Sequence record: NC_028957.1 | Reading direction: 5' to 3' (one strand) | DNA from: Escherichia phage vB_EcoM_VR26 | Length of the DNA stretch: 64,000 nucleotides | Program-made: the position numbers and the translations under genes | Notes under the pieces: model-generated | Databases searched by the model: none | What the model was told of the DNA's origin: nothing | The model's input: the letters and a program-made list of their open reading frames with translations, nothing else | Shown: positions 1 through 64,000 of the stretch, piece after piece | How the letters are laid out: every line of letters begins with the position of its first letter | Position numbering within the stretch: the stretch's first letter is position 1

Positions 1-2235
1 TTATTCCTTATTGGCCGCTTCCACGGCCTTCATAATTTGAGCAACGTTCTGTACTTGTTCAGTTGACATGGCGTTACGGTTATATAAAAAGTGTGAAACA
101 ATTGGGTGATTCTTTTCAAATTCAAAAACCATTTTATCGCTTGTTACTGAAGCGTTTTTGGTCAGGTCGTCATAAATCTTATTACAAAGGACCAGAGTTT
201 CCTGCATGGTCTTATCAACTGTTCCACTGTTATATGCGTTATAAGCAAAGAACTTATTGAACTGCATTAGTTCGGCATAATCAGTGTTCACATCTTTCTG
301 AACATCTTTTGCATAAAAATACTTGAACATAAAATTCAATTCTGCATATTCAGACAGGATAGGAATATAATAACGCGAACGGCTTGAAGCGGCAATGTAC
401 TGGTCTGCATCAACCAAATCAATCAATTCCACATAACGATTGACTGCAGCTTCAATCAGGCAATCACATTGCGCCAGCTTGGTAACCTTTTTCTGAAGCT
501 GTGGACGAATAACACAGAATTCATTGATTTCCAACAGATTCGCCAGTTTGCACAATGTCTGGGTCCCGAAGTTCGTAACGCCATATTCCTGATTCAACGG
601 GGAAATACTATTGCGGTTAATGAATACAGCATAACCATCGATTTCCTCTGCATCAGCTGCACACGTAAATTCTTCCACAGCCTGCCATCTACCATTAGTT
701 TTAGTCCAACGAATCACGGATGGAGTCTTTGACTTAACACGCTCTTTCGGGTTAGCAACCGGAATCCAGTCTTTTACAAGGGCAGTCAGTTCAGACGTGC
801 GATAGATATTAACTGTATCGCCTTTAAATCGTTCCTGAAGTTGAACCATCAAGCGTGTCTGAATTTCACTGGTCGGGTCAACAAACAATAGACTACTGCC
901 CTGTACTGTTGGAACTTTACCAGATGCTTTGAGCTTTTTGGCTTTCGCACTGGTGTCATACAGCATTGAACTGATGCCCCGAATCATCGCAATTCGCCCT
1001 TTAGCATCGTCAATAACAATGTTCAAGGTATTATTCTGAATACCAAACATGCTCGTCAGACTTGCAGTATTCGTGTTCGAGCTTGAGTTACGCAGACGTT
1101 TCAGACGGGTAGTGGTATAGATATCATAGACAACCCCGGCATTAATCAGGTCTTTGTCCAGCTCGAACATTTCGTACATCTGGTTAAAAGTTAATTGCGA
1201 TTTTGTAAATTTTGTATCAGCATTACGAGCTTTCAAAAAATTACGAGCTTCATAACTCAGACTCTGCAATTCGCGATACGTATGACGAATACATTCTGAT
1301 TCCTGCCATTTCTTACAATCATCTTCCATGACTTTCTTATCAAGGGTTTCAATACGCTCAACGATATTTGCGACCGTACGTTTGTCCAGTGATAATGCTT
1401 CGCGAGAAGGTGCGATATCCAGCGAACCCATCGGGAACTTAATAAAGACGACATCATTTTTGGCAGTCATCCAGGTTTTCTTTGTATAACCATCGGCAAT
1501 CGGATAAACAATGCCACCGTAAATTGCGTAAAGACCATAACGCTCTGGGCTGCTATAATCAATACGCTTTGGAGCATAATAATCATCGAATTCCGGGAAG
1601 TAATTAATTTCGTTAACGCCTTGCACATCAGCCAGACCAGCAAACGGACGCATGATATATGCAATCTCATGACGGAACTTGCCGAAATCATTACTATCGA
1701 CCGGAACAACAACTTCAATCCCTGTACGGTCACCAGGTTTCATTGGTTCGCTGAAGGTTGGCTTAATCTGTGGACCATCACCATCCATATAAGCGACATA
1801 ACCATTAACTTGACCATCATGATATGAAATCAAACTGAAAGTTTCCGTATAACTAAACGGAGATTTAGACCCCAGACCAAAGCCACCGATAAAATCGTTT
1901 GATTCGGCTTTAGATGATGCAAAGAAACTGTTATACAGACCTGGAGTATTTTCATCACCACGAATCTGGAAATCGCTCATACCTGGACCAAAGTCACGAC
2001 ATACAAAACGTGGGTCCAGTTCGCCAGGAGCTTGAACAATGAATTTATCCTGACAACCATTGAGCATATGAGCATCAATCATATTAGTAATCAGCTCACG
2101 AACAACCGCACGCACCTTATTTGTGTAAAGGTCACTGGTCAAAATCTTAAATACTTTTGGTGAGGCCTGGATTGTAAATGCAGATGCCTTTGCGCCATTA
2201 CCAAGGATTGTTTCTTTTTCAGTTTCTAAAATCAT
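1..2235 (-). CDS. rIIA: rIIA protein (N-terminal GHKL/Bergerat-fold ATPase domain)
   Basis: 744-aa ORF; N-terminus MILETEKETILGNG matches recalled T4 rIIA; GHKL-like motifs ELITNMIDAH, GFGLGSKS; lies next to topoisomerase gene as in T4. Confidence 0.88.
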   Translation of the reverse strand: MILETEKETILGNGAKASAFTIQASPKVFKILTSDLYTNKVRAVVRELITNMIDAHMLNGCQDKFIVQAPGELDPRFVCRDFGPGMSDFQIRGDENTPGLYNSFFASSKAESNDFIGGFGLGSKSPFSYTETFSLISYHDGQVNGYVAYMDGDGPQIKPTFSEPMKPGDRTGIEVVVPVDSNDFGKFRHEIAYIMRPFAGLADVQGVNEINYFPEFDDYYAPKRIDYSSPERYGLYAIYGGIVYPIADGYTKKTWMTAKNDVVFIKFPMGSLDIAPSREALSLDKRTVANIVERIETLDKKVMEDDCKKWQESECIRHTYRELQSLSYEARNFLKARNADTKFTKSQLTFNQMYEMFELDKDLINAGVVYDIYTTTRLKRLRNSSSNTNTASLTSMFGIQNNTLNIVIDDAKGRIAMIRGISSMLYDTSAKAKKLKASGKVPTVQGSSLLFVDPTSEIQTRLMVQLQERFKGDTVNIYRTSELTALVKDWIPVANPKERVKSKTPSVIRWTKTNGRWQAVEEFTCAADAEEIDGYAVFINRNSISPLNQEYGVTNFGTQTLCKLANLLEINEFCVIRPQLQKKVTKLAQCDCLIEAAVNRYVELIDLVDADQYIAASSRSRYYIPILSEYAELNFMFKYFYAKDVQKDVNTDYAELMQFNKFFAYNAYNSGTVDKTMQETLVLCNKIYDDLTKNASVTSDKMVFEFEKNHPIVSHFLYNRNAMSTEQVQNVAQIMKAVEAANKE

Positions 2236-2242
2236 GTTTTTC

Positions 2243-2446
2243 TCACTTTATATTACGTTTGAATAAGTCTGCAACTTCAAGAAGTTCATCCTTTGTTGCG
2301 GTGTCTGAAGCTATTTTAATACGGATTTCTTTGAAGCGTTCTTTAAACTCTTCCGCTTCTCTTATATCAAAAAACCGTTGGATAACACGGTATTCTTTAT
2401 GAACGACCTTGTCAAACAGCTCCAGATTCACTTTGAAGTTTGTCAT
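2243..2446 (-). CDS. hypothetical small protein (rIIA.1 position)
   Basis: ATG at 2444-2446 with GGAGA SD upstream; track start at 2452 is a TTG. Confidence 0.45.
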   Translation of the reverse strand: MTNFKVNLELFDKVVHKEYRVIQRFFDIREAEEFKERFKEIRIKIASDTATKDELLEVADLFKRNIK

Positions 2447-2711
2447 TTCCAATCTCCTGCAATATTTTTCTCATACTACGCATGGTAGCTTTATGTTCTT
2501 GGTCATGGTATATCAATGCAAGGAGTGCTTCAATTCGCTCCTCTGGGACCTTCTGACCATCCTTTATGCTCATGGCTGATGTTCTTACAGCCAACAAGTA
2601 ACTTCGCTTCCTGTCGCTATCTGGGAGCTCCTGTACCTTACGAAGACCAGCTTCCATAATGCATCGCGCGACATTCTGCAGATTAACTAAACTTCCGTCA
2701 GACATAATCAT
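2412..2711 (-). CDS. hypothetical protein
   Basis: 99-aa ORF; GAGGTGA SD 5 nt upstream of ATG at 2711; preceded by terminator and TGTACA promoter. Confidence 0.5.
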   Translation of the reverse strand: MIMSDGSLVNLQNVARCIMEAGLRKVQELPDSDRKRSYLLAVRTSAMSIKDGQKVPEERIEALLALIYHDQEHKATMRSMRKILQEIGNDKLQSESGAV

Positions 2712-2728
2712 ATTTTCACCTCAAGGAC

Positions 2729-2757
2729 ATCTTAACACAATTTTTGTGGCTTGTACA
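2729..2757 (-). promoter_or_regulatory. early promoter (TGTACA -35-like, 17 nt, TAAGAT -10)
   Basis: Same element pair recurs at 12359..12387. Confidence 0.45.
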
Positions 2758-2761
2758 TAAT

Positions 2762-2784
2762 AAAAAAGGACCCGAAGGTCCTTT
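2762..2784 (-). terminator. rho-independent terminator (UUCG tetraloop)
   Basis: aggacc-cgaa-ggtcct hairpin flanked by A-run on plus strand, giving a U-tract on the minus-strand transcript. Confidence 0.55.
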
Positions 2785-2981
2785 GGTTACTCAACTTTAT
2801 AGACTTGCCCATACGCGGTATAGTATTCACCATCCCAGGTCTCACACATAATGGTGACAAAGGATGCAAACAAGGGTTTAGTATCGGCCCACAGATAACC
2901 GTATTCGCCATTTGACAACGTAACCCACCACTTTTTCATGGACTTCTCCTATAAGACGGGAGAATATTCTCCCACATCTAT

Positions 2982-4820
2982 TTATAGCGTCGCATTCATC
3001 CAATCTTTACGTGGTTTTGATTCTTTACCGAAAAGCATTTCAAACAGGTCTTTCCAGTTTTCAGGTAATTGAACAACTTCGAATACCGGTTCGAGTAATA
3101 CTCGTTTGTACTCGGAATCTTCCAGAGAACCCAGCCCCTTGATATATCTGATGGTATGCTTCGGAAGTTTATCCTTAGCTTCTTCATAATCGGGAAGAGA
3201 ATAGAACCATTCTTGTTTATCTTTGAGCTGTGCAATAATAACAGGAGTTTTCACAAAGCGAATACGTCCTTCATGGAACAGCTCCGGCCAGTTACTGAAA
3301 AATGCCAATAACGATGGATAGATACTACCGACACCATCCACATCCGCATCTGTCATGATAGCGATATTTCGGTAATTCATATTCTCGGCTGGTTGTCCAA
3401 TCGTTAATCCAGTAATCGCACACACATCAAAGGCTTCTGCGTTTTTCATAACTTCAACAGCTTTCAGACCCCATGTGTTTTTGAACTTACCGCGCAACGG
3501 ATAAGCGCCTTGCAATTCACGGTCACGAACCTTGATAAACGGACCCGTTGCAGAATCCCCTTCGGTCAGGAACAAAGTCGTTTCCAGCTTGTCATTGCCC
3601 CATTCGTTGGCCTTGATATGTTTCTGTACCTTGGCCTTTGAAGCTTTCTTATTCGCCTTAGTCTCTGCTGCTTTCTCTGCAGCCAATTTACGAGCCAATG
3701 CAGCTTCAATAATGGGCATCAGAATAGCTTCTGATTTTAACAACGAACCCGCCAACTTTTTGCCATCAACCTGGATATGTGATTTAATTTCGCCAGCCGG
3801 AGAAGTCAATCGTTCCTTGGTCTGGGAATCAAATCGCATATTTTTCATATTGCGAATAAACATCAACAACGTAATACATTCTTTAACGCGTGCTTTGGTT
3901 ACTTCAATTTTATACTTGCGTTTAATTGCTGGGATTAATACATCACACATTTCATCCATAACACATTCAATATGGTGACCACCATTTTTTGTGTGGATGT
4001 TGTTGACGTAAGTCAGATGTCTAAATCCATCAGGTGACCGACCGAGTGCAATTGAGCAATTATCTTGTTCCTGGATAATGATTTCATCATCATATTGTTT
4101 AGCAAACTTTTTAAACTGACCTTGTACCTTTTTACCATTGAATTTGAATTCAATATCAGGATAAACAACAGCAAGAGTCTGCAGACGGTCAAGAGTAATA
4201 TCCAGATAAATTTTATCAAAACTGTTCATTTCAAAATGGCTAAAGTCTGGAATAAACTCAACCTTGGTGCCATTGGATTTGGTCGGTTTGGTTTTCCATG
4301 ATACATTATCGGCGTTATTTGAACAACTTACACGAAGCTCATTTTTACCGTCAGATGTGGTCCCCGTAAAAAGGATTGAAAAAATATTAGTAAGACTTGA
4401 ACCCACACCATTTTGGCCACCGGTCACACGTTCTTTGTCATCACCGAAATTCCCGCCCGCTTTGGTTTTCGTCCATGCCGCTACGGGCCCAGGTAATTCT
4501 TCACCTTCTGGTGTTACGACAACAGCTTGTGGAATACCGCGGCCATTATCTTCAACAGTAACTTTGCTATCAGTCAGAGAAATATCAACAGAAATTTTAT
4601 TTGCAAATTTGAAATTTGTACGTATGGCTTCATCGACCGAGTTGTCAATAATCTCATCAATCAGTTTTAATACACCCGCCACATAAGATACTTTAGTATA
4701 TTCACCAAATAAAAATCTTTCGTATTCTTCATATGAAACACTTCCTATGTACATTCCCGGACGTTTCAAACAATGGTCTTTATCTGAAAGCAGTTCAATT
4801 TTATTTTCAATCATAATCAA
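2982..4820 (-). CDS. 39: DNA topoisomerase II large subunit (GyrB-like ATPase + Toprim), uninterrupted 39/60 form
   Basis: 612 aa; GHKL motifs IDNSVDE and VEDNGRGIP; Toprim motif LTEGDSA; no gene-60-type interruption. Confidence 0.9.
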   Translation of the reverse strand: MIMIENKIELLSDKDHCLKRPGMYIGSVSYEEYERFLFGEYTKVSYVAGVLKLIDEIIDNSVDEAIRTNFKFANKISVDISLTDSKVTVEDNGRGIPQAVVVTPEGEELPGPVAAWTKTKAGGNFGDDKERVTGGQNGVGSSLTNIFSILFTGTTSDGKNELRVSCSNNADNVSWKTKPTKSNGTKVEFIPDFSHFEMNSFDKIYLDITLDRLQTLAVVYPDIEFKFNGKKVQGQFKKFAKQYDDEIIIQEQDNCSIALGRSPDGFRHLTYVNNIHTKNGGHHIECVMDEMCDVLIPAIKRKYKIEVTKARVKECITLLMFIRNMKNMRFDSQTKERLTSPAGEIKSHIQVDGKKLAGSLLKSEAILMPIIEAALARKLAAEKAAETKANKKASKAKVQKHIKANEWGNDKLETTLFLTEGDSATGPFIKVRDRELQGAYPLRGKFKNTWGLKAVEVMKNAEAFDVCAITGLTIGQPAENMNYRNIAIMTDADVDGVGSIYPSLLAFFSNWPELFHEGRIRFVKTPVIIAQLKDKQEWFYSLPDYEEAKDKLPKHTIRYIKGLGSLEDSEYKRVLLEPVFEVVQLPENWKDLFEMLFGKESKPRKDWMNATL

Positions 4821-5579
4821 TTATTCCTTACTTTGTTTCAAGTATTCTATCGCAGTTTCTAATGAAGCAATATTGTCTTTAAACATTCCTAGTCCTATGT
4901 TGCATTTTGAACATAAAATACCTCGGACTTTACCAGTCGAGTGACAATGGTCTACATTGAACCAAGTGCTTTTTGATAAAGAAGTCGAATTGTTTGTTAG
5001 TTTTATTTTACAAATTTCGCAGTATGGTGTATCCTCAATTAACTTCAGAACATCCCGTCTTTTCATCTTTATAGAATGACTGTATGATAAGTCCAGCAAT
5101 TTGGTATCCCTTGCCTTTTGACAACAAGAATCCGAACAATATTTTTGAGTCCTATTTGTTGCAGTATACTCAATAGCACACACAGGACAAATACGCTCTT
5201 CCTTGAATATTCCACCACCCTGGCATTTAACTGAACAAAATTCATGGTAACCGGTCGCGAATGTATGATAATTAACAGGCTTACCACACTTACACAGGAC
5301 TTTCCCTTTTATATCATGTAAAATACGATAACAGACCTCGTTATACGGATGTTGTTCTCTTTTACCTCCCTGACATTCCAGTGCTTCTGCTCTAAAGGCA
5401 TTTGCTTCCTCAGGATGTTTTTCCCAAAATTTCTTTGCAAATTCTAAATCATTTTTAAATAAATTTCCGTTTAGTCTATTCGGATTTTTAGTTAAAAGAT
5501 TTTCTTCAATAAATTGTTTTAAGTTCATGGAGGTATTATAAGTCACATATTTTAAAGCAAAAAGGCCCGAAGGCCTCAT
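4821..5579 (-). CDS. Cys-rich zinc-finger protein with C-terminal endonuclease VII-like nuclease motif
   Basis: C-terminal VDHCHSTGKVRGILCSKCNIGLG parallels gp49 motif DHDHELNGPKAGKVRGLLCNLCNG; several CxxC pairs; AT-rich; start ambiguous (ATGA-coupled ATG at 5579 inside hairpin, or ATG at 5528). Confidence 0.6.
   Translation of the reverse strand: MRPSGLFALKYVTYNTSMNLKQFIEENLLTKNPNRLNGNLFKNDLEFAKKFWEKHPEEANAFRAEALECQGGKREQHPYNEVCYRILHDIKGKVLCKCGKPVNYHTFATGYHEFCSVKCQGGGIFKEERICPVCAIEYTATNRTQKYCSDSCCQKARDTKLLDLSYSHSIKMKRRDVLKLIEDTPYCEICKIKLTNNSTSLSKSTWFNVDHCHSTGKVRGILCSKCNIGLGMFKDNIASLETAIEYLKQSKE
5556..5577 (-). terminator. rho-independent terminator-like hairpin (UUCG tetraloop)
   Basis: aggcc-cgaa-ggcct with adjacent A-run; overlaps stop of 5576..5836 and first codons of 4821..5579. 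Confidence 0.45.
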
Positions 5580-5836
5580 TCAAATCGGATGGTTGAATTC
5601 TTGAACAACAATCCAGAACAAACAGTTCCTTCAACTTTCTTACCAGTTGGACCCACTGCTATAAAACCAGTATGCTGGAAATCATCTTTGGAGCATCCAA
5701 ACCAGTTATATCCGGTGATTTGGATTTGCTCATTGCCGTTTGCATCTAATACACGAACGGCATTATCTGCGTCAGTACAACCAGCCAATGAAACAGCCAA
5801 AACCAGCGCGGCAATAGAACGATTAATATATTTCAT
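5576..5836 (-). CDS. small lipoprotein
   Basis: 86 aa; signal peptide with lipobox LAGC; stop overlaps next start (ATGA). Confidence 0.6.
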   Translation of the reverse strand: MKYINRSIAALVLAVSLAGCTDADNAVRVLDANGNEQIQITGYNWFGCSKDDFQHTGFIAVGPTGKKVEGTVCSGLLFKNSTIRFE

Positions 5837-6023
5837 ATTTCCTCATTTAAGCAGGTCGTAAAACCCGCCATTAACATGTTTAGGGGCCGAGACTAGCCGA
5901 ACAGCCAGCCGATGGCAATCAGGGCAAACATCATTATCTCTTTCAGAGATTTTCTTGATTTTTTCGTATTCTTTTGCGCAGTCTTTGGATTGACATTTGT
6001 AATCATAAAGTGGCATCTCTAAA

Positions 6024-6383
6024 TTATTCCTTAAAGTGTGCTTTCAACATCTGGAAAACTGACCAGGCTTCTTCATTATTACTAATGGTGATTTTAGTCA
6101 ATGGGAATGCAGTGATTTCTGGAGCTTCAGTTTCTTCATCGCCGTCATCTTTTTCTTCTTCAAAGAAATGGAATTCCTCTTCTGTTATGAATAGACTCTC
6201 CATCCCGCCGGTTGACAATTCTATTTTATACACATCGCCACCTTCAATTTTGACTGGTCTAAACCCTTCGCCATTGATTATAGCATCAGCTATATTATCA
6301 TTATCCGTGCATAACAAACGGAATCTACTTTCAGAAGCATTGTCTTTAAAATAATACCATTTATCAGTTTCAAATTTAGACAT
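6024..6383 (-). CDS. hypothetical acidic protein
   Basis: ATG at 6381-6383 (MSKFETDKW) with AAGGAG SD; track start further upstream is an over-extension. Confidence 0.45.
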   Translation of the reverse strand: MSKFETDKWYYFKDNASESRFRLLCTDNDNIADAIINGEGFRPVKIEGGDVYKIELSTGGMESLFITEEEFHFFEEEKDDGDEETEAPEITAFPLTKITISNNEEAWSVFQMLKAHFKE

Positions 6384-6600
6384 TATAAGTCTCCTTCCAA
6401 AAATCTGTACCATCTTCTGACTCTTCGCGGAACAAAGCATAGCTTGGTAGCTGTGCGTCTTTATTTTCATACACATAAATGATATCAGTTGTGCAAAGAA
6501 ACTCATTGATGTTTTTCTTAACAATCACTTTATCACTTTCAGCGGTGTCCCAAAACTCTTCAGCAGTCAGGGAAGTGGTCACACAATCTTCATTGAACAT
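6376..6600 (-). CDS. hypothetical protein
   Basis: 74-aa ORF with ATG start; promoter-like leader with inverted repeat upstream. Confidence 0.45.
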   Translation of the reverse strand: MFNEDCVTTSLTAEEFWDTAESDKVIVKKNINEFLCTTDIIYVYENKDAQLPSYALFREESEDGTDFWKETYNV

Positions 6601-6650
6601 AATATTCTCCTCATTGATAGGGCAAAATTACCCTATCATTATTTTATAAT

Positions 6651-7142
6651 TTAAGCAAAATGAATATCAGCATACTCAACGATAAAGCTTTCAGGAATTA
6701 CCTTAAAGGTACCAAGGAACACAATATTATACAGTTTAACCCCCTCTTCAACCCATTGGTCTGTGATATAACCAGACATACTAGTGGTTTCATAAGTCGG
6801 ACCATACTTGCAAATGTATTCAAATGGCTTAGGCGAAACAAAAAAGACACCTTTACCTAATTTCCATTTAAAATCAACCCCAACATGAGACTGGTCAATG
6901 GTTTCAACTTCTTCAACTACAGGAGCAATGTATCCAGTGAATTCAGTTGATTCCAGGAATTTAGGATGCACGTAAGCGAATTGAGTTTCAGTCTGACCAT
7001 TTTTAGGAATGATGCGCACTTTAACTTCTTTAATTCCGCCTACTAAATTAGTACGAATACCGACAACCTCAACAAAACGTCCAGCAGCTCTTGAACGAGA
7101 TTTTTTGGATACACGAACGATTTCGCCAGCTTCAACTTTCAT
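6651..7142 (-). CDS. MotB-like protein (by size and position)
   Basis: 163 aa; perfect TATAAT and TGTACA promoter upstream; C-terminal domain paralogous to 7220..7972. Confidence 0.45.
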   Translation of the reverse strand: MKVEAGEIVRVSKKSRSRAAGRFVEVVGIRTNLVGGIKEVKVRIIPKNGQTETQFAYVHPKFLESTEFTGYIAPVVEEVETIDQSHVGVDFKWKLGKGVFFVSPKPFEYICKYGPTYETTSMSGYITDQWVEEGVKLYNIVFLGTFKVIPESFIVEYADIHFA

Positions 7143-7184
7143 AATTTTCTCTCTTGGTTAATAAGTTTATTCTCCAGTGGGACC

Positions 7185-7213
7185 ATTATACTCTGGCCCC
7201 AAGAGTTTGTACA
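7185..7213 (-). promoter_or_regulatory. early promoter (TGTACA, 17 nt, TATAAT)
   Basis: Perfect TATAAT at 7185-7190; GTGTACA at 7208-7213; upstream of 6651..7142. Confidence 0.55.
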
Positions 7214-7219
7214 CTAAAC

Positions 7220-7972
7220 TTAATTAAAAATTTCAACAGCCATGGAACGCGGGACAACAGTAAATTCACCAGCATGGACGACGTTCAGGAGTTCAACACC
7301 ATCTTCAATCCACTGGTCTGTTACCCAACCACAAATGGAACTATTAAATGGACGTTTGATTTGAACTGGTTTGCACAGCAAGTCAACAGGGTCACCCAGT
7401 TCGCTAACTTCTTTCAACAGTACAGATTCACGCGGGTAAAGGATAGCTTCAAGATGCTCGTCTGATTCATTGACTGCAGTAAATTCAAAGATGTTTAAGT
7501 GAGTGCTGTACTTAACTGTTTTTACAGTAAATGGAGCAAAGCCAAAAATACCTTTCAGCACCCGCCAACCGGCATTCAATGCATTAGTATTATCAAAATC
7601 ACCATATCCAACAAGTTGATAGGTTTTGTCAACTTTGATAGGAGCTTCTTCAACTTCTTTGAAGAGCTCAATCTCAGCTTCATAAACCATAATTTTTTCT
7701 ACTTCATTAGTATCCAGGCGGCGGGCATGCAAAATATATGCTTTATCAAACCAGTTACTTTTTACAAAAGTTTCAACAACAAATTCGCCTTCACCTAAAG
7801 CATCAGTCAGAGTATTATACCCAGAAATCATAGCTGCGTTTTGAATAATAGGTTCAATCAGACGATAAGTTTTGTTAGTTTCGATAGTCATATTTTGTTT
7901 CTCAAGTTTTAATTGTTTAATTGGGCGAACATACATGCTTGTGATATCAAAGTCAATAATTTCTGGTTTCAT
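7220..7972 (-). CDS. hypothetical protein with MotB-like C-terminal domain
   Basis: 250 aa; C-terminus GWVTDQWIEDGVELLNVVHAGEFTVVP aligns with GYITDQWVEEGVKLYNIVFLGTFKVIP of 6651..7142. Confidence 0.5.
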   Translation of the reverse strand: MKPEIIDFDITSMYVRPIKQLKLEKQNMTIETNKTYRLIEPIIQNAAMISGYNTLTDALGEGEFVVETFVKSNWFDKAYILHARRLDTNEVEKIMVYEAEIELFKEVEEAPIKVDKTYQLVGYGDFDNTNALNAGWRVLKGIFGFAPFTVKTVKYSTHLNIFEFTAVNESDEHLEAILYPRESVLLKEVSELGDPVDLLCKPVQIKRPFNSSICGWVTDQWIEDGVELLNVVHAGEFTVVPRSMAVEIFN

Positions 7973-8229
7973 TATGCCACCTCGTTGAACATCGCCAGTT
8001 GATTGGGTTGTACAACCATAATTTCACGACGACCTTTTGCGTTTGACACGTTCAGGTAGATGCCTTTGTTCATGTCTGTTTCTTTATCATATACTGCAAC
8101 TTTATTGACAGTAAAGATTTTACCACGAATATTTGTAAATGCACATTCAAACGCTTTGGTCAGACCTGCTTCAGCAGCTTGAATAGCAGACATTTCATAT
8201 TGTTGGCCAATTTTAAAAGAAGTAATCAT
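7972..8229 (-). CDS. hypothetical protein
   Basis: True ATG at 8227-8229 (MITSFKIG) after GAGGAAA SD; track N-terminal extension is translated leader. Confidence 0.5.
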   Translation of the reverse strand: MITSFKIGQQYEMSAIQAAEAGLTKAFECAFTNIRGKIFTVNKVAVYDKETDMNKGIYLNVSNAKGRREIMVVQPNQLAMFNEVA

Positions 8230-8260
8230 TTTGTTTTCCTCATCAGTAGTTGATGAGATG

Positions 8261-8289
8261 ATTATGTCTCTTTCCATTGGCCTTGTACA
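8261..8289 (-). promoter_or_regulatory. early promoter (TGTACA, 17 nt, CATAAT) with ATCAACTACTGATGAGG leader
   Basis: Leader motif 8239-8258 precedes true ATG at 8227-8229. Confidence 0.5.
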
Positions 8290-8296
8290 CTACTTT

Positions 8297-8980
8297 TTAT
8301 CGTTTTTTCGGTAAAGATAACGGGTCTGCATCTTCTTCGGCAGGAACTTCATCTAAACCAAGAGCATAGCGCTGGGCGTACTTCAACATAAGAATATCTT
8401 TCGCACAATCATGCACACTATCGTGCGCTACAAATCCACCCAAAGTCCCCTTCGGTAACGGAGTTTCACACATCTTACGGACGAGTGACAGTGCTTCGAT
8501 TGCTGTTCGGATATCTCGCTGGTTCCAGAATACAACCGGTTCCAGGTCATAGGTATTCAATTCACGCTCAGGGATACCCTCATTACGCTGCAGGTCGCGA
8601 ATAAGGTCGACAAACAACGGGAAGTCAAAAGACATTCCACGACACCACATAAGGCTTTCGTATTTGTTAATTCCATTACCCTTCAGATAATCAATCGCTT
8701 GTTGGATGCCAGTCAGGGTATCGACATCATTTGCAGTTGGCGCCAGGTTAACACGAGCTTCTGGAGATTGTTTTTTCCACCAACCCATGGTTGTTGTGTC
8801 AAACAGACGTTTACCTTTCTGGTATTCTAGGCTGAACTTAATGCGTTTACCGCGATTAACCAGGGTTTCGAATGATTCCACAATAGCAGGGTCAGATTCA
8901 AATGTAATCAGAGCCAGGTCAATAACGGCTCCCTTCGAGCCGTTTCCCAGAGTTTCAAAGTCAATAATAGCATCAATCAT
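8297..8980 (-). CDS. dexA: exonuclease A (DnaQ-like 3'-5' exonuclease)
   Basis: 227 aa; N-terminal IIDFETLG exonuclease motif; size and position match T4 DexA. Confidence 0.82.
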   Translation of the reverse strand: MIDAIIDFETLGNGSKGAVIDLALITFESDPAIVESFETLVNRGKRIKFSLEYQKGKRLFDTTTMGWWKKQSPEARVNLAPTANDVDTLTGIQQAIDYLKGNGINKYESLMWCRGMSFDFPLFVDLIRDLQRNEGIPERELNTYDLEPVVFWNQRDIRTAIEALSLVRKMCETPLPKGTLGGFVAHDSVHDCAKDILMLKYAQRYALGLDEVPAEEDADPLSLPKKR

Positions 8981-9212
8981 CGCACATCTCTTTTAATTTC
9001 TGAATTTCACCAGCAACATAGTCAGAGATAAAAATCCCGGGCTCTTCATTGTTAAAATATTCAATCGCAGCCATACGTTTCTGGATAAGACTCAGTTCCA
9101 GTAAAACGTAATTGCCCTGTTGGACGATAGTCGGATTATCTTCGTAAAATTCAACGGCATCATGAATACCGTAGATAAGATTATCTAAATCTTCTTTATA
9201 TACCTTATACAT
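8973..9212 (-). CDS. hypothetical protein
   Basis: 79-aa ORF overlapping neighbouring genes by 8 nt on each side. Confidence 0.45.
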   Translation of the reverse strand: MYKVYKEDLDNLIYGIHDAVEFYEDNPTIVQQGNYVLLELSLIQKRMAAIEYFNNEEPGIFISDYVAGEIQKLKEMCDD

Positions 9213-10533
9213 AATATGCGTCGTACCTCGCTCGTGTGATTCCTACATAAGCCAACTGGCTCGCTAATGAAGCTTCAGCCATATGGATGCATGGAGTATA
9301 GATGAATGCTTTGTTTACTGAAACACCCTGTGCCTTGTGGATTGTACTGACTGGAAGAGCACGAACTTTCAAGAAGGTCCGGCGTGCTTTCCAGAAGTCT
9401 TTCCACTCTGGACGTTTACCAGCAGCTTTCATCTGTTTGTATGTATCAGCAACTTTCGCCAGATATGCCTGGAATTTTGGTTGCTGGTCTTCTGGTAAAA
9501 CTTTGATACGGTCAACCTGATATTCTTCATCTTCATCAATTGACTCAACTTCCAGGTCCCAGTAATTAATTACCAACTGGTGCGATTCCCCTTTACAACG
9601 GAGAATGGTGGAAGTGTATTTGCAATCCTTGATACGAACCAACTGACCATTATTAAAAATGGTTTCGCTGAATTTCTTACCTTCAAATTCCAGCTCTTTC
9701 ATATGTGGCTCTTGCATAACCAGGACTTCATACGGTAAAAATGCTTTATCCGTTTCATAGAGCTTGCGACGAATAATATTATTCAGTTTTTCAACTGATT
9801 TATTCGTGTACGCATACATCCTATTTTCCATCAACATATCAGCATCTTTTACATGACTGAAATAGTTTACCATGAAATCCTTTAAAGCGGTTTGTGAGGT
9901 GAAACCTTGTACACCATGACCTTCATACATGCAATCACGGAACCAACCACCATTACGAATTTCTGTCGCCACTTCAATGATAGGAGCATTGCTTCGCATG
10001 ACCTCAGTCAGATGAATCTGTTTGAACTTAGGATGCGTAAAGAATGGACTTATCTTTTGCTGTGTGCTTCCTGGGTCAACTGGCTGCAGCTGGTGCATAT
10101 CACCAATCCCAAGAATGGTACACCACTCTGGAACAGAGTTGCAAATAATCTTAAACAGAGACCCGTCATACATACTTGCTTCATCACAAATCAGAACATT
10201 ACATTTTGACATATCAGGCATTTCGCGCTGTTCAAAAATGTTTTGGTCTTCATATGTGGTCGGGTTAATCTTCAGGATGCTATGGATTGTATTCGCTGTT
10301 TGGCCAGACAATTTGGATAAAACCTTTTTTGCCTGGTGAGTTGGTGCAGCAAGCACAATTCCCAAAACTCCATTACGTACCAGGTGGTCAATGACAAATT
10401 TTGTCAGAGTAGTCTTACCTGTACCAGCTGGACCATTCAGAGTGATACATTCCCCTGAACGTCGCTGAATAGCTTGGGTGATATAATCAAAAGCTTCTTT
10501 TTGTCCTGTGTTCAAGTCTTCAAATTTAATCAT
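9205..10533 (-). CDS. dda: Dda DNA helicase (SF1B)
   Basis: 442 aa; Walker A GPAGTGKTTL; N-terminus resembles recalled T4 Dda. Confidence 0.9.
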   Translation of the reverse strand: MIKFEDLNTGQKEAFDYITQAIQRRSGECITLNGPAGTGKTTLTKFVIDHLVRNGVLGIVLAAPTHQAKKVLSKLSGQTANTIHSILKINPTTYEDQNIFEQREMPDMSKCNVLICDEASMYDGSLFKIICNSVPEWCTILGIGDMHQLQPVDPGSTQQKISPFFTHPKFKQIHLTEVMRSNAPIIEVATEIRNGGWFRDCMYEGHGVQGFTSQTALKDFMVNYFSHVKDADMLMENRMYAYTNKSVEKLNNIIRRKLYETDKAFLPYEVLVMQEPHMKELEFEGKKFSETIFNNGQLVRIKDCKYTSTILRCKGESHQLVINYWDLEVESIDEDEEYQVDRIKVLPEDQQPKFQAYLAKVADTYKQMKAAGKRPEWKDFWKARRTFLKVRALPVSTIHKAQGVSVNKAFIYTPCIHMAEASLASQLAYVGITRARYDAYYV

Positions 10534-10829
10534 GCCAATTTTACTCGCTTAACATATAAAGTATCTAAAACCAATTTCAGTTCTCTTGCACGGTCTTCTG
10601 TAGGGAACACAGTTTTGGTTTCCCGCTTATCAAACCACCATTTTCTTGGAATGTACAAAGTTTCAATACGTCCCATACTTAAATATCTTTTTGTGGTGTA
10701 TGAATAGTTGGCAAGTTCATAATCCGCGGCGAACTTTGTGGTATACAAGGTAACCTTCCCATCATACTCCAATGGATGTTCAAATCCATCCTTATCTTTG
10801 TAAACCAATACATAAGCGTAGTACATCAC
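10530..10829 (-). CDS. hypothetical protein
   Basis: 99-aa ORF, operon frame. Confidence 0.45.
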   Translation of the reverse strand: MMYYAYVLVYKDKDGFEHPLEYDGKVTLYTTKFAADYELANYSYTTKRYLSMGRIETLYIPRKWWFDKRETKTVFPTEDRARELKLVLDTLYVKRVKLA

Positions 10830-10830
10830 A

Positions 10831-11577
10831 TTAACCTCTAATCAGTTTAAAAATTGACGCGTTCAAAGGCAGACCACGTTTCAGTTTTAATTTACCAATA
10901 AAACCAATCTTCTCAAAACGCTCAAGACCTTGAATGATTTTATCATAGCAATCAAAAAGCGTTTCAGCATTAGTTAATTTCTTGGTAACTTTCCAGTCAT
11001 TACCCTTGAGCAGGACATTCAATTTAGTAAGCTCATGACCTTCTGCAATACGGGAACCATCAATGCGAGCCTTCAGAGCAACCATTTTTAATTGGTTTTC
11101 TTTTGACTGCTCTGATTTACTCATTTGGGCATAATGCTTAACGCGATTCTCACGTTTGTGCTGGATGTTCTTTATATGGTTGTATGACTTTTTAATCTGT
11201 TCCCATTTCTCTGAAGTCAGATTTAACTTTTCAATCTTCTTGGCAGATGGGCGAGCAATTTTTACAGCAACATCATCACGACGTTGTTTAAGCTCACCCA
11301 GGGACCAATCAGAACGCATGGTATTATATTTCTTTTTAACAGGAATAACATTACCCTTGATATAACCAATATCATTGTTAAAACGTTCTAATGATAACTT
11401 CTCGTCTTCAATAGAGTTATTAAATGCTTCACCGGAATAAGCACAAACTTTTTGGTCAAGAATGTTAACCAAGTAATTGAAATCTAGGTTAAAGTCCTTA
11501 CCACGGCGTTTAGCAGAAGCTTGAGTGTGTTCCAGGCGACGTTTAACTTTCAGCGTTTTGGTTTTTGATAAAGTCAT
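10831..11577 (-). CDS. hypothetical basic protein (srd position)
   Basis: 248 aa; Lys/Arg-rich; lies between dda and the ADP-ribosyltransferases where T4 has srd; no motif recognised. Confidence 0.4.
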   Translation of the reverse strand: MTLSKTKTLKVKRRLEHTQASAKRRGKDFNLDFNYLVNILDQKVCAYSGEAFNNSIEDEKLSLERFNNDIGYIKGNVIPVKKKYNTMRSDWSLGELKQRRDDVAVKIARPSAKKIEKLNLTSEKWEQIKKSYNHIKNIQHKRENRVKHYAQMSKSEQSKENQLKMVALKARIDGSRIAEGHELTKLNVLLKGNDWKVTKKLTNAETLFDCYDKIIQGLERFEKIGFIGKLKLKRGLPLNASIFKLIRG

Positions 11578-11624
11578 GATATTTTTCTCATCTTACGGAC
11601 GATTAAATAACTCAGTATGGAATC

Positions 11625-11652
11625 ATTATACACTATTCATCTTTTATGTACA
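11625..11652 (-). promoter_or_regulatory. early promoter (TGTACA, TATAAT) with CCATACTGAGTTA leader
   Basis: Upstream of 10831..11577. Confidence 0.5.
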
Positions 11653-11712
11653 CTACTTTTTCGCCTTTAACGCTTTTATTTTTACTGTGTATAATGGTTC
11701 TAAGGTCTTTGG

Positions 11713-12327
11713 TTAATTCAAAACAGTTAAATGCCAAACAGTATACAGGTCATTCAATGGGTGTTTCTCAATCAAATCTACGCGAAGCGTAGTCCCAGCG
11801 GGAAACATAAACTCATCCTCATCATTAACCAGGTGTAAGTTTGACTTCCTGGTTGCTTCTGGATATGCACCATTGAACTCTTCAGGAGGAGCACCGCAAA
11901 TCATTTTAAAGATTGCTTCCTGATAGTTATACGCATAAGGTGCATTGTTTATGCAGAAAATATTCCTTGTACCATAGAAGCTATATGATGCGAAATTTCT
12001 TGCAACCTGCCAGTCCCTGGAAAAACTCATCACACGATTGAACTCAATTGTTGCACCAACATATCTTAAATCTTCCAGGTATTCCATGGTTTTCTTTGAT
12101 ATACCACGGAACAATGCTGCAGGCGGTGCAGTGTTCAGATTGTTGCGGATAATCCTGGTTAAGTCTTCTTGAATCAGGTCGGGTTTATTTTCCATACACT
12201 GCCAGAGTACCGATTGCTCATTATCTGTATAAATGGTATCAATCTCTGCTTGACATTGGTCACGAAAAGACTCGCTAGAAGCGGCAGTATCAATAATTCC
12301 ATTCAAAACGTCATCAGTGTACAGCAT
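11713..12327 (-). CDS. ADP-ribosyltransferase (ModA/ModB family)
   Basis: R-S-E type elements (LFRGIS, SFS, acidic NDEDEF); true ATG at 12325-12327 (MLYTDD); upstream track residues are translated leader. Confidence 0.7.
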   Translation of the reverse strand: MLYTDDVLNGIIDTAASSESFRDQCQAEIDTIYTDNEQSVLWQCMENKPDLIQEDLTRIIRNNLNTAPPAALFRGISKKTMEYLEDLRYVGATIEFNRVMSFSRDWQVARNFASYSFYGTRNIFCINNAPYAYNYQEAIFKMICGAPPEEFNGAYPEATRKSNLHLVNDEDEFMFPAGTTLRVDLIEKHPLNDLYTVWHLTVLN

Positions 12328-12358
12328 TTTATTATCCTCATCAGTAGTTGATAGGAAC

Positions 12359-12387
12359 ATCTTAACATGTCTTATTATTCTTGTACA
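12359..12387 (-). promoter_or_regulatory. early promoter (TGTACA, 17 nt, TAAGAT) with ATCAACTACTGATGAGG leader
   Basis: Inside 3' end of 12375..12932; drives 11713..12327. Confidence 0.45.
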
Positions 12388-12932
12388 CAGTCAAGAACAT
12401 AATAATCACCAACAAATCCAGCATCAACTATCACGAATTTCTGGTCAACTGGAACAAACCATTCAAGCTCAGAATCAATCATGTCCATATATTCTTCACG
12501 CCTTAACGTTGCTGCCTGTGCGGAACCAGATGCAGTATTGAAGAATTCCAGCGGAACGTCAAGCGCGAGCTTACGCATCGCATCATGATAACAAAAAGCC
12601 TCGGTCTGATTTAATCTGACAATAGTCCTTGTCACATATTCCATTGCAGCAAAATCCCTGGCAATACCATAGTCTTCTGTAAAGGAAGTTATTCTTCCAA
12701 ATTCAAAAGGTTGCATTAATTCTTTTGCTTCATCTAACAACTCAATCTCTTGATGGGTAACCCCGCGATACAAGACTGTATCAGGTACAGATAACCTTGA
12801 CTTGATGATTGAGTTGACGTTTGAATGCAAGGTTTTGTCAACCTTTGATGTGCGACATTCAAACAATGAAGCTATCTCCATTTCGCTAAATTTTAACTGG
12901 TTGGGTTCGGTATCAGATTTGATGATGTTCAT
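12375..12932 (-). CDS. ADP-ribosyltransferase (ModA/ModB family)
   Basis: 185 aa; LYRGV, SFTEDYGIARDF and EEYMD motifs; paralogous to 11713..12327. Confidence 0.7.
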   Translation of the reverse strand: MNIIKSDTEPNQLKFSEMEIASLFECRTSKVDKTLHSNVNSIIKSRLSVPDTVLYRGVTHQEIELLDEAKELMQPFEFGRITSFTEDYGIARDFAAMEYVTRTIVRLNQTEAFCYHDAMRKLALDVPLEFFNTASGSAQAATLRREEYMDMIDSELEWFVPVDQKFVIVDAGFVGDYYVLDCVQE

Positions 12933-12988
12933 AATGGCCTCTCTGTTGTAAGAAAGACCATTATGTCATTAGGAGGGGAGTAAGTAAA

Positions 12989-13243
12989 CTACTTAAATAC
13001 TCCAAGTGGGACGCCGAAGATAGCGATGTCTGCGGCCATGCCAATTGGGGATTGACATGATGAGTAAGAACTTTTCGATTCTGTTGGTCGTTTGGCTTTA
13101 ATTGTCTCGGATTCAATCTTAAGCCTTTGCACACGATTAATTTTTTGTTGCTCGATTTCCTTATGAGCGTGTTTACGGTCGATATCCTGCGCCGATGTGG
13201 GAATATTTGTTAACCAGTTCATCATTTCCCCCATGGAGCCCAC
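12989..13243 (-). CDS. hypothetical protein
   Basis: 84-aa ORF. Confidence 0.35.
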   Translation of the reverse strand: MGSMGEMMNWLTNIPTSAQDIDRKHAHKEIEQQKINRVQRLKIESETIKAKRPTESKSSYSSCQSPIGMAADIAIFGVPLGVFK

Positions 13244-13397
13244 GGAGGTGGGTCGTCGTAATATGAGGCCAGGTCGCGTAGAACTTCCACTGGGAGACTA
13301 AAACCGTGCTTCTGTATAATCGCATCAAGTTCGTCAACTAGGTCCACACGGGCTTCTGTGTGAGCTTTAGGCTCTTCAAAAAGTTCAAATAAATCCA

Positions 13398-13886
13398 TTA
13401 GTAGCCACCGATAGGACCGTAACCATACATACGAGCACGTACCTTAGTATCATGCAGGGCATCTTCTGTTAAAGTAAAGCGCAAGCCGATATCAAAGTGT
13501 TCCCAAATCTGACGTTCGACTTCGGCAAGGTCTTCGGTAGTGGAAATCAGATAAGTGCGACCTCGAAGACGCTCATTGGCCATTTTATCCCTATCTTTAT
13601 AGAAAATATCTGCGGTTCCTTCGGCGTAAGGGTCTGGATGGCGATAACCTTTGATATGTAGGGCTTCAGACACGCTAAAAGGACAACCTTCGACAACATC
13701 AACGTTTTTTCTATGAAATACCTTCATCATGATGTTTTCGGGCAACTTAATATCTTTTAATCTTGTTTCCAACTCAGTAACCGAATTCGTGCCATTATAA
13801 ACCATGATAAGACAAGCTGTTGCATCGTAAGGTCGTGTTTGTCCGGCAGAATCACGGACATAGAATTCTAATTCATATACTTTCAT
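13398..13886 (-). CDS. hypothetical protein
   Basis: 162-aa ORF. Confidence 0.45.
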
Positions 13887-14028
13887 AATGTTTTCCTCTT
13901 ACCGACTAATGGACCATCAGGAACTTTATTTTCCTTGATGTACTTTTCGTTTTCTTCCATCATTTTACTGCCAATTTTCAAAAGCAAATCCAGTGCTTCT
14001 TTTGCCCGACGTTCAGCATCTTCTTGAG

Positions 14029-14223
14029 TCATGATTTATCTCCGTAGATATCACGCATCAGTTTAAGGGCTGCTCGTTCAGTCTTCTTTTCCTGCATGTC
14101 TTTAAGCCCATTAGCAGCCCATTCTTCGGCTTCACGTTGCATTTCTTCTTCGGCCCGGGCTACCCAGGAATCATCAATTCCTGGAGTAACTAACCAATCT
14201 TTAAGCCAACTTGTAATTCTCAT
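14029..14223 (-). CDS. hypothetical protein
   Basis: 64-aa ORF. Confidence 0.35.
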
Positions 14224-14562
14224 TTAATCACACGAGCTGGAAGACGAATCGCAGCTTCCTGAATCATAGGATGAATAAGACGAATCACCAGTCCACGAAC
14301 TAACTGCAGCCGCAGTCACCACAATCGAAGTAGTATCGATATGACTTGTACGGCGAGCATCCAGATGTTCTTTTAACTTTTTAGAATTCAACGGCAATGC
14401 ACCTACGCCAACATTACCAGCTTTTTCTGGCTGACGAATAACTTCTTCCATCATACCATCACCCATGTAAACATATTCTCTTAGTTTAACATCCGATGGC
14501 GCAATAGGAACTACACCTTCACCTGGTTTAGTCTTGAATAAATTCTTGAGCCAATTAATCAT
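14224..14562 (-). CDS. hypothetical protein, Ser-rich C-terminus
   Basis: 112-aa ORF. Confidence 0.4.
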   Translation of the reverse strand: MINWLKNLFKTKPGEGVVPIAPSDVKLREYVYMGDGMMEEVIRQPEKAGNVGVGALPLNSKKLKEHLDARRTSHIDTTSIVVTAAAVSSWTGDSSYSSYDSGSCDSSSSSCD

Positions 14563-14756
14563 AGGAAACCTCGTTTAAATTCAACTTTACCATCATCACA
14601 ACGGATTTCAATATTGAATTCTAAAGAATCATCATCGTGCATCATGAATGAATGTACGATAACCTCATCAAACACACCCAGACCATACTTAAAATGGACA
14701 TCATGAGCAATAACTTCATCTAAAGCTTTGTTTGGTTTAATCCAATGGTTTAACAT
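14559..14756 (-). CDS. hypothetical protein
   Basis: 65 aa; GAGGAG SD; extended -10 and MotA-box-like element upstream. Confidence 0.45.
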   Translation of the reverse strand: MLNHWIKPNKALDEVIAHDVHFKYGLGVFDEVIVHSFMMHDDDSLEFNIEIRCDDGKVEFKRGFL

Positions 14757-14781
14757 AGTATTCTCCTCTGTAATTGAAATA

Positions 14782-14808
14782 ATTATACCATCTCTATTAA
14801 AAGCAAAA
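14782..14808 (-). promoter_or_regulatory. middle-promoter-like element (MotA-box-like TTTGCTTTTA + extended -10 TGGTATAAT)
   Basis: TGCTT box (14801-14805) separated by 13 nt from TATAAT (14782-14787), upstream of 14559..14756. Confidence 0.4.
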
Positions 14809-14830
14809 AAGGGAACCCGAAGGTTCCCTT
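14800..14830 (-). terminator. rho-independent terminator after soc
   Basis: gggaacc-cgaa-ggttccc hairpin 3 nt after soc stop, followed by U6 on transcript. Confidence 0.6.
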
Positions 14831-14833
14831 TAA

Positions 14834-15067
14834 TTAAACAATAGCAGTCGGCGTAAACATTGCCTCGTTTTTGGTCTTCCAGTCAGCAGCATCAGTGACC
14901 ACAGTTGAGTAGGCCGCTACCGCCGAAGGGAAAGTCTGATAATGAGCATTAGCAATACGATGCGCATTAGAATAGATTTCAAACGGAACTGAAACCTCGG
15001 TACCTTTAACTTCTTTACCTTCACCAGCTGCATGCGTAAAGGTTTTGATATTAACGAAACCACCCAT
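14834..15067 (-). CDS. soc: small outer capsid protein Soc
   Basis: 77 aa; motifs VNIKTF and HYQTFPSAVAAYSTV match recalled T4 Soc; TATAAATA late promoter 30 nt upstream. Confidence 0.85.
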   Translation of the reverse strand: MGGFVNIKTFTHAAGEGKEVKGTEVSVPFEIYSNAHRIANAHYQTFPSAVAAYSTVVTDAADWKTKNEAMFTPTAIV

Positions 15068-15097
15068 AATAACTCCTTTGTTGTTTAATTACAGGTG

Positions 15098-15105
15098 TAT
15101 TTATA
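15098..15105 (-). promoter_or_regulatory. late promoter TATAAATA upstream of soc
   Basis: Plus-strand tatttata = TATAAATA on coding strand, 30 nt upstream of soc ATG; leader carries AAGGAG SD. Confidence 0.6.
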
Positions 15106-15131
15106 TCGGTTTTTATTTGTCTTTAAACAAT

Positions 15132-15818
15132 TTAAATGCCTCTAAATTCATATATTAAAAGTTTAAGTGCACTAGGGGTTGTTTCGTATTTCCCTTTAAG
15201 TGCTTTAACCACGGCAGTTGCCCCACCGGGTTTACCTAATGAAAGCCAAATCTGATAGATTTCACTTTTCAACGGTTCATGCCAATGGGCAGCGGTTCTT
15301 TGAGCTTTAGATGTGGCTTCTGATACGATTTTATTTCCACCATTTGCGTAAAACTCATTCATTGCTTCTGATTGTCTGGATTTGCGTTCAGGCCTATTTT
15401 GAGCGGTGCTTTGAGCTTCCTTCATTTTGGCTTTGGTTTTTGGTTTGTTTAAACGCAATGTTTGGGCCAACTTCATTTCGTCCGTCCATTCGTATCCTTC
15501 ACCACCCTGTCCACCGGGTAAAATATTAATACAATTTGAACCATGTTTAGAATTTAATAATGATATTATATATCTTTCATGTTCAAACATCATTTCCCGA
15601 TTCTGGTGACCTACAAACCAACGAATTTTATATTTGACCCCATATTTTTTATAGATATTCCAAAGTATTTTTCCAGAGCCAGGATATCGGTCTTTATTTG
15701 GGTCTAATACATTGGTCTCATGTTTACCACCATACCAAAAAACGCCTTTCGGCGTTTTAACTTTAATTATATAAGTTCTATAAAATTTTGCCTTAATAGC
15801 CATGGTCCTGGCGCTCAA
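15132..15818 (-). CDS. GIY-YIG homing endonuclease (SegF-like)
   Basis: 228 aa; N-terminal YIIKVKTPKGVFWYGGKH GIY-YIG-like; basic C-terminus; lies between soc and 56 where T4 has segF. Confidence 0.6.
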   Translation of the reverse strand: MSARTMAIKAKFYRTYIIKVKTPKGVFWYGGKHETNVLDPNKDRYPGSGKILWNIYKKYGVKYKIRWFVGHQNREMMFEHERYIISLLNSKHGSNCINILPGGQGGEGYEWTDEMKLAQTLRLNKPKTKAKMKEAQSTAQNRPERKSRQSEAMNEFYANGGNKIVSEATSKAQRTAAHWHEPLKSEIYQIWLSLGKPGGATAVVKALKGKYETTPSALKLLIYEFRGI

Positions 15819-16311
15819 AGTTGGCTTTATTTTTCAGATAATAAAGCTTGAATATTTCTTCTGCTGACATATTAAGACCAATAGCCATGTTGAATACAAA
15901 GTGCATAATGTCAATTAGTTCAAATTTAATTTCAAGCTGGTCTTCAGGAGACATTTCTGAAATTGGTTTAGATTGAGCTTCGGTATAACGAGCTTTCCAT
16001 TTTTTCCACACAGCAGACGCGTCTTTCTCACCTTTAGACATTTCACCGAGAGAGGTCAGAAGCTCACGGAATTCGTCATCAATACAATCTTTTTGTTCGC
16101 GCATCCAGGCAACAACATCACCCGCGGTGGACAGTTTATCTGGATGATAGCAATATTCTCGGTCATTAGCCAAACGAACCTGCAATGATTTCTGCATATC
16201 AAGCATTACTTGCAGTGGGTCTTTATCTTCGTGAATCAGAGCATTAAAATATGCTTCTTCGGCTTTGTCAACACCAGCAATCAGTTGTGAACATTCATTA
16301 AAATGTGCCAT
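15793..16311 (-). CDS. 56: dCTP pyrophosphatase (MazG-like)
   Basis: 172 aa; N-terminus MAHFNEC and overall sequence match recalled T4 gp56. Confidence 0.9.
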   Translation of the reverse strand: MAHFNECSQLIAGVDKAEEAYFNALIHEDKDPLQVMLDMQKSLQVRLANDREYCYHPDKLSTAGDVVAWMREQKDCIDDEFRELLTSLGEMSKGEKDASAVWKKWKARYTEAQSKPISEMSPEDQLEIKFELIDIMHFVFNMAIGLNMSAEEIFKLYYLKNKANFERQDHGY

Positions 16312-16393
16312 TATTTTTCCTTATCAATTCATGTTGTTTGTATGTTAATTATATCATATTGAGTTGAAGCATAAATAAAAGAAAGGAGGATGT

Positions 16394-16591
16394 ATGCTAA
16401 AACTATCTAGTCTAATTCAAGCCATTAAAGGCAGTCGTAAGCGAACGATTCTGGCCCTTTCGATACTCTGTTCAGTTCTTTTATGGAACTTCATTGTCGC
16501 CCCTATTGCATTGGCACATGGTGTTATATTACCAGTCGTCGCGCTCGAATCAGTTGTAGATGTTTCACTGGCATTAATCGGCCTTGTATAG
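16394..16591 (+). CDS. small hydrophobic membrane protein
   Basis: 65 aa; strong SD AAGGAGGA before ATG at 16394; plus strand, convergent with gene 61. Confidence 0.55.
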   Translation: MLKLSSLIQAIKGSRKRTILALSILCSVLLWNFIVAPIALAHGVILPVVALESVVDVSLALIGLV

Positions 16592-16599
16592 GTGGAACT

Positions 16600-16800
16600 A
16601 TGGGAACATTATTCTATCAGATATGGAAATTAACCAGTAAGAAAGACAAGAAGCTTATCATGGGATTTTTAGCTCTTGATATTTTCCTGTGGAACTTACT
16701 GGTTGTACCTATCGCCGCAACACAAGGGGTACACTTACCCCAGGTCACAATGGGGCATATCCATTCCATCATCGGTTACTTTACCGGAATCCCTTCCTAA
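16600..16800 (+). CDS. small hydrophobic membrane protein (paralog of 16394..16591)
   Basis: 66 aa from ATG at 16600 with AGGTGGA SD; LWNLLVVPIAATQGVHLP aligns with LWNFIVAPIALAHGVILP. Confidence 0.55.
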   Translation: MGTLFYQIWKLTSKKDKKLIMGFLALDIFLWNLLVVPIAATQGVHLPQVTMGHIHSIIGYFTGIPS

Positions 16801-17825
16801 ACTTTTGCGTACTTCGAAAGTCGCATTCTTGCCATCAACCCTTGTGCAACGTTATCAGCCATATATGATTCGATTTGTTCAGGGGTTGCCCCTTCTGATT
16901 TAACCATCTCATTTATGTCTTTTGTGTGCCACGGCGCATTATCCCAGAACATAACGGCTTCACCAGCCTCAACGAGTTTCTTCATACGTTTAATCGTATC
17001 AGGATGTCTTGGCTCGTTGTCCATTACCCATACTCTGGTTTCAGCATAAGGAACCGCTTCCAATGACAATGTGCCGCCAGTTATCGCAATGCTGTTAGGG
17101 ATAAACAAACTATCAATCGGACCTTCCATTACCCACACGCGCTTACGCTCATCAATCTTGTCTACCCCGTAGACTTTGGAAGCTTCTGGGTGAGCTTTGA
17201 TGGTGATATATTTTTGTGGTGCATCTTTGCGAAGAGCTCGTCCTTGGAAAGATTCGATTTCTTTTTTGCCGTTGAAGATAGGAATAACCAAGCGTGGTTC
17301 ATTCGTTTCATTCTTATACGTCCCAGGATTAACGGAGTTAACTAATGCAGGCCATTTGTTTGTAAACCATAGCCGGTCCCAAACACCAGCCGGAATACAC
17401 CGACTTTTTACATACTTAACTATCGGATGCGCTTCTGGTAAAGTATCGAGTCTTTCACAAAAAGCAAGCTGCTCGATAACCGGAGTTTTTTCTGGTTCTT
17501 TCGGAGTTTCGGTGACTTCATTGCGTTGTCGACCAAAGGCATTCTCCTTGTACTTCTCGACCATATATTCCCGGTGTAAATCTGGCTCAAACTCTTTTAT
17601 GTATTTGCTTATATGCGTGGAGTAGTCACAGTTAAAACACTTCACATAAACCGCACCATCTGCTGGATTGGTATACGCCCAGAATCGAGCCTTATGTGAA
17701 TCCTTCTGGGAGTCGCCACAAACTTTACATCTGCAGTTTGCCTTAAATGTGCTCCCGGTGACTTCTCTATAACGTGGTTGATACGATAAAGCTCTGACCG
17801 CAAATTCTTTATCAATATATGACAT
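16797..17825 (-). CDS. 61: DNA primase
   Basis: 342 aa; N-terminal zinc ribbon CRCKVCGD...CFNCDY; size matches T4 gp61. Confidence 0.9.
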   Translation of the reverse strand: MSYIDKEFAVRALSYQPRYREVTGSTFKANCRCKVCGDSQKDSHKARFWAYTNPADGAVYVKCFNCDYSTHISKYIKEFEPDLHREYMVEKYKENAFGRQRNEVTETPKEPEKTPVIEQLAFCERLDTLPEAHPIVKYVKSRCIPAGVWDRLWFTNKWPALVNSVNPGTYKNETNEPRLVIPIFNGKKEIESFQGRALRKDAPQKYITIKAHPEASKVYGVDKIDERKRVWVMEGPIDSLFIPNSIAITGGTLSLEAVPYAETRVWVMDNEPRHPDTIKRMKKLVEAGEAVMFWDNAPWHTKDINEMVKSEGATPEQIESYMADNVAQGLMARMRLSKYAKV

Positions 17826-18044
17826 AGTTTCCTCATTTCAATGGTCCCAGAGGACCATTATACTGTAGGTTTATCGTCTTTGTTCTTACGCTTTTTTGAT
17901 GGGATTTGTTCAGGACCTTTATTGACAACTGTCCCGGAAGTGGTACCTGTTGCGATATTAGTTGGGTTTCCGCCAGCGTCACCAGCAACCATATCTTCGT
18001 TGATAAAATCTTTGAATGTTTTCATAACACCCCCTTTCCGCTAT

Positions 18045-18236
18045 TTATACAACGAAGATGGCTTTATCACCATTTGCATCAGTCACTTCATAAGTGTCTT
18101 CATGATACAACGGAATAATCCAGGTAACACCATCATCAGCAATAACATGGATTGCTTCTTGGTCTTGCGACACGATTTCATATTCTTCAAAAATCTCGAA
18201 TACGGAAATCTTAGAGCCCGTACACATTGCACTCAT
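18045..18236 (-). CDS. hypothetical small protein
   Basis: 63-aa ORF. Confidence 0.4.
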   Translation of the reverse strand: MSAMCTGSKISVFEIFEEYEIVSQDQEAIHVIADDGVTWIIPLYHEDTYEVTDANGDKAIFVV

Positions 18237-18432
18237 ATTGTTCCCTTCTTTTAATCAGTTGGCGATGCGCCTTTTTAAGTTTACGAATCTGACGTTTAGT
18301 TGGTCGTGCAACGTAAGCTTGTGTAGTTACTCGTCCGAAAACTCCATACTTGGGAGACGGAGTATCAATGAAGACTTCCCATTGACAAGAGTAGCTATAT
18401 GTTGCTTTAGAAAATTGAGTTAAAACAAACAT
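18211..18432 (-). CDS. hypothetical basic protein
   Basis: 73-aa ORF. Confidence 0.4.
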   Translation of the reverse strand: MFVLTQFSKATYSYSCQWEVFIDTPSPKYGVFGRVTTQAYVARPTKRQIRKLKKAHRQLIKRREQYECNVYGL

Positions 18433-18433
18433 A

Positions 18434-18871
18434 TTAATCTCGCTTCATAAAGGCATTAAAAATTTGGTCGTCAACTGAATAAACGGGGTTTTCCAGAATT
18501 TTCAAAAGACTGTTTTTGATGTACTTACCAGGAATACCCATATTAACGACATCATTATTCAATTCATTGTCTGGATTGATGTCTTTAAATTCAAACCCTT
18601 CAAACTCAACCTTGTCTGGAATACCATCAGCGAAAAAATAAACCAATTGGTGCATTGTATTGCATGAAAATAATTTAGACTTGACTGCAATAAGTTCTTT
18701 CCAATGGTTTAATTCTTTGTTAAGAAGTTTATGAGCAAACGTAATTCTATCATCACTATCAACAAGAAAATAACCCAGATATTGAATCTCGTCGCTCCAA
18801 AACACCCTGTAGGCCTGTGCATTTGGATTTTTACAACGAAGTTTTTTGATAACCAAATTTCTGTTAATCAT
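18434..18871 (-). CDS. hypothetical protein
   Basis: ATG at 18869-18871 (MINRNL) with AGGTGA SD, 1 nt after sp stop; track start overlaps sp and is rejected. Confidence 0.45.
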   Translation of the reverse strand: MINRNLVIKKLRCKNPNAQAYRVFWSDEIQYLGYFLVDSDDRITFAHKLLNKELNHWKELIAVKSKLFSCNTMHQLVYFFADGIPDKVEFEGFEFKDINPDNELNNDVVNMGIPGKYIKNSLLKILENPVYSVDDQIFNAFMKRD

Positions 18872-18872
18872 T

Positions 18873-19166
18873 TTATTCACCTGTAACTTCTTTGACGATG
18901 TTTTCATTTTCAAAGTTAGGGTCACAATACAACACGTAATTATACTGCATAACCCCACCAGATGCCAACTGGTCAGATACTTCTTTGACCTTGTTTGGTT
19001 GGTCACGTTTAGTGATGTTCATGATGTCCGCGTAAATCTGGTGCTCAACTGCTTCCTGGTCAGCGGTCATTGACCACTCGCATAAGTCTTTATCATAACC
19101 AGCAGTAACTGGAGCTGCGTGACACGAAGCGAGGACTAAGATTGCTGCGATAGATAACTTTTTCAT
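18873..19166 (-). CDS. sp: Spackle periplasmic protein
   Basis: 97 aa; signal peptide; GYDKDLCEWSMTADQ and GGVMQYNYVLYCD match recalled T4 Sp. Confidence 0.85.
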   Translation of the reverse strand: MKKLSIAAILVLASCHAAPVTAGYDKDLCEWSMTADQEAVEHQIYADIMNITKRDQPNKVKEVSDQLASGGVMQYNYVLYCDPNFENENIVKEVTGE

Positions 19167-19224
19167 TTGAATCTCCTTAGTAGTTGATAGGGATAATATA
19201 CTGCATTATCCCCTTGTTGTACAC

Positions 19225-19791
19225 TTATTTTTCGTTTAAACGAATTTTTTGTTGATGTTGCTTTGCTGCAATAATATATTTTGCTTTTTCTAATGCCAAT
19301 TGTTTTTCAGTTCCATCCATCACCATAAAGTAAATCTGCCCAGCAACAGTTTGTGGAATTGTGCTTGGTAAATTATCTAAAAAAACTTTTATATTTTTTT
19401 GATGAATTTCATAAGCATTAAAACATTTTTTATAATTTATATAATAAGGGTGTACACCCCAAAATAATATTTTGTTTCCATGTATTGTGTGTTGCTTCAT
19501 TTCAACAGAAACTGGATAATCATTAATTATTATCCGTTTAGATACCAATTTATCAAATGAATATTCCCATTGTTCGGATGTAATTATATTTCCATTTAAT
19601 TTTACAATTTTATCACTTTTTTCAACTATATAATTACCACACACATATTTTGAGTAACCAGGCCTTGAAAATTTTATTGTTTCTTCCGACAATAATTCTG
19701 CTTTTTGCATATAACTATCATATGTACTAATAGAATATGCAGGTTTGGCAAGGCCGCACAATGCAAAAGCAATAATGAATAATTTTTTCAT
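19225..19791 (-). CDS. secreted protein, unknown function
   Basis: 188 aa; N-terminal signal peptide MKKLFIIAFALCGLAKPAYS; markedly AT-rich. Confidence 0.5.
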   Translation of the reverse strand: MKKLFIIAFALCGLAKPAYSISTYDSYMQKAELLSEETIKFSRPGYSKYVCGNYIVEKSDKIVKLNGNIITSEQWEYSFDKLVSKRIIINDYPVSVEMKQHTIHGNKILFWGVHPYYINYKKCFNAYEIHQKNIKVFLDNLPSTIPQTVAGQIYFMVMDGTEKQLALEKAKYIIAAKQHQQKIRLNEK

Positions 19792-20082
19792 TTAGATTTC
19801 CTCACAAAAGGCCCATTCAGCGTGATAAACTGTTGCGCCAGGGGTTGCATTCATTTGAACCAAGTCTACAGGTGAAATCACACGATATAGCTTAGGTTCT
19901 CCTCCAATTGAACGTGCTGCACGTCCAGCATAAATCTTCGCCAAACCAATGTCTTCAGTAAAGAAAACACGATTTAGATTTTTCTTACGACCAGTTTCTG
20001 ACAGGACTCCAGTTTCTTCTGGAGGACAAAGCATGTTATTGATATTTGCCAGGCTGCATGACCCATGATAGAAAGTTTTCAT
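19792..20082 (-). CDS. hypothetical protein
   Basis: 96 aa; TATAAT and TGTACA promoter upstream. Confidence 0.45.
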   Translation of the reverse strand: MKTFYHGSCSLANINNMLCPPEETGVLSETGRKKNLNRVFFTEDIGLAKIYAGRAARSIGGEPKLYRVISPVDLVQMNATPGATVYHAEWAFCEEI

Positions 20083-20108
20083 TTTATTCTCCAGTAGTTG
20101 ATAGGGTC

Positions 20109-20146
20109 ATTATACTATAAAGAAAAAGGGGTGTACACCCCTTTTA
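20109..20146 (-). promoter_or_regulatory. early promoter whose -35 TGTACA lies in terminator palindrome GGGGTGTACACCCC
   Basis: TATAAT 20109-20114; TGTACA 20132-20137; palindrome 20128-20141 followed by U-run. Confidence 0.5.
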
Positions 20147-20150
20147 TCAC

Positions 20151-20453
20151 TTATGCCAACTCATAATTGTGCATTGTCAGACAACGAATTTTTCCAGTAG
20201 TTGGGTGCATAACAGTCACACTAATTGTGCAATCATCACACACGTTAACAAAAGGTTCCGCGATAACAAATACTTCACCGCCTGCCAACAGATACTCACG
20301 AAGGCTTGAGCGAACCGCTGAAGGGTGAACATCGCTTTTGAGCTTTATTAATTTACCGGTTTGAATGCCAGATGCGATAAGAGCAGCACAGGTTTCATCA
20401 CGGCGAGCGAATTGTCCAAAGTAGTAACGATTCATGTCGGTTTGATTAAACAT
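20151..20453 (-). CDS. hypothetical protein
   Basis: 100 aa; AGGAAA SD; promoter cassette upstream. Confidence 0.45.
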   Translation of the reverse strand: MFNQTDMNRYYFGQFARRDETCAALIASGIQTGKLIKLKSDVHPSAVRSSLREYLLAGGEVFVIAEPFVNVCDDCTISVTVMHPTTGKIRCLTMHNYELA

Positions 20454-20504
20454 ATGGTTTTCCTTTTTAGTGGGTTGGTTTATTGTGTAACTCAGTATGG
20501 AATC

Positions 20505-20533
20505 ATTATGCCCTAGTAGAATTCAGTTGTACA
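20505..20533 (-). promoter_or_regulatory. early promoter (TGTACA, 17 nt, CATAAT) with CCATACTGAGTTAC leader
   Basis: Immediately after gene 41 terminator; upstream of 20151..20453. Confidence 0.5.
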
Positions 20534-20540
20534 CCCTTTT

Positions 20541-20569
20541 TAAAATAAAAAAGGACCCGAAGGTCCTTG
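20541..20569 (-). terminator. rho-independent terminator after gene 41
   Basis: aggacc-cgaa-ggtcct directly after gene 41 stop, followed by U-run. Confidence 0.6.
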
Positions 20570-22009
20570 TTAGAATTTCATCTGCGCCGCGAGGTCGTCC
20601 AGGTCGCTCCTGTTGACCCTGGTTTGTCTATTCATTTCAGCCTGACGATTCATCTCACCAGTGGCTTCTTTCACCGTAGGGCCTTGTTTAGGAGCTGAAT
20701 CATCATCAACCTCATACCAGCGCTGATTACCTTTCTTAACACCCATCTTGAATTTATTATAGTAGTTCTTATCGCCATAACGAGACTTAAGCTGTTTGAT
20801 TAACTGCAGTCCCATTTGAGCGAATTCTTCGGTCTCAACAACACCCAACATAAAGTCGGCCGTGTGAGCAATACCAAAGGATTCTGCGATGTCAGCCATG
20901 TCAATCTCAGCTGCAACGTTTGCACCCCTGGTTGTCTGTGCTGCAGTCCACAGGACCACATTTTTCTCGACCGCCAGACCACGAAGTTCTTCTGCAACCA
21001 TCTTAATCAGGCCGTAACTGTTTTCGGTAAACGTTTTCAGTCTTGAGCTTGCACAGATTGCCAGGTAGTCAACAATAATCACATCCGGCACAAATCCTTG
21101 CTTCAGTTTGTACTCGTTCAGTAATGCACGGAACGTATCCGCATGAGCACCACCAGTTGGATATTGTTTTATCTTCAGAGTTCCAAGAGTCCCGGAAGCG
21201 CGCCATTTTTCCATCTTACTTTTGTATTCTGCCCATGATATATGACCTTCATCAATATCATCCAGAGATACATCCAGCAAGTTGGCATCAATACGTTTGG
21301 CACATACTTCTTCAGCCATTTCCATGCTTATATAAAGAACGTTATGACCAGTCTGAAGATAGTCAGCCGCTAACGAACAAAGTCCCAGAGATTTGCCGAC
21401 GTTTGTTCCGGCCAGTAAAACGTTCTCTGTTCCATACTCAACTCCACCCTTCGTGATTTTATTCAGGATGTTAATACGGAACGGAACTTTCTTCGATTTG
21501 TTTAGATAAGTCTGGAATCGAGCTTCGTAATCGTTTAACCAGTCATGACCCAGAGCAGAGTCAAAACAAATAGACAATGCATCGCGCATGATGTCAGGAA
21601 TAGCACCAATATCCGGGATTCGTTTATCACGTTTATCTTTCGGAAGTTCGGCATTACTCTGAATTTCGATAATCCTGGATGTTGCATTGAACATCGCAGA
21701 CTTCTGCACATACTTCTCGGTTTCTTTGACCAGCCATTCCTGGTCTTCTGGAGTATCAACCAGGACTCCTAAGAGTTTCTTTGTACCTTCGTATTCAACT
21801 TCAGAAAGGTCAGAACCGTCGAGTGCGATATCAAGTGCAGTCTTAGTTGGAACTGCTTGATATTCTTTTACATGTTCATTAATCGTATTAAAAAGGGTCT
21901 TCGCAGGACCCTTTTCAAAATATGTGTTATTCAGATATGGCCAGACTTTAACAAAATATTCCTTGTTAAAGAGTAGCTGGGATAAAATAGTTTCTACCAC
22001 TTCCACCAC
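20570..22009 (-). CDS. 41: replicative DNA helicase (DnaB-like)
   Basis: 479 aa; Walker A AGTNVGKS; N-terminus MVEVVETILSQLLF resembles recalled T4 gp41. Confidence 0.9.
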   Translation of the reverse strand: MVEVVETILSQLLFNKEYFVKVWPYLNNTYFEKGPAKTLFNTINEHVKEYQAVPTKTALDIALDGSDLSEVEYEGTKKLLGVLVDTPEDQEWLVKETEKYVQKSAMFNATSRIIEIQSNAELPKDKRDKRIPDIGAIPDIMRDALSICFDSALGHDWLNDYEARFQTYLNKSKKVPFRINILNKITKGGVEYGTENVLLAGTNVGKSLGLCSLAADYLQTGHNVLYISMEMAEEVCAKRIDANLLDVSLDDIDEGHISWAEYKSKMEKWRASGTLGTLKIKQYPTGGAHADTFRALLNEYKLKQGFVPDVIIVDYLAICASSRLKTFTENSYGLIKMVAEELRGLAVEKNVVLWTAAQTTRGANVAAEIDMADIAESFGIAHTADFMLGVVETEEFAQMGLQLIKQLKSRYGDKNYYNKFKMGVKKGNQRWYEVDDDSAPKQGPTVKEATGEMNRQAEMNRQTRVNRSDLDDLAAQMKF

Positions 22010-22338
22010 CTCTTTTTCATTTTAATCTTATCAATTTCATCTTGTATTTGCATTGTAACACACTTTTCTACATGCACTGCAAGCTCCGCTTTGCGGTCTT
22101 CAGAAGGGGTGCCGAAATCAACTGAAACTTTTCCAGATGGTTCAATTTTAATTCCGGTTACGTACACAATGTGACTGGACCCATCGGGAAGTGATAACAG
22201 AATTTCCTGTCGTACAGTTCCCATGGATTGCCGGATAATCTCCAAACTTTTTTCGTAGTAAGGTACAGAAGGAGCCTTAGCTCCCTCCGCATCTTTCTCG
22301 AAATTATCTAAATCAGATAAATCGATATCACTCATCAA
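21994..22338 (-). CDS. gp40-like protein (by position between uvsX and 41)
   Basis: 114-aa ORF in T4 gene-40 position. Confidence 0.5.
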   Translation of the reverse strand: MMSDIDLSDLDNFEKDAEGAKAPSVPYYEKSLEIIRQSMGTVRQEILLSLPDGSSHIVYVTGIKIEPSGKVSVDFGTPSEDRKAELAVHVEKCVTMQIQDEIDKIKMKKRWWKW

Positions 22339-23506
22339 GGTCTTCCATCATATCTAAATCGTTTTCGATGTCTGCCGCAGATGGTTTTGATTTGCCTTCT
22401 GGTGCAGAATATTTTTCAACTTTCGAACTAATAAGCTCATCAACTTCGGCATCAACAACAGCATTGCTATCGATTGCACCCAGCTGGTAATGGCGTTTGA
22501 TTGCATCACGGAAAGGTTCGTGCTTGAACAGTGGGCCCCAGAATTCGGTGCAGTTAGTATCTTTTGCGCGCCATGATTTTTCTTCGCGGACCATTTCACC
22601 GGTCTCAACATCAAGATATTCACGGTTATACCAACCAACTTTCGGCTTCACCACAAATCCGATTTCCATTGCCATATCAAGCAGGCCGGAATACGGGTCA
22701 ATACCACCATCGAATTTTACATCAATGAAGAATTTACTTTTCTCTTTGACCATGCGAGATTTTTCGGCGTTCAGTACAAATTGGAAACCTTCAAGCTCTT
22801 TACCGGTTTCTTTAATCTGGCGTTTACCGATAATGAATACGGTGTCCGCAGAATACATAACACCAGTACCACCGGTCATAACTGTTTTGCTGTACATCTC
22901 AATCGTCTCGATTGTATGGTTAACCGCGACACAAGGAATATCCTTGATACTAAAGAACGGGGTTACAATACGGAACAGAGATTTCAGGGATTTAGCGCGA
23001 GTCATATCGCCGACGACTTTTTCGTTCAATGCATCTTCTGTTTCTTTTTTCGATGCCATGTTACCGATTGAGTCAATAAAGATAATGACTTTTTCGCCAC
23101 GCTCAATTGCTTCAAGCTGGTTAACCATATCAACTTTCAATTGTTCAACCGACTGGATTGGTGTGTGGATAACACGTTCCGGGTCTACTTTCATTGCACG
23201 AAGATATGCTTCTGTGATACCAAATTCTGAATCATAGAACAAACAGATTGCTTCGGGGTATTTGTTCATATATGCAGAGACCATCGTTAAACCCATATTG
23301 GATTTAAAGTGTTTTGACGGACCAGCAAAAATAGTCAAACCTGACTGCATACCACCATCTAGTGCACCGCTGATTGCAATGTTCAGCATCGGGATTTTTG
23401 TACGAACTACATCTTTATCATTAAAGAACTTGGACTTGGTAAGAGTCGCGGTCATTTTGGATGTAGAAGCTTTAATCAAACGGGATTTCAAATCTGCAAT
23501 AGACAT
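22328..23506 (-). CDS. uvsX: UvsX recombinase (RecA-like)
   Basis: 392 aa; long conserved stretches match recalled T4 UvsX (FAGPSKHFKS, YDSEFGIT). Confidence 0.9.
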   Translation of the reverse strand: MSIADLKSRLIKASTSKMTATLTKSKFFNDKDVVRTKIPMLNIAISGALDGGMQSGLTIFAGPSKHFKSNMGLTMVSAYMNKYPEAICLFYDSEFGITEAYLRAMKVDPERVIHTPIQSVEQLKVDMVNQLEAIERGEKVIIFIDSIGNMASKKETEDALNEKVVGDMTRAKSLKSLFRIVTPFFSIKDIPCVAVNHTIETIEMYSKTVMTGGTGVMYSADTVFIIGKRQIKETGKELEGFQFVLNAEKSRMVKEKSKFFIDVKFDGGIDPYSGLLDMAMEIGFVVKPKVGWYNREYLDVETGEMVREEKSWRAKDTNCTEFWGPLFKHEPFRDAIKRHYQLGAIDSNAVVDAEVDELISSKVEKYSAPEGKSKPSAADIENDLDMMEDLDE

Positions 23507-23747
23507 TCATTTTTTCCATAGGCACCATTATATTTTTCTCACAGGTTTAAGATAGGATAATTATATCACTGTATTTTTAGAGCAATTAACGATTGAATCC
23601 ACGATTAATTGCACGTTCAACAATCTTCCGGGTCTGACGTTTGTCCCACCAGTACATAAAGCCAATACCAAATGCAGACAACAGCCATAGACTAATCAAT
23701 AGCATACCAATCATAATATTTTTCTCTCGGTTGTTTAGAAATTAATG

Positions 23748-24251
23748 TTAGTTAATACCTTGACGAGCTTTCTCTTTAGCTACACATTTATTAATATAGC
23801 TCAGACGGTTTTGAGCAGAACGCTGATACATATCGCGATACTCATTAGCCTTAGGAGAACCTGTCTCTGCTGCCTGATAAGCTTCCGCACGCATGATGTT
23901 TATCTGCATATTGATGTATGACATGCAAACCTGTGAAATCTGGTTAACAGTATCCAGGTCATTTTGTCGCTTGGTTTCTGCTTCCAGTTTGGCAATGATT
24001 TCGTCATGCTTCGCAGCTTGTTCGCGTTTGTACTCAATTTCACGTTGAGCATATTTTGCGCAATTGTTTCCACATTGATTATTGGCGCGTTTGTAGATAA
24101 GTCCAGTGCCACCTTTGAAATCAAAGGAACCATTATGCACCTGACGGTCTGCAGCAATTCGCGCTTTACCAATCTCACTGGCATTAACTACATCACCCTG
24201 GTAAGCACAACCAGATAGCAGCATAACAGCTGCGATAGCTAACTTTTTCAT
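23748..24251 (-). CDS. lipoprotein, unknown function
   Basis: ATG at 24249-24251 (MKKLAIAAVMLLSGC) with AGGAAA SD; lipobox LSGC; occupies T4 beta-gt/42 locus. Confidence 0.5.
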   Translation of the reverse strand: MKKLAIAAVMLLSGCAYQGDVVNASEIGKARIAADRQVHNGSFDFKGGTGLIYKRANNQCGNNCAKYAQREIEYKREQAAKHDEIIAKLEAETKRQNDLDTVNQISQVCMSYINMQINIMRAEAYQAAETGSPKANEYRDMYQRSAQNRLSYINKCVAKEKARQGIN

Positions 24252-24399
24252 TTTATTTCCTAATTGAAACATTCATAACGGGCTTGGAGCCCCAAAAATA
24301 CCCAACCCAAAATTAAAGTTGGAATCATATGCGGAGTCATTATTGCCCAATAGATTGACATACAAAAAAATGCAATCAGTACAATAATTGTAATTATCT

Positions 24400-24642
24400 T
24401 CATTTGGTTTCCTTGATGATAATTACTTGTGCGTTTGATTTACGTTCAGCAACGAGTGCCCAGATAAATGCAATAAACCATCCAACCATTGTCCAACCTA
24501 ACAGAAGGTTAACAAAGAAGATTCCGCAATTACTTTTGGTACCACGCAGTAGCGCGATAATCCACGGCAGAAAATATGCCAATGCGGCCAAGAATAAAGA
24601 ACCAGCGCCAAGAACAAAAGTACCCGCAATTATTGTTTCCAT
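24400..24642 (-). CDS. Imm-like small membrane protein
   Basis: 80 aa, two hydrophobic segments; directly upstream of gene 43 as T4 imm. Confidence 0.55.
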   Translation of the reverse strand: METIIAGTFVLGAGSLFLAALAYFLPWIIALLRGTKSNCGIFFVNLLLGWTMVGWFIAFIWALVAERKSNAQVIIIKETK

Positions 24643-24719
24643 TTTAATATCCTCAAGTTTGTCTAGTCATCAGTAGTTGATGAAAGAATAATACGGCAAT
24701 CCATTGCCGTTGTAAACAC

Positions 24720-27434
24720 TTAAAAGTCAAACATATCAAAAAGAGTTGCTTTCTTTTCGTAATCAACCTTAGCAGCTTCAGAGAAACCTGTCAATGGCTT
24801 AACAAAAGTCTTCTGGAACAGTGTGTTGTAGTCCATCCATTGCAAGACCTGGTCGCGGATTTCAATCGGGAGTTCAATCCCTGATGGCCATGCAATCACA
24901 GTTTCACCAAACGGGTTACCGACTTTAAGAGGAAGCACATACACTTTTTCCCCTTCCATGATTTGCGGAACAGTCTTCAGACCTTTAGTTGCACGCATAT
25001 AAGCGAGCACACCTTTGATATGAGCCGGGCACTTAAATCCAGGGAAACCACCTTCGTTATATTTCTGGATGTTGTTAACCGATGATACACCCGCGATGGT
25101 CATGTAGTTAAGCTCATTAAATTCCTTGTTGAATTCCTTGAAGTATGTCTGCAGAGATTCTTCGCCTTCTTGCAACATACGACGGATACATTCTTTCAGG
25201 GCTTTCTGACATGCCTTTGGAGTACTCGACTTTTGAGTTTCCAGACCCATGATTTTTAGTTTCGGAACAGCATATCGTGTGCCTTCCATATCATACACAT
25301 TCAGGGCATAACGCTTCTTCGCTGTCCAGAAACCACCAACACCCTTAGAACCCAGCGGAGGACATGCAATAGCTTCACGGTCCATAAACATAAGGTGCTG
25401 TTTGTTGTTCATGTATTCAGCCAGTTCACGGAAAGCTTTATCGATTGCCGGTTCCAGACGGTCTTTTGCAAACTTGTCCATGAAGTCAACCAGGTGGTTT
25501 GTATCACGGAATTTAGATTCGCCACCAACCTTTTTAATCAGGTTATCGCACTGGATATAAATGGAGTCAGTATCACCATAGAATACGTAAGTCCCACCAC
25601 TTGTACCACAAACACCATCAAAGTATTCGTTAACTTTACGTTCAATCCACTGCAATGCTAACTGTCCGAAAGATGTAATCGCAGTTGCATTTCGCAGGTC
25701 AAAGTAACGGAACCAGATATTGCCCAGAGCACCATAACAGCTATTGATAAGCAGTTTACGGTTAATCTGTGCGGTCATACCAGCAACTTCTTCCATCTGT
25801 GCTTTATACAGCATACCGTTCAGGACGGTTTGATTCAGACCATGTAAGGTTGTTTTCATATTGTCATCAAAGTCATGACGATAATCAACTTCTGGTTCGG
25901 TTGTGCCGGTTCCTGGATTACTCAGAGCTTCCTTAATCAGTTCACCATTACGTTGGGCAGCAAGCATATAACCTTTGTGTTCTTTTCGTTGATTAAAAAC
26001 TTTCTCAACTTCTGTCGGAATAATACCCGCAACATCTTTAAAATACATCATACCATTTGGCGCACAACTAAATGCATCAGATGGACGGTCAGCAGTTCCT
26101 GCGATGTATTCGTGCATCTGGGCTGGTGCAAATGACCCGGCAATCGTTTCTGGACTGATGTTAATCTGTCGGATGATGCTCGGATACAGAGATGTTAAGT
26201 CACAGCTCATTACATATTTGTATGCGTTCGGAATCGGTTCCTTAACAAATGCACCAGGGAACGATTGACGAACATGTGATTTGGTTTCCGGGATAACCTT
26301 GTTTTGAGTCTTCAGACTGTTAAAGATAATCGCATCCCAAGTTTTGATTGGGCTGAATACAGACTGAATCTGCATCTTTGCATAATAACCCATCGATTGG
26401 CTCAGGTTAATGAACTGTCGCTTACGGTCAATCTGTACAACACGATAAACGTCAATGATGTTATAGCTGATGTAACGTTGGTGATTGGATTCACGCAGTT
26501 TAGAAATCGGGCCATCATACGGGAGTTTACCAACACCCAGCTCAGATTCCGCAACATAGTCCAACGAGTAAGATGGTTGGTTTGTGAAGCTGAACTTTTT
26601 GTACAGGTCCAGATAATCCAGAACAGAGATACCCAGAATCTGAATGATTTCTTGTTCTTCACCAAAGCCGTTGTTAATGACCTTAACTTTTGTACGACGA
26701 TGTGGGCTCAGACGTTTTGCTGTAGCTTCACCAAATACATTTTTAAGGCGGTTGTAGATATATGGAATATCAAATTTCTCGATGTTCCAACCAGTTAACA
26801 TAACCGGAGTTTTCTCGTTCCAGAATACCAAATACTGCTGGAGCATTTCTTCTTCTGAATCGAAAGCCATATAAACAATTTTTTCCAGGATTTCACTCGG
26901 GACTTCATCACCACCATCTTCCTGCAGCTTAGCAGCAATATCAATAGACCATTGCTCCACAGTAGCGTATGGTGAGCCCAAAAGGTCAAAGACATAGAAT
27001 TTATCGTCTACCGAATCATAGTGCGTCAGGGCATCAATAGGGTGACGTGCTTCAGACGGCTCAGGGAACCCATCAGGAGATGTCACCTCGATATCGAAGT
27101 TAGCCACACGGATTTTACTTGAATCGTATTTGATTTCATGTGGGTAACGGTCGCTCAGGTATGCGAGTTTGAAATCGTCCATACCCATAGCTTCGAGGCC
27201 CATATCGTTCATGCGCTTCATCCATTGCGAAGCATCACGCATGGAATCAAACTCTTTTTTCACACAGCCTTTATTATAGATGTCTGAATATTTTGTTGCT
27301 TGGCCTTCACGAGCGTGCATAAAGAGACAAGGAGTATATGGAATTTCACGGGTTCGCTCATTACCATTCTTGTCAATATAACGTTCGTGAAGATTATCGC
27401 CGATTTGTTCGATAGTTAAATAAAATTCTTGCAT
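24720..27434 (-). CDS. 43: DNA polymerase (family B)
   Basis: 904 aa; collinear with recalled T4 gp43 (FDIE exo motif, YGDTDS polymerase motif). Confidence 0.92.
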   Translation of the reverse strand: MQEFYLTIEQIGDNLHERYIDKNGNERTREIPYTPCLFMHAREGQATKYSDIYNKGCVKKEFDSMRDASQWMKRMNDMGLEAMGMDDFKLAYLSDRYPHEIKYDSSKIRVANFDIEVTSPDGFPEPSEARHPIDALTHYDSVDDKFYVFDLLGSPYATVEQWSIDIAAKLQEDGGDEVPSEILEKIVYMAFDSEEEMLQQYLVFWNEKTPVMLTGWNIEKFDIPYIYNRLKNVFGEATAKRLSPHRRTKVKVINNGFGEEQEIIQILGISVLDYLDLYKKFSFTNQPSYSLDYVAESELGVGKLPYDGPISKLRESNHQRYISYNIIDVYRVVQIDRKRQFINLSQSMGYYAKMQIQSVFSPIKTWDAIIFNSLKTQNKVIPETKSHVRQSFPGAFVKEPIPNAYKYVMSCDLTSLYPSIIRQINISPETIAGSFAPAQMHEYIAGTADRPSDAFSCAPNGMMYFKDVAGIIPTEVEKVFNQRKEHKGYMLAAQRNGELIKEALSNPGTGTTEPEVDYRHDFDDNMKTTLHGLNQTVLNGMLYKAQMEEVAGMTAQINRKLLINSCYGALGNIWFRYFDLRNATAITSFGQLALQWIERKVNEYFDGVCGTSGGTYVFYGDTDSIYIQCDNLIKKVGGESKFRDTNHLVDFMDKFAKDRLEPAIDKAFRELAEYMNNKQHLMFMDREAIACPPLGSKGVGGFWTAKKRYALNVYDMEGTRYAVPKLKIMGLETQKSSTPKACQKALKECIRRMLQEGEESLQTYFKEFNKEFNELNYMTIAGVSSVNNIQKYNEGGFPGFKCPAHIKGVLAYMRATKGLKTVPQIMEGEKVYVLPLKVGNPFGETVIAWPSGIELPIEIRDQVLQWMDYNTLFQKTFVKPLTGFSEAAKVDYEKKATLFDMFDF

Positions 27435-27487
27435 TTGGTTTCCTTTATAGTCGAGTGATTGACTTTTGTTTGTATGGCTATTATACT

Positions 27488-27510
27488 ACAAAAGGGACCG
27501 AAGTCCCTTA
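27488..27510 (-). terminator. hairpin between regA and gene 43 (terminator or translational operator)
   Basis: aagggac-cgaa-gtccctt; weak U-tract; about 55 nt upstream of gene 43 ATG. Confidence 0.4.
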
Positions 27511-27520
27511 ACGCTTTAAA

Positions 27521-27889
27521 TCAATTACCAATTGTGTATTTGGCTACGAGTTTCCAATCATCTTTTTGTTTGAAGGAGATAACACGGAAGTTGTTTGTTA
27601 CTGCGAACAATTCATTATGCTCTTCTTCTTTGATAGCGATTAAGCCCCAGTCTTCGAGCAGTTGGGCGATGGAATCACGGCGCTGATAATCTTCGCCATC
27701 AATATCCACCTGGCGACCATCCATGCGCAGCATTTCTTTGAAGTGAACAATATAGTAACGACCTTGCTTCTGGAGGATGTGGCAGCTCTGGTACAGCACA
27801 CGGTCTTTATTATTCGCGATGCCCATACGGGTCAGAGTTTCTTTAACTTTCAGGAAGTCTTCAGGTTGCTTTAATGTAATTTCAATCAT
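27521..27889 (-). CDS. regA: translational repressor RegA
   Basis: 122 aa, near-identical to recalled T4 RegA. Confidence 0.9.
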   Translation of the reverse strand: MIEITLKQPEDFLKVKETLTRMGIANNKDRVLYQSCHILQKQGRYYIVHFKEMLRMDGRQVDIDGEDYQRRDSIAQLLEDWGLIAIKEEEHNELFAVTNNFRVISFKQKDDWKLVAKYTIGN

Positions 27890-27890
27890 T

Positions 27891-28469
27891 TTACCATTCC
27901 AATATTTGTTTTTTAATTTCTTTTTGTTCTTTCACATTACTGGTAACGGTCTTTAAGAATTCATCCGTTACCAGACCTTTTGTCTTTTTCAAAACATCTT
28001 TAAGACTGCCTTTAACTTTCAATGTTTCCATATACATCAAAGCATCATCTGCATTAATTGTATAATATTTCATTAGAAGCTTAATCACTAGCTGGACGTT
28101 GACCGCATCGGGTTCAGCCTTTGCCCATTTGCCATATCGCTTACCTTGCGGGACCGCGTGCAACAGATAATTATAATGCTGCTGGTCTGTTAACCCGGCA
28201 CCGATTAAGTTCATCACATTGACCTGCATAATACAATCAACATGTTGGCTCAGAGCATTGTCCAACCAAAATTTATTATAGTTTTCCGATTGAATCAAGC
28301 ACCGAGGCTTTTTACTCACGGTGACATCATTAAGAATTGCAAACAATTCATTTTCGGCTTTCTCTTTGTATGAATCGGACAATTCCTGAATTTTGTTAAA
28401 GTCGCGTGATTTCCACGCAACCTCATGTTCGTTTAATTGAACGTCATCATCAAAGAGACTTACAGCCAT
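27891..28469 (-). CDS. 62: clamp loader small subunit
   Basis: 192 aa; similar to recalled T4 gp62; overlaps gene 44 by 10 nt. Confidence 0.85.
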   Translation of the reverse strand: MAVSLFDDDVQLNEHEVAWKSRDFNKIQELSDSYKEKAENELFAILNDVTVSKKPRCLIQSENYNKFWLDNALSQHVDCIMQVNVMNLIGAGLTDQQHYNYLLHAVPQGKRYGKWAKAEPDAVNVQLVIKLLMKYYTINADDALMYMETLKVKGSLKDVLKKTKGLVTDEFLKTVTSNVKEQKEIKKQILEW

Positions 28470-29419
28470 TTCATTTCCCCAGCCAGTTGAGCAAACAAGT
28501 AGGTCAGGTGAACTTCGGTGTTCGCCGCCAGCCCGTGATACTGATTGTTCTCACCCACAATTTCATACATACGGATGATGCTTGCACCGGTCAGTTTGCC
28601 GTACATTTCATCAGCGAGCTTGGCAATGAAGTTTGAATAATCATTTGCAAATTTCGGCGCCAGACCACGAAGAACTTTAAAGTTACGGTCTTTAAGGGCA
28701 TCAATCACATCATCGATTGGAGTGCGATTATTTGTCACGATACTTAAGATACCAGAATCGATAACACCCTTCGCAGAGTAACGGTCAAGCTCGTTAATTG
28801 TCTTACGCAAGTCCGGGAAGTTATGCTTAACCAGGGCAGCAACAACTTTCAGGTCTTCGATTTCAACACCTTCGTTCTTACAGATAGCCACTGAACGATG
28901 AATCATCTGCTTAAGCATGGAGGTACGGTCTTCATCGGTTGACTCACCGAATTTAATCACACGACAACGGGACTGTAATGGAGTGATGATACCATCGATG
29001 TTGTTCGCGGTCATAATGATAGAACAGTTACTTGAATAAGCTTCCATGAAACTACGAAGATGTCGCTGGGATTCCGCCAGACCCGCCCGGTCAAACTCAT
29101 CGATAACGATTACCTTACGGCGCCCTTCGATTGATTTGGATGATGCAAAGCGAGTCAATTCATTACGCACAAAGTCAATTCGGCAATCGGAGCCGTTAAC
29201 AAACAGCATATCAGAATTCGTATCCGCGCACATAGCTTTCGCAACTGTTGTCTTACCAGTGCCAGGGGAACTACTGACCAGAATCAAGTTAGGAATCAAA
29301 CCTTTTTTAACAATCGCCTCTAACGTTTCTTTATCATGAGCCGGTAGAATACACTCTGATAATGTACCTGGGCGGTATTTTTGTTCCCACATGAATTCTT
29401 TGTCATTAACCGTTAACAT
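28460..29419 (-). CDS. 44: clamp loader ATPase subunit
   Basis: 319 aa; Walker A SPGTGKTT; close to recalled T4 gp44. Confidence 0.9.
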   Translation of the reverse strand: MLTVNDKEFMWEQKYRPGTLSECILPAHDKETLEAIVKKGLIPNLILVSSSPGTGKTTVAKAMCADTNSDMLFVNGSDCRIDFVRNELTRFASSKSIEGRRKVIVIDEFDRAGLAESQRHLRSFMEAYSSNCSIIMTANNIDGIITPLQSRCRVIKFGESTDEDRTSMLKQMIHRSVAICKNEGVEIEDLKVVAALVKHNFPDLRKTINELDRYSAKGVIDSGILSIVTNNRTPIDDVIDALKDRNFKVLRGLAPKFANDYSNFIAKLADEMYGKLTGASIIRMYEIVGENNQYHGLAANTEVHLTYLFAQLAGEMKWL

Positions 29420-29452
29420 ATATTTTCCTCATTAGTTTCTACTCAATACTCC

Positions 29453-29470
29453 ATGGGGCCGAAGCCCCAT
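29453..29470 (-). promoter_or_regulatory. stable hairpin between genes 45 and 44 without U-tract
   Basis: atggggc-cgaa-gccccat 4 nt after gene 45 stop, followed by leader/SD of gene 44. Confidence 0.4.
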
Positions 29471-29473
29471 TTA

Positions 29474-30169
29474 TTAATCTTGGAATTCGTGGCTAGAGCC
29501 TTGTTCCATTGCAATCACATAACTTGCTTGTGTGCCTTCAAACTTCGTAGCAAATTTATCATCTTTCGCCCAAAGCATAACACGGTAATCAGCCGGAATC
29601 ATTTTCATGTTCAGTTTGTTAATGATAAATTTAAACGCTGCATCGCCTTCGTAATCACCACACACTAGGGAATACAATGGGCGCGCTAATTCTTTATCTT
29701 CGAGCTGGTTATAACCATGGATAACAATCTTACCATCTTTGTTGGTGATAGCAAAAGTATCCAGAGACAAACCGCCAGCCACACGCAGAAGCTGCTGCAG
29801 GTCACTACCTTTCAGGTCAAAGATAACCTTAGCTACCGGGAAAGGAATCTTCTTAGCAGGGAACACGATAGTGCTCGGGTCAGCTGCAGGCCAGTGAATC
29901 GTTGAACGTTGGTCTTTGATAATGATGTTTGATGCATCTTCAGCCAGAGATACTTCAGCTTGGTCAGTTACCAGGCCCAGGATACTTAAGAAGCCGTTCA
30001 GGTCATAAATTGCAGCTTCAAAGTCAATTGTATCATTGATTTCAGATTCACCATATGACGCTCCAGTTACGGAACGAGTCAGGATGGTATTACCTGGTTT
30101 AAGCATAATGCCAGAGTAGATGGAGGTGAAGTTTTTCAGAACTGCGATGGTGTCACGACTAAATTTCAT
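29474..30169 (-). CDS. 45: sliding clamp
   Basis: 231 aa; collinear with recalled T4 gp45. Confidence 0.9.
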   Translation of the reverse strand: MKFSRDTIAVLKNFTSIYSGIMLKPGNTILTRSVTGASYGESEINDTIDFEAAIYDLNGFLSILGLVTDQAEVSLAEDASNIIIKDQRSTIHWPAADPSTIVFPAKKIPFPVAKVIFDLKGSDLQQLLRVAGGLSLDTFAITNKDGKIVIHGYNQLEDKELARPLYSLVCGDYEGDAAFKFIINKLNMKMIPADYRVMLWAKDDKFATKFEGTQASYVIAMEQGSSHEFQD

Positions 30170-31053
30170 TTCATTTTCCTATTAACATAATAATTTGACC
30201 AGGACCGGATTGCACCCTGATAATTTTCATCATTAAACCCATGTTCAATGGCGTGTTTTCTAAACGTAATATACCCCGGTTGTCCTAAAGCATTCCACAA
30301 TGTTTTAAGTTCATCTTCATACTGCAACCAGGTTCCCCTTGCTTTGGATTTCCTAAATTTTTCTTTAAATTCAGGACTAGCATTTCTTTCAGTTGCTCGT
30401 TTTGAAGCCTTTATTCTATTATCTGAATTATTCCAATATTCAGTAATTGATTTTAAATATTTTTCGTATACTTCAGATGTATTCATTATAGCTTTGAATT
30501 TTAAAGCATACTCGGCATCTTTATAACGATTTTTGACTTCAATAGACCTTGCTTGTCGAGCTTCGGCAGTCCAATATTCTTTTTGAAAGTCTTTAATTGC
30601 TTGAATGTGCTTATCCGAAATTGAGCAATCTTTACGAACACCAACATAATCAGATGTAAGTTCGGATGGATGCAATTTAACAACTTTACCTGTTTTCAAG
30701 TTTCGGTATGGAGCATATCCAGGAGCATCATACCGGCTTTGGTCGTGAGCATACGTTTTATTAAAGTACTTCTCATTGGTTACAGCTTTAACTGACATTT
30801 GAAAAATATTTTCTATTTTTCTTGGGTCCTGCTTTGTTTCCCCAATGATAGTAACGATATAGTCGCCGCTATCAATCAATTCATTATACAACTTAGTGTA
30901 TTTTGAATTCGGCGAACCTGTATAAATTTTATTATTTTTGTCGAGAATATTTTGACCGTTAAATGTCGCATCAACCTTTGAACCAATATAATAACAAGGG
31001 AATTCGTTATTTTGTTCCCTTGTTATAAAGGTTATTTTATAAATCAAATTCAC
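30166..31053 (-). CDS. GIY-YIG homing endonuclease (Seg-like)
   Basis: 295 aa; N-terminal IYKITFI...YYIGS GIY-YIG motif; AT-rich; stop overlaps gene 45 start (ATGA). Confidence 0.6.
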   Translation of the reverse strand: MNLIYKITFITREQNNEFPCYYIGSKVDATFNGQNILDKNNKIYTGSPNSKYTKLYNELIDSGDYIVTIIGETKQDPRKIENIFQMSVKAVTNEKYFNKTYAHDQSRYDAPGYAPYRNLKTGKVVKLHPSELTSDYVGVRKDCSISDKHIQAIKDFQKEYWTAEARQARSIEVKNRYKDAEYALKFKAIMNTSEVYEKYLKSITEYWNNSDNRIKASKRATERNASPEFKEKFRKSKARGTWLQYEDELKTLWNALGQPGYITFRKHAIEHGFNDENYQGAIRSWSNYYVNRKMK

Positions 31054-31475
31054 GCAACAACTGCCATTTGTTTGCGGATAGCTTCCGGAAGAGATTCAAT
31101 ATACTCTGGAAGTTGCGCAGCAATAATAGAACCAGCTTGGACCAGGTGGTCATCGAAGTCAACACAGTAATCATCTTCGAGACGTTCGGAGCCGTCACGG
31201 TCGATAACCAGTTTAGCACCAGCTGCCAGAGATTCGGTGTAATGACGTTGCATCAGTTCAATCCACTTATCAGATACATCAGTATCGATAACACCATACA
31301 GCATAAATTTAACTTCTTGAGGAAGTGATTTCAGACGGGTAGCCGATACTTCATCACATGCCAGGACCCAGGATTTACGGATGCGGTTTTGGTTATGTGG
31401 GTTAGCGTCAGTGCGGATGGTTTTAACTTGGATATCTTTAGCAGTTACGTTGTTCATAATATTCTCTCTATTCAA
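31050..31475 (-). CDS. hypothetical protein (rpbA position)
   Basis: 141-aa ORF between 45 and 46; synteny only. Confidence 0.4.
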   Translation of the reverse strand: MNRENIMNNVTAKDIQVKTIRTDANPHNQNRIRKSWVLACDEVSATRLKSLPQEVKFMLYGVIDTDVSDKWIELMQRHYTESLAAGAKLVIDRDGSERLEDDYCVDFDDHLVQAGSIIAAQLPEYIESLPEAIRKQMAVVA

Positions 31476-31480
31476 TTCAA

Positions 31481-31732
31481 TTAATCAAAGTATTCATATG
31501 CGAACCAGGCTTTGTGTCTGTTCGCGATTATTTTAACATATTCTTCACCGAAAGCGTTTTGCAAGTCACGTTCAGTAACTAGGTGTTCATCTTTCGAAAA
31601 GGTATTAACTAACACATATCGTTTAATTTCGGGGACAGCTAGTAAATGCTGCCCGGTTAAGAAGTCAGCCATAGCAGCCTCTATTATAACATCCTTGTTT
31701 AAAGCATTATTCCATAACAGTGAATCGACCAA
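31481..31732 (-). CDS. hypothetical protein
   Basis: 83-aa ORF. Confidence 0.4.
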   Translation of the reverse strand: MVDSLLWNNALNKDVIIEAAMADFLTGQHLLAVPEIKRYVLVNTFSKDEHLVTERDLQNAFGEEYVKIIANRHKAWFAYEYFD

Positions 31733-33401
31733 CTTTTTTCATCTGGAGATGTTGCCCGTATGCTTCCGGGTCATGGTCTCGGTGACTGATAATAAAGATG
31801 TTGGTGTCTTCCAATTTGTTCAGGATGGTAGCAATTGCTTTAACACCCTCTACATCAGTAGCTGAATCGAAAACTTCGTCCAGAATCAATGTGTTGATAT
31901 TGACACCAGATACTTTTGCAGCAATATCACGCCATGTAAACAGCAATGCAATATCGATACGAGCTTTTTCACCCTGGCTAAATGATGCATAGCTAAAGTC
32001 TTCACGCCCACGAGATTTAATCGTTTCGTTGAATTCTTCATCAAGCGTAAAACTATAATCAGCTTCCATAACTTTCAGATAAGCATTAATTTGCTTATTA
32101 AAGATAGGAATATATTTCTTAATAATCGCGCCTTTGATTCCAGAATCTTTCAACATATCCGTTAAGATACCACGTTGATATTTTTCCATAACAAGGTTTG
32201 ATTTCTGTTTGACTATTTTATCAAGCTGGTCTTGAAGCGTTTTAATATCATCGGCATGGTCAATGAATTCAGACTTAGCTTGTTCAATTAACGTCTTAAC
32301 CTTTTTAGCTTTATCCACAGTCTGGATTAACGTTTGTTTCTTAGTTTGAATCTCTTGAGCTATTGTACGTTGGTTTTGTCTTGCTTCAGCGTACGCATCA
32401 AATCGTTCCTGAATGGAGGCCTGGAGAGCTTTATGGCTATCAGACTCACGATTATACTCTTCAATCTTTGTCTCAATCCTGGGGACTATGGAGTCTCCTG
32501 GCGACAATTGACTCAAACACGTTTGGCAACAACCGCCTTTCTCGTACAAACCGATTACCTTACGGAAGCTATCGATTTTCGATTTAATCAGGAACGATTC
32601 TTGCTTGACTTTCGTCAGTTCCTGTTCAGGGTCTTCACCCAAAATAATCTCGGTCAATCTTGTCGTTGCTTCATCAATCGTTGATTTGATATCACGAGCT
32701 TCTGAAGCCAAATCATCATACATCGTTTGCAGTCGTAGCAGATTATCACCGGATAATTTTTTCTGCTTTTCAACGTTGTCCTGGTAGATTTTAATCTGTT
32801 GCACAACACCATCATGCTGAACGTCAATCACCTGGATTTGACTGTTGACTTCACGGATAAGAGATTTGTTGAGCTTATCCATATCAGCCAGTACAGAAAC
32901 CTCTAGCAGGTCTTCGACGAGTTTTCTTCTTGCAGGAGTGGATAGGCCCATGAAAGGGGTATATCCAGCTGTGCCGAGTACGACAATCTGTTTGAAACTG
33001 GCGTATGACATTCCGATAAGCTGTTCAAATTCTGCTTGGAAGTCTTTACTGCTGGCAGATTCATCAAGACGTTCACCGCCACAAGAGATTTCAAAAACAT
33101 TGGGTTTTTGCCCACGTTTGATATAGTATTCTTTGCCATCATATTCCATCCACAATTCAACGAGCATATCTTTTTTGTTGCTCGAGTTAATCAACTGCCC
33201 TTTCTTAACATCACGAAAAGGCTTACCAAACAATGCAAATGTAACGGCTTCAAGGAAGGTTGATTTACCTGCACCGTTCTTACCGGTCACCAGAGTTTTC
33301 TGGACCTTATCGAGTTGAACCGTAATTGCTTGTGCTCCAACTGACATAATATTTTTATAGATAACTTTCTTTAGCTTAAAAGTCTTCATCGTAATAAGCA
33401 T
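31707..33401 (-). CDS. 46: recombination nuclease ATPase subunit (Rad50/SbcC-like)
   Basis: 564 aa; Walker A GKNGAGKST; collinear with recalled T4 gp46. Confidence 0.9.
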   Translation of the reverse strand: MLITMKTFKLKKVIYKNIMSVGAQAITVQLDKVQKTLVTGKNGAGKSTFLEAVTFALFGKPFRDVKKGQLINSSNKKDMLVELWMEYDGKEYYIKRGQKPNVFEISCGGERLDESASSKDFQAEFEQLIGMSYASFKQIVVLGTAGYTPFMGLSTPARRKLVEDLLEVSVLADMDKLNKSLIREVNSQIQVIDVQHDGVVQQIKIYQDNVEKQKKLSGDNLLRLQTMYDDLASEARDIKSTIDEATTRLTEIILGEDPEQELTKVKQESFLIKSKIDSFRKVIGLYEKGGCCQTCLSQLSPGDSIVPRIETKIEEYNRESDSHKALQASIQERFDAYAEARQNQRTIAQEIQTKKQTLIQTVDKAKKVKTLIEQAKSEFIDHADDIKTLQDQLDKIVKQKSNLVMEKYQRGILTDMLKDSGIKGAIIKKYIPIFNKQINAYLKVMEADYSFTLDEEFNETIKSRGREDFSYASFSQGEKARIDIALLFTWRDIAAKVSGVNINTLILDEVFDSATDVEGVKAIATILNKLEDTNIFIISHRDHDPEAYGQHLQMKKVGRFTVME

Positions 33402-33639
33402 CCTTGATGCAAGATTCTGCCATATGAATTAATGTCTCTGGTGTATCATCTTCCATTACATTAAAGCTAAATTCTACAGCCCAATCAGTGACTACATAGA
33501 CTTTGATAAGTTGACCGGTTTCCCGGTCAGTAATGGCTTCAAACCAATACTTAATAGTATTCGGTTGGTTATCATCGTCAACCACATCACATTCGCGGAT
33601 ATGTTCAAGACCCGCTTCATTAAAATCATAAAGTCTCAC
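33376..33639 (-). CDS. hypothetical protein (46.1 position)
   Basis: 87-aa ORF between 46 and 47. Confidence 0.45.
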   Translation of the reverse strand: MRLYDFNEAGLEHIRECDVVDDDNQPNTIKYWFEAITDRETGQLIKVYVVTDWAVEFSFNVMEDDTPETLIHMAESCIKDAYYDEDF

Positions 33640-34655
33640 GGTTGCACCTCAAGGTATAATTTGTTGGCCAATGCTTTAAGAGCTTTTGATTCTTTTTCAT
33701 TGGCATCAGGTAATGCATCGATATATTCTGCCATCATATCCGTTAAGCGTTTTATGTCTAGCTCTTCATCAGCATCTGTTGTGTCTACACTATTGTCAAC
33801 CTTATTGACAATACGCAAGTCATGCACGCGCTTTTCTAATTCAGATTCAAACTTGGTCAGTTCTTTATCGACTTTTTCTACAATAACACGGACTGATAAG
33901 TCTTTGAAGTCGTCGTAGTTAATAGTTTCGTTTGGATAGAAAATCTTCCGATGCCAGGTGGTTTCATTTGGAATAAATTTCATCTCTTCGGTTTCTGTAT
34001 CGAATTCCCAGAACCCGCGAGGGTCGTTCTCATCGCCTGCTGTTAATGTCCATGGTGTACCGATGTACTTAACGTTTGCAGCTTCTGAAATGGTATGGAA
34101 GTGTCCAGACCAAACTTGCTTGTACTTCTTAAGGAAATCAGGCTCAAGCCCGTGTGATTTCAATCCTTTATAGAAATAAAACCCGGTTAATTCCCAGTGA
34201 CCAATGCAATATTCAGCACCAGAAGTTTTGATGTGTTGATGAATGTCAGTTGCGTTCTCATCGCACATCCATGGAATCATATCGATGGATACACCATCAA
34301 AATCAACAGTTGTTGGCTTATCGTAGATTTTAACATGGTCATACTTATTCAGGAGTTCGGTGATAGCGTTAGGATGAATCTTATTCTTTAGATTCATGTC
34401 ATGGTTCCCGATTATCGTGTGCAGAGTAATTCCTGCTTCACGAAGGAGTTCCATAATCTCACGGCTGAATTCCATCGTCTTATGCGTCACGGCCTTACGG
34501 ACATCAAAGATATCACCGTATTGAATCCAGACTTTAATTCCATTCGCCTTAGAATATGCAATCGCCTGTAAAATACCATCGCGTTGAATGTTTTGAGCCC
34601 ATGGGTCGTCAGCTTTGACACCCAAGTGCCAATCACCTAAATTTAAAATTTTCAT
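33636..34655 (-). CDS. 47: recombination nuclease subunit (Mre11/SbcD-like)
   Basis: 339 aa; phosphoesterase motifs DWHLG, GNHD, GHWE. Confidence 0.9.
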   Translation of the reverse strand: MKILNLGDWHLGVKADDPWAQNIQRDGILQAIAYSKANGIKVWIQYGDIFDVRKAVTHKTMEFSREIMELLREAGITLHTIIGNHDMNLKNKIHPNAITELLNKYDHVKIYDKPTTVDFDGVSIDMIPWMCDENATDIHQHIKTSGAEYCIGHWELTGFYFYKGLKSHGLEPDFLKKYKQVWSGHFHTISEAANVKYIGTPWTLTAGDENDPRGFWEFDTETEEMKFIPNETTWHRKIFYPNETINYDDFKDLSVRVIVEKVDKELTKFESELEKRVHDLRIVNKVDNSVDTTDADEELDIKRLTDMMAEYIDALPDANEKESKALKALANKLYLEVQP

Positions 34656-34696
34656 ATACTCTCCTCAGTTGGTTCATTTTATCATCCCGATTATAA

Positions 34697-34725
34697 AGCA
34701 AAAAAGGAAGCACTAGGCTTCCTTT
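34697..34725 (-). terminator. rho-independent terminator upstream of gene 47
   Basis: aggaagc-actag-gcttcct hairpin with A-run on plus strand. Confidence 0.45.
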
Positions 34726-34972
34726 CCAATTAATACACCGTACAGAGGTTCATGAGAAGACTTGAACTTGATGGGCTTATAGGTAATAGTACCTTCATTT
34801 TCTGCTTTAATACGAGCGGCTTCAAATTGAAGCATCATCTCATTTTTGTCAGATTTAATCTTATCAAAATCCGTCGAACTCGTCATTCATACGCCCTCTT
34901 AAACCTTTTCGTATTCGTCGTTCAATCTATTAAAAATCCGGATGTTCGTCATTCATTAACCTTCTCCAAATC

Positions 34973-35176
34973 CTACCATCGCATCCACCACTTCTTAAGC
35001 TGATGTGAATCTACCCAAACCTTGACTACAGGCTCAATCTGAAAAATACCATCAGACTGACGGCCAATCATTTTGTATTCGGTTTCGGTCTGCTTAATAC
35101 AGATATTACCATATGAGCGAAGTCTGAAAGCGGCTCCAACAAGAAGCCGTTTAAAAGGTTTATTTACTAATGCCAT
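34973..35176 (-). CDS. hypothetical small protein
   Basis: 67-aa ORF in the interval where T4 has alpha-gt. Confidence 0.3.
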   Translation of the reverse strand: MALVNKPFKRLLVGAAFRLRSYGNICIKQTETEYKMIGRQSDGIFQIEPVVKVWVDSHQLKKWWMRW

Positions 35177-35471
35177 TTACGATTTCCCAAATTTGCTTGC
35201 GAGTAGTTTCCCACATCAACTTAATCAGGTCTTCCGTAACTGGTTGGCGGTAAATTCCACGCAGTTTAACTAAAGCATATTTGTATGCTTCAAAATTGTT
35301 TTCCAGCACTGCCCCTTGAGCATGCTTATTCAGTCGTTCAATTTCACGAGCATTCTTTTTCAGAATCTTTGCTGCCTGGCTGGTAGCTTCGAGTGCGTTC
35401 GCTTCTTCGAGACGTTCCTGTGCTTCTTCAATCTGCTTATCGGTCAGTTGAGAAATATCTGGAGCTTGCAT
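35160..35471 (-). CDS. hypothetical protein
   Basis: 103-aa ORF. Confidence 0.45.
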   Translation of the reverse strand: MQAPDISQLTDKQIEEAQERLEEANALEATSQAAKILKKNAREIERLNKHAQGAVLENNFEAYKYALVKLRGIYRQPVTEDLIKLMWETTRKQIWEIVNGISK

Positions 35472-35472
35472 A

Positions 35473-35724
35473 TTAATCCTTGGGAGTTAACTCAATTGTA
35501 AAATATAGATTAGCATTATCCACATGATAACGGTAATCAACGTTATTATCCGGTGAAGTAAATTCCAGATTCCGGACGTTTAAAGGGTCGATATCAATTG
35601 GAAGACCTTTTATGTCTCGCAGATAAAGTTTAATGAAATATGGGAGCGCTGTAAAGTCTTCCTCGATTTTATCTAAAAAATCGGTAATATCAAATTGATG
35701 TTCCATATAAAAAATCCAAATCAC
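35473..35724 (-). CDS. hypothetical protein
   Basis: 83-aa ORF. Confidence 0.4.
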
Positions 35725-36247
35725 CTTCTTTATCTTTGGCGCTCTTATCAGACCCTGGCGCTTTAACTAAGGAGGATTCGTACTGTGTCATTTTGTCATA
35801 GATGTCCTGGATAAATGTTTCGTCAGCCAGAGCCACCATATCGTCGTCACGTGAATCATACACGTTATGGACGAAGTAGCTATATTTCTTTGCCATTTCT
35901 TTACGTTCTTTTTTGATACGCTGAACGAAAGCATTGAAGCAAGCCATTGTTATGTAAGCATGTGGATTATCGTATTTTGTTTCGTCGAAGTTATGAAGAC
36001 CTTTTATTGCGGCCTCAATTCCGTCCGCTATCATTTCCTGCTTCCAAGATTGGGTATATCCTGAAAAGTTGAAACGTTTAGACAGACCTTCGGCTATAAG
36101 CATAATCGCCAGACCAATAACATCGTTCTGGCGAATAATTTTATTTGGGTCGGTATTTGCATTCAGCTTCTGTTTCCACTCCGAAATAGCTTTCAGAAGC
36201 TCTTTATTATTTACATAGTTATTCTTGGTTAATTTAATTTCGTTCAT
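35690..36247 (-). CDS. 55: late-transcription sigma factor
   Basis: 185 aa; long conserved block matches recalled T4 gp55. Confidence 0.88.
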
Positions 36248-36295
36248 ATCGCCTCACTTAGTATATGAATATTATATCATCCTTGATACAAAGCG

Positions 36296-36562
36296 TTAGC
36301 GAAGTAAACAGTAAGCCTGGAAGACCTTCTCCATAATTGCCTTAAATTCGTGGATGTCAATATAAGGGATAACCTCAGCATCACTAATGAATTCCATCAG
36401 CCGGTCATGCTCTTCACGATAATAAGCTTCATTCAGCTTGCTGATATGAGATTCCCAGGAGCCATACCCTTCTGCACGTGGGAAGAATGTTATTTTCATG
36501 AATTCATCCACCCAAAACGTTCCCAGGTCCTGGACGGATATCATTGTATGATTGATGTGCAT
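36296..36562 (-). CDS. hypothetical protein
   Basis: 88-aa ORF. Confidence 0.4.
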   Translation of the reverse strand: MHINHTMISVQDLGTFWVDEFMKITFFPRAEGYGSWESHISKLNEAYYREEHDRLMEFISDAEVIPYIDIHEFKAIMEKVFQAYCLLR

Positions 36563-36828
36563 CAGTGCACCAATTGGGCAGCTTCTAAAACATCATCAAG
36601 CTTATCAAACTGGTCAACATAATCAATCCCGCCAACTTCATCTTTGGCATACAACCAATACTGCTTGAATTCGTATTCAATAATAAAGTGGTCGCCTTCA
36701 ATCTGGAGGGCACCAACATCATTAAATTGAACTGCATAACCCGTAAAGCGGATATCATTCAGGAGTTCTTCTTTCATAGTAATCATTTCCAGGTTTTTCT
36801 CATAATGAGAGAGTTTAATTTTAATCAT
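36562..36828 (-). CDS. hypothetical protein
   Basis: 88-aa ORF. Confidence 0.4.
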   Translation of the reverse strand: MIKIKLSHYEKNLEMITMKEELLNDIRFTGYAVQFNDVGALQIEGDHFIIEYEFKQYWLYAKDEVGGIDYVDQFDKLDDVLEAAQLVH

Positions 36829-37169
36829 TTCGCGCCCTTAACAATTTTCAGGTCAACAAAACCTTTCTTACGCTGGGAATTCATGCGCTTGATGGCTTTG
36901 TCAGAAACTTCTTTGTTTTCACGTGGGAGCGGCAGACCAAACGCTACTACATCAAATTCATTCAGGATATACTGGACAAGGCTTTCACGAATACGCGCTT
37001 TACCCATTGTCTGACCTTCTGCAATAATCAACTTCTGTACATCACCTTCCCACTGGTCCAGAATCTCAGGAGTAACGAAACCAGATTTCATCAGAGTGTT
37101 AACTTTAGCAAATGCGAAATTAGCGATGGTGTTAGTGATAGATGCAGTCATGATATATTCCTCAGTCAA
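36825..37169 (-). CDS. hypothetical protein
   Basis: 114-aa ORF. Confidence 0.45.
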   Translation of the reverse strand: MTEEYIMTASITNTIANFAFAKVNTLMKSGFVTPEILDQWEGDVQKLIIAEGQTMGKARIRESLVQYILNEFDVVAFGLPLPRENKEVSDKAIKRMNSQRKKGFVDLKIVKGAK

Positions 37170-37223
37170 TTAAATTAAAATTTTATTATCCTTGGGGTCA
37201 TTATACCATGACCCCGTTGGTTT

Positions 37224-37421
37224 TTACTGCGCTTTAGCACCTTTCCAGCCTTCGTACATCAATGCGGCCGATAATAATATTGTCCCTGCACATTTTGAAT
37301 AATAGAGATTCCAAAACCAGTTCAGAAAAACTTCATCATCAATACCTTGAGCTATCATATTTTCAAAGAACTGACGACGAGATTCAGCAATTCGCTGTGA
37401 TAATTTAGATTCAGGATTCAT
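37224..37421 (-). CDS. hypothetical small protein
   Basis: 65-aa ORF. Confidence 0.35.
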   Translation of the reverse strand: MNPESKLSQRIAESRRQFFENMIAQGIDDEVFLNWFWNLYYSKCAGTILLSAALMYEGWKGAKAQ

Positions 37422-37646
37422 TTAAATTTTCCAGTTACCGTTTTCATCAATAAATTTAATCCAGTCATTTACTGACCACTTAGTTGTATCGCCTTTTGGA
37501 GCAGAATTTAAAGTGTATAATCCTTGTTTAAAAAGCATTCGTTTAATATTCATGTTTTCCTCAGCTGTAACGATAACATTCGTTTGATTTACGCTTTGCA
37601 ACACGGTGAGAAGTATTATAATCCAAATCATCCTCAACGTATACAT
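37422..37646 (-). CDS. hypothetical small protein
   Basis: 74-aa ORF; overlaps 37561..37878, so one of the two starts is wrong. Confidence 0.3.
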   Translation of the reverse strand: MYTLRMIWIIILLTVLQSVNQTNVIVTAEENMNIKRMLFKQGLYTLNSAPKGDTTKWSVNDWIKFIDENGNWKI

Positions 37647-37878
37647 CTTTTTTCAACTGACGAACTTCTTTACGCAGTTGACGATTCATCTCATTCTTAA
37701 CTTCTGAATCAACACCACGCATACGCTTCCATTTGTCGGAACGGAAGATATTTTCGTTCAAAGTTTCTTCTGATACACCATCAGGCGCTTTACGTCTAGC
37801 TATGCAATTAAAATCTTTAGAAGACAAATCTTTACGACGAATAGTTTTACCCATAGTTACCTCAGCAGTTAGCGTCAA
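37561..37878 (-). CDS. hypothetical basic protein
   Basis: 105-aa ORF; start uncertain. Confidence 0.35.
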   Translation of the reverse strand: MTLTAEVTMGKTIRRKDLSSKDFNCIARRKAPDGVSEETLNENIFRSDKWKRMRGVDSEVKNEMNRQLRKEVRQLKKDVYVEDDLDYNTSHRVAKRKSNECYRYS

Positions 37879-38137
37879 TAAGATTTTTGATATACTGGAT
37901 ATCTTTGATACCCAAATCCAACTTAAGGTCTTCCAGACGTTCGCCCAGGGACAAAAAGGTTACATGCTTCCAATTTTTTATTGGGCAACAATAAGTCTTA
38001 GGACCATTTGCAATTTCAATATTCTTATCAGCGATGGTGAGAAAAATCAGACGCTCATCATCCAGATTAAGGGTAATGATATTTTTCATTGCGTGTAATT
38101 TAAGGCTCATGATTTGATTTCCTCTGCTACTGCACAA
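37862..38137 (-). CDS. hypothetical protein
   Basis: 91-aa ORF. Confidence 0.4.
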   Translation of the reverse strand: MCSSRGNQIMSLKLHAMKNIITLNLDDERLIFLTIADKNIEIANGPKTYCCPIKNWKHVTFLSLGERLEDLKLDLGIKDIQYIKNLIDANC

Positions 38138-38289
38138 AACACGCTACGGTCACACACCATCTGTGGGGCATCAGGCCAATTCAAAGGTTGATACCATACA
38201 TCCAGACTTGATATTTTAGTTACTTGAACAGGATAGCCATTTACAGAATAATACCGGTCAACTTTAATTTCTTTATCTTGAACAACCAT
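38107..38289 (-). CDS. hypothetical small protein
   Basis: 60 aa; ATG directly after conserved leader CATCAACTACTGATGAGGAAAAC. Confidence 0.5.
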   Translation of the reverse strand: MVVQDKEIKVDRYYSVNGYPVQVTKISSLDVWYQPLNWPDAPQMVCDRSVFCAVAEEIKS

Positions 38290-38320
38290 TTTGTTTTCCT
38301 CATCAGTAGTTGATGGGATA

Positions 38321-38360
38321 ATGATACATCATTCAAAGGGGCTTGTACACCCCTTTTTAA
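38321..38360 (-). promoter_or_regulatory. early promoter with TGTACA in hairpin loop, ATCAACTACTGATGAGG leader
   Basis: aaagggg-cttgtacac-cccttttt hairpin 38335-38360 after nrdH-like stop; leader runs into ATG at 38289. Confidence 0.5.
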
Positions 38361-38674
38361 TCTTCAATTAAGTCCTGGTCATACCCCAAGGATATCAGTT
38401 TTGTTTTAAAGGCAGGAATATTGGTCATTTTTTCATCATTGACAAAAATCACCGGGTAACGAATGTTAAGGGTAGGATATCCAGCACGCTTAGCCAGAGA
38501 CACGATTAAAGGCCTGTCATAAGCGATTTCAGAGCCTTGTTTGTTAAGGACTGAATAGAATGTATAGGGAAGGTTTAAGGAGCCCAGAAGGCTCCTGATG
38601 TGCATACAACCAGGGCATCGACCGACTTCTTCGGGAATGCCATAGATTTCAATTTTAGTCGAGTTTTGGCCCAC
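38357..38674 (-). CDS. glutaredoxin/thioredoxin-fold protein (NrdH-like)
   Basis: 105 aa; redox motif CPGC near N-terminus. Confidence 0.55.
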   Translation of the reverse strand: MGQNSTKIEIYGIPEEVGRCPGCMHIRSLLGSLNLPYTFYSVLNKQGSEIAYDRPLIVSLAKRAGYPTLNIRYPVIFVNDEKMTNIPAFKTKLISLGYDQDLIED

Positions 38675-38954
38675 AGGAAATTACTCCTTGGTAGTTCCAG
38701 GTTTTAATAACTTCTTCATCACTGGTAGTTTCATACGGAATGTAAACCTGTACAAGGAAACCAGTGTCATCGAAAGAGAAATAAACTGTCGGTTTGATTC
38801 CATGAATCTCGGATTGGGCATAGATATCTTTAAGGTCTTCTTCCTTATCAGCAAAGAATTCCGGGTTCAGGTCACAGTCATGGAAGTACCATTCATCACC
38901 GAACTTGTCCCACGCGGTCCAATTAGTAGCTACATATTCTTCAAAACGTTTCAT
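38655..38954 (-). CDS. hypothetical acidic protein
   Basis: 99-aa ORF. Confidence 0.4.
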   Translation of the reverse strand: MKRFEEYVATNWTAWDKFGDEWYFHDCDLNPEFFADKEEDLKDIYAQSEIHGIKPTVYFSFDDTGFLVQVYIPYETTSDEEVIKTWNYQGVISCGPKLD

Positions 38955-39166
38955 TCTTTCACCTTCATCATTTTAGCAATAACACTATGGACAGCCTGGA
39001 TTCGTTTGTCGAACTCAGAGCTTTCGAGGCCAGGATTGGTGCTCAACCAACCAATGATAACAAACAGCAAACCAAACGGGATAGCCAGAATAAGCAGACA
39101 AACGATGAACAACACAAGCGTTATGTTTGCCAGAATATCTGCTGCTGCATTACGAAAATTATTCAT
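38951..39166 (-). CDS. small membrane protein
   Basis: 71 aa with one long hydrophobic segment. Confidence 0.4.
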   Translation of the reverse strand: MNNFRNAAADILANITLVLFIVCLLILAIPFGLLFVIIGWLSTNPGLESSEFDKRIQAVHSVIAKMMKVKE

Positions 39167-39287
39167 AGAATAGCCCAGGTATTATTAACAACAAATAACC
39201 ATAGAGAAGGATATTCTACACCCATGCGGCGGATAATATCATTCATAGATTCAGCTAAAGCATAAAATGTGTAGCCATAAAAATTAA

Positions 39288-39761
39288 TCATTTGAGCGAT
39301 TTCCTCAGTTGTTTTTTAAATGAAGCTTGTAGTTTAGGCTTCGTATCAGATTCATTATAAGTCATACCGTTCAAAAGCATTTCCTGAATCATTTCTTCTT
39401 TTCCCAGGCGACCAAACTCTTTGGCTTTGTCTGTCACAAAATTGGGGTGAATATTGTTTTCGGTATAATCAGATTTCAGATAGACAAGCAAACTCTCTAA
39501 CCATTCCAGGTAGTCAACATCGCGACCTTTCAGACCCGAGCGGCTGAACTTATGCTTCATTTGTCCTTCTGTTCCATTGCACAGATTGCATAGTAACCCA
39601 CGAACCTTACCGGCTTTTGGCCCGTTCAATTCGTGGTCATGGTCAAGATGGTTGGCCTGAACATCGGAGTCCAAATCACGGTGGCAAATTGGACACTTAC
39701 CAGCTTGTGCATCATAAAGTTTTTGTTTTTCTTCTTTGTATAATTTGCCAGTCAACAACAT
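39288..39761 (-). CDS. 49: recombination endonuclease VII
   Basis: 157 aa; nearly collinear with recalled T4 gp49, including HLDHDHELNGPKAGKVRGLLCNLCNG. Confidence 0.92.
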   Translation of the reverse strand: MLLTGKLYKEEKQKLYDAQAGKCPICHRDLDSDVQANHLDHDHELNGPKAGKVRGLLCNLCNGTEGQMKHKFSRSGLKGRDVDYLEWLESLLVYLKSDYTENNIHPNFVTDKAKEFGRLGKEEMIQEMLLNGMTYNESDTKPKLQASFKKQLRKSLK

Positions 39762-39972
39762 AATAAACCCTTACCATTATTAGATAAGGGTATTTATTAA
39801 ATATTATAGAACGAGCGATGCAACCGTTTAAATTGACGAATCATCTTTTTGGTAGGACGAGTATACAATCCCACACAGGTGGCCATAAACTGGTCAGTAG
39901 GACTTCCCTTGATAAAAAGTTTCCAGACCTTACCACCATTTAACTTTTCAGTATAGACTAATTCAGTTTTCA

Positions 39973-40242
39973 TTAAACAATCCTAAAACAAGGGTATTCA
40001 CATTCAACGTTACCATTATCAATTATCATATACTCTGTGATACAAGTCCATGACCCTTCAATTTCTATGGTATCAAAAAGGTATTCATCTGTTTCAACAA
40101 CGTCCCAAACATTACATTTAACATCAGGGTCAAAACGTTGTCTTAACGCCTGGATAACATCGCCATTTTTAAATCCTGTGTCTTGAAGCTCTTTCATAAA
40201 ACCTGATTGAGCAGCATGAATATTAACAATTTCTAAAAACAT
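39973..40242 (-). CDS. hypothetical protein
   Basis: 89-aa ORF. Confidence 0.4.
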   Translation of the reverse strand: MFLEIVNIHAAQSGFMKELQDTGFKNGDVIQALRQRFDPDVKCNVWDVVETDEYLFDTIEIEGSWTCITEYMIIDNGNVECEYPCFRIV

Positions 40243-40433
40243 TAAAAGGCCTCATCAGAATAGCGAAGTTGAGCTTCAAGCCAATGAATATAATCTGCTG
40301 CGGCAAAAATTAAAGCCGATTCTTCATCGGGTAACTTACGAGAATCCGACAGCTCGTAAAGAGAATGTTCAATTAAACGACCTTTATGTCGACCTACTTC
40401 AATTTTGGTACTCATACCCAAACTCCATATCAA
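40242..40433 (-). CDS. hypothetical small protein
   Basis: 63-aa ORF. Confidence 0.35.
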   Translation of the reverse strand: MIWSLGMSTKIEVGRHKGRLIEHSLYELSDSRKLPDEESALIFAAADYIHWLEAQLRYSDEAF

Positions 40434-40531
40434 TTAAATCATTGTTTGAAGGTTCATTATACTCTATTTCGGAATCGTTGTAAACCGGTTCCTCTGGCTC
40501 GACAGTTTCCCATCGAGCGGTATACCATGGC

Positions 40532-40840
40532 TTAACGGTCACACCAATAACTACTTACTTCAAAATCAGGCTCACCGTCGTCCCAATACCAAGGACCAAC
40601 CGGATGCCAATCGCCATGCTTATCTTCTTCATATTCTTCAGATTCAAGCCCGACATATTGCCATTGGACTTCATAAGCAGTGCCACCAATTACAACCGTG
40701 TTTTCGCCGTACGGGTTAGCAACAGCAAAGTCAATACCTTCTTCTTTCGCCAGGGCTACCATGTATTCATAGAGTTTATATTCCAGGTCGTCTTCTGTAC
40801 CGTCACCTAGAAAAATGGTCTGTTCGTTTAATTCAATCAT
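40532..40840 (-). CDS. hypothetical acidic protein
   Basis: 102-aa ORF. Confidence 0.4.
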   Translation of the reverse strand: MIELNEQTIFLGDGTEDDLEYKLYEYMVALAKEEGIDFAVANPYGENTVVIGGTAYEVQWQYVGLESEEYEEDKHGDWHPVGPWYWDDGEPDFEVSSYWCDR

Positions 40841-41025
40841 AATTCCACCATAAATTCAAATAGCTGGTCACGTACACAAGTATCAGTCCAACCCCATTCG
40901 TTGGCTTCTTCTTTTAACCAATCCGGGAGATTTGCCAATACGGTTTCTTTACTAGGCGCAGGAGTATCAAACTCTCTTGCAAACTCTCTTGCGCAGGTTT
41001 CATAAGCTGTATCAAATTCGGTCAT
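40837..41025 (-). CDS. hypothetical small protein
   Basis: 62-aa ORF. Confidence 0.35.
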   Translation of the reverse strand: MTEFDTAYETCAREFAREFDTPAPSKETVLANLPDWLKEEANEWGWTDTCVRDQLFEFMVEL

Positions 41026-41185
41026 TTAAAGTTCCAGAATGAAGCACCAACCAGAAATAAAGGCCAACAAATCATAGACGTCAGCCACCAACAAAAATCA
41101 CCTGCACCAAAATCATCTAATTTAGCTAGGGTCTTAGCATACCCAATACCAATGATAATATACAAAACACCCAACATTAATTCAA

Positions 41186-41449
41186 TCATTTGAAATATTC
41201 TCGCAGTTCAGTGAATCCGCCAATATGACTTCCGTCAGGAGCAAACACTTGTGGCATAGTCAAACCAATTTGAGATTCGCGACCAAGTGCAGCCAGGAGT
41301 TGAGCAATCTTCTCATCATCAAACACACCTTTTTCTGGCATGACGTTGATGAATTCGTAAGGTTGTTTTTTAACATCCAAAAAACGTTTTACATTATCGC
41401 AGAATACACAGCGATGGATAGATGAATCATAACCATATACTTTAAACAT
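41186..41449 (-). CDS. nrdC: thioredoxin
   Basis: 87 aa, near-identical to recalled T4 NrdC (MFKVYGYDS, CVFC, GGFTELREYFK). Confidence 0.9.
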   Translation of the reverse strand: MFKVYGYDSSIHRCVFCDNVKRFLDVKKQPYEFINVMPEKGVFDDEKIAQLLAALGRESQIGLTMPQVFAPDGSHIGGFTELREYFK

Positions 41450-41450
41450 A

Positions 41451-41708
41451 TTATTCCTTAATTCCTAATACTTGTTTGAAGGTCTCAGTATAATCGGAGT
41501 ATTGACCGGTTTGTTCTTTATGTTTGTCCATAATATCATAAACTTCTGAACGCATATTATTATACGAACGGGTTAAAGCGGATTTCAATACTGAATAACT
41601 ATCCGGAAATTTACCGTGTTCTTTATAATAGGCCAGAGTTAATTCACGGACCGCCTTATCAGCAGTCTCAAGATATTCTTTACGCTTTGCCATTTTCTTC
41701 TCGCTCAA
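41451..41708 (-). CDS. hypothetical protein
   Basis: 85-aa ORF. Confidence 0.4.
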
Positions 41709-41901
41709 ATTTGTGTTTACAATGACGGCATTTATATTGAAGCGGAGAGCTACGCCAATAAGTCAATTGGACCTGTTCAGTTCCGCATTCAGGGCAGTTC
41801 GGAACATTCTTAGAAGCTTGTTCACGTCGTTCGACAATTTTAATAATTTGGTTCCAATCAGGAATAGTTTCTGCAATGTCTTCTCTTAAACGTTGTTTCA
41901 T
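41680..41901 (-). CDS. zinc-ribbon protein
   Basis: 73 aa; CPECG...CRHCKH four-Cys ribbon. Confidence 0.45.
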
Positions 41902-42875
41902 TTCAACAGCTCCAGAGCCTGTTCCAGTTTATCCAGACGATTGGTTGATTCTTCCCAGAGCTTTTTAGCTTTAGTGTAGGCCTCAGTTAAGATTTTATTA
42001 TGTTCAAGAGCTTCCGAGTAAGCCTTTTCTAAGGCGATAACTTCAGGGCGTACATTATCAGGAACATTATTAATGGCTTCAGCCCATTTAACTTCTTGCG
42101 GTGCATTCATAATTTCCTCACTTTTCTTTTTATAGATTTCTGCATCAGTTGGTTGCTTTGCACATTTAACTTCGCGCAGTGTCACCACAATTTTATAACC
42201 TTTCCAACCATGAGAACTGGTGATAGGGTCAACTTTAATTTTTTCAACAGTGTGCATATAATTAAGTGCACACTGCAGCTGATGAGTGAGCGTGCACGCA
42301 ACATCAAGATACTTTTTGATATTTTCAGGCGTAGCCTCTGGAGTATAGAACTCACGCTTAACTGTAATAATTACCTGATTTTCACCAGAATCTTTAACCT
42401 TTACCATGTGCTCAGCCAGATGGTAGATAGTGCGAAAATCCCCACCCATCAATTTTGTTGCTGATTTTATGATAGACATTTTGTTATTTCTGAATTCACG
42501 TGACCAACTGTTTGCGAATTCAGAAACAGTATAGCCTTGTTTATCAAGATAGTATTTTTCAACATCACCAAACCAATGATATCCAATTGTACCTTTACCA
42601 CGTCTGGATTCAACACCAAACTTATTAAGAAGGTCTTTATTAACCAGGTATGCCAGGACTCTGGAACCTTTAAAAGTTTTCTTGATATCATCATTACCTG
42701 CGCGATTCGCAATAGCCGCGATGTCTTTCTCAAAGTGACAGGATGCAATAATCGTCGAGTCAATCTGATTTAACCAGGAATTGATAATTGAAAGGATAGC
42801 CGATTCACCTATTAATGGTTTTACTTTTGTATCGATAGTGGTGTTAAAGGCCTGAATATATTCGTTACGTGTCAT
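41898..42875 (-). CDS. hypothetical protein, coiled-coil C-terminus
   Basis: 325-aa ORF; no recognised motif. Confidence 0.5.
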   Translation of the reverse strand: MTRNEYIQAFNTTIDTKVKPLIGESAILSIINSWLNQIDSTIIASCHFEKDIAAIANRAGNDDIKKTFKGSRVLAYLVNKDLLNKFGVESRRGKGTIGYHWFGDVEKYYLDKQGYTVSEFANSWSREFRNNKMSIIKSATKLMGGDFRTIYHLAEHMVKVKDSGENQVIITVKREFYTPEATPENIKKYLDVACTLTHQLQCALNYMHTVEKIKVDPITSSHGWKGYKIVVTLREVKCAKQPTDAEIYKKKSEEIMNAPQEVKWAEAINNVPDNVRPEVIALEKAYSEALEHNKILTEAYTKAKKLWEESTNRLDKLEQALELLK

Positions 42876-42932
42876 AGTGTTCTCCTCATAAAGTAGGAAT
42901 CATTATATTCCCTCCATCCTTGGAAGTAAACA

Positions 42933-43868
42933 TTATTTTAATGCTTTGATTGCAGCTTGCAATTTATTGCGTTGCTTTTCCATGTTCTTGATGCGATTCA
43001 GAACATCCTGGATACCCTTCTTCTCATCTTCAATCAGACCATTTAAGCGGTTGACTGATTCCTTGATAGCATCCGCATGATAGCTCTCAATAGGCTTCAT
43101 CGCAGGGTTAAAGATTTCAATAGAGCTGGCTGGCTTCATTGACGGGTTAAAGCCGGCTGGCTGGATTTTCCACTGATACGTATTTTTAACGTCCAGGGGT
43201 GAAATAGATGGTGATGTATATTGACCTGCAAATGCTGGGCCATATGATGCAGTAGGGATACGTTCCATTTCTGGTTCCTTTTTCTCTTGATAAGGTGCAT
43301 AAGACAAAAGATATTCCTTTGTCAGTTTAATATCGATAGTTACGGTTTTAAGGAATTTTTCCGTTTGGTGGATATAATTTGTATCTTCATCAAACGTGTA
43401 CGATTCAACAGCATGGCGCATATAAAACAGCGCAATACCCATAACCTCTTTAAAGTTATGACAAAGAGCAACATCGCCCTTGGTGGTTGGTTTGAACTTA
43501 ATCTGTACACCATCATTCTTGATATTGATAATCAAGTTGTCAGAGTTAAAATTATAGTTCTTGATGTTAACCGGAGCTTTGCGAATACGAAATCCGCCGG
43601 CCAGAATTTCCTTGATACTCTTACGAACCGTGGCACCAAACAAAAACGCTGGGCGGCGGCAGTAATCATTCAGAGAGTTAATTCTTACAATACGTTGGCC
43701 ATACCCCTGGGTAGCAGAACCTGATTTGATTTTGCCAAAGTTAACCAAAGAATTCATTGCGATAAGACGAGTCACACGACCGTCATGTGGTTCATAACTA
43801 CTAGCATATTCAGCGCGAGTTTTAATTTTCATATCATAGTCCAAATAATTTTTCATAAAATTTAGCAA
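42933..43868 (-). CDS. hypothetical protein, coiled-coil C-terminus
   Basis: 311-aa ORF; no recognised motif. Confidence 0.5.
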   Translation of the reverse strand: MLNFMKNYLDYDMKIKTRAEYASSYEPHDGRVTRLIAMNSLVNFGKIKSGSATQGYGQRIVRINSLNDYCRRPAFLFGATVRKSIKEILAGGFRIRKAPVNIKNYNFNSDNLIINIKNDGVQIKFKPTTKGDVALCHNFKEVMGIALFYMRHAVESYTFDEDTNYIHQTEKFLKTVTIDIKLTKEYLLSYAPYQEKKEPEMERIPTASYGPAFAGQYTSPSISPLDVKNTYQWKIQPAGFNPSMKPASSIEIFNPAMKPIESYHADAIKESVNRLNGLIEDEKKGIQDVLNRIKNMEKQRNKLQAAIKALK

Positions 43869-44049
43869 TAGGCCAAAACACCATCATAATTGCCCAAACA
43901 AACCAAAGCAGAGGCCATACTAGTGTAATGAATACTGCATCATAACTTGACTCAATTTCGACTGGATTCCAATCACCAGATTTATGAATGAGTATGGTCG
44001 TTATGAATCCTAATACAAAGTAAAGGAAAATAAAACCTACTATTTCCAT
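43834..44049 (-). CDS. small membrane protein
   Basis: 71 aa, two hydrophobic segments. Confidence 0.4.
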   Translation of the reverse strand: MEIVGFIFLYFVLGFITTILIHKSGDWNPVEIESSYDAVFITLVWPLLWFVWAIMMVFWPIAKFYEKLFGL

Positions 44050-44133
44050 ATTAACCTACAATATTTGAGAATATAAGCCACAAAATACCTGTGGCAACGA
44101 ATACATAACCGAGAACGGCGAGCCATTCCATCA

Positions 44134-44982
44134 TTAATCCTTAAGCAACTCAATAACGTTCATCAGTTTCTGACGTTCAGCTTTCGCTGCATTGTTCAGT
44201 CCTGACAGACGGAAAATTTCATCATCTTGCTGCTGGATGGTGATGTTAAGCTCTTCAATCTGTTTAGTGAAAAGCTCAATTTGCTCTGAATATTTTTCAT
44301 TGCTTCGCACTGGAACAGGTTCCATTTTAGGAGCTTGCTCTGAAGGACTATCAACTACAACTCGGTCTTTAATTTGACATAATTTAATACGCTGGACGCC
44401 TCCAGTTTTAACATCATAAAATACAAGAATTCCATGGGTCTCTAGTTCAGACAAAGCCAAACGGAGGTGGAATTTCCAGTTTTCGTATTGACATCCGCTA
44501 AAAGAAGAAATACTGTATTCGCCTTCATTTTGACCTTTAATAACATTAAATAGTTTGTAATCTAAAGAATTATTGGTTTTAAAGGTCATTTGTTTATCTT
44601 GACCGCTTGCTAAACGAGCACCTAATGCCAATAAACGGCGTTGGTTAGTATGAAGGTCTTTGACCACTTCATCAAATGTCATGGTGCTAATCGCACGACC
44701 ATAAAGGTCATAACCTTTATTATAATTTTTAAGTAAAATTTTGGCATTAGCACGAGACAACATACCTGAACGTTGAAGAGATTTCATGACTCGGTCTTCT
44801 AATGTAAGCAAGCCCGTTGTTTTATTAAAGATTTTAGTGAATTCAGCAGAATTAGTACAAACATTGAACTTATTCCACATCATATATAGAACATTTAAAA
44901 CAACATCTTTAGTGCTTGGAATACTGTTAAATTTAACAACTTTTTTAACTTCAGAACGAATTTCATTAATTGCTTGTGACAT
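44134..44982 (-). CDS. hypothetical protein, coiled-coil C-terminus
   Basis: 282-aa ORF; no recognised motif. Confidence 0.5.
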   Translation of the reverse strand: MSQAINEIRSEVKKVVKFNSIPSTKDVVLNVLYMMWNKFNVCTNSAEFTKIFNKTTGLLTLEDRVMKSLQRSGMLSRANAKILLKNYNKGYDLYGRAISTMTFDEVVKDLHTNQRRLLALGARLASGQDKQMTFKTNNSLDYKLFNVIKGQNEGEYSISSFSGCQYENWKFHLRLALSELETHGILVFYDVKTGGVQRIKLCQIKDRVVVDSPSEQAPKMEPVPVRSNEKYSEQIELFTKQIEELNITIQQQDDEIFRLSGLNNAAKAERQKLMNVIELLKD

Positions 44983-45045
44983 ATTATTTTCCTCAATAGA
45001 TTAATCAAAGGTCAGAACCATTATACCATCCTTGGGATAAAGCGT

Positions 45046-45570
45046 TTATGCGTGAACCGTCTTTAAACGCTCTTCAAATTTCAGAAGGAGTACCTGGCGC
45101 TCTGCTCTTTGTTTGGTATAGGTTTCAATACGCTCTGAAGTGAGATTGTATTGTTCATTAACTGATTCCCGCATGAATTCAGGAATCTCTTTACATGCTT
45201 TGATTTCATTGAACTTATCAAGCACTGCTTGTTGTTCAGCAATCAGACCATCATAATATTGGATATCTGATTTGATGTTCTGTACATCAGATTCAGTTGG
45301 CATATTTTTCTTTGCTCTTGCCGCTTGATACTCAGCATTAGTCTCTCTTGACCAGAACAAAGAGCGGTTTTTGTTAGTGTTTTTATACACATCAACAATA
45401 CCAACTGAATCAACAGTCACAATCCAGTTCCAGGCGTTTTTATAAGTTTGACCACCTGATACTGTAATCTCACCTGCACAAGCAACATCATTAAAGAACT
45501 TGCTTTGTGCTTCTGATTTAAAATTACCATTATTGTAATTAATCAGATTAAAGATTGATTTGACTTCCAT
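45046..45570 (-). CDS. hypothetical protein
   Basis: 174 aa; GGGAGAA SD; promoter with inverted repeat upstream. Confidence 0.5.
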   Translation of the reverse strand: MEVKSIFNLINYNNGNFKSEAQSKFFNDVACAGEITVSGGQTYKNAWNWIVTVDSVGIVDVYKNTNKNRSLFWSRETNAEYQAARAKKNMPTESDVQNIKSDIQYYDGLIAEQQAVLDKFNEIKACKEIPEFMRESVNEQYNLTSERIETYTKQRAERQVLLLKFEERLKTVHA

Positions 45571-45596
45571 TTTATTCTCCCGTTTGTTTGGTAACT

Positions 45597-45637
45597 CAGT
45601 ATAGGAACATTATGTCACGCTCCCATACTGGTGTACA
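45597..45637 (-). promoter_or_regulatory. early promoter with 10-bp inverted repeat bracketing the -10
   Basis: TGTACA 45632-45637; -10 45609-45614; arms cagtatagga (45597-45606) and tcccatactg (45621-45630), one mismatch. Confidence 0.5.
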
Positions 45638-45640
45638 CAT

Positions 45641-45943
45641 TTAATTAAAAGTTCTTTCAGTATTTTCACCACTGAACCAGGCGCTCTTAACAGCTTGCTG
45701 TGCGCGATGAATCTGTTCAGCCATATAAACACCAAGGGCCTCTGCCTTTCTTGTCCTGTGGGCTTCTGCGGCGACCATTTGCAGCTTATCCATCATGATA
45801 AGAGCTTTACATTTCTCCTTCAGAGCATAACGTTTCTTCTCTTCTGGAGGTTTGACCATTCCTCTTAACTTGTGCATTTTCAACTTAAAATGGTCAGCAG
45901 ATTTAAGACATGCATCAATCATGTCAATTTCATACTTTTTCAT
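45641..45943 (-). CDS. hypothetical protein
   Basis: 100-aa ORF. Confidence 0.45.
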   Translation of the reverse strand: MKKYEIDMIDACLKSADHFKLKMHKLRGMVKPPEEKKRYALKEKCKALIMMDKLQMVAAEAHRTRKAEALGVYMAEQIHRAQQAVKSAWFSGENTERTFN

Positions 45944-45949
45944 AATTCC

Positions 45950-46156
45950 TCACTTGCGACGACGTTTTGGTAATGGTTTAGGGAAGAACATTGCTTTACC
46001 TGCAGGGGTCAAAGTCACACGCAAAGCATTACCAATACCAAGGGATGATTTAACCAGACCTTTGGCTTTTAACTCACCAAATGCTTGGCGTTGTTCAGGG
46101 TCACGTGTGTTAACCATCAGACCTTTTTCACCAGCAGCTTTGATTAATTCTAACAT
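45950..46156 (-). CDS. hypothetical basic small protein
   Basis: 68 aa; basic C-terminus KPLPKRRRK; promoter with inverted repeat upstream. Confidence 0.45.
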   Translation of the reverse strand: MLELIKAAGEKGLMVNTRDPEQRQAFGELKAKGLVKSSLGIGNALRVTLTPAGKAMFFPKPLPKRRRK

Positions 46157-46184
46157 TTTATTCTCCAGTTTTTATTTGGTAACT

Positions 46185-46225
46185 CAGTATGGGAACATTA
46201 TACGTCTATCCCATACTGATGTACA
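46185..46225 (-). promoter_or_regulatory. early promoter with perfect 10-bp inverted repeat bracketing the -10
   Basis: TGTACA 46220-46225; TATAAT 46197-46202; arms cagtatggga (46185-46194) and tcccatactg (46209-46218). Confidence 0.5.
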
Positions 46226-46461
46226 TCTATTTTATATAATTTTTAATATCAATTCTACCCTGGTAGTGCTTGGCGGTTTCCTTCATCTTTTCTACGTCAA
46301 TACCAACAATAACCTCACATGATTGACTTCCATGATGGTGTTTAAAATGTTCAATCGCTTCCTCTCGCGTTTGTTTGGATACGCGCGGTCTCATATGATT
46401 CATAAGGGCTCCTTAGTAAAAATTCATTATGCATCAACAGAGACAAGTTTGTATACCTTTA

Positions 46462-46493
46462 AAATAAAAAAAAAAGGACCCCGAAGGGTCCTT
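46462..46493 (-). terminator. rho-independent terminator (UUCG tetraloop, long U-tract)
   Basis: aaggaccc-cgaa-gggtcctt preceded on plus strand by A14. Confidence 0.6.
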
Positions 46494-46687
46494 AGATTGC
46501 ACTCCAAAAATTATGGAATCTTATAGTATTGATAGCCCAGTTAACAAAACGCCTGGTTTGTTTGGAAGTTGGTTTACACGTGTACTTAATGTTGATTCGT
46601 CTGCCAGTTTCCCGACAGACTGCTTCGAGATACCAGCGCCGACCTTTATTGGGTCTTCCATATGATAAGAAGACCTTCATTTCTTCA

Positions 46688-47698
46688 TTAACGATAATAG
46701 GAATTGTGGTTGTCAAGATATACCTCTTCAACAAACTTGTCCCAGAACTTCATGTCTACCTTATCAGGCATACCGTTCTTGGCCGCCCAGACGGCATTGG
46801 TTTCGACTTCATCGACGATTGCTTCAAGTTCAGCTTGTACATCTTTAAAAGCGTGTAGGCCTTGTTTGATTTCAAGGATAAATGGAGCCGTACGTAAAGG
46901 ATATTGAAGGTCACCGGTCATATAAATTTCCTTCAGCTGATATCCAGCTCGATAAGCATGACTCAATGCTTTCCAGTCAATACCTTCATTCGCTTCGGCC
47001 TTACGAGCGCGTTCACCATATTCGGCATCAAGTTTATTCAGAGATTGCTTAAGCTCGATTAATGACAAAGTAGTTTGGTATTTGCGACCGAGAACAGTAT
47101 AAAACGTTTGAGGACCGGTTTTCTCATGGTTATGGAACACCCATTCGCAAAATTCGTTCTCTGGAAGACGATGCTTAATATCTTCAACTTTAGTACGACG
47201 TTGTTTAGTCGTACCATCTTCTTGGTAGTCAACCCACTGTTCAGGAATCTGGTTAACAATTGCCAGTACACCACGTAAAGCAGCCAGTCTAGAACCTTTA
47301 ACACCATATTTTGAAGCTTGCTTACGGACATACCCCAAATATGCTTTCATGTTGGTCGTATAGAACCGTGAACGGTTGTCTTGGATAAATTTCCATACAT
47401 CTGGTAAATCGGATTTGACTACCAGGTTAGCCGGAGTGTGAATCATGTCCAGAGCAACAGTTTCACCTTCAGCCGCCAGTTTAAAGAAATATTTCAGGCT
47501 ATAAAGCTCGTGGTCAACATCGTCTTTAGTGTTTTTGGATGCCGTGTTATTCGTGTTCAAGTTTGTATGATTCATAGCCGTACCTAACAGAATGTCACGT
47601 GGGTGTGGAACAAAGATTTCCTTAAAATCGACATCAGATTCAGGAGTACTTGTTCCATAAAGATGTGAGCCAAAATAGCCCTTCATAACTGTTCTCAT
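46688..47698 (-). CDS. nucleotidyltransferase-fold protein (Pol-beta superfamily)
   Basis: 336 aa; N-terminal FGSHLYGTSTPESDVDF fits the G[SG]-x9-13-D-x-[DE] pattern; later acidic VALDMIH. Confidence 0.5.
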   Translation of the reverse strand: MRTVMKGYFGSHLYGTSTPESDVDFKEIFVPHPRDILLGTAMNHTNLNTNNTASKNTKDDVDHELYSLKYFFKLAAEGETVALDMIHTPANLVVKSDLPDVWKFIQDNRSRFYTTNMKAYLGYVRKQASKYGVKGSRLAALRGVLAIVNQIPEQWVDYQEDGTTKQRRTKVEDIKHRLPENEFCEWVFHNHEKTGPQTFYTVLGRKYQTTLSLIELKQSLNKLDAEYGERARKAEANEGIDWKALSHAYRAGYQLKEIYMTGDLQYPLRTAPFILEIKQGLHAFKDVQAELEAIVDEVETNAVWAAKNGMPDKVDMKFWDKFVEEVYLDNHNSYYR

Positions 47699-48501
47699 TA
47701 TTCGCCTCTTTCATAGTCTTCAATAAATTGCATAATTAAACGTTGATAGTTAGATTTACGGTATCCTAATTTACTAATATGAGTACCAAAAGCTCCACGC
47801 TTAGGCCTATTTAATTTAACCCATAAAGAATAAAGCAAATCATAATCTTGCCAATGTTTTCCTATTCTTTGCTTTGCTTTAGAAGCGTCGGACTGCCTCT
47901 TTTTAGTCTCTGGATTATTTAGAGATTTCTTAACAGCATTTGAATGTCTTTCTCTAACACCCGGGCGTTTAAATGCTTCTTTAACAGATTTAGAAATTTT
48001 CTCTTTAACTTCAGGACGGTTTTGAGCTTCTATTTGAGCCGCCGACATTTTATCTTTTATTTCGGATAGACTCATAGTTATAGAACGTTTATTTCTATAC
48101 TCTTTGGTCTTCCATAGTTCTTTCATCGTATTTGAATGAATTTCTGAAAATTTTTCTCTAACTAATTGGTAGCCCCTAGAAGTTAGTTTAAGATTTCTTC
48201 CTAGAGAATCCTCGCCGAAGTTATAAAATGACCACCAGGCATAAATTAATCCAGAAGAATCAGAATGAATTCTGGCTAGAAGCCAGTGTGCTATAAAATG
48301 TTCTCTGGCCGTCAGCAGAACTAAATTATTAGGTTCATCACTCCCACCAATACATGATGGGAGTATATGATGGGACTCTGTATAAAAATTTAATTTGGAT
48401 TTGTCTAATCCTCTGAATTTACCTCTTTGGATTAGACTATCATAAAGCTTTGTATAATTCATTATTATTTTGTTTTGTCCTCGAAGTGAATTACCGGACA
48501 C
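47698..48501 (-). CDS. HNH homing endonuclease (Mob-like)
   Basis: 267 aa; HNH core ESHHILPSCIGGSDEPNNLVLLTAREHFIAH; repeated basic C-terminal modules; AT-rich. Confidence 0.7.
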   Translation of the reverse strand: MSGNSLRGQNKIIMNYTKLYDSLIQRGKFRGLDKSKLNFYTESHHILPSCIGGSDEPNNLVLLTAREHFIAHWLLARIHSDSSGLIYAWWSFYNFGEDSLGRNLKLTSRGYQLVREKFSEIHSNTMKELWKTKEYRNKRSITMSLSEIKDKMSAAQIEAQNRPEVKEKISKSVKEAFKRPGVRERHSNAVKKSLNNPETKKRQSDASKAKQRIGKHWQDYDLLYSLWVKLNRPKRGAFGTHISKLGYRKSNYQRLIMQFIEDYERGE

Positions 48502-48920
48502 ATCTTAGATTTACGAGCTTTAATGTATTGGACGACAAGGTTTTCTTTAATTTCCTTTCCTTCACGCTCAGCTTTAATTCGTTTCCATTCTTTTTCTTCT
48601 TTATGTAAATCGTACCAGGTCCATAAATTCATTAGACCATACATTAAACCAAATGCTACCGCCAGAATAAGAGCCAGTGTAGATAGCCCCAAAATAAAAC
48701 CTAACCCCAAACCAACAGGAGTACTTAATACAAAGAACTGCTCCAATACACCAGCACCTGCAACAGTTAAGGCGAAAATAGTACTACCTGCAACCACAGA
48801 AAAAACAAAACAGGCCCATACAATTTTCCAGAAGTAAGCACACAATGAGTGTGGTCGAGAATGACGGTCATAAAAACGGTCGTGTAATTTAGCGTGCCAA
48901 GCGTTTGTATTGATAATCAT
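48465..48920 (-). CDS. membrane protein
   Basis: 151 aa with hydrophobic segments and charged C-terminal tail. Confidence 0.45.
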   Translation of the reverse strand: MIINTNAWHAKLHDRFYDRHSRPHSLCAYFWKIVWACFVFSVVAGSTIFALTVAGAGVLEQFFVLSTPVGLGLGFILGLSTLALILAVAFGLMYGLMNLWTWYDLHKEEKEWKRIKAEREGKEIKENLVVQYIKARKSKMCPVIHFEDKTK

Positions 48921-48929
48921 AATAATTCC

Positions 48930-49484
48930 TTATGCGTTCATAGTTGGGATAACAGTGTTCAGGTATTTTACCAGAACTTTTAATTCGTCTTTAGCGAATA
49001 CTACTTCAGCTTCACCATCGTGGGTCTGGATGATAGATAACATATCGCGACCTTGATGTTGGCAGACACTGAATTCAGTATTATAATCACCTTCTTCATC
49101 ACCTTCAAAGGTTTCGCTTGAATGCATAATAGCATCACAACCAGGGATTTTCCACTCGAGCTCAGGTACGCACTCTTCTTGGAAGAGTTTAAAAATTTTC
49201 TCTAAAAATTCTGAACGGTTTTTAATGGATAAACAAGCCCATTCGGTTTCCAGATTAAAGCCATTTTCACCTCGATACAACCAAGCCACAACTTCATCGT
49301 TAATTTTAAAGACACGATTATTAGTTCGAATATACTGCTCTGCATCAATAACAGACAACTCGTACAGGTTCTGAATATCTTGAATGGTCAAAACGACTGT
49401 ATCATCTTCTTGTTTAAGCACGATTGCATTATCAATTACATCAGCAGTCAGGTCACCAAACAACCCAGATTTTTCAATAATCAT
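48930..49484 (-). CDS. hypothetical acidic protein
   Basis: 184-aa ORF. Confidence 0.45.
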   Translation of the reverse strand: MIIEKSGLFGDLTADVIDNAIVLKQEDDTVVLTIQDIQNLYELSVIDAEQYIRTNNRVFKINDEVVAWLYRGENGFNLETEWACLSIKNRSEFLEKIFKLFQEECVPELEWKIPGCDAIMHSSETFEGDEEGDYNTEFSVCQHQGRDMLSIIQTHDGEAEVVFAKDELKVLVKYLNTVIPTMNA

Positions 49485-49496
49485 TTTAATTTCCTC

Positions 49497-49787
49497 TTAA
49501 CGGTTATGTTTTAAAATACTATAAAGAGCTTCTACTTGGCTTGCATCCAGGTAAATAACATCATCATCTTGCTCAATGGAAATCCCACCGGTATTTCCTT
49601 CAACGAAATTACATTCACACACTTCAATTGTCCTGTACACATCACCAGTCGGATGCTCAGGTTCCAGAACAATAATACCATTTTCAGAATTACCACTAGG
49701 GTCATATAACATTACAGTTTCCTCGCTAACCATGAAAAGAATAAACCAATTAAAACAGGCCCTACAGCCATTATTAACCAAGCCCAA
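49497..49787 (-). CDS. hypothetical protein
   Basis: 96-aa ORF. Confidence 0.4.
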   Translation of the reverse strand: MGLVNNGCRACFNWFILFMVSEETVMLYDPSGNSENGIIVLEPEHPTGDVYRTIEVCECNFVEGNTGGISIEQDDDVIYLDASQVEALYSILKHNR

Positions 49788-49803
49788 GGTTCAAGATAGT
49801 AAA

Positions 49804-50061
49804 TCATCTCATGCTCCTGTGCCAACAGTTACGTGGCTCACGTTTAAAAACTTTATCATGCATTGATTGACAACCAACACAATATATCACACCTTTAATC
49901 GCTTGTCTCCGCGCTTCAGGAATTTTTTCGTCGCAGTCAAAACAGAATTCAGCAGACTCCCTTTCAACTGCAACCTGTGCTCTCGCATGGGTGATAGCGG
50001 CTTGTACAACCGCTTCCATCTCTAACTGTTCAGCGCCATCTTTTGCAAATCCAACAGCCAT
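49804..50061 (-). CDS. TraR/DksA-type C4 zinc-finger protein
   Basis: 85 aa; CFDC...(17)...CVGC four-Cys finger. Confidence 0.5.
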   Translation of the reverse strand: MAVGFAKDGAEQLEMEAVVQAAITHARAQVAVERESAEFCFDCDEKIPEARRQAIKGVIYCVGCQSMHDKVFKREPRNCWHRSMR

Positions 50062-50243
50062 TATGCTTTCAACTCGTTTAGATAAGCGACTAATTTTTCT
50101 TTAGAACCATTTAAATCACGTTTGCACTGCTCTATCCCAGAATATGAATATCCTTCGCAATGTTCAACAGCTAGTTCATATGAGTCAATTTCAATATCGC
50201 GAGCGAGTTTAATAATTTTTTCAATTTGTTCTAAAGTAATCAT
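50061..50243 (-). CDS. hypothetical small protein
   Basis: 60-aa ORF. Confidence 0.35.
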   Translation of the reverse strand: MITLEQIEKIIKLARDIEIDSYELAVEHCEGYSYSGIEQCKRDLNGSKEKLVAYLNELKA

Positions 50244-50246
50244 ATG

Positions 50247-50483
50247 TCACCAGTATTTGTTAATGGTAGAAATTAATTCTTGGACTTGAGTATTTTTCAG
50301 TTTACACCCGCAACTTTTTAATGTTTCTTTAAAAAGCTCAACATCTTTAAGCTGTTCCTTTTCCAGGCGGATTCTGTATCCCCTGTAATCAGCAAATATA
50401 CTTCTGTCATCAAATATCTTAATTTCAAGAATATGATTGTTGGTTTCATATTCCAATGAAACCATAGTATTTGTAAGTTTCAT
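50247..50483 (-). CDS. hypothetical small protein
   Basis: 78-aa ORF. Confidence 0.4.
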   Translation of the reverse strand: MKLTNTMVSLEYETNNHILEIKIFDDRSIFADYRGYRIRLEKEQLKDVELFKETLKSCGCKLKNTQVQELISTINKYW

Positions 50484-50686
50484 TATTCCACCACATATGA
50501 TAATGAGAAAATTGCTGATGAAAGATGAGTGGCATCTTCTTCACACAGTTCAAATGGAGCTTTCTGCAAGAGCTCAACCACTTCTTCATCAGTGGCACTG
50601 TCCATAAAGATTGCATAATCATTAAGATAGATAACAACCTCATCACCAGTATTAACTGCATCAATCTTGATGTTCTTAATTCTCAT
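50483..50686 (-). CDS. hypothetical small protein
   Basis: True ATG at 50684-50686 (MRIKNIK) after leader; track GTG start at 50767 reads through the promoter. Confidence 0.45.
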   Translation of the reverse strand: MRIKNIKIDAVNTGDEVVIYLNDYAIFMDSATDEEVVELLQKAPFELCEEDATHLSSAIFSLSYVVE

Positions 50687-50754
50687 TGTATTCTCCTCAG
50701 TAGTTGATGGGATAATAGTACACCCTTTTGATGAGGATGTAAACCCCCTAAATG

Positions 50755-50784
50755 AAAAAAGGTCCACCCGAAGGCAGACCTTTT
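50755..50784 (-). terminator. rho-independent terminator
   Basis: ggtc...cgaa...gacc imperfect hairpin plus A6 run, directly after stop of 50788..51171. Confidence 0.5.
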
Positions 50785-50787
50785 GAA

Positions 50788-51171
50788 TTACTCTAATGTT
50801 AACAGGTACTTGGTTTGAAAGAAAACGCCAACGATATCGTCCAGAGTCGATTGAATAGCCTTTGGTACAACTTTATAGACTCTTTCAGAGCTTTTAATCA
50901 TTTCATCTAAAAACAAAATTGTATCTTTCGGCAAGTCCGAGGCGGACGGTAATGCAGCTTTGTATTGTTTCCCGCTGTAACCTAACCATTGTTCACTGAA
51001 CTGGTCGAGTGGACCTTGGATTTCTGTGAAGTAGAAATCATAAGCTTTATGGCGGGCATAACTTTTGGTTTCAAGATGGGCAGATTTAAAATAAGCCAAA
51101 GAGACTAATAGCCACCCAATGTATGAATCCACCTCAGACCCACGACCTGTTACGAAATCATCGAATTTCAT
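50788..51171 (-). CDS. hypothetical protein
   Basis: 127-aa ORF followed by terminator hairpin. Confidence 0.45.
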   Translation of the reverse strand: MKFDDFVTGRGSEVDSYIGWLLVSLAYFKSAHLETKSYARHKAYDFYFTEIQGPLDQFSEQWLGYSGKQYKAALPSASDLPKDTILFLDEMIKSSERVYKVVPKAIQSTLDDIVGVFFQTKYLLTLE

Positions 51172-51502
51172 CTTCCAATTTTACCTTCATTAATTTAGCG
51201 TATTCGACTGCAGCAGCCCGGCCATCAATTTGACATGTGATTTCATTTACACATTGACTCTTATTGTTCCATTCAGTTTTAATAAAAGCCCAAAATTGTT
51301 CGGACTGCTCGACGCTGGGTTCTTTGAATTGCGAATAGATTTGCATCGCACTATCTGCGTACTGGGTAAATTTACCATCTGTAGCAGAGGACAGATTTGG
51401 GCCTAAACAGCCCATTAGTAATAGACTTAGAGAAAGTCCTCGAATAAGGTCCATAAAGGACTCCTTATTGTTGGTCATGATTACGCTTTGCAGCCTTAAC
51501 AT
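51158..51502 (-). CDS. putative secreted protein or lipoprotein
   Basis: 114 aa; hydrophobic N-terminal segment LSLLLMGCLG. Confidence 0.4.
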   Translation of the reverse strand: MLRLQSVIMTNNKESFMDLIRGLSLSLLLMGCLGPNLSSATDGKFTQYADSAMQIYSQFKEPSVEQSEQFWAFIKTEWNNKSQCVNEITCQIDGRAAAVEYAKLMKVKLEDEIR

Positions 51503-51528
51503 AGCGGAATACTAGTTAGTATCTGTAT

Positions 51529-51804
51529 TTATAATCTTTTAAACTTGAAACAATATATTGCAAATAAATCAGAAAAATGTCTATCAACCCATATTCTTTG
51601 CACTGGACTAGTAACAGTCAGCATATAATGTGCTTTTTGTAAATTTATTCCATTTTTATTCGGGCATTCTTTATTAACAGAATGGTACGTGCTTGCTACT
51701 ATTTCAATTTCCCTTTCATATCTCTCGCTATCTGTTTGCGTGGGGATAAATGCAATTCCAGCAATAACAAAAATAGAGATATAAGTCCAAATCTTATATA
51801 TCAT
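51529..51804 (-). CDS. small membrane protein
   Basis: 91 aa with N-terminal hydrophobic segment. Confidence 0.4.
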   Translation of the reverse strand: MIYKIWTYISIFVIAGIAFIPTQTDSERYEREIEIVASTYHSVNKECPNKNGINLQKAHYMLTVTSPVQRIWVDRHFSDLFAIYCFKFKRL

Positions 51805-51811
51805 AAGGACC

Positions 51812-52384
51812 TCAGCTTGTCAATTCGAGCCAATGTTTCCTGCATAAAGATACGTACGATTCATTCCCACCGACTAACACTTGCTCGCCGTCCTTTACAG
51901 CAGCACCGTCGATTACTCGAGCGGTCATGGTTGCTTTCCGGCCGCAATGGCAGACGCCCTTTAATTCAACCAGTTTATCCGAAATAGCCAGAAGTCTGGC
52001 TGAACCGGGAAATAATTGACCCCGAAAATCTGTTCTTAACCCGTAACACATAACGGGGATATTGTAATTATCAACCACTCGTGCTAACTGGTCAATTTGC
52101 TCTGGTAACAAAAATTGAGCTTCATCAACCAGGACACAATGGATATCCTTTTGAGACTCGGCCCATTTATAGAATTCAAACAGGTTCATGTCGGCCGTTA
52201 CCAGGTTTGCTTCCTGGCTAATACCAATACGTGATTTAATTTCAGATTCCGAGTCCCGATTATCAATAACAGGTTTTAGCAAAAGCACACTCATTCCACG
52301 CTCTTTATAGGAATAAGCTGCAGTCAGCAATGAAGCTGTTTTGCCTGCATTCATTGCTGCGTAATGATAAATTAAACTCGCCAT
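51812..52384 (-). CDS. tk: thymidine kinase
   Basis: 190 aa; P-loop AAMNAGKT and C-terminal zinc ribbon CHCG...C..H. Confidence 0.9.
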   Translation of the reverse strand: MASLIYHYAAMNAGKTASLLTAAYSYKERGMSVLLLKPVIDNRDSESEIKSRIGISQEANLVTADMNLFEFYKWAESQKDIHCVLVDEAQFLLPEQIDQLARVVDNYNIPVMCYGLRTDFRGQLFPGSARLLAISDKLVELKGVCHCGRKATMTARVIDGAAVKDGEQVLVGGNESYVSLCRKHWLELTS

Positions 52385-52393
52385 ATCACCTTC

Positions 52394-52597
52394 TTAAAGA
52401 GTATTCACATAAGCAATTAATTCGTTTTCTTTCTCATCAAACTGTTCAGCGATTTTTTCGTAATCTTCGGCGCTCACAGGACCCCATTCATCGTATGATT
52501 GCATTCCAGAATTCTCTTCTAGAAGCTCATGGATAAGCTCAAACAATTTATCTTTTTGTTCTTTACTTAGGCTCATAACCATTGCACCTTTAAACAA
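52394..52597 (-). CDS. hypothetical acidic small protein
   Basis: 67-aa ORF. Confidence 0.4.
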   Translation of the reverse strand: MFKGAMVMSLSKEQKDKLFELIHELLEENSGMQSYDEWGPVSAEDYEKIAEQFDEKENELIAYVNTL

Positions 52598-52791
52598 TAT
52601 TCATCTACGTGTTGGACACGTTTGTTTTTGTCAATAAAAGTATATTCAACATACTCGCCGATATACCACTTATCTACATTGTGCGGACTTTTTATAGGAC
52701 ACTTGGTTGCCCGTGTTTCGGACCAGTGTCGAATAATTGTAGCTTTGTTTTTAGGGTCAAATGGGTGTGGATAATGTGCTTTCATAATCAA
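52573..52791 (-). CDS. hypothetical small protein
   Basis: 72-aa ORF. Confidence 0.4.
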   Translation of the reverse strand: MIMKAHYPHPFDPKNKATIIRHWSETRATKCPIKSPHNVDKWYIGEYVEYTFIDKNKRVQHVDEYCLKVQWL

Positions 52792-53236
52792 CTACCACCA
52801 AATCAATATCAGGAGTAAACATATCAATTAACCGGGAAACCTTATCCCAATCACCACCTGCAATACCACATCCAATCCTGGGAATATAAATCACAGGCTT
52901 GAACAAAAGGGATTCTGCTTGTCGATTTAATTCTATCATACAATTTACTAAAGCGCCATAATCCAGATTTGGACCCGGTTCATACTGGGTATAAAGGTTA
53001 TAGCACATACCAAATCCAGTTGGCTTATGTTTAAAAACGATAGACATATCACCGAGTTTTTCTCGGGAACCGTATTCAGTTGATGTTTTATCCATTTCTA
53101 AAATTTTTGGGTAAGCCTTTGCCAGTTGGCCAGCAACGCCTGACCCCATTGTATGGAAACAATTACAGCCATGAGCTATGATGTTTCCTTCAAGAAAGAG
53201 GGCGACAATATCGCCCTTAATATAGTTAACAATCAT
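52757..53236 (-). CDS. macro-domain protein (ADP-ribose binding/processing fold)
   Basis: 159 aa; glycine-rich motifs HGCNCFHTMGSGVAGQL and IGCGIAGGDW typical of macro domains. Confidence 0.55.
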   Translation of the reverse strand: MIVNYIKGDIVALFLEGNIIAHGCNCFHTMGSGVAGQLAKAYPKILEMDKTSTEYGSREKLGDMSIVFKHKPTGFGMCYNLYTQYEPGPNLDYGALVNCMIELNRQAESLLFKPVIYIPRIGCGIAGGDWDKVSRLIDMFTPDIDLVVVDYESTLSTPI

Positions 53237-53592
53237 TTAGAGTTCAATCCTCTGTTATAGGAATCGACTAACCTGTCAACCATACTGGTGCAGGCCGCTT
53301 TATATTTGGCACTCGACAGAATACAATCCATTTCAAATAGTTTCTTTTCATATTTGTTGGATAAAATACTCTTTTTCATAAGAGTGTGTTCAACATCATT
53401 TTGACCGTCTTTATATGCAGCAGTGAGTTTGGCACTGAACTGGATTACACAATCCACATTGCTTGATGCGCAATAATCTTTGGCCGTCCTCGTTGCATAT
53501 TCTATGATGCTATTATTATCATCGCTCTGTACTGAAGCTATTCCTCCCGTGCTGAATACTAACCCTATGGCTAAAGTTATGACTCTTACCAT
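53233..53592 (-). CDS. putative secreted protein
   Basis: 119 aa; N-terminal signal-like segment. Confidence 0.4.
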   Translation of the reverse strand: MVRVITLAIGLVFSTGGIASVQSDDNNSIIEYATRTAKDYCASSNVDCVIQFSAKLTAAYKDGQNDVEHTLMKKSILSNKYEKKLFEMDCILSSAKYKAACTSMVDRLVDSYNRGLNSK

Positions 53593-54135
53593 TTAATCCA
53601 CCGTTTTTAATAGGCCTCGTGATTTTAAGTAGTTAGCTTTTTCTAGGACTTGCGAAGCATACGTATTTCCAGCTTTCACATTCCACCCTGCGTTATATGA
53701 TGATAGTGTTTTTCTTATGTCCCCCTTGTGGATGTTCAACCAGTATGAAAGCTCAATATAAGCCCAGCGTGCACTGTTCTCTCTCTTGCTTATCATCTTG
53801 ATTATTTCTTTATCTGTCATTGTCCACCCAACCTGTTTTACGCGCTCGCGCACGGTTGGAAGATAATTTTGGAATATACCATATGCATGATGCTTATCTT
53901 TATTTAATCCTGTATTAACGCCAGCAGATGATTCCTGCCAGGTTAAACCAGCCATGATATATCCCAAACCATTATGTTGGTGCGGATTTTCTTTGTACTT
54001 ACCATTTTTCTGGAACTGTTCTCCAAACGCATAAGCATATTGGAGGTTCTCCATTTGTTCATTACTGAAAGTAGGCTCTACGCTATGGGCAGACATACTA
54101 ACTGTCAATAGTAAAGTGGCTATTACTTTTTTCAT
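53593..54135 (-). CDS. periplasmic lytic transglycosylase-like protein
   Basis: 180 aa; signal peptide; ES...GIFQ...YNAG motif order typical of Slt-type domains. Confidence 0.55.
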   Translation of the reverse strand: MKKVIATLLLTVSMSAHSVEPTFSNEQMENLQYAYAFGEQFQKNGKYKENPHQHNGLGYIMAGLTWQESSAGVNTGLNKDKHHAYGIFQNYLPTVRERVKQVGWTMTDKEIIKMISKRENSARWAYIELSYWLNIHKGDIRKTLSSYNAGWNVKAGNTYASQVLEKANYLKSRGLLKTVD

Positions 54136-54145
54136 GAATTCCCCA

Positions 54146-54604
54146 TTAGATATAAATCACTTTTGTGCTAATTTTTCCTTCCAGACGATTAGAGTTAACA
54201 AACGCCATACGACAACACATGGTTGGAGACTTCCCAGGAAGAGCTGGGTTAACTGTCATTCCTAACCATAAGTTCTTGTCTGTGATTTCCAGACGAAGTG
54301 GACGGTAGTTCACATTCGGGTCAATTTGTGCTTCAACTTCCGGGAGTGGTTTCATCTCCAGGAATTCAACAATTTCTTTTACATGTGGTGTGATTTTTCC
54401 AAACAAGTCAAAAACATATTGTTCGTCAATTTCACGTTGGATTGCACGGTCCAACAGGTGTGGACTGTACTTAATGAAGAATGCTTCAAGGCCTGCTTCT
54501 TTACAAGCCTTGTTGATAGCATTATTAATTTTGAGGAACTCCGTTTCAAAAATACGACGAAGTTTATTGCGGCGAATGTAAACACTTGAATCGATAGTAG
54601 TCAT
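54146..54604 (-). CDS. regB: endoribonuclease RegB
   Basis: True ATG at 54602-54604 (MTTIDSSVYIRRNKLRR) with AAGGAGA SD; collinear with recalled T4 RegB. Confidence 0.85.
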   Translation of the reverse strand: MTTIDSSVYIRRNKLRRIFETEFLKINNAINKACKEAGLEAFFIKYSPHLLDRAIQREIDEQYVFDLFGKITPHVKEIVEFLEMKPLPEVEAQIDPNVNYRPLRLEITDKNLWLGMTVNPALPGKSPTMCCRMAFVNSNRLEGKISTKVIYI

Positions 54605-54631
54605 GATTATCTCCTTTTGTTTGATGGGATA

Positions 54632-54660
54632 ATCATAACTCATTTCAACCTGCTTGTACA
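54632..54660 (-). promoter_or_regulatory. early promoter upstream of regB
   Basis: TGTACA 54655-54660, 17-nt spacer, TATGAT -10; leader with AAGGAGA SD. Confidence 0.45.
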
Positions 54661-55008
54661 CTATTCTTTAAAACGAATTAGCTTATTTAATGACTGTGAG
54701 ACTTCAGCACGAACAGCGTGTAAATTCTTAAGCTGTTCAAGGCGTTGCTCGTAGTAAGCAATTTCATCTTCTTCAAGACAGTCGTTTGAATCTTCTTTAA
54801 GATAGTTCCCGTAGTCCTGAAAGGCCTTACGAATAACTTCCTGGAAATCGTCTAGACTTTGAATTTTTGGCTGTTTCGGTGTGAATCCAAACGGATTGGA
54901 ATCATTTATGCGGCGATGAGAAGCGGTTGATAACTCATAACCAAAACCAGAATTAATCTGCGCCATTAGTATTTTTCCTCGGATCGAAATACTGCACGAC
55001 ATGCCCAC
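54661..55008 (-). CDS. hypothetical protein
   Basis: 115-aa ORF. Confidence 0.4.
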
Positions 55009-55286
55009 ATGCTGGCTTCTTTTAGATGTTGCTTAGCATACTTAAGAGCCTGCACTGCATCCATATCTTCTTTGGTTTGTTGCTCTGTTTCATTTTCTTT
55101 CAAGATATATGCTTCTTCAATCAGAGCATCAAACATCAATCCAAGACGGACTTCTGCATCTTTAATAGCGTTCACTTTACCGATTTTATCGTCGGTGTGC
55201 GGCTTGTAACCTTTGATATCTTCAATCATTTCACTTCCTCGCCAGTTGCGATATCGTATTCTACCAAACGAAGGCCATCGGTCCAA
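54966..55286 (-). CDS. hypothetical protein
   Basis: 106-aa ORF; start uncertain. Confidence 0.35.
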
Positions 55287-55459
55287 CCCTGAACGGAGAT
55301 ATAAGTGCTAGGATAAACCAGTTCTTTACCGTTCCACTGACCACCGTCCCAAACTTCCAGAAAGTCTTGTTCACCCGGACCATTAAACCATTCAACGAAT
55401 CTTTTCAAGGCTGCATCAGAGCCTTCAATCGTCAGTTTAGACATATTTTTTCCAGTCAC
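55226..55459 (-). CDS. hypothetical small protein
   Basis: 77-aa ORF. Confidence 0.35.
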   Translation of the reverse strand: MTGKNMSKLTIEGSDAALKRFVEWFNGPGEQDFLEVWDGGQWNGKELVYPSTYISVQGWTDGLRLVEYDIATGEEVK

Positions 55460-55733
55460 TAATTAATCGCACATCCTGGTCATACGTCAGGAGGCTACGA
55501 GTTATAATACCCTTACATGGTCCAGAAATAAATTCCAGAGTAAAGTAAGGAACCAACTTCATCAAGCGAATACTCGGAGCAGTGCAACGAAATCTGGACC
55601 CAATAAAAGGTCCAGACAAAAACACGTACTCAAAGAAATTTGCTTTATTAAAGATTTCAAAATTCTTTACGAAATCTTCAGACCTAACCTTTGGAATAAA
55701 ATAGATTTGGTCAAAAAGCTCTTCATGAGTCAT
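55437..55733 (-). CDS. hypothetical protein
   Basis: 98-aa ORF. Confidence 0.4.
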   Translation of the reverse strand: MTHEELFDQIYFIPKVRSEDFVKNFEIFNKANFFEYVFLSGPFIGSRFRCTAPSIRLMKLVPYFTLEFISGPCKGIITRSLLTYDQDVRLISDWKKYV

Positions 55734-56260
55734 TATTGCATTCCTATCACAAAGAATAGCGGTAAAGGCTTAGCGCCTTGACACATAAATTTATTCATCA
55801 TTACCTGATAAGCTTCATAGAACTTATCCATCGCTGGAAGTCGCATGGGCTCTTCGATAATAATCAATAATCGAGTAACAGATAATCCACGATACTTATG
55901 GAAGTTATCTTCGTCTAAAAATGAACGAACGGTATCATAGGCGATAAATCCAGGGCGTTCTACTTGAAGATGTGGTTGTGCCTTAGAAACCTGTTTTATT
56001 ACATTACAGATTTCTCGTGAGCGATGTGAAGAACTCGACATAACAATCACATCATTACCCTTAGAAACCCAATCTGCTGCAAACTGCGCAAGGGCACTTG
56101 TTTTACCTGTTTGACGACCACCGTCAAGTCGAAGAGTACCAAACTCTTGCATTCTTGAAGCAGGTTCATACCAGGTGTATTGGTCTGAATCTAAGCGTTC
56201 AATGGCGCGTTCAGCGAAGGCGTGCATTAAGGTTAGATAAATTGGAGTTAAAAATTTCAT
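55733..56260 (-). CDS. P-loop NTPase-like protein
   Basis: 175 aa; Walker A-like GGRQTGKTSAL; hydrophobic IIIEEP resembling Walker B. Confidence 0.45.
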   Translation of the reverse strand: MKFLTPIYLTLMHAFAERAIERLDSDQYTWYEPASRMQEFGTLRLDGGRQTGKTSALAQFAADWVSKGNDVIVMSSSSHRSREICNVIKQVSKAQPHLQVERPGFIAYDTVRSFLDEDNFHKYRGLSVTRLLIIIEEPMRLPAMDKFYEAYQVMMNKFMCQGAKPLPLFFVIGMQ

Positions 56261-56421
56261 AGTTGTCTCTTAGTTGTAGGGCCATTCCTTGGCACATTAA
56301 TTCGTCCATGTATCCGAATGTAAACCCCTTACCGCACTCGGGCTCGACCTTATTACAGGTAGGGAAAGGTCCATCACTCAGAGGACACGACGTTCATGAG
56401 GAGAGGGTCGGTTTGCCTTTA

Positions 56422-56724
56422 TTAAAAAGAACCAGAGCCTTTAATTGTGTTCTGGCGACCTTTATTTTCTACTTCAGAATGGTCGATTTCGTATGCTTGT
56501 GCTACGCCAAAGGCCTTTTTAACTTTAGCTAAAGAACCTTTAGATGTAACAATATTAAAAGTATTGCCTTTGGTAAAATCAACCAAATCCACTTGCACCC
56601 CTTGTTTACCGAGGCTTGCTACAATAGCATCAACATATTGTTGGTCTAAATTGCCTTGAACCCCAATTTGAAATGCTTTAGGAACTTTAGCAGATTCAGT
56701 AATAAATTCTTGATATGTTTTCAT
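56422..56724 (-). CDS. capsid internal protein (IP family)
   Basis: 100 aa; N-terminal capsid-targeting sequence MKTYQEFITES. Confidence 0.7.
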   Translation of the reverse strand: MKTYQEFITESAKVPKAFQIGVQGNLDQQYVDAIVASLGKQGVQVDLVDFTKGNTFNIVTSKGSLAKVKKAFGVAQAYEIDHSEVENKGRQNTIKGSGSF

Positions 56725-56737
56725 ATTGTTTCTTTAA

Positions 56738-57052
56738 TTAAGCTTTAGGGAAATCGCGCAAAAACGCATCATAAAGTTTATTACCAATGCGACGGAATGC
56801 TTTTGCCGCATGAACGTTATCTGGGTTTGCAATTTTAATCTGCATTACATGACTACCAGCCCATGATTTAGCTTCGTCATAATAACCTTTAATTTCTTTA
56901 ATAGTCTTGCGTTTTCCACCAGGACCATCGACAGTAATTTTCCACGAACCAGTGCTTGTTTCACTTGGTGGGGTTAACTGTTCAATCCAGACATAACCAC
57001 CTTCAACACGTTGTTGAGTAGATTCAGTAATAAATTCTTGATAAGTTTTCAT
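56738..57052 (-). CDS. capsid internal protein (IP family)
   Basis: Starts at internal ATG 57050-57052 giving MKTYQEFITES; track N-terminal 13 residues are leader. Confidence 0.7.
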   Translation of the reverse strand: MKTYQEFITESTQQRVEGGYVWIEQLTPPSETSTGSWKITVDGPGGKRKTIKEIKGYYDEAKSWAGSHVMQIKIANPDNVHAAKAFRRIGNKLYDAFLRDFPKA

Positions 57053-57100
57053 TTTATATTCCATTGTTTGGTTGATAAAATCATTATACAACCTTTTTAG

Positions 57101-57517
57101 TTAAGCGTACACAGCTTTCCCATAGTATTTGTACCAGGTAGGCTTTTGAGAAATTTTCTCATTCAGTCTGGATTGACTGATTTCAATTGACCAGATTGAT
57201 GGTTGATAATCATTCTTCCATTCATCAGGAATATCATTTAAATCTTGGGTAGAAATATCTTTTATATTAAACCCTCGCTTTAAACATTCAGCAATAAGTT
57301 CTTGATGACGGTTTTTAAGGAACAAAAGCTTATCATAAAAGAAGGTGACATGACCAGTTCCTAAAAGAAAAGATGATGGGATTTTAAAGTCAGACACCTT
57401 TTTACCATTTTGCACATGCTTACGAACAGCACCAAACACGCGAGGAAGCTCACGATATTCAGCCATAAGGTGTTGGTCGGCAAGTTCAGATACCAGGGTT
57501 AAATTAATGCGAGTCAT
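57101..57517 (-). CDS. denV: endonuclease V (pyrimidine-dimer DNA glycosylase)
   Basis: 138 aa, near-identical to recalled T4 DenV. Confidence 0.92.
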
Positions 57518-57572
57518 GTTTGTTCTCCGTAGTTGATAGGGTCATTATAACCCTATCGTTTGGAGATGTAAA

Positions 57573-58061
57573 CTAATAAGCGTCAAAAGTTCCAGTACGG
57601 AAAGTTTCAATAACTCGTTTGGCCCGGTTTGGAGTCTGGACTTTATACCATCTTGAGTCAGCCAGTTCCTTAGCAGCAGCTTCCCATGATTTAGCCTTGA
57701 GCAATCGCAGCCCCTTAGGAAAACCAGCAACACCAGCTACACCCATTTGGAATACCATATTAATGAGTGCACAACGACGAACTTCATCCAGTACATCATA
57801 AACAGGCTTTAAGACAGGATGTTTCAAGATTCCGGCTTTAGCTTTTTCGACCGAACGGTTAAACAATGTTTCGGCTTCGTGCTGGGTTATACGACCATTA
57901 CAGATACGACCCATGAGCTTGTCGAGCTCAGCACGAGCAACATCTTTCGATGGGTTCTTAGTTATCAATTGCCCGATACCAATGGTCCAATAACCTTCGG
58001 TATCTTTATACAAATCCAACTTACAACCTTCATCTATGCGTAACATTTCGAATATATTCAT
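57573..58061 (-). CDS. e: lysozyme (endolysin)
   Basis: 162 aa; [12 protein letters not shown], catalytic E11/D20/T26 context and [12 protein letters not shown] match recalled T4 lysozyme. Confidence 0.92.
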
Positions 58062-58085
58062 AATACCCCCTTATATAGGGGTATT
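58062..58085 (-). promoter_or_regulatory. RNA hairpin sequestering the lysozyme (e) ribosome-binding site
   Basis: 8-bp stem aatacccc/ggggtatt with 8-nt loop ending exactly at the e ATG; the SD-like AAGGGGG lies within the stem. Confidence 0.5.
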
Positions 58086-58087
58086 TA

Positions 58088-58549
58088 TTATCCGAAAATT
58101 TGAGTCAAAACCTTGTACATCGATTTACCCATTACGTATTGCCATTGACTCGGTTTAATCAGAGCAAATGCATCAAACTCTGGGACCAAACTACCATCCG
58201 GGAATGTATGATATGCGGAGCATTTACTATGTCTGAATTGCTCATGCTCGACCGGGACCGTGTACAAAAACAGGTGAAGGTTTTTGTTATCTGAATAACG
58301 GAACTCGCCTAGGTCTTTTAAGAATGCCGGGTCATACTGGGTAAAGCCTGTTTCTTCTTCGCATTCACGTATAGCCGCTTCAATCGGGGATTCACCGGCT
58401 TCAACATGACCCTTAGGGATATCCCATTTATGTGCAGGCATACCCGGTTTGCGAGAACCAGTCACGCGACCCATGAATAGCTCTTTATCTTCAGTCATGA
58501 AAATAATACCAGCAGATAATTCTTTCACCACGTTTTTCTTACTCATCAT
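58088..58549 (-). CDS. nudE: Nudix hydrolase
   Basis: Nudix box GHVEAGESPIEAAIRECEEETG; likely start MMSKKN at 58547-58549 (153 aa). Confidence 0.8.
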   Translation of the reverse strand: MMSKKNVVKELSAGIIFMTEDKELFMGRVTGSRKPGMPAHKWDIPKGHVEAGESPIEAAIRECEEETGFTQYDPAFLKDLGEFRYSDNKNLHLFLYTVPVEHEQFRHSKCSAYHTFPDGSLVPEFDAFALIKPSQWQYVMGKSMYKVLTQIFG

Positions 58550-58775
58550 CACGTTCCCACGATTTTTTAAAGATTTCAGCCATAATAATTTCAATACGTG
58601 TTTCTGTTGATGGCGATTCACTACTAGAAGTTTGAACTCTGTATTCAGAAATCGGGCGGAACAAGTCCAGGTCAATTTCTAAATCATCTTTGATTTCAAC
58701 TTCGGGCGTACCTTTATCATAGGAATACAGGTAAGAATCACATGACTCTGATTTAATATAAATTGCAATACTCAT
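58539..58775 (-). CDS. hypothetical acidic small protein
   Basis: 78-aa ORF. Confidence 0.4.
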   Translation of the reverse strand: MSIAIYIKSESCDSYLYSYDKGTPEVEIKDDLEIDLDLFRPISEYRVQTSSSESPSTETRIEIIMAEIFKKSWERDDE

Positions 58776-59353
58776 TTACGGCATTCCTCAATAAAAGAGT
58801 TTAATGTATTTTTCTTTGTAACATCATCATATACCTTTTTAACTTTAGAAATACGAAAAGGTACTTCAATAACAGAGGTCCATAAAAATGATGCGATAAG
58901 TCCTGAGATAGCCGCAGACATAGCTGACGCGAATACAGAAATAGGCAGGTCATTATCTGTTGTCAGGAAAAAACCCAGGATTGGAAAAAACAGTATCCCC
59001 ATCCAAACATAGAACCTGGAGCACACCAACTTGTCATATTCATCGCTCCATGTACGAAAACCATATTTTTCACTATAACAAATCAATGGGTCAGGTGTTT
59101 GTTCTTTATGCGGTTCTGGTTGCCAACCTTTAACGATGTGCTTCATTTTATATTCCTCAATTAAAAGCTCTTTCATATGCCGGTTACAATGCGACCAATC
59201 AACGTTTTCCACCTTGATTCCTTCATCACCATCATCAAGGTTTGCCCAATATCTTTTGGTAATCATAAATTCATCTCTTGGAACTGGAATACCTGCACAT
59301 CCTTGTGGACCTTTCATATCACCCATGCAACCGGGTTCATACATCATTACCAT
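58772..59353 (-). CDS. membrane protein with C-terminal FIEECRK tail
   Basis: 193 aa; hydrophobic segments; C-terminal tail resembles 63255..63608 and 63595..63978. Confidence 0.45.
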   Translation of the reverse strand: MVMMYEPGCMGDMKGPQGCAGIPVPRDEFMITKRYWANLDDGDEGIKVENVDWSHCNRHMKELLIEEYKMKHIVKGWQPEPHKEQTPDPLICYSEKYGFRTWSDEYDKLVCSRFYVWMGILFFPILGFFLTTDNDLPISVFASAMSAAISGLIASFLWTSVIEVPFRISKVKKVYDDVTKKNTLNSFIEECRK

Positions 59354-60033
59354 CCCTCCATAGGGAATTCTAGATATACTTGGGCATTAACGCGGATTTC
59401 ATTGGTAATATTTTTAACACGGTCAGTGTTACGAGATACACGACCAAACCAACGCCAGCCATTGCGCACTGTCTGGGAACCAGTATGCCAGGTATGACAA
59501 TTAAACTGCAGGAGTGTGCGGTCAGGAGCTTCCCATTGCTCTAATTCACCTGATTCAATTTTAGTCAGAACTTCTTTATGCCATTGGCGATAAATCAATT
59601 CACCTTCCGGGATTTCACTAAAGGTAGCTTCGCCTGTAGCAAAATGGGTAGGACACACATCAGCGTTAACAAGACCAAGAATGTGTTCAGACATATAGCG
59701 AGGATTGTCATAATCTGGTTGACCCGCAGTAATAAAATGTTGTCCAGTTGGAATGGGTGGACGCGGAACATCATCATGATGATAGCCAGGGATAGCTGGA
59801 TACCAACCCGGCATTAACATATGCACACGTGAATCAAACACAACATGTTGATTAGTCCAATCAATTGGGAGATTGGCAATAAAGCTACGAGTGATTGGGC
59901 CACCATTATCCCAAGCAAAACTCAAATCACAGTTAAAGAACATTGGTTCATTTTTGATTTGGTCATTTTGTACGTTATGTGCAAAACCACCTACTGCACG
60001 AGCTTGACTATTAAAAGTTTTAGGACCGTTCAT
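59347..60033 (-). CDS. hypothetical protein
   Basis: 228 aa, His/Trp-rich; no recognised motif. Confidence 0.45.
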   Translation of the reverse strand: MNGPKTFNSQARAVGGFAHNVQNDQIKNEPMFFNCDLSFAWDNGGPITRSFIANLPIDWTNQHVVFDSRVHMLMPGWYPAIPGYHHDDVPRPPIPTGQHFITAGQPDYDNPRYMSEHILGLVNADVCPTHFATGEATFSEIPEGELIYRQWHKEVLTKIESGELEQWEAPDRTLLQFNCHTWHTGSQTVRNGWRWFGRVSRNTDRVKNITNEIRVNAQVYLEFPMEGW

Positions 60034-60092
60034 AATATTTTCCTCATTGATTGTGGGACCATTATGTCATAGCCCCATTTGGTTGTACACAC

Positions 60093-60743
60093 TTATTTTT
60101 GTCTATTATAATATTTCAATTCAGCGGCGCGACGTCTTTCCATTGCTTCGTCACGAGAATCACCATAGTAAAGTTGGATTTCTTTATGATTAACAGTAAT
60201 ATATGATATCCATTTACCTCTGTCTTTTCTAAACTTGACACCTGTAATTGGACCAGGTGAATCTTTTCGGGTATCCTGGTCAAATGACTGTATTGATGAT
60301 GAAGCCCATTCGCAAGTTTCTTTACTGTATAGCTTACATGAATTTATCCGATTAATGCTTGTACCTGCTGGACGAATACCCATATCTTCAACAAAATTCA
60401 AATAACCAGTTTTTCCCTTTGGTAGCCACCTATCACATATTTGTACACCAGCGCCACCATACTGCTTCCAACGATGATGGTTAGGATTTGTACACCTTTC
60501 AATCATGGCAGCATACGATGAATATGTAGGTTTGTCAGAAATAAATGAATAATGATATTTCTGACAGCCGCATGATTTGGTTTTACCTGATTTTATACGA
60601 GCGGCGGCTGTGACAAACTCTTTACCACAATGACAAATACAATTCCATTTAGTAGAAACTCCAGCGGTTTTATATGCTACCGAAACAAATTTGATTCCAT
60701 TAATAATTTTACCAGTCAAATCTTCTAATGGTCTTCCCATCAT
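60093..60743 (-). CDS. zinc-finger/AP2-like DNA-binding protein (homing-endonuclease-like)
   Basis: 216 aa; N-terminal CICHCG...CGC; central NPNHHRWKQYGGAGVQICDRW; C-terminal AP2-like segment. Confidence 0.45.
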   Translation of the reverse strand: MMGRPLEDLTGKIINGIKFVSVAYKTAGVSTKWNCICHCGKEFVTAAARIKSGKTKSCGCQKYHYSFISDKPTYSSYAAMIERCTNPNHHRWKQYGGAGVQICDRWLPKGKTGYLNFVEDMGIRPAGTSINRINSCKLYSKETCEWASSSIQSFDQDTRKDSPGPITGVKFRKDRGKWISYITVNHKEIQLYYGDSRDEAMERRRAAELKYYNRQK

Positions 60744-61705
60744 TCATCCTTTTTGAATGGTTTAATTAAATGCTGGTTAGCCTTAAAACGTTTAATATAA
60801 TCGTCATGACCTAAAGCATTATACATACTTATAATTTTACCATAATTTTCATATGCGAAGGTGCGGAACCATCCAGAAGTAATGGAGGTGCAGACTTTTT
60901 CCAGAGCCATATGGAAGCTATGGCTTGCAGGGATAATAAAATCATTAGGAACCTGTGAACGCTCCAGAGCGAGTACACATGCTTCTTCATAAACCCCTGC
61001 CAGTTTAATAACATCAGGGAGTGCTTCAAATTTTTCGCGTGAGGTCATGACTTCTGAATCATCCTTCATATAGAACTTATATGCGGGCTTATCAGCAAGC
61101 GCCACGGCCTCGTGGATGGAGTCATGGTCAAGGGTATAGATTGTATCATTAAAGAAAGTTTTCTTGCCCACGTCTAGTTTAGGGTGGCTATATGACAGTG
61201 TTTCTGCCTGGCGTTGTTGCATAATTTTCTGCAGTTCATCATTAAGAACAACACCCTTATTGCGAAGGTAATTAATATGACTCATGGTCTTCAGGAAGAA
61301 TGGATTGTTCTTCAGGTAACGATGAGATAATTTAATTGCCAGACAAATATCAGGAGTCGCCCAGTAAAAACCTGTAAGACGGTCCTTTTTAATATGATTT
61401 TCAGCATATTTCAGGAGACGATAACTTGAGGTGAAATCTTCGTCTTGAAGCTCGCCAGTAATTTCTCGTACGTTGGTCAGGGCACGGACAATATAAGCTT
61501 CAAAATAGGTTTCTTTGCCATTGTACATACATTTAAAAGCTTGGACATCAGGGTTATCCACAGGAACATGAGCACCGAACATACGTGCTTTAAAGTGGTT
61601 CCATGAGCCTTGGTCGGCAATGAAATCCCAATCAGAGTTTTCAATTTTCTGACTTTCAATCAGACCAGCGTTATGTAATGCACGAGAACCAATAACTAAC
61701 ATCAT
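60740..61705 (-). CDS. hypothetical protein
   Basis: 321-aa ORF; no recognised motif. Confidence 0.45.
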   Translation of the reverse strand: MMLVIGSRALHNAGLIESQKIENSDWDFIADQGSWNHFKARMFGAHVPVDNPDVQAFKCMYNGKETYFEAYIVRALTNVREITGELQDEDFTSSYRLLKYAENHIKKDRLTGFYWATPDICLAIKLSHRYLKNNPFFLKTMSHINYLRNKGVVLNDELQKIMQQRQAETLSYSHPKLDVGKKTFFNDTIYTLDHDSIHEAVALADKPAYKFYMKDDSEVMTSREKFEALPDVIKLAGVYEEACVLALERSQVPNDFIIPASHSFHMALEKVCTSITSGWFRTFAYENYGKIISMYNALGHDDYIKRFKANQHLIKPFKKDE

Positions 61706-61989
61706 AATATTTTCCTCATTAGTAAAGACGAGTTACTTCATATTTTCCAAGTGCCGATTTTTTCGCTTCAATTCGTGAGGCAGCAAGATTGGCGGCCTCT
61801 AGTGAAGAAAATTGAACCACTTGAGAAGTATTCTGTCTTACTCCACCTTGCGGGTGAGTGACAAAAACAATAAGAACATTATACATAATATTTTCCTCAT
61901 TAGTTGACGAGATAATGATACTACGTTTCTTTAGGCTTGTACACTAAATTTCTGCACATAAGTCCTCCTATCACATCCTTGTGATAATT

Positions 61990-62223
61990 TTAGCAGCTAC
62001 TCGGATACCAGATTTTACCATCGGCACGAGCAACGAAGGTACGACCAGCTTCTTCACCATAACAAGAGCTGTTCAACCAGTCTTCAAGACGGACTTCGCC
62101 GTCATAATCATCAAGCTCAACACCAAAATCTTGAGCAGAAGCCATATCTTTTACTTTCTTATACAGTGCAGCCAGTTCAAGGGCGGCTTTTTCTAATTCA
62201 GCATGTTCAACAGCAGTAGTCAT
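61990..62223 (-). CDS. small protein of the C-terminal SS-C paralog family (copy 5)
   Basis: 77 aa ending ...KIWYPSSC; GGTGA SD. Confidence 0.55.
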   Translation of the reverse strand: MTTAVEHAELEKAALELAALYKKVKDMASAQDFGVELDDYDGEVRLEDWLNSSCYGEEAGRTFVARADGKIWYPSSC

Positions 62224-62232
62224 TTTATCACC

Positions 62233-62460
62233 TTAGCAAGACATAGAGGAGTTAAACCAGAAACCTTTACCATCTGGGATACCGTAATCACCACGAATCC
62301 AGTCATACTCTTCGTATTCTGGACAACCCGCGGGAATATATCGTTGAAGACTGTCAGCATATACATGAAAGTATTCACCAGTTTTATCGGCCAGTTGTTC
62401 ACCTTCACAGATTAGTGCACGGATTTGGTCTTCAATTTCTTTAACAGTTTTAGCAGTCAT
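62233..62460 (-). CDS. small protein of the C-terminal SS-C paralog family (copy 4)
   Basis: 75 aa ending ...GFWFNSSMSC. Confidence 0.55.
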   Translation of the reverse strand: MTAKTVKEIEDQIRALICEGEQLADKTGEYFHVYADSLQRYIPAGCPEYEEYDWIRGDYGIPDGKGFWFNSSMSC

Positions 62461-62469
62461 TTTATTTCC

Positions 62470-62667
62470 TTAGCATTCGTAAGAGGAGGACACCCAAGAG
62501 GTACCACTAATAGTAATACAGCCATTATAAAGCGTGATATGTCGTTCTAGGTCACGCTGACCATCAATATAGATATCAGCTTCTTCACGTTCTTCTTTAC
62601 AAATCTGGATAACGTTTTCAATAGCTGCCGCGGCAGTACGGATTGCACAATCTAATTCACGAGACAT
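62470..62667 (-). CDS. small protein of the C-terminal SS-C paralog family (copy 3)
   Basis: 65 aa ending ...SWVSSSYEC; GGAAA SD. Confidence 0.55.
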   Translation of the reverse strand: MSRELDCAIRTAAAAIENVIQICKEEREEADIYIDGQRDLERHITLYNGCITISGTSWVSSSYEC

Positions 62668-62676
62668 AATAGTTCC

Positions 62677-62958
62677 TTAACATTCAGAAGAGGAGGACAC
62701 CCAACCGCCTTTTTCCAGGCTGGTAGTGTAATCATGTTGGTTTACAATAGCCCATTCAGGATGACCATGTTCTTCCCAATGAGCAAGGTCAGCTTTCAGG
62801 GCGCCAGGAGAATAATAGTCACCGCCCATACCGCGAGCAGGGTATATATTAAAATGAGTCTCATATTTGTCTGCAATTTCCTCGGCACGACGAATAGCTT
62901 TATGGATGTCATTTACTGCGTTAGCCAGTTCTTTATTTTTACGGTAATCATTCATCAT
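62677..62958 (-). CDS. small protein of the C-terminal SS-C paralog family (copy 2)
   Basis: 93 aa ending ...GGWVSSSSEC. Confidence 0.55.
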   Translation of the reverse strand: MMNDYRKNKELANAVNDIHKAIRRAEEIADKYETHFNIYPARGMGGDYYSPGALKADLAHWEEHGHPEWAIVNQHDYTTSLEKGGWVSSSSEC

Positions 62959-62967
62959 AGCGTTTCC

Positions 62968-63258
62968 TTAGCACATTGCCGAAGAGGAGACCCAAGCACC
63001 AACTGTAACGACACCGTTTTCAACTTCACCGCCGCTGTTTTCAATTTCATCTTTAAACCACTGGGAGCATTCATAACCGACAGGATAATATGTACGGCCC
63101 GAACCATAATCACCGGTACCAAATTGGATACCATATTCATCTGCGATTTCTTCACAGTGTTTTTCAATTTCAGAGGTCTTATTTAGAAGAGAATAGATAG
63201 CTTTTTCTGCAGATTTCTCATCATAATACTTGGGGATAGCAATTTCAATTTTATTCAT
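62968..63258 (-). CDS. small protein of the C-terminal SS-C paralog family (copy 1)
   Basis: 96 aa ending ...GAWVSSSAMC; start overlaps upstream stop (ATGA). Confidence 0.55.
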   Translation of the reverse strand: MNKIEIAIPKYYDEKSAEKAIYSLLNKTSEIEKHCEEIADEYGIQFGTGDYGSGRTYYPVGYECSQWFKDEIENSGGEVENGVVTVGAWVSSSAMC

Positions 63259-63608
63259 GATTTACATTCCTTAATAAAGGTTTCAAGGTCATTACGTTTT
63301 GTTTTGTCTAGGAACTTATTATACTCAGCCATTGCTGAAGCGTATCTCTTCCGACTAGGAGCATTCACGGCATTTGTGTGGCAAATATCATACACAACAG
63401 GGATAAAATAAGACACAACAGCCGGAGCGATTATCATAAAGAAACCCATCTCAATGGGCATCACTCCCTCGATTGCAGCCATAACCGTGGTCATTACCAG
63501 ACCAACCAAGCCGCCAAGCATGGCGGTGACAATCCCTAATAATAAATTGGCACCAATATCATATTCAGCCAATTGATAAACATGTGATGCAAGACTAGGC
63601 CGTTCCAT
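63255..63608 (-). CDS. two-pass membrane protein with C-terminal FIKECKS tail
   Basis: ATG at 63606-63608 (MERPSLASH) with AAGGAGG SD; two hydrophobic segments. Confidence 0.5.
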   Translation of the reverse strand: MERPSLASHVYQLAEYDIGANLLLGIVTAMLGGLVGLVMTTVMAAIEGVMPIEMGFFMIIAPAVVSYFIPVVYDICHTNAVNAPSRKRYASAMAEYNKFLDKTKRNDLETFIKECKS

Positions 63609-63978
63609 TACGAACCTCCTTAATAAATTCTTCGGCACATTTAATTTTGTGCTCTTCTTGCAGGGAAACACATTTTTGTTCCCACTCTTTAACTCGTCCA
63701 CGATATCCTTTATTCATATGATTTTGATGCCACACGTTTATCAATAACATGCTCAGGACTGTAATAAAAGGTGCTGCAATTATTAGTGACCAGGCGACTC
63801 CAACACTAATGATATTCATATCCCCACAAAGCACCATCATTATAACCCCAACGATGCACATGGACAGAGCTCCAAACGCAGGCATAAGGTCTTTATCAAT
63901 CTTGTCTGCATATACAAATTTTTCTGGTTTACTTGGCAGATATAGCGTTCGCATTTTGAACCTCTTTAGCGTATTCAC
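63595..63978 (-). CDS. two-pass membrane protein with C-terminal FIKEV tail (paralog)
   Basis: 127-aa ORF; start near window edge uncertain; same architecture as 63255..63608. Confidence 0.45.
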   Translation of the reverse strand: MNTLKRFKMRTLYLPSKPEKFVYADKIDKDLMPAFGALSMCIVGVIMMVLCGDMNIISVGVAWSLIIAAPFITVLSMLLINVWHQNHMNKGYRGRVKEWEQKCVSLQEEHKIKCAEEFIKEVRNGTA

Positions 63979-64000
63979 GACATTCAGTAATAAAACGATT

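What the first reader, a model, noticed from the sequence alone, without database searches (positions are those of the whole stretch)
6651..7972. Duplicated MotB-like C-terminal domain in adjacent genes
The 163-aa and 250-aa proteins share a roughly 40-residue C-terminal segment (G(Y/W)(I/V)TDQW(V/I)E(E/D)GV(K/E)L.N(I/V)V...G.F.V(I/V)P) while N-terminal regions differ, suggesting domain duplication followed by fusion to a new N-terminal module.
Basis: seen in the sequence. Interest (0 to 1): 0.35.

Follow-up and report, generated by a model that had tools for sequence, protein, structure and literature searches.

The report
MotB and MotB.1 share one domain
Two neighbouring early genes of this T4-like phage, motB and motB.1, carry the same small C-terminal beta-barrel domain behind unrelated N-terminal parts; the similarity is genuine, but it was published in 2021 for this phage group, so it is ordinary.

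Summary
The window is a Gaprivervirus, a VR7-like T4-type coliphage. The gene at 6651-7142(-) is MotB. The gene at 7220-7972(-) is the gene annotated motB.1 in VR7. Their C-termini are homologous: BLASTP E 3e-12, Smith-Waterman z = 15.9, family profile comparison 98-99% probability. The shared unit is a complete five-stranded small beta-barrel of about 55-70 residues, not a low-complexity patch. The N-terminal parts show no detectable sequence relationship. An old duplication with different N-terminal modules is therefore supported; the shared core is 56% identical at the DNA level and third codon positions are near random.

This is already in the literature. Patterson-West et al. 2021 (PMC7827196) describe the shared C-terminal domain (CTD) and suggest duplication, and they list the VR7 pair.

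Small additions from this work:
- This MotB.1 (250 aa) carries two tandem copies of the LSm/SH3-like barrel, where T4 MotB.1 has one.
- The CTD family is tiny: 34 clusters among 1.84 billion proteins, always at the C-terminus.
- The CTD is acidic and looks SH3-like rather than a basic OB fold.

From the last point I infer, without testing, that it is a protein-docking or oligomerisation module rather than the DNA binder. Interest is low.

The parts
6651..7142 (-). motB gene (163 aa plus stop), orthologue of T4 MotB
   Evidence: Pfam PF17613 over full length, E 2e-54. phrog_1671, E 7e-68. 56% identity to T4 MotB over full length, E 3e-61. Annotated motB in VR7.
6945..7142 (-). MotB N-terminal domain (aa 1-66): basic small beta-barrel with a KOW/SH3-like fold
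6864..6944 (-). MotB acidic linker (aa 67-93), predicted disordered
   Evidence: pLDDT below 50 for aa 70-83. Net charge -5.
6654..6863 (-). MotB C-terminal domain (aa 94-163): the copy of the shared domain that carries a long beta1-beta2 hairpin insert
   Evidence: AF2 strands at 98-110, 116-132, 135-142, 145-150 and 154-157, pLDDT above 90. hhalign against the MotB.1 CTD. Alignment A4.
7185..7213 (-). Sigma-70/T4-early-like promoter match (TGTACA-17-TATAAT) in the 77-nt gap between motB.1 and motB
   Evidence: Best promoter-like match of the region, 10/12. Sequence read. Consensus match only; function not shown.
7220..7972 (-). motB.1 gene (250 aa plus stop), tandem-barrel Gaprivervirus form. 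Its ATG overlaps the TAA of the upstream ORF (TAATG).
   Evidence: phrog_2333, E 2e-76. Annotated MotB.1 in VR7. aa 112-250 are 44% identical to the whole of T4 MotB.1, E 7e-36. Start context read.
7892..7972 (-). MotB.1 N-terminal tail (aa 1-27), predicted disordered, carrying the conserved motif IIDFDITSMYVRPIKQL
   Evidence: pLDDT below 50 for aa 1-9 and 12-27. D7, D9, Y14, P20 and L21 are at least 90% conserved in the family. The same motif lies between the N-terminal domain and the CTD in hybrid proteins.
7643..7891 (-). MotB.1 barrel A (aa 28-110): LSm/SH3-like module of the type found in the ~180-aa MotB.1 proteins
   Evidence: AF2 elements E35-38, H46-59, E63-71, E78-85, E91-97, H98-103, E104-106. 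Alignment A1.
7397..7642 (-). MotB.1 barrel B (aa 111-192): second copy of the same module, the one that corresponds to the T4 MotB.1 N-terminal domain
   Evidence: AF2 shows the same element order at 117-189. A versus B: BLASTP E 0.002, Smith-Waterman z 6.4, barrel-A HMM domain E 1e-13, hhalign 98.9%, E 1e-17 over 78 columns.
7223..7396 (-). MotB.1 C-terminal domain (aa 193-250): the short copy of the shared domain (DPxDLL...GWVTDQWIEDGVELLNVVHAG.F.VVPRS)
   Evidence: AF2 elements H195-198, E202-205, E213-223, E226-233, E236-241, E245-247. Most conserved part of the family, mean pairwise identity 0.84 against 0.71 for barrel A. Net charge -4.

Best explanation
motB and motB.1 are old paralogues lying in the non-essential early region between gene 39 and dexA of a T4-like (Gaprivervirus) phage. 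They share one C-terminal small beta-barrel domain, and each has its own N-terminal module.

MotB has a basic KOW/SH3-like barrel. MotB.1 has LSm/SH3-like barrels, two in tandem in this phage and one in T4.

Proposed mechanism (inferred, not shown): the basic N-terminal domain gives MotB its published tight, non-specific DNA binding. The shared acidic C-terminal barrel is a common protein-docking or oligomerisation module. It would connect both proteins to the same partner, either each other or a host factor of the H-NS/StpA kind that co-purifies with MotB. The acidic MotB.1 barrels would supply a different, still unknown ligand specificity.

The confidence of 0.85 applies to the homology and architecture claims. 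I put the docking-module mechanism at about 0.35.
For: Homology of the C-terminal domains (CTDs).

No sequence relationship between the N-terminal modules.

Old duplication: 56% nucleotide identity, third codon positions 16/36 identical.

Tandem barrel in MotB.1. T4 MotB.1 equals barrel B plus CTD.

The CTD is under the strongest constraint in MotB.1 (mean pairwise identity 0.84 against 0.71). It always sits at the C-terminus, behind at least four different N-terminal arrangements. This is the behaviour of a portable module.

Charges: MotB N-terminal domain mean +5.7 (range +2 to +9). MotB CTD mean -2.3. MotB.1 CTD mean -4.0 (range -5 to -2). Whole window MotB.1 is -14, pI 4.8.

Published: T4 MotB binds DNA tightly and non-specifically, co-purifies with H-NS/StpA and alters H-NS footprints (PMC6070864 and PMC7827196). 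T4 MotB.1 runs as monomer and dimer (PMC12152347).
Against: No experiment or computation here tests binding of the CTD to anything.

Patterson-West et al. 2021 assign the MotB CTD to the cold-shock-like OB fold by HHpred and regard it as a possible DNA-binding domain.

Net charge is a crude predictor, and some MotB CTDs reach +2.

AF3 gave no confident homomultimer for T4 MotB.1.

Deletion of motB.1 in T4 has no phenotype in laboratory conditions, so there is no functional read-out yet.
Confidence: 0.85

Rival explanations
1. The shared C-terminal domain (CTD) is a nucleic-acid-binding OB fold of the cold-shock/IF5A C-domain type. On this reading both MotB and MotB.1 are DNA- or RNA-binding proteins through this domain, and the N-terminal modules only modulate it.
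Confidence: 0.25
2. The similarity results from recent gene conversion or recombination between adjacent genes rather than an old duplication.
For: The genes are adjacent, on the same strand, and 77 nt apart. T4-like phages recombine heavily (general knowledge).
Against: The best-conserved 36 codons are 56% identical at the DNA level, with 16/36 identical third positions. Each family keeps its own CTD signature across many genera (KLYNIVFLG versus ELLNVVHAG). The two CTDs differ by a 13-20-residue insertion.
Confidence: 0.02
3. The similarity is a chance or compositional match in a short patch. This is the refutation condition the first reader set.
For: None found. The pairwise alignment is short (53 columns).
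Against: E 3e-12 with composition-based statistics. z = 15.9 against shuffles. Reciprocal HMM hits of E 8e-13 and 3e-15, with no other ORF of the window below E 0.03. The predicted secondary structure is the same in both.
Confidence: 0.01

Closest known systems
T4 MotB / MotB.1 pair as described by Patterson-West et al. 2021 (Viruses 13:84, PMC7827196)
   Same: Same two genes, same order (…cef, motB, motB.1, …dexA), same conserved C-terminal domain (CTD) behind different N-terminal domains, and the same duplication hypothesis. The VR7 proteins YP_004063692 and YP_004063693, from the close relative VR7 (about 94% DNA identity over 5500-9300), are listed in that paper's Table S4.
   Different: The paper treats the MotB.1-like N-terminal domains as two distinct categories (2 and 4). 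Here the two N-terminal types are shown to be homologous barrels, and both are present in tandem in this 250-aa protein. The paper calls the CTD an OB fold; the models here look SH3-like and acidic.
Tevenvirinae LSm-like fold family: GoF, MotB.1, Frd.2 (Kim et al. 2025, PMC12152347)
   Same: Barrel B plus the CTD of this protein is 44% identical to T4 MotB.1, whose aa 1-82 are the published LSm-like domain. The AF2 model shows bent antiparallel barrels. The window's GoF (6024-6383) lies three genes downstream and gives a weak Pfam FRD2 hit.
   Different: There are two barrels in one polypeptide. The paper's main text does not mention tandem copies. No sequence-level link between these barrels and the window's GoF was detectable. 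RNA binding has not been shown for wild-type MotB.1.
KOW / Tudor / SH3-like small beta-barrels (Spt5, NusG CTD, EF-P domain I, 53BP1 Tudor)
   Different: Sequence identity is 8-22%. There is no Pfam KOW or Tudor hit at E <= 0.1. The resemblance is at fold level only and gives no evidence of shared function.

Membership tests
Pfam PF17613 (motB, 'Modifier of transcription') | Full-length match to the 162-position model above the 25-bit gathering score | tested here: met
   163-aa protein: 184 bits, aa 1-162 on model positions 1-161.
Pfam PF17613 (motB), applied to the 250-aa protein | Full-length match to the model | tested here: not met
   Only model positions 118-152 match (aa 210-244), at 34.2 bits. 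The score passes the cut-off, but the protein shares only the C-terminal core and is not a MotB orthologue.
MotB.1 family (phrog_2333; T4 MotB.1, P39415) | End-to-end similarity to MotB.1 proteins, including the DPxDLL…GWVTDQWIEDGVELLNVVH C-terminal domain (CTD) | tested here: met
   phrog_2333, E 1.6e-76, aa 2-250. 44% identity to the whole of T4 MotB.1. The invariant CTD columns are shared with 42 relatives.
Tevenvirinae LSm-like fold proteins (Kim et al. 2025) | N-terminal bent five-stranded antiparallel beta-sheet homologous to the T4 MotB.1 N-terminal domain | tested here: met
   AF2 modules at aa 35-106 and 117-189. Barrel B aligns to the T4 MotB.1 N-terminal domain. Barrel A is homologous to barrel B.
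Bona fide Sm/LSm (Hfq-like) proteins | Sm1/Sm2 sequence motifs, ring-shaped oligomer, RNA binding | not testable with these tools
   No Pfam LSM or Hfq hit at E <= 0.1. Oligomer state and RNA binding need experiments. Published AF3 multimer models for T4 MotB.1 were not confident.
OB fold, cold-shock DNA-binding-like (proposed for the MotB CTD in PMC7827196) | Five-stranded Greek-key barrel with the capping helix between strands 3 and 4; usually a basic nucleic-acid-binding face | tested here: inconclusive
KOW motif proteins (Pfam PF00467), proposed for the MotB N-terminal domain | KOW sequence motif within an SH3-like barrel | tested here: inconclusive

The most novel reading that the evidence does not exclude
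The shared C-terminal barrel may not be a DNA-binding OB fold. It may instead be an acidic SH3-like docking module that is portable among T4-like phages. It occurs behind a KOW-like domain, behind one or two LSm-like barrels, and behind other N-terminal domains. Through it, MotB and MotB.1 would heterodimerise or bind one common host target, for example H-NS/StpA. MotB.1 would then be a second, differently armed effector of the same anti-nucleoid-protein system. The conserved D-x-D-x-x-S-M-Y peptide in the disordered tail would be a second docking site.
Probability: 0.3. Interest if true: 0.4.

Novelty: already known. Interest (0 to 1): 0.15.

Why it matters
It matters little beyond annotation. 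The shared MotB/MotB.1 domain is published, and so is the duplication idea.

The added details could help anyone dissecting how MotB counters H-NS:
- The two published MotB.1 N-terminal 'categories' are one homologous barrel, and both occur in tandem here.
- The C-terminal domain (CTD) family is extremely narrow and always C-terminal.
- The CTD is acidic and looks SH3-like.

Together they suggest that the basic N-terminal domain, not the CTD, is the DNA binder, and that the CTD should be tested as an interaction module. They also give MotB.1, which has no known function, a concrete hypothesis.

Tried and rejected
1. Upstream 101-aa ORF (7972-8277, VR7ORF013c) as a stand-alone copy of the MotB.1 barrel. 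It looked so by eye. Smith-Waterman shuffles gave z 1.9 and -0.5. The barrel HMM gave E 3.1. hhalign gave probabilities below 1%. Only 6 close homologue clusters exist, so the profile is too shallow. Unsupported.

2. Sequence link between the MotB.1 barrels and the window's GoF, or between the barrels and the MotB N-terminal domain. Not significant. The published GoF link is structural only.

3. T4 MotB.2 against the window's MotB.1 or ORF013c. No similarity.

4. Solved structures of either protein. None found by sequence.

5. A third copy of the C-terminal domain (CTD) in the 64-kb window. None.

6. Long repeat proteins that hit CTD profile positions about 15-40 several times (P0237, P0239, P0241-P0245). 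The one inspected, P0245, looks like translated repetitive DNA. Treated as spurious.

7. Son et al. 2021 (NAR 49:9229; PMC8450097), the paper on MotB and DNA compaction, is not held in the library. Its content is not used beyond its title as cited in PMC12152347.

Full report
**What the window is.** The region 5500-9300 is 94-97% identical at the DNA level to Escherichia phages TH15, VR7 and VR25 (genus Gaprivervirus, Tevenvirinae). In VR7 the gene order on the minus strand is 39, an endonuclease-like ORF, 39.1, 39.2, goF, cef, motB, motB.1, ORF013c, dexA, dexA.2, dda. The window has the same ORFs. This is the early, non-essential region of T4-type genomes.

**Check of the observation.**
- The two ORFs are as described: 6651-7142(-) is 163 aa and 7220-7972(-) is 250 aa.
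- BLASTP aligns aa 106-156 of the first with aa 195-247 of the second, 22/53 identical, E 3e-12.
- The Smith-Waterman score (115) lies 15.9 standard deviations above 2000 shuffles, and none reaches it.
- Pfam motB (PF17613) matches the 163-aa protein end to end (E 2e-54). In the 250-aa protein it matches only aa 210-244, at 34 bits against a 25-bit cut-off.
- PHROGs gives the mirror image: phrog_1671 (MotB-like) for the first, and phrog_2333 over the full length of the second, with cross-hits restricted to the C-termini.
- I aligned 45 MotB-family and 43 MotB.1-family proteins. Comparing the profiles gives 98.4% probability, E 8e-15, over MotB aa 94-159 and MotB.1 aa 198-250. With the C-terminal domains (CTDs) alone it is 99.2%, E 1e-19.
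- A joint alignment of CTDs has nine invariant columns (D, W, E, G, L, N, V, G, V). It also shows that MotB carries a 13-20-residue insertion after the first strand.
- HMMs of either CTD find only these two genes among all 1056 ORFs of at least 30 codons in the window.

The shared unit is a whole domain of 55-70 residues and is not a low-complexity patch.

**Anatomy.** AlphaFold2 with the family alignments gave usable models.
- MotB (mean pLDDT 81). It has a four-strand N-terminal barrel (aa 8-58), a disordered acidic linker (pLDDT below 50 at aa 70-83), and a five-strand C-terminal barrel (aa 98-157) with pLDDT above 90.
- MotB.1 (mean pLDDT 75.5). It has a disordered tail (aa 1-27), then two modules with the same order of elements (strand, helix, three strands, short helix, strand) at aa 35-106 and 117-189, then a five-strand CTD at aa 195-247.
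- In both CTDs the only helical turn lies between strands 4 and 5.
- No solved structure of either protein exists by sequence search.

**The tandem repeat inside MotB.1.**
- Barrel A (aa 28-110) and barrel B (aa 111-192) are homologous: BLASTP E 0.002, 29% identity over 82 columns.
- Shuffle z is 6.4. An HMM built from the barrel-A columns of the family hits barrel B with domain E 1e-13.
- hhalign gives 98.9%, E 1e-17 over 78 columns.
- T4 MotB.1 (143 aa as annotated; 119 aa / 13.8 kDa in UniProt P39415) aligns as a whole to aa 112-250 at 44% identity. It therefore corresponds to barrel B plus the CTD.
- The common ~180-aa MotB.1 proteins of Dhakavirus and many Tequatrovirus phages correspond to tail plus barrel A plus CTD.
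- Other relatives carry a different extra N-terminal domain in front of barrel A (P0008, P0022, P0040), or a B-type barrel alone (P0097).
- The 250-aa tandem form occurs in the Gaprivervirus group: about 28 phage records at 80% identity or more, plus seven close protein clusters.

**N-terminal modules differ.** In the domain-by-domain profile matrix, the MotB N-terminal domain has no significant similarity to barrel A, barrel B or either CTD. The barrels have none to the CTDs (E 0.03-0.9).

**Age of the duplication.** The best-conserved 36 codons are 56% identical at the DNA level, with 16/36 identical third positions. This is not recent gene conversion. Each family keeps its own CTD signature across genera.

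**Distribution of the shared domain.** A profile of the joint CTD alignment was scored against 1.84 billion cluster representatives.
- It found 34 proteins at E <= 1e-3 and 21 at E <= 1e-10.
- All credible hits are short (43-251 aa), and the match is at the C-terminus.
- Several combine a MotB-like N-terminal domain (MKIxxxVYVSxxSxSKVAGE…) with a MotB.1-type CTD (DPTDLL…GWVTDQWIEDGVELLNVV…): P0224, P0226, P0228, P0231, P0232, P0234, P0236.
- Such proteins are encoded by Klebsiella and Enterobacter T4-like phages. Phage Q7622 has a single motB-like gene between dexA and cef.
- N-terminal and CTD types are therefore not strictly linked, and the direction of evolution is open.

**What is already known.**
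- Patterson-West et al. [quoted passage not shown] They sort 102 homologues into categories. Their Table S4 lists the VR7 MotB and MotB.1 proteins.
- The same group showed that T4 MotB binds DNA tightly and non-specifically, is toxic when overproduced, co-purifies with H-NS and StpA, changes H-NS footprints, and de-represses H-NS-silenced host genes (abstracts).
- Kim et al. 2025 (PMC12152347) showed that the N-terminal domain of T4 MotB.1 (aa 1-82), GoF and Frd.2 share an LSm-like/SH3-like barrel. They found that deletion of motB.1 has no laboratory phenotype, that MotB.1 runs as monomer and dimer, and that wild-type MotB.1 had only a small effect in their RNA reporter assay. Their main text does not mention tandem barrels.

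**How it most likely works.**

Shown here:
- The two genes are paralogues through one C-terminal small barrel.
- The N-terminal modules are unrelated in sequence.
- The CTD is the most conserved part of MotB.1 (mean pairwise identity 0.84 against 0.71 for barrel A).
- The MotB N-terminal domain is basic (+7 here, family mean +5.7). Both CTDs are acidic (family means -2.3 and -4.0). The whole window MotB.1 has net charge -14 and pI 4.8.

Inferred:
- The basic KOW-like N-terminal domain is the main DNA-binding part of MotB.
- The shared acidic barrel is a docking or oligomerisation module. It would tie MotB and MotB.1 to each other or to a common host partner.
- I give this mechanism about 0.35.

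**Expression context.**
- The motB.1 ATG overlaps the TAA of the upstream ORF (TAATG) and follows a GAGGTGG ribosome-binding site.
- A 77-nt gap separates motB.1 from motB. It contains the best sigma-70-like match of the region, TGTACA-17-TATAAT.
- motB may therefore have its own early promoter in addition to read-through transcription. This is a consensus match only.

**Verdict.** The finding is already in the literature for T4 and for this phage's close relative VR7. The tandem-barrel architecture and the charge and fold remarks are small additions. Interest is low.

Noticed in passing
window 7910-7960 (-), MotB.1 aa 5-21: The motif IIDFDITSMYVRPIKQL (D7, D9, Y14, P20 and L21 at least 90% conserved in the family) lies in a tail that AF2 predicts as disordered. 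The same D-x-D-x-x-S-M-Y…P motif lies between the KOW-like N-terminal domain and the C-terminal domain in Klebsiella/Enterobacter phage proteins, and between the barrel and the C-terminal domain in P0229. It looks like a short docking peptide whose position moves with domain shuffling.
   Followed up: partly
L005:1658-2154 (RB69, AY303349): The RB69 'motB.1' (132 aa) and the 29-aa RB69ORF012c are one MotB.1 gene whose C-terminal domain is split over three reading frames (…SIRRPF / AGPVSGWVTDQWIEDG / VELLNVVHAGDFSVVPRSAVVNILN). The 29-aa ORF is the 'Category 3' peptide of the 2021 paper. P0229 is the intact 164-aa version. This is either a pseudogene or sequencing errors.
   Followed up: yes
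L006:1231-1725 (Enterobacter phage Q7622); P0224, P0226, P0228, P0231, P0232, P0234, P0236: Hybrid proteins join a MotB-type N-terminal domain to a MotB.1-type C-terminal domain. In Q7622 it is the only motB-like gene between dexA and cef. This may be the ancestral single-copy state.
   Followed up: partly
window 7972-8277 (-): This 101-aa ORF (VR7ORF013c) sits where T4 has motB.2 but is unrelated to T4 MotB.2. It has only six close homologue clusters in 5.8 billion proteins. Four of them, and phrog_17795, start at its Met17, so the true start may be at 8229. A by-eye resemblance to the MotB.1 barrel was not supported statistically.
   Followed up: yes
window 4821-5579 (-): A 252-aa ORF lies between gene 39 and 39.1. 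Its C-terminal part matches Endonuclease VII/HNH (Pfam PF02945, E 5e-18; phrog_1271 HNH endonuclease). It is probably a free-standing homing endonuclease. T4 has no gene at this position.
   Followed up: no
window 31484-31738 (-): An 85-aa ORF (phrog_1045, unknown function) gives a weak partial hit to the barrel-A HMM (E 0.0098, model positions 9-54). It may be another distant barrel paralogue or may be chance.
   Followed up: no
window 6024-6383 (-), goF: The window's GoF gives a sub-threshold Pfam FRD2 hit (E 0.047). This is consistent with the published GoF-Frd.2 relationship. The mechanical ORF extends to a TTG at 6524, but VR7 annotates the ATG that gives 119 aa.
   Followed up: no

Follow-up and report, generated by a model that had tools for sequence, protein, structure and literature searches.

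The repeated motif of the window, the 64,000-nucleotide stretch of Escherichia phage vB_EcoM_VR26 (NC_028957.1) analysed here, is best explained as a set of early promoters for the host RNA polymerase, each joined to a short mRNA leader (probability about 0.85). The window belongs to a Gaprivervirus, a T4-like coliphage that is ~97% identical to phage VR7 in a 14-kb comparison, and extends from rIIA towards regB, denV and e, every gene being encoded by the minus strand. It holds 20 intergenic cassettes (Table 1) laid out as an A-tract, G-T(G/T)TACA, 17 nt, a TATAAT-like hexamer, g.TCC(C/T), A(+1)TCAACTAC or ATACTGAGTTAC, a Shine-Dalgarno sequence (SD) and ATG, with the extended consensus aaaA..G-T(G/T)TACA-N17-TATAAT-g.TCC(c/t)-A. 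The -35 element is spelled TGTACA in 14 of the 20, where it is preceded by G (12 cassettes) or A (2), and T4-type TTTACA/TTTACT in 6. The preliminary description had claimed at least fourteen sites between 7143 and 54660: this interval contains 11 TGTACA cassettes, and the figure is reached only if the three outside it or the TTTACA/T cassettes are counted.

Table 1. Promoter-leader cassettes of the window, all on the minus strand; the -35 coordinate is the first base of the hexamer.
Cassette	-35	Extent	Promoter	Leader	Structure and context
	2757	2709..2784	aTGTACA-N17-TAAGAT	very short, GAGGTGAAAAT	terminator hairpin (2765-2784) before promoter
motB	7213	7140..7213	TGTACA-N17-TATAAT, discriminator ggtccc, +1 A	ACTGGAGAATAAAC, RegB/S1 consensus site	stem GGGGCCA/TGGTCCC, -10 inside
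VR7ORF013c orthologue (upstream of gene)	8289	8227..8289	TGTACA-N17-CATAAT	leader 1, ATCAACTACTGATGAGG	local stem CUCAUCA/UGAUGAG in leader 1
srd	11652	11575..11652	TGTACA-N16-TATAAT	leader 2, ATACTGAGTTAT, + srd-specific UTR AATCGTCCGTAAGATGAGAAAAATATC	
modA	12387	12325..12387	TGTACA-N17-TAAGAT	leader 1	
modB	12988	12930..12988	TTTACT-N17-CATAAT		15-bp hairpin: -10 + discriminator paired with SD + AUG
sp	19223	19164..19223	TGTACA-N17-TATATT	ATCAACTACTAAGGAG	stem GGGGATAAT/ATTATCCC around -10
	20137	20080..20145	TGTACA	ATCAACTACTGGAGAATAAAATG	-35 is apex of intrinsic-terminator-like hairpin AAAAGGGGTGTACACCCCTTTT, then T-run; GGGGCTTACAGCCCC at this position in VR20
	20533	20451..20568	TGTACA-N17-CATAAT	leader 2	terminator hairpin (20551-20568) before promoter
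imm	24716	24640..24716	TTTACA, TATTAT	leader 1	spacer stem CGGCAAT/ATTGCCG
55.6	38349	38287..38349	TGTACA, TATCAT	leader 1	stem GGGG-TGTACA-AGCCCC across -35
	40484	40426..40484	TTTACA-N17-TATAAT		inside 3' end of upstream ORF (49.1 region)
	42930	42873..42930	TTTACT-N17-TATAAT		upstream of 325-aa ORF 41898-42875 (nrdC-region gene)
nrdC.8	45637	45568..45637	TGTACA-N17-CATAAT	leader 2, then GGGAGAATAAAATG	predicted 14-bp stem around -10, core arms CAGTATGGGA/TCCTATACTG
tandem paralogue of nrdC.8 cassette	46225	46154..46225	aTGTACAt-N17-TATAAT	leader 2, GGAGAATAAAATG	
	50743	50684..50743	TTTACA-N17-TACTAT	leader 1 + GAGGAGAATACA	terminator-like hairpin + T-run before cassette
regB	54660	54602..54660	TGTACA-N17-TATGAT		-10 + discriminator paired with GGAGATAATCATG (SD + AUG)
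denV	57572	57515..57572	TTTACA-N17-TATAAT		inner stem ATAGGGT/ACCCTAT around -10, outer stem TCTCC/GGAGA
	60089	60031..60089	TGTACA-N17-CATAAT		stem TGGGGCTAT/ATGGTCCCA around -10
	61943	61884..61943	TGTACA-N17-TATCAT	GTCAACTAATGAGG	translation initiation region paired (read-through fold)

The recurrence of the motif, as first proposed, is borne out by counting: both strands together contain 23 copies of GTGTACA, whereas dinucleotide shuffles average 6.2 ± 2.2 and none of 100 reaches 23. The window contains 35 copies of TGTACA, each readable on both strands by virtue of its palindromic sequence. Read on the minus (coding) strand, 14 of them are followed by a -10 hexamer at a distance of 16-17 nt, compared with one on the plus strand; other spacings on the coding strand yield 0-1 cases, and 200 shuffles gave a mean of 0.24 and a maximum of 2. 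When the hexamers that precede -10-like sequences by 17 nt on the minus strand were tallied de novo, TGTACA ranked first (11 cases; any other at most 5). Less favourable to a promoter reading, scanning the region for generic sigma-70 promoters gave no enrichment (64 found, 55 expected), and TGTACA matches the sigma-70 -35 consensus TTGACA at only 4 of 6 positions. Each cassette has an A-tract ahead of the -35 and a run of pyrimidines that closes with an A where +1 is expected. Because of this spacing, A-tract and +1 context, the use of the coding strand only and the early-gene orthologues downstream (motB, srd, modA/modB, sp, imm, 55.6, regB), the most plausible reading of the sites is as early promoters of the sigma-70 type, which agrees with the earlier reading; their activity, early timing and exact +1 are predictions.

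Comparison with T4 places promoters at the same positions: TTTACA/T-N17-(-10) is present there at motB, srd, modB, sp, dmd, imm.1 (TTTACA...ATCAACTACTGAT) and 55.6, whilst the 40484 site has a near-identical sequence in JS98, with T4 site 47451 also in evidence. The motB promoters of the window and T4 have nearly identical spacers and differ solely by T to G at -34, so that the -35 element is indeed unlike that of T4, by this one base. T4 middle transcription also extends to several of the genes downstream, such as those of the 55-nrdC region, and the sites could accordingly be imagined as MotA/AsiA-dependent middle promoters. We regard this as scarcely credible, given that the MotA box ((a/t)(a/t)(a/t)TGCTT(t/c)A centred at -30; PMC2988021) was found in none of the 20 sites and that all of them exhibit a -35 hexamer, 17-nt spacing and an upstream A-tract, like T4 early promoters. 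The latter are likewise served by the host sigma-70 polymerase and combine an UP-like A-tract, a -35, often TGn, a -10 and "additional regions of consensus" (Hinton 2010, PMC2988021); the predicted promoters of the window differ in the -34 base at 14 of 20 sites, in a less regular canonical extended -10 TG and in a more C-rich, more uniform discriminator. For T4 regB, a typical early promoter is described (Hinton 2010, PMC2988021), and the regB gene of the window (REGB_T4 match, E=3.8e-72) is also preceded by a cassette.

The spelling of the -35 element follows lineage. TGTACA accounts for 11 of 15 -35s in VR7, 8 of 9 in VR25, 6 of 8 in VR20 and 3 of 10 in the Mosigvirus phiE142; it predominates in Gaprivervirus (6-14 per region), is rare in Dhakavirus (0-2 of 8-17) and is absent from the 10 cassettes of the T4 region scanned. 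Position -34 is T in T4, G in the window and, in a single promoter each of T4 and MP1, A (TATACA). A perfect palindrome that became enriched in one genus through repeated T to G changes at orthologous promoters might instead serve as the operator of a dimeric regulator from phage or host, or be the mark by which some lineage-specific factor redirects the polymerase. We consider this very unlikely, since TGTACA is used on one strand (14 against 1) at a fixed distance of 17 nt (16 at srd) from the -10, its flanks, G and A, are asymmetric, orthologous and paralogous cassettes carry the non-palindromic TTTACA/T, with TATACA too in T4 and MP1, and the sp promoter of VR20 reads TTTACA where its relatives have TGTACA. 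Of the "palindromic -35-like element" initially described, the palindrome is real, but its symmetry looks incidental.

As early promoters that each continue into the 5' leader of the gene they serve, the cassettes can with high confidence be assigned to the PeSL ("promoter-early stem-loop") kind of composite. PeSLs, known from RB49/phi1 (PMC2839356) and from T4/PST and KVP40/nt-1 (PMC4122927), are likewise intergenic composites of ~70-100 bp with an AT-rich tract, a sigma-70-type -35/-10 with N17, a Shine-Dalgarno sequence and ATG; their stem-loop, with G-T pairs, may stand upstream, overlap the -35 or the -10, sit in the spacer or follow the -10 closely, their copies resemble each other, and some mark breakpoints where close relatives differ by an indel or a replacement. 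Their -35 consensus is lineage-specific (Comeau et al. 2014, PMC4122927): it is TTGACA in RB49, TTTACW in T4/PST and TTGYVH in nt-1, compared to TGTACA here. The predicted promoter cassettes of the window differ further in a more strongly conserved discriminator/start block (TCC(C/T)ATCAAC / ATACTGAGTTAC) and a modest association with breakpoints.

Stem-loops overlap the -35, spacer or -10 of the cassettes, whose degree of structure exceeds that of control windows (mean z -1.56 vs -0.44, p=0.0026), and the arms flanking the -10 pair better when matched than when mismatched (-8.0 vs -5.8 kcal/mol; permutation p=0.00015). The motB stem covaries, with 72 of 72 cells paired and 5 of 8 pairs altered on both sides, and on the sense strand its wobbles are G-U only; the nrdC.8 stem reaches -21.1 kcal/mol (z=-7.2). 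PeSL stem-loops, which lie within the -35/-10 interval or overlap the -10 and also have G-T pairs, were put to an attenuator test (Arbiol et al. 2010, PMC2839356), in which one such stem from RB49/phi1 was shown to attenuate read-through (PMC2839356), and the stems of the window may do the same.

At some cassettes the pairing extends to the ribosome-binding site. In T4 e, soc, 49 and I-TevI, a late promoter inside a hairpin accompanies translational masking, and the leader and discriminator could similarly be conserved as a hairpin with upstream promoter sequence, such that the ribosome-binding site is masked in read-through RNA and only own-promoter transcripts are translated. This explanation is tentative. 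At modB (-20.2 kcal/mol, z=-8.3; p=0.007 in the shuffled-upstream masking test), regB (-16.6 kcal/mol) and 61943, the SD and AUG are strongly and site-specifically buried by an upstream arm holding the -10 and discriminator, as in the T4 genes; transcripts from the gene's own promoter would therefore be without the masking arm. Moreover, modB in T4 and JS98 and three regB lineages arrive at this architecture by different sequences, and 5 of 20 sites reach p<=0.05 against shuffled upstream sequence. As a general property, however, masking failed (mean unpaired probability of the initiation region in read-through RNA 0.504 vs 0.531 with shuffled upstream sequence; Wilcoxon p=0.65, Stouffer z=-1.65). 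The SD lies outside the leader 2 stems, and leader 1 is conserved even at sites without a masking stem. The likeness to T4 thus concerns a minority of cassettes, with an embedded promoter of the early sigma-70 type, not a late one.

Both leader types described previously are real, at coordinates that were correct to a few bases: leader 1 (ATCAACTACTGA) is exact at five sites (8243, 12341, 24670, 38303 and 50697), on the minus strand and at the predicted +1 in all, and leader 2 (CCATACTGAGTTAC) occurs at four (11607, 20487, 45591 and 46179). Their in-frame translation does produce spurious N-terminal extensions, namely MERDIIISSTTDEENK-M... in ORF 7972-8277 and MFLSTTDEDNK-M... in ORF 11713-12360. 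Leader 1 follows TTTACA as well as TGTACA within the window and is an initial transcribed motif common to T4, JS98 and phiE142, whilst leader 2 also lies in Morganella phage MP1, within a feature annotated as a promoter by the MP1 authors. The sequence GGAGAATAAA(A/C), a known RegB/S1 target, is exact in 4 leaders, standing before ATG at 20137 and 46225, with GGGAGAATAAAA at 45637; it is itself the ribosome-binding site in 3 of the 4 and lies upstream of it in motB. The RegB consensus is GGAGRAYARAA / GGAGAAUAAAA (Uzan and Miller 2010, PMC3014915; PMC1702504), and T4 motB RNA, a good RegB substrate (Durand et al. 2006, PMC1702504), is orthologous to the window's motB leader with its putative site at 7213. 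The window encodes regB. About half of its leaders have GAGGAAAA-type ribosome-binding sites without GGAG, and its cleavage sites are putative.

The start sequence might also lack a function of its own, the likeness among leaders and among promoters arising chiefly from recombination (gene conversion or PeSL-type shuffling), which we judge doubtful and slightly less probable than masking. Cassettes cross-match each other at 81-88% over 81-95 nt (8289 with the VR7 orthologue of 38349, 81% over 81 nt; 20533 with another VR7 cassette); at srd, the UTR is kept in T4 and JS98 while the promoter/start module has been swapped; and leader 2 cassettes number 6-10 per Gaprivervirus genome, besides the occurrence in the distant MP1. 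Window/VR7 rearrangement breakpoints fall at 19238 and at 46240, 15 bp from the 46225 cassette, but with only 3 of ~12 located at cassettes, the shuffling ascribed to PeSLs has weak support in the window. Conversion would, moreover, homogenise contiguous tracts, yet the spacer, although placed between the conserved hexamers and shortly before the conserved start block, shows background identity (0.33-0.35), whereas the discriminator and initial transcribed sequence reach 0.45-0.55, within the genome as well as between genera; between genera, the values are 0.80 for the -35, 0.76 for the -10, 0.55 for the initial transcribed sequence, 0.45 for the discriminator and 0.35 for the spacer. ATCAAC-type starts are also retained at orthologous sites in four genera despite diverged promoters. 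The selection on the mRNA 5' end put forward in the preliminary description is thus partly shown by this excess over the spacer, and leader conservation is in part the known RegB/S1 site and in part stem-loop arms and cassette exchange.

On the early-promoter reading, unmodified E. coli sigma-70 RNA polymerase would bind the UP-like A-tract at about -45 to -40 and recognise the -35 T-N-T-A-C-A/T, mostly TGTACA here, together with the TATAAT-like -10 17 bp downstream. Transcription would start at the A closing the pyrimidine run g.TCC(C/T)|A, giving 5' ends AUCAACUAC... or AUACUGAGUUAC... with the start codon 11-45 nt on, and GGAGAAUAAA(A/C) in 4 leaders would be targeted by the RegB nuclease of the phage together with ribosomal protein S1, leading to early mRNA inactivation. 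The spacer varies freely and, in about one third to one half of cassettes, is complementary to the discriminator, start region or ribosome-binding site, for which reason read-through RNA from upstream would fold as a stem-loop over the -35, spacer or -10; the modB and regB stems would bury the ribosome-binding site too. TGTACA probably arose by T to G at a weakly constrained -34 and came to predominate in the genus, most likely through short-patch recombination among near-identical A-tract/-35 segments or through drift, not as a new recognition mechanism, although its recurrence at six or more orthologous promoters could reflect selection instead of drift or gene conversion. The repeat is real but largely ordinary, since its cassette type has already been described in T4-like phages: TGTACA in place of the TTTACA of T4 is a lineage-specific spelling of it.

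Over a 14-kb piece, the window shows 96.8% identity to Escherichia phage vB_EcoM_VR7 (Gaprivervirus, Tevenvirinae), with further close relatives matched too, and the VR7 annotation follows the T4 gene order (rIIA, 39, motB, dexA, dda, srd, modA/modB, 41, uvsX, 43, 45, 46/47, 55, nrdH, 49, nrdC onwards), all on the minus strand. With DenV and a lysozyme of T4 type also encoded, the window corresponds to the early/middle-gene arm of a T4-like phage genome. Two of its ORFs, of 295 and 267 aa, are absent from VR7, the former sitting between gene 45 and rpbA; neither gave a Pfam match, and an Rfam scan of the whole window returned no family at gathering score.

The preliminary description had read a recurrent GTGTACA motif as part of an early promoter/leader cassette, and this reading is upheld. 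GTGTACA occurs in 23 copies in the window against 6.2 expected, and an enrichment analysis using no prior motif (hexamers 17 nt upstream of a -10-like element, coding strand) ranked TGTACA first, with 11 cases compared to at most 5 for any other hexamer. As TGTACA is palindromic, every one of its 35 copies serves as an internal strand control: a -10 hexamer follows at 16–17 nt for 14/35 copies when the coding strand is read and for 1/35 when the opposite strand is read, whilst other spacings gave 0–1 on the coding strand and shuffled sequences 0.24. The catalogue comprises 20 cassettes, named here by the first base of the -35 hexamer: 14 with TGTACA (12 after G, 2 after A) and 6 with TTTACA/TTTACT. 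The earlier count of at least fourteen sites is matched by the TGTACA cassettes, but its range of 7143-54660 is too narrow, with 2757, 60089 and 61943 falling outside it. All are oriented with the coding strand and precede a gene, with a spacing between -35 and -10 of N17 at 19/20 sites and N16 at the other. Alignment of the 20 sites on the -10 hexamer gave the consensus aaaA..G-T(G/T)TACA-N17-TATAAT-g.TCC(c/t)-A(+1)TCAAC, in which aaaA represents an A-rich, UP-like tract at about -43 to -40. Apart from both hexamers, information is highest at T-4, C-3 and C-2 of the discriminator; after them comes the A at the expected start, which, as the first purine past the pyrimidine run, fits a sharply defined start site. 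The MotA box of middle promoters (TGCTT(t/c)A centred at -30) was present in none of the 20 cassette sequences, and a generic sigma-70 consensus scan was not discriminating (64 found, 55 expected). Our literature search, in which the VR7 genome paper was not covered, found no published description of Gaprivervirus or VR7 promoters and no genome-wide T4 data set of transcription start sites for checking +1. The cassettes appear to fall within a class already described, that of T4-type early promoters arranged as promoter-early stem-loop (PeSL) cassettes with RegB-type leaders, for which we infer activity, +1 and timing from geometry and orthology; their particular features, namely the TGTACA -35 element, a uniform start context (TCC(C/T)A) and a second type of leader, are variants at lineage level.

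The -35 element is indeed unlike that of T4, as first noted: 14/20 cassettes carry G(A)TGTACA, one base off GTTTAC(A/T) at -34, and 6/20 match the T4 consensus. The corresponding places in T4, in front of rIIA.1, motB, srd, modB, mrh.2, sp, dmd, imm.1 and 55.6, have TTTACA/T-N17-(-10), and the positions at motB, srd, modB, sp, imm/imm.1 and 55.6 are shared with T4 early-type promoters by sequence; in case of regB, the window gene was identified from sequence and the T4 promoter was taken from the T4 review. The motB promoters of T4 (TTTACAAACTCTTGGGACCAGAGTATAATGGTCCC) and of the window (TGTACAAACTCTTGGGGCCAGAGTATAATGGTCCC) are otherwise conserved and orthologous, and the TGTACA form is therefore a point change from T to G at -34. 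A uniform scan counted TGTACA among the predicted promoters of each genome: 14/20 in the window, 11/15 in VR7, 8/9 in VR25, 6/8 in VR20, 3/10 in Mosigvirus phiE142, 0–2 of 8–17 in six Dhakavirus genomes and 0/10 in T4. Within Gaprivervirus, -34 is polymorphic, the sp promoter reading TTTACA in VR20 and TGTACA in the others. Morganella phage MP1 displays GTATACA, and T4 itself has one early-type promoter with TATACA, so that -34 is not strictly defining for a T4-type early promoter; given this variation, the -35 element is best written T-N-T-A-C-A/T. The palindromy of TGTACA in Gaprivervirus looks incidental. An extended palindrome round the hexamer was considered and rejected, the flanks (G...A) being asymmetric. 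The spread of G at -34 could reflect concerted evolution or, alternatively, selection. The same orthologous promoters with T, G or A at -34 across T4-like genera constitute a natural experiment, and since the motB promoter differs from that of T4 essentially by one base, the contribution of -34 is directly testable.

Leaders are 11–45 nt long, and both types sit where the preliminary description had placed them: nine type 1 leaders begin with (A/G)TCAAC and four type 2 leaders with ATACTGAGTTA, the remainder being individual. The two false N-terminal extensions that it quoted translate exactly as stated. No leader type is bound to one -35 variant, since type 1 follows TGTACA and TTTACA alike (e.g. 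57572, 50743, 24716). T4 also has ATCAACTACTGA, at imm.1 and upstream of cef, and ATAAACTACTGA at sp, whilst ATCAAC-type starts are common in JS98 and occur in phiE142. Type 2 is found at 6–10 places per Gaprivervirus genome and, among the coliphage genera sampled, in Gaprivervirus only; it also occurs in phage MP1, within a feature that its authors annotated as a MEME-derived promoter, which suggests that this module is old, or mobile between distant T4-like genera. In the MP1 promoter, the -10 is enclosed by an inverted repeat of 13 bp without mismatches (GGTAACTCAGTAT...ATACTGAGTTACC), the 3' arm of which is the window's leader type 2.

Four leaders, the GGAGAAUAAA(A/C) leaders, have GGAGAATAAA(A/C) as their 3' end. 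The RegB/S1 target has been published as GGAGRAYARAA / GGAGAAUAAAA (PMC3014915, PMC1702504); with RegB encoded in the window, targets are predicted at the four cassettes where this consensus is exact (7213, 20137, 46225, 45637). Near matches occur at 57572 and 50743, whilst GAGGAAAA-type leaders lack the consensus. The site in the motB leader of the window is orthologous to T4 motB RNA, a good RegB substrate (PMC1702504).

The conserved initial transcribed sequence had been taken to suggest selection on the 5' end of the mRNA. Segment identity was computed both for orthologous promoters between genera and for different cassettes within the window, giving 0.80 and 0.90 respectively for the -35, 0.76 and 0.78 for the -10, 0.55 and 0.44 for the initial transcribed sequence, 0.45 and 0.53 for the discriminator and 0.35 and 0.33 for the spacer. 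The start region, with the block -4..+9 (TCCCATCAACTAC) conserved across genera, is thus held above background and the spacer between the conserved hexamers is not, which argues against pure copy-and-paste and upholds part of that claim. On sequence comparison, cassette modules are exchanged despite start-region conservation: cassette-to-cassette cross-matches reach 81–88% over 81–95 nt, and the gene-specific UTR of srd (AATCGTCCGTAAGATGAGAAAAATATC) is common to T4, JS98 and the window with a promoter/start module that is different in each. A mini-hairpin in leader 1 (AUCA-ACUAC-UGAU) was set aside as a 5' stabiliser: just 4–5 bp would be left in the promoter-proximal transcript, and many leader 1 variants are without it. 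T4 carries, between motB and cef, a TATACA-N17-TACTAT promoter with 12 bp of complementarity between its spacer (TCAGTAGTTGAT) and its start sequence (ATCAACTACTGA); GGAGAATAAAATG and an 11-codon ORF unannotated in NC_000866 come next. The hairpin upstream of cef in the window (GATAGGG...CCCTATC, then ATCAATGAGGAG and ATG) has no recognisable -35/-10, and could be what is left of a cassette equivalent in position to this T4 promoter.

The PeSL composite, an AT-rich tract, a sigma-70-like promoter, SD and ATG in one short intergenic stretch, is repeated through the early region, and stem-loops occupy all five positions relative to the promoter, G-T pairs being tolerated. Structure is stronger in cassette regions than in control windows (mean z -1.56 vs -0.44, p=0.0026), single stems range from -13.6 to -21 kcal/mol (z from -3 to -8), and a terminator scan of the window was enriched (31 vs 13.6). 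Pairing of the spacer with the discriminator and start region averaged -8.0 kcal/mol within the same site and -5.8 kcal/mol with other sites (permutation p=0.00015), and was clearly significant in six cassettes. Nine distinct versions of the motB stem, taken from T4-like, Gaprivervirus and Dhakavirus genomes, aligned without gaps: 72/72 cells are paired and 5/8 pairs changed on both sides, compared to 32–46% paired in slid controls. Its non-Watson-Crick pairs, read on the sense strand, are without exception G-U or U-G, which points to sense RNA (read-through transcripts) and not to a DNA cruciform. The sp promoter repeats this pattern: each of three lineages has an unrelated stem of its own, with minor variants inside the lineage, and T4 has no stem there. 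These features match the published description of PeSL cassettes, for which promoter activity, attenuator activity and mini-circle formation were shown in RB49/phi1 only (PMC2839356). In kind, then, these hairpins are already known.

Positions of stem-loops, predicted folds and associated features (window coordinates unless another genome is named)
Feature	Position	Remarks
Stem-loop upstream of promoter	2757, 20533, 50743
Stem-loop over -35	20137, 38349 (55.6)
Stem-loop in spacer	24716 (imm)
Stem-loop over -10	7213 (motB), 60089, 57572 (denV), 46225, 45637 (nrdC.8), 19223 (sp)
Stem-loop downstream of -10	8289, 12387 (modA), 12988 (modB)
Upstream stems, ordinary terminators	2765-2784, 20551-20568
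Stem over -35	20124-20145	GGGGTGTACACCCC, then T-run
modB hairpin	12930-12988 (-)
modB architecture, T4	L002, about 13130-13185
modB architecture, JS98	L003, about 12490-12540
regB burial	54602-54660 (-)
regB burial, relatives' loci L029-L032 and L033	about 330-400
RegB	54146-54604	Pfam REGB_T4, E=3.8e-72
Hairpin upstream of cef	about 6600-6653 (-)
T4 promoter between motB and cef	L002, 6520-6640 (-)
MP1 promoter	L026, NC_031020 59823-59872	author-annotated; -35 GTATACA
Segment replaced relative to VR7	19239-19779	VR7 19600-20403
Orphan hairpin in replaced segment	19447-19460
Hairpin upstream of gene 43	27470-27510 (-)
ORF, 295 aa	30166-31053 (-)
ORF, 267 aa	47698-48501 (-)

Translational masking by a late promoter inside a hairpin is classical for T4 e, soc, 49 and I-TevI. 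Since several stems in the cassettes set the ribosome-binding site opposite promoter sequence, masking in read-through RNA was tested by comparing each cassette's own upstream 60 nt with 150 shuffled versions. General masking of the translation start was rejected (unpaired 0.504 with the real and 0.531 with shuffled upstream sequence, p=0.65); a site-specific subset of five of the 20 cassettes (61943, modB, regB, imm, 8289) showed masking at p<=0.05. In predicted folds of modB, regB and 61943, the SD/AUG is paired with an upstream arm containing the proximal promoter. At modB, a 15-bp stem sets CATAAT and the discriminator against the SD and ATTATG (-20.2 kcal/mol, z=-8.3); the same architecture is built from different sequences in T4 and JS98, and differences between VR7, VR25 and the window are wobble-compatible only. 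At regB, promoter sequence buries the SD (GGAG), in T4 the target of RegB itself, in each of three lineages and by a different pairing each time: in the window the ribosome-binding site pairs with the -10 and discriminator, in L029-L032 the spacer UCUCCUUUUAGU pairs with ACUAAAAGGAGA, and in L033 CUCCUCUUG pairs with CAAGAGGAG. Masking at modB and regB is a side finding and not the explanation of the cassette. We give roughly three chances in ten to the tentative proposal that promoter-derived stem-loops tie each early gene to its own promoter: read-through RNA would be attenuated, burial of the ribosome-binding site would be added at modB and regB (at regB together with the RegB target), and only transcripts from the embedded early promoter would be translated. 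In favour of this dependence are the independent sequence solutions, three at regB and three at modB; across the cassettes as a whole it is not supported.

Comparison of the window with VR7 reveals about 12 breakpoints, with 19238 and 46240 each lying 15 bp from cassettes, 27513 at the hairpin-promoter upstream of gene 43 and the rest at endonuclease-type or unknown ORFs or other insertions. With three of about 12 at cassettes or promoter-hairpins, PeSL-type shuffling in the window is plausible, although not dominant. The stretch replaced relative to VR7 begins 15 bp from the sp cassette and includes an orphan GGGGTGTACACCC hairpin, for which neither a -10 nor a downstream gene start is clear. 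In front of gene 43 (DNA polymerase), TATAAT is directly abutted by a GGGACTTCGGTCCC hairpin with a T-run, and exactly at this junction VR7 has an extra small ORF, VR7ORF053c.

As the leaders give rise to false N-terminal extensions, the catalogue allows start codons to be corrected, and the early-promoter model T(G/T)TACA-N17-TATAAT-g.TCCYA is usable for annotating Gaprivervirus genomes, a genus being isolated in numbers for phage therapy. Both modB and regB are toxic-enzyme genes, and the start block together with their promoter-embedded hairpins bears on the confinement of toxic early enzymes and on the shut-off of early expression in T4-like phages. According to reviews, the shut-off of T4 early promoters is not completely understood (PMC3014915, PMC2988021). 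If the proposed dependence on the embedded promoter is true, switching off the early promoter would suffice to end synthesis of the modB and regB enzymes despite continuing middle-mode read-through, and the T4 late-promoter-in-hairpin mechanism would be extended to early sigma-70 promoters.

Follow-up and report, generated by a model that had tools for sequence, protein, structure and literature searches.

Why do two small plus-strand genes lie between gene 56 and gene 61 of the Escherichia phage vB_EcoM_VR26, a member of the genus Gaprivervirus, and what could their products do? The question was approached in a stretch of 64,000 nucleotides (64 kb) of its genome, sequence record NC_028957.1, which is called here the window. 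When open reading frames (ORFs) starting with ATG and of at least 100 aa were counted along the window, 67 were found on the minus strand versus 13 on the plus strand, the majority of the latter overlapping minus-strand ORFs of at least 50 aa. This agrees with the predominance of minus-strand genes described in an earlier note on this DNA, which had also drawn attention to the plus-strand pair, named here ORF1 and ORF2.

Reading frames, synteny and distribution

As shown in Table 1, the two genes of 65 and 66 aa proposed by the earlier note correspond to intact frames, which are under purifying selection, and each of them is preceded by the strong Shine-Dalgarno site that had been claimed for it. 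The GGAGG core is kept in most of the homologous loci. The arrangement is very compact, in such a way that only 8 nt separate ORF1 from ORF2 and the Shine-Dalgarno site of ORF2 overlaps the stop codon of ORF1. At the other side, the second gene ends inside gene 61, as had been noticed, with an overlap of 4 nt (16797-16800) that is also found in T4, RB69, Marfa, Moon and L015. Genes 56 and 61 were identified through their 97% identity to the annotated phage VR7. A longer version of ORF2, of 105 aa and starting at the ATG at 16483, was considered and discarded; its upstream extension is absent in P479, MN01 and UPEC01, and because of this lack of conservation the 66-aa start is taken as correct.

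Table 1. Position of the genes and signals around ORF1 and ORF2, in coordinates of the window.
Feature	Position	Strand	Remarks
Gene 56 (dCTPase)	15793-16311	-	Divergent neighbour
MotA-type middle promoter of gene 56 (predicted)	16348-16374	-	Read from the sequence; overlaps the late promoter at 16370-16374
T4-type late promoter motif, CATAAATA	16370-16377	+	7/8 match to TATAAATA; C at -13
Shine-Dalgarno site of ORF1, AAGGAGGA	16383-16390	+	GGAGG core 4 nt before the ATG
ORF1	16394-16591	+	65 aa; clade-A (T4/RB69-type) member of phrog_2024; 100% identity with VR26 gp031
Shine-Dalgarno site of ORF2, AGGTGGA	16590-16596	+	GGTGG core 4 nt before the ATG
ORF2	16600-16800	+	66 aa; clade-B (Dhakavirus/Marfavirus-type) member of phrog_2024; identical to VR26 gp032
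Gene 61 (DNA primase)	16797-17825	-	Convergent neighbour; its stop codon overlaps that of ORF2
Weak terminator-like hairpin, AGGGGTTGCCCCT + TCTGATTT	16881-16893	+	Inside gene 61, antisense strand

Both proteins match end to end the family phrog_2024 (PHROGs v4, unknown function), with E-values against its profile of 6.9e-27 for ORF1 (residues 1-65/65) and 3.1e-27 for ORF2 (residues 1-64/65). The family includes RB69ORF029w, VR7ORF033w and the gp031/gp032 pairs of VR25 and VR26, and its members share with both ORFs the length, the position between genes 56 and 61 and the convergence with the primase gene, without any difference in kind. Homologues of around 65 aa persist in at least 11 genera at 23-50% identity, where the DNA is no longer alignable. 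The plus-strand orientation, convergent with gene 61, was found in VR26, T4, RB69, JS10, Marfa, Q7622, PM2, CGG4-1, Moon, PKO111 and L015, and members of phrog_2024 occupy the primase-convergent site in Tequatrovirus, Mosigvirus, Dhakavirus, Gaprivervirus and Jiaodavirus, and also in Marfavirus, Kanagawavirus, Moonvirus, Mosugukvirus and Gelderlandvirus. From these data, ORF1 and ORF2 are, with very little room for doubt, real and conserved protein-coding genes.

The distribution of the family is narrow. Among 1.84 billion representative proteins it was found only in 14 clusters, at least one of which is spurious (P0039, a 449-aa repeat protein). In a set of 83 family proteins, all those with a source name come from phage records, many of them on contigs of around 170 kb, and most of the remaining ones lie on short unnamed contigs. 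Scans of IMG/VR with single proteins added five loci. The phages concerned are phages of Enterobacterales, and no member was detected in T4-like phages that are more distant but use the same head assembly pathway. When all six-frame ORFs of the window were searched with an HMM of the family, ORF1 and ORF2 were recovered and no further paralogue.

Neither the single proteins nor the family alignment had any meaningful match in sequence searches of Pfam, NCBIfam and the PDB. The two window proteins had no match in Pfam or NCBIfam at E-values up to 10, and when 19 members were compared with Pfam (E up to 5) the best match was GTA_holin_3TM, with an E-value of 0.08 and for two of the 19. A comparison of an AlphaFold2 model with BFVD returned family members and noise only; the name "Holin" carried by the top BFVD match is a label given by the depositor to a homologue, and is not independent evidence. 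A literature search found no paper on the gene.

The homologue of T4 lies on the plus strand at 17738-17938 and is omitted from the T4 reference records, which are blank for the 310 bp between dam and gene 61 that contain this 66-codon gene. It has a strong ribosome-binding site and a late-type promoter motif, and it is conserved at the identical position in hundreds of T-even genomes, despite the thorough annotation of T4. Even if its function proved to be trivial, the T4 annotation would be corrected and several wrong product names would be removed from public records.

A candidate late promoter between two transcription units

When are these genes expressed? Promoter-like elements for the plus strand, including one at 16370-16377, had been suggested upstream of ORF1, and this suggestion is borne out and can be sharpened to a late promoter motif of the gp55 type, CATAAATA. 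Transcription is predicted to start from it at around 16383, producing a short leader of around 11 nt in which the Shine-Dalgarno site comes right at the 5' end. The consensus of T4 late promoters extends from -13 to -6, position -13 being variable and a single deviation being tolerated mainly there, and clockwise transcription is typical of T4 late genes (PMC2988020, PMC1524935). Position -13 is a C in the VR26 window and a G in T4. This deviation counts against the assignment, as does the shortness of the leader. On the plus strand of the 64 kb, NATAAATA occurs once, in front of ORF1, and this motif is depleted in the window overall (7 observed versus around 22.6 expected).

The motif was also searched upstream of the homologues. 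An exact ATAAATA was found 13-22 nt before the ATG at 11 of 13 loci belonging to different T-even genera, with a chance expectation of around 0.008 per locus and with flanks that are otherwise unalignable. The two remaining loci, from two genera, carry TATTAAATA, a variant with a one-base insertion, which is a further point against the late promoter. Judged from these sequences, the late promoter motif appears to be conserved family-wide, which is a new observation. The plus strand of the 82-nt spacer between gene 56 and ORF1 yielded no sigma-70-like site.

On the opposite strand of the same spacer, a middle promoter of gene 56 was predicted, with a MotA box TTATGCTTCA at 16374-16365, a spacer of 11 nt and a -10 element TATAAT at 16353-16348. 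We take this box to resemble the MotA-box consensus of T4 middle promoters. The overlap between both signals (Table 1) could account for the deviation in the late motif, as the G of TGCTT in the MotA box would be the base pair that forces a C, instead of a T, at position -13 of the late promoter. EAWsc9 and the T4-like phage HMD-9 show the same layout. Since gene 56 owns a middle-type promoter in this spacer, the pair is placed between two transcription units. The description of the two genes as lying inside an early operon therefore does not hold, the pair adjoining a gene 56 unit that has its own middle-type promoter, and having a late motif in front.

No promoter motif was found between ORF1 and ORF2, from which we infer that both are co-transcribed. 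The hairpin inside gene 61 was evaluated as a conserved end of the late unit and rejected, as it is absent in T4, HMD-9 and JS10; given this absence, it probably results from the codons for EGATPEQ in gene 61. With no conserved terminator, the late transcript would thus run antisense into gene 61. In summary, we infer that ORF1 and ORF2 form a late transcription unit flanked by early/middle units and oriented clockwise, as T4 late genes usually are. Transcription of T4-type late units depends on gp55, gp33 and gp45 and begins once DNA replication is under way. RNA polymerase bearing gp55 would initiate from the CATAAATA motif, around 11 nt upstream of the ATG of ORF1, and would transcribe ORF1 and then ORF2 clockwise, continuing antisense into the end of the primase gene.

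Two old clades and the repeated loss of ORF2

The two proteins had been described as clear paralogues. This was confirmed by BLASTP, which gave 38% identity over 42 residues with an E-value of 4e-8, and by their common membership of phrog_2024. Their relationship is nevertheless distant, since ORF1 shows 49% identity to the T4 protein and 23% to ORF2, and ORF2 shows 73-77% identity to the proteins of JS10 and Marfa. In the tree, ORF1 falls with the proteins of the T4/RB69 type, and ORF2 with those of the JS10/Klebsiella-phage type, in separate clades. A recent tandem duplication was thus rejected as the origin of the pair, because the copies are not each other's closest relatives. From the same tree, phrog_2024 appears to consist of two or more old clades, found together only in Gaprivervirus, which is also new.

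The fate of the two genes within the genus was then compared. Extraction and alignment of the interval succeeded for 11 Gapriverviruses, and ORF1 is intact in all of them, with a pN/pS of 0.37. ORF2 is intact in six, where it shows a pN/pS of 0.09 and 16 of its 22 variable sites are third codon positions, and it is broken or invaded by a homing-endonuclease gene in around half of the genus. At least four independent lesions were found: VR7 has an insertion of 1 nt, VR20, EAWsc9 and TH22 have lost 2 nt, SP18 has a deletion of 97 nt, EAWsc9 and TH22 also lack 86 nt, and a homing-endonuclease gene has been inserted in DK-13, RZ and YenP8. Every phage examined keeps at least one copy of the family. 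Loss of the frames in close relatives had been named beforehand as what would speak against the pair; such loss affects ORF2 in about half of the genus, whereas ORF1 and the family as a whole are kept.

The strong constraint on ORF2 where it is intact, together with its loss in around half of the genus, suggests redundancy, and ORF1 and ORF2 appear, from their sequences, to be anciently diverged and largely redundant versions of one protein. As an alternative, the loss of ORF2 could reflect a lineage-specific dispensability instead of redundancy with ORF1. The fact that one copy is always kept and the other is repeatedly lost suggests how genes exchange and replace each other at a locus trafficked by homing endonucleases.

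Predicted membrane products, their possible role and known systems

The products of both genes had been described as largely hydrophobic, and this is in agreement with our transmembrane prediction. A single favourable transmembrane segment was detected at around residues 18-40, and a second hydrophobic stretch is unfavourable for insertion (dG of +5 to +13). In all of the 19 members examined, lysines and arginines number 3-7 on the N-terminal side of the segment versus 0-2 on its C-terminal side, and the C-terminal 24-36 residues have 0-2 K/R and 0-3 D/E. The AlphaFold2 model (pLDDT 70) consists of a helix at 14-41, a loop and a second helix at 51-62. Both proteins are thus predicted to be single-pass membrane proteins with an N-in/C-out topology, each one with a basic cytoplasmic N-terminus, one transmembrane helix and a periplasmic tail of around 25 residues, which would contain a short loop (…LP…) followed by a short helix that starts with a mostly conserved acidic residue.

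Residues W31, N32, P37, A39 and L46 are invariant, and the transmembrane helix carries an invariant W-N-x4-P-x-A motif, usually followed by x3-G. A conserved asparagine inside the helix, together with a small-xxx-small motif, suggests helix packing, in such a way that the proteins may act by packing against their own or a partner's membrane helix, and not as enzymes. We regard a late promoter and a membrane location of the products as likely.

Which role would fit such proteins? We lean towards the account as a whole, that is, a late two-gene unit with membrane products that have a role in the envelope or in lysis. The role that we favour more specifically, although tentatively, is the modulation of inner-membrane or envelope events at the end of the infection, which could include the timing of holin-T-dependent lysis, lysis inhibition, or membrane integrity during the accumulation of virions. 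A role in lysis or in the envelope is suggested only by the class of protein, which would be late, small and membrane-bound. Against it, none of e, t, rI and rIII lies close to the genes, and no similarity to any lysis protein family was detected. The earlier note had proposed toxins, holin/antiholin-like proteins or exclusion factors, none of which acquired a homology link in the family and profile searches.

A more ambitious version is possible, and we hold it with even less assurance: that this is an overlooked late gene of T4 and of all its enterobacterial relatives, whose single-pass membrane product would fill a gap in a classic late process, for instance as a further partner of holin T, RI and RIII in lysis inhibition, or as a late inhibitor of a host membrane defence. 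If this were true, the two ancient allelic forms would survive side by side in Gaprivervirus and offer a natural experiment on redundancy and replacement. A conserved, late and phage-only membrane micro-protein is also a target that is inexpensive and clearly delimited, suited to knockouts and interaction assays in T4.

Other explanations were weighed against the modulation of late envelope events. The proteins could protect the envelope late in infection or exclude other phages, blocking DNA entry or lysis from without via a membrane component, or, in a variant of the same idea, shielding the loaded cell or the progeny. A small inner-membrane protein with a short periplasmic tail has the general architecture of exclusion proteins, and the family is restricted to phages of Enterobacterales, which share receptors and envelopes. 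We consider it unlikely. The genes imm and sp of T4 are early, whereas a late-type promoter and no early-type site are found here, which counts against a classical exclusion role of the early Imm/Sp type, and no similarity was found to the other ORFs of the window, including the region of the sp/imm homologues.

A late counter-defence function seems to us comparably unlikely. According to it, the proteins would bind and neutralise an abortive-infection effector of the host inner membrane that responds to late products, for instance capsid proteins or accumulated DNA. That the family is phage-only, that ORF1 evolves faster than the intact ORF2 copies within Gaprivervirus (pN/pS values above), that two diverged versions stand side by side as in an arms race and that gene turnover is concentrated at this locus are all consistent with this possibility. 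By contrast, a nearly universal gene, strictly syntenic over at least 10 genera and with an invariant core, fits better a housekeeping accessory role. We know of no defence partner for the family.

It is more doubtful that the proteins are auxiliary holins, or pinholin-like proteins, producing lethal lesions or depolarisation beside holin T. They are small, with a predicted transmembrane domain, they have a late promoter motif, their single N-in/C-out helix has the orientation of the class III holin T, and the members of EAWsc9 and OE5505 are labelled "holin" by their depositors. These labels are, however, unsupported annotations, and the proteins belong to no described holin family of Pfam or NCBIfam, the marginal GTA_holin_3TM match being the closest. 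Instead of the charged, hydrophilic C-terminus of holins, the charges are N-terminal, and the tail of clade B is too polar for a second transmembrane segment. There is no endolysin gene or lysis cassette in the neighbourhood, the dCTPase and primase genes being adjacent in every genome examined. Moreover, these phages already possess holin T.

Helpers of morphogenesis, which would anchor or organise a membrane-bound assembly step, for example the initiation of the portal or prohead at the inner membrane, are slightly less probable still. Late timing, the predicted inner-membrane site and a conservation among T-even phages that tracks the morphogenetic machinery would suit them, and the BW-1 member was labelled "putative head morphogenesis protein", although its depositor stated no basis for it. 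On the other hand, the cytoplasmic part has only around 17 residues, the family was not detected in the distant T4-like phages with the same head assembly pathway, and to our knowledge no such gene came out of the classical amber and temperature-sensitive screens. Finally, it is scarcely credible that the frames are incidental to a late antisense RNA against gene 61 or an early read-through transcript, or to an oriA-like origin or promoter spacer, as the lack of a conserved terminator, which would let the late transcript enter gene 61, and the mapping of T4 oriA to the neighbouring gene 56 transcript are outweighed by purifying selection at the protein level, by ORF length and invariant residues kept at 23-50% identity with unalignable DNA, and by conserved strong Shine-Dalgarno sites; as a side effect, gene 61 could still be subject to antisense action.

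We compared the predicted proteins with known systems. T4 holin T, a class III holin, is late and has one transmembrane helix with N-in/C-out orientation, as the products of ORF1 and ORF2 are predicted to have. Holin T, however, has 218 aa and binds RI through a large periplasmic domain, whereas the present proteins have 65-66 aa and a tail of around 25 residues. RI and RIII of T4 are also small, acting as accessory factors that adjust lysis from the membrane, the periplasm or the cytoplasm, and rI is transcribed late, as is predicted for ORF1 and ORF2. However, RI combines a signal-anchor domain that can be released with a globular domain in the periplasm, and RIII resides in the cytoplasm; neither design is found here, and a basic N-terminus followed by a stable transmembrane helix is unlike the release domain of an RI-type antiholin.

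Imm and Sp (spackle) of T4 are also small envelope proteins encoded by the phage, but their genes are early and located on the counter-clockwise strand. ORF1 and ORF2 are on the clockwise strand, have a late-type motif in place of the sigma-70 expression of early genes, and show no similarity to them. There is also a likeness in design to small membrane-protein regulators of bacteria such as MgrB and AcrZ. These have no homology to the family, which is confined to phages, but they are also single-pass proteins of around 50-70 aa with conserved residues inside the helix, and this analogy suggests that the products of ORF1 and ORF2 may act through the packing of their helix with that of a partner.

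Two small genes between 56 and 61 and their family

The plus-strand genes ORF1 and ORF2 encode proteins 100% identical to gp031 and gp032 of vB_EcoM_VR26 (Gaprivervirus, Tevenvirinae). Their flanks were named as gene 56 (dCTPase) and gene 58=61 (DNA primase) from the annotation of Escherichia phage vB_EcoM_VR7, which shows 97% identity to window 15800-17900. The Shine-Dalgarno sites, the CATAAATA element and the overlap between ORF2 and gene 61 pointed out in the earlier note were all found in place (Table). The described minus-strand bias also held, with 67 ATG-ORFs of at least 100 aa on this strand of the window versus 13 on the plus strand, the majority of the latter overlapping minus-strand ORFs of at least 50 aa. 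The two proteins are paralogous, as had been proposed (BLASTP 38% identity, E 4e-8), and both match phrog_2024 end to end (E around 1e-27), a family whose function is given as unknown in PHROGs. Thus, the observation was correct and the genes are real. A 105-aa reading of ORF2 from the ATG at 16483 was rejected because the longer start is not conserved. That the pair exists was on record before, since both genes were already annotated in VR25 and VR26 as hypothetical proteins and the family was already a PHROG.

Table. Coordinates of the features at and around the locus (window positions unless another sequence is named)
Feature	Location	Strand	Remark
ORF1	16394-16591	+	65 aa
ORF2	16600-16800	+	66 aa
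Shine-Dalgarno site of ORF1	16383-16390	+	AAGGAGGA
Shine-Dalgarno site of ORF2	16590-16596	+	AGGTGGA
Gene 61	16797-17825	-	end overlaps ORF2 by 4 nt
Late box candidate	16370-16377	+	CATAAATA
MotA-type middle promoter candidate for gene 56	16374-16348	-	TTATGCTTCA, 11 nt, TATAAT; sequence reading
Terminator-like hairpin	16726-16741	-	GGGGTAAGTGTACCCC; inside ORF2, 56-71 nt downstream of the gene 61 stop codon
TATAAATA copy	2979-2986	-	
TATAAATA copy	15098-15105	-	30 nt upstream of the soc start codon
TATAAATA copy	18042-18049	-	16 nt upstream of a 61.1-like ORF (17858-18025)
TATAAATA copy	51526-51533	-	
segF-like GIY-YIG gene	15132-15818	-	beside gene 56
Further hot-spot gene, locus L004	2260-3009		
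Further hot-spot gene, locus L024	1568-2335		
T4 homologue	17738-17938 (T4); 3239-3439 (T4 locus, L005)	+	66 codons; between dam and gene 61

By tblastn, ORF1-like genes were detected in 706 phage records, of Tequatrovirus and Mosigvirus (around 50% identity; the Mosigvirus member is RB69ORF029w) and of Gaprivervirus, and ORF2-like genes in 110 records, including Dhakavirus, Marfavirus, Kanagawavirus, Mosugukvirus and Gelderlandvirus; more remote members add Moonvirus, Jiaodavirus and others. In every locus inspected the family gene lies on the plus strand, convergent with the primase gene, and several loci show the identical 4-nt stop-codon overlap with it. The window holds no further paralogue. 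When 1.84 billion representative proteins were searched exhaustively with HMMER, no more than 14 clusters were recovered, of which at least one is spurious (a 449-aa repeat protein), and in a word-indexed profile search yielding 83 proteins, all those with a source name came from phage records, so that the family is confined to T-even-like phages of Enterobacterales. Many of these 83 proteins are on contigs of around 170 kb and most others on short unnamed contigs, the named ones being mostly called 'hypothetical'. In the repeat protein (P0039 of the library) the profile matched in six stretches (…RKRQILLLSCLVYVLLW…), which looks like a low-complexity or repeat artefact and not a relative.

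The T4 homologue of ORF1 has the same Shine-Dalgarno site, with GATAAATA upstream, and overlaps gene 61 by 4 nt at its stop codon. In AF158101 and NC_000866, no feature is annotated in 17626-17934, between dam and gene 61. Phage ECO4 and other Tequatroviruses have an identical protein, which is annotated there as hypothetical. Unsupported or plainly wrong names ('DNA packaging ATPase', 'dCTP pyrophosphatase', 'putative head morphogenesis protein', 'holin' or 'holin family protein') were found on members in UPEC01, SAKp28, YenP8, CGG4-1, SEA1, BW-1, EAWsc9 and OE5505.

Candidate promoters in the spacer

Late promoters of T4 consist of an 8-bp TATAAATA box at -13 to -6; 32 of 50 listed sites are perfect and the rest mostly carry one mismatch, usually at -13, a position poorly conserved among T4-like phages (PMC2988020, PMC1524935). 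The CATAAATA upstream of ORF1 is the sole plus-strand copy in the 64 kb, an early region where NATAAATA is depleted around three-fold (7 observed versus around 22.6 expected), a depletion that splits into 4 observed versus 5.2 expected for TATAAATA and 3 versus 17.5 for VATAAATA. Exact ATAAATA precedes the start codon by 13-22 nt at 11 of 13 homologous loci. The loci cover at least 11 genera with unalignable flanking DNA, and the chance of such a match at that spacing is around 0.008 for each. CGG4-1 and Moon, where it is missing, carry TATTAAATA instead. The plus strand of the spacer showed no sigma-70-like site. The plus-strand promoter element of the earlier note thus appears to be a conserved late promoter motif, and we infer that the pair forms a late transcription unit with a predicted start near 16383. 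ORF2 is presumably co-transcribed with ORF1, since the gap between them is 8 nt and contains no promoter motif. Downstream of ORF2 no conserved terminator was found, so the late RNA should run antisense into gene 61; a plus-strand hairpin at 16881-16893 is not conserved.

On the minus strand, a candidate middle promoter, correctly placed for gene 56, fits the architecture of T4 MotA-box promoters. It overlaps the late box by 5 bp, the two together spanning window 16348-16377. The late-box C at -13 is the pairing partner of the G in its TGCTT, which would explain this departure from TATAAATA. As read from its sequence, the 82-nt spacer is a back-to-back pair of putative promoters, middle for gene 56 and late for the small ORFs, and these would account for the promoter-like elements noticed before. 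The minus-strand hairpin inside ORF2 coincides with the codons for its conserved QGVHLP motif.

Origin of the pair and decay of ORF2

In the family tree, ORF1 groups with the T4 type (A, 49% identity) and ORF2 with the JS10/Marfa type (B, 73-77%), and their mutual identity across the full alignment is only 23%. On these grounds a recent tandem duplication was rejected; the pair represents two ancient alleles within a single conserved T-even family. It goes back either to an ancestral A-B pair, with differential loss in other genera, or to import of one type by recombination. The 56-61 interval is a hot spot of inserted genes, with dam in T4, extra pyrophosphohydrolase-like ORFs in Marfa, Q7622 and Moon, and homing-endonuclease genes between an ORF2 remnant and gene 61 in DK-13, RZ and YenP8. 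Endonuclease-driven co-conversion could have brought the second type into Gaprivervirus.

Conservation of the pair in relatives, a point raised in the earlier note, held in part. Among 11 Gapriverviruses with an alignable interval, ORF1 is intact in all (pN/pS 0.37) and ORF2 in six only (pN/pS 0.09 among these, with 16 of 22 variable sites at third codon positions). Both ORFs are coding. The ORF2 lesions are several and independent: a 1-nt insertion in VR7, a common 2-nt deletion in VR20, EAWsc9 and TH22, an additional 86-nt deletion in the last two, and a 97-nt deletion in SP18 and relatives, by which the gene loses 27 codons as well as its Shine-Dalgarno site. In VR7 (locus L018, around window 16776), one extra T after GG alters the last 7 codons with respect to the window, explaining why only ORF033w is annotated there; this frameshift may be a sequencing error and not real. 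ORF1 is never lost in the aligned genomes, and no genus lacks a member of the family. In the simplest interpretation, ORF1 and ORF2 are versions of one protein with overlapping function.

Predicted membrane topology and possible role

The hydrophobic character first noticed was borne out by prediction of a single favourable transmembrane segment (residues around 18-40) in all 19 members examined, the second hydrophobic stretch being unfavourable for insertion. With 3-7 Lys/Arg before this segment versus 0-2 after it, the positive-inside rule predicts an N-in/C-out topology. An AlphaFold2 model (27 sequences, pLDDT 70) showed a short N-terminal helix, a long helix 14-41, a loop 42-50 and a helix 51-62. 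W31, N32, P37, A39 and L46 are invariant and P47 nearly so, and most members also share G43 and an acidic residue at position 52; the membrane-embedded Asn and the A-x3-G motif suggest helix-helix packing. Pfam, NCBIfam and the PDB gave no match.

No experimental work on the gene or its family was found in the literature. Small inner-membrane proteins that are late and restricted to phages usually act on the envelope as infection ends, and by this class argument the pair might, tentatively, modulate the timing or inhibition of lysis, or membrane integrity. A role in late exclusion or in protecting the envelope is unlikely, and counter-defence against a membrane effector equally so. A true holin or pinholin is less probable still, and the 'holin' labels on the EAWsc9 and OE5505 members are unsupported. 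Morphogenesis is a yet more doubtful role, and a function of the RNA only is very improbable.

The late-promoter assignment, the overlapping middle/late promoter pair, the A/B clade structure with ongoing ORF2 decay and the gap in the T4 reference annotation all appear unreported. The holin/antiholin-like or exclusion role suggested in the earlier note is not favoured by the comparison with known systems: ORF1 and ORF2 differ from holins in several of their defining features, and likewise from RI-type antiholins and from the Imm and Sp exclusion proteins.
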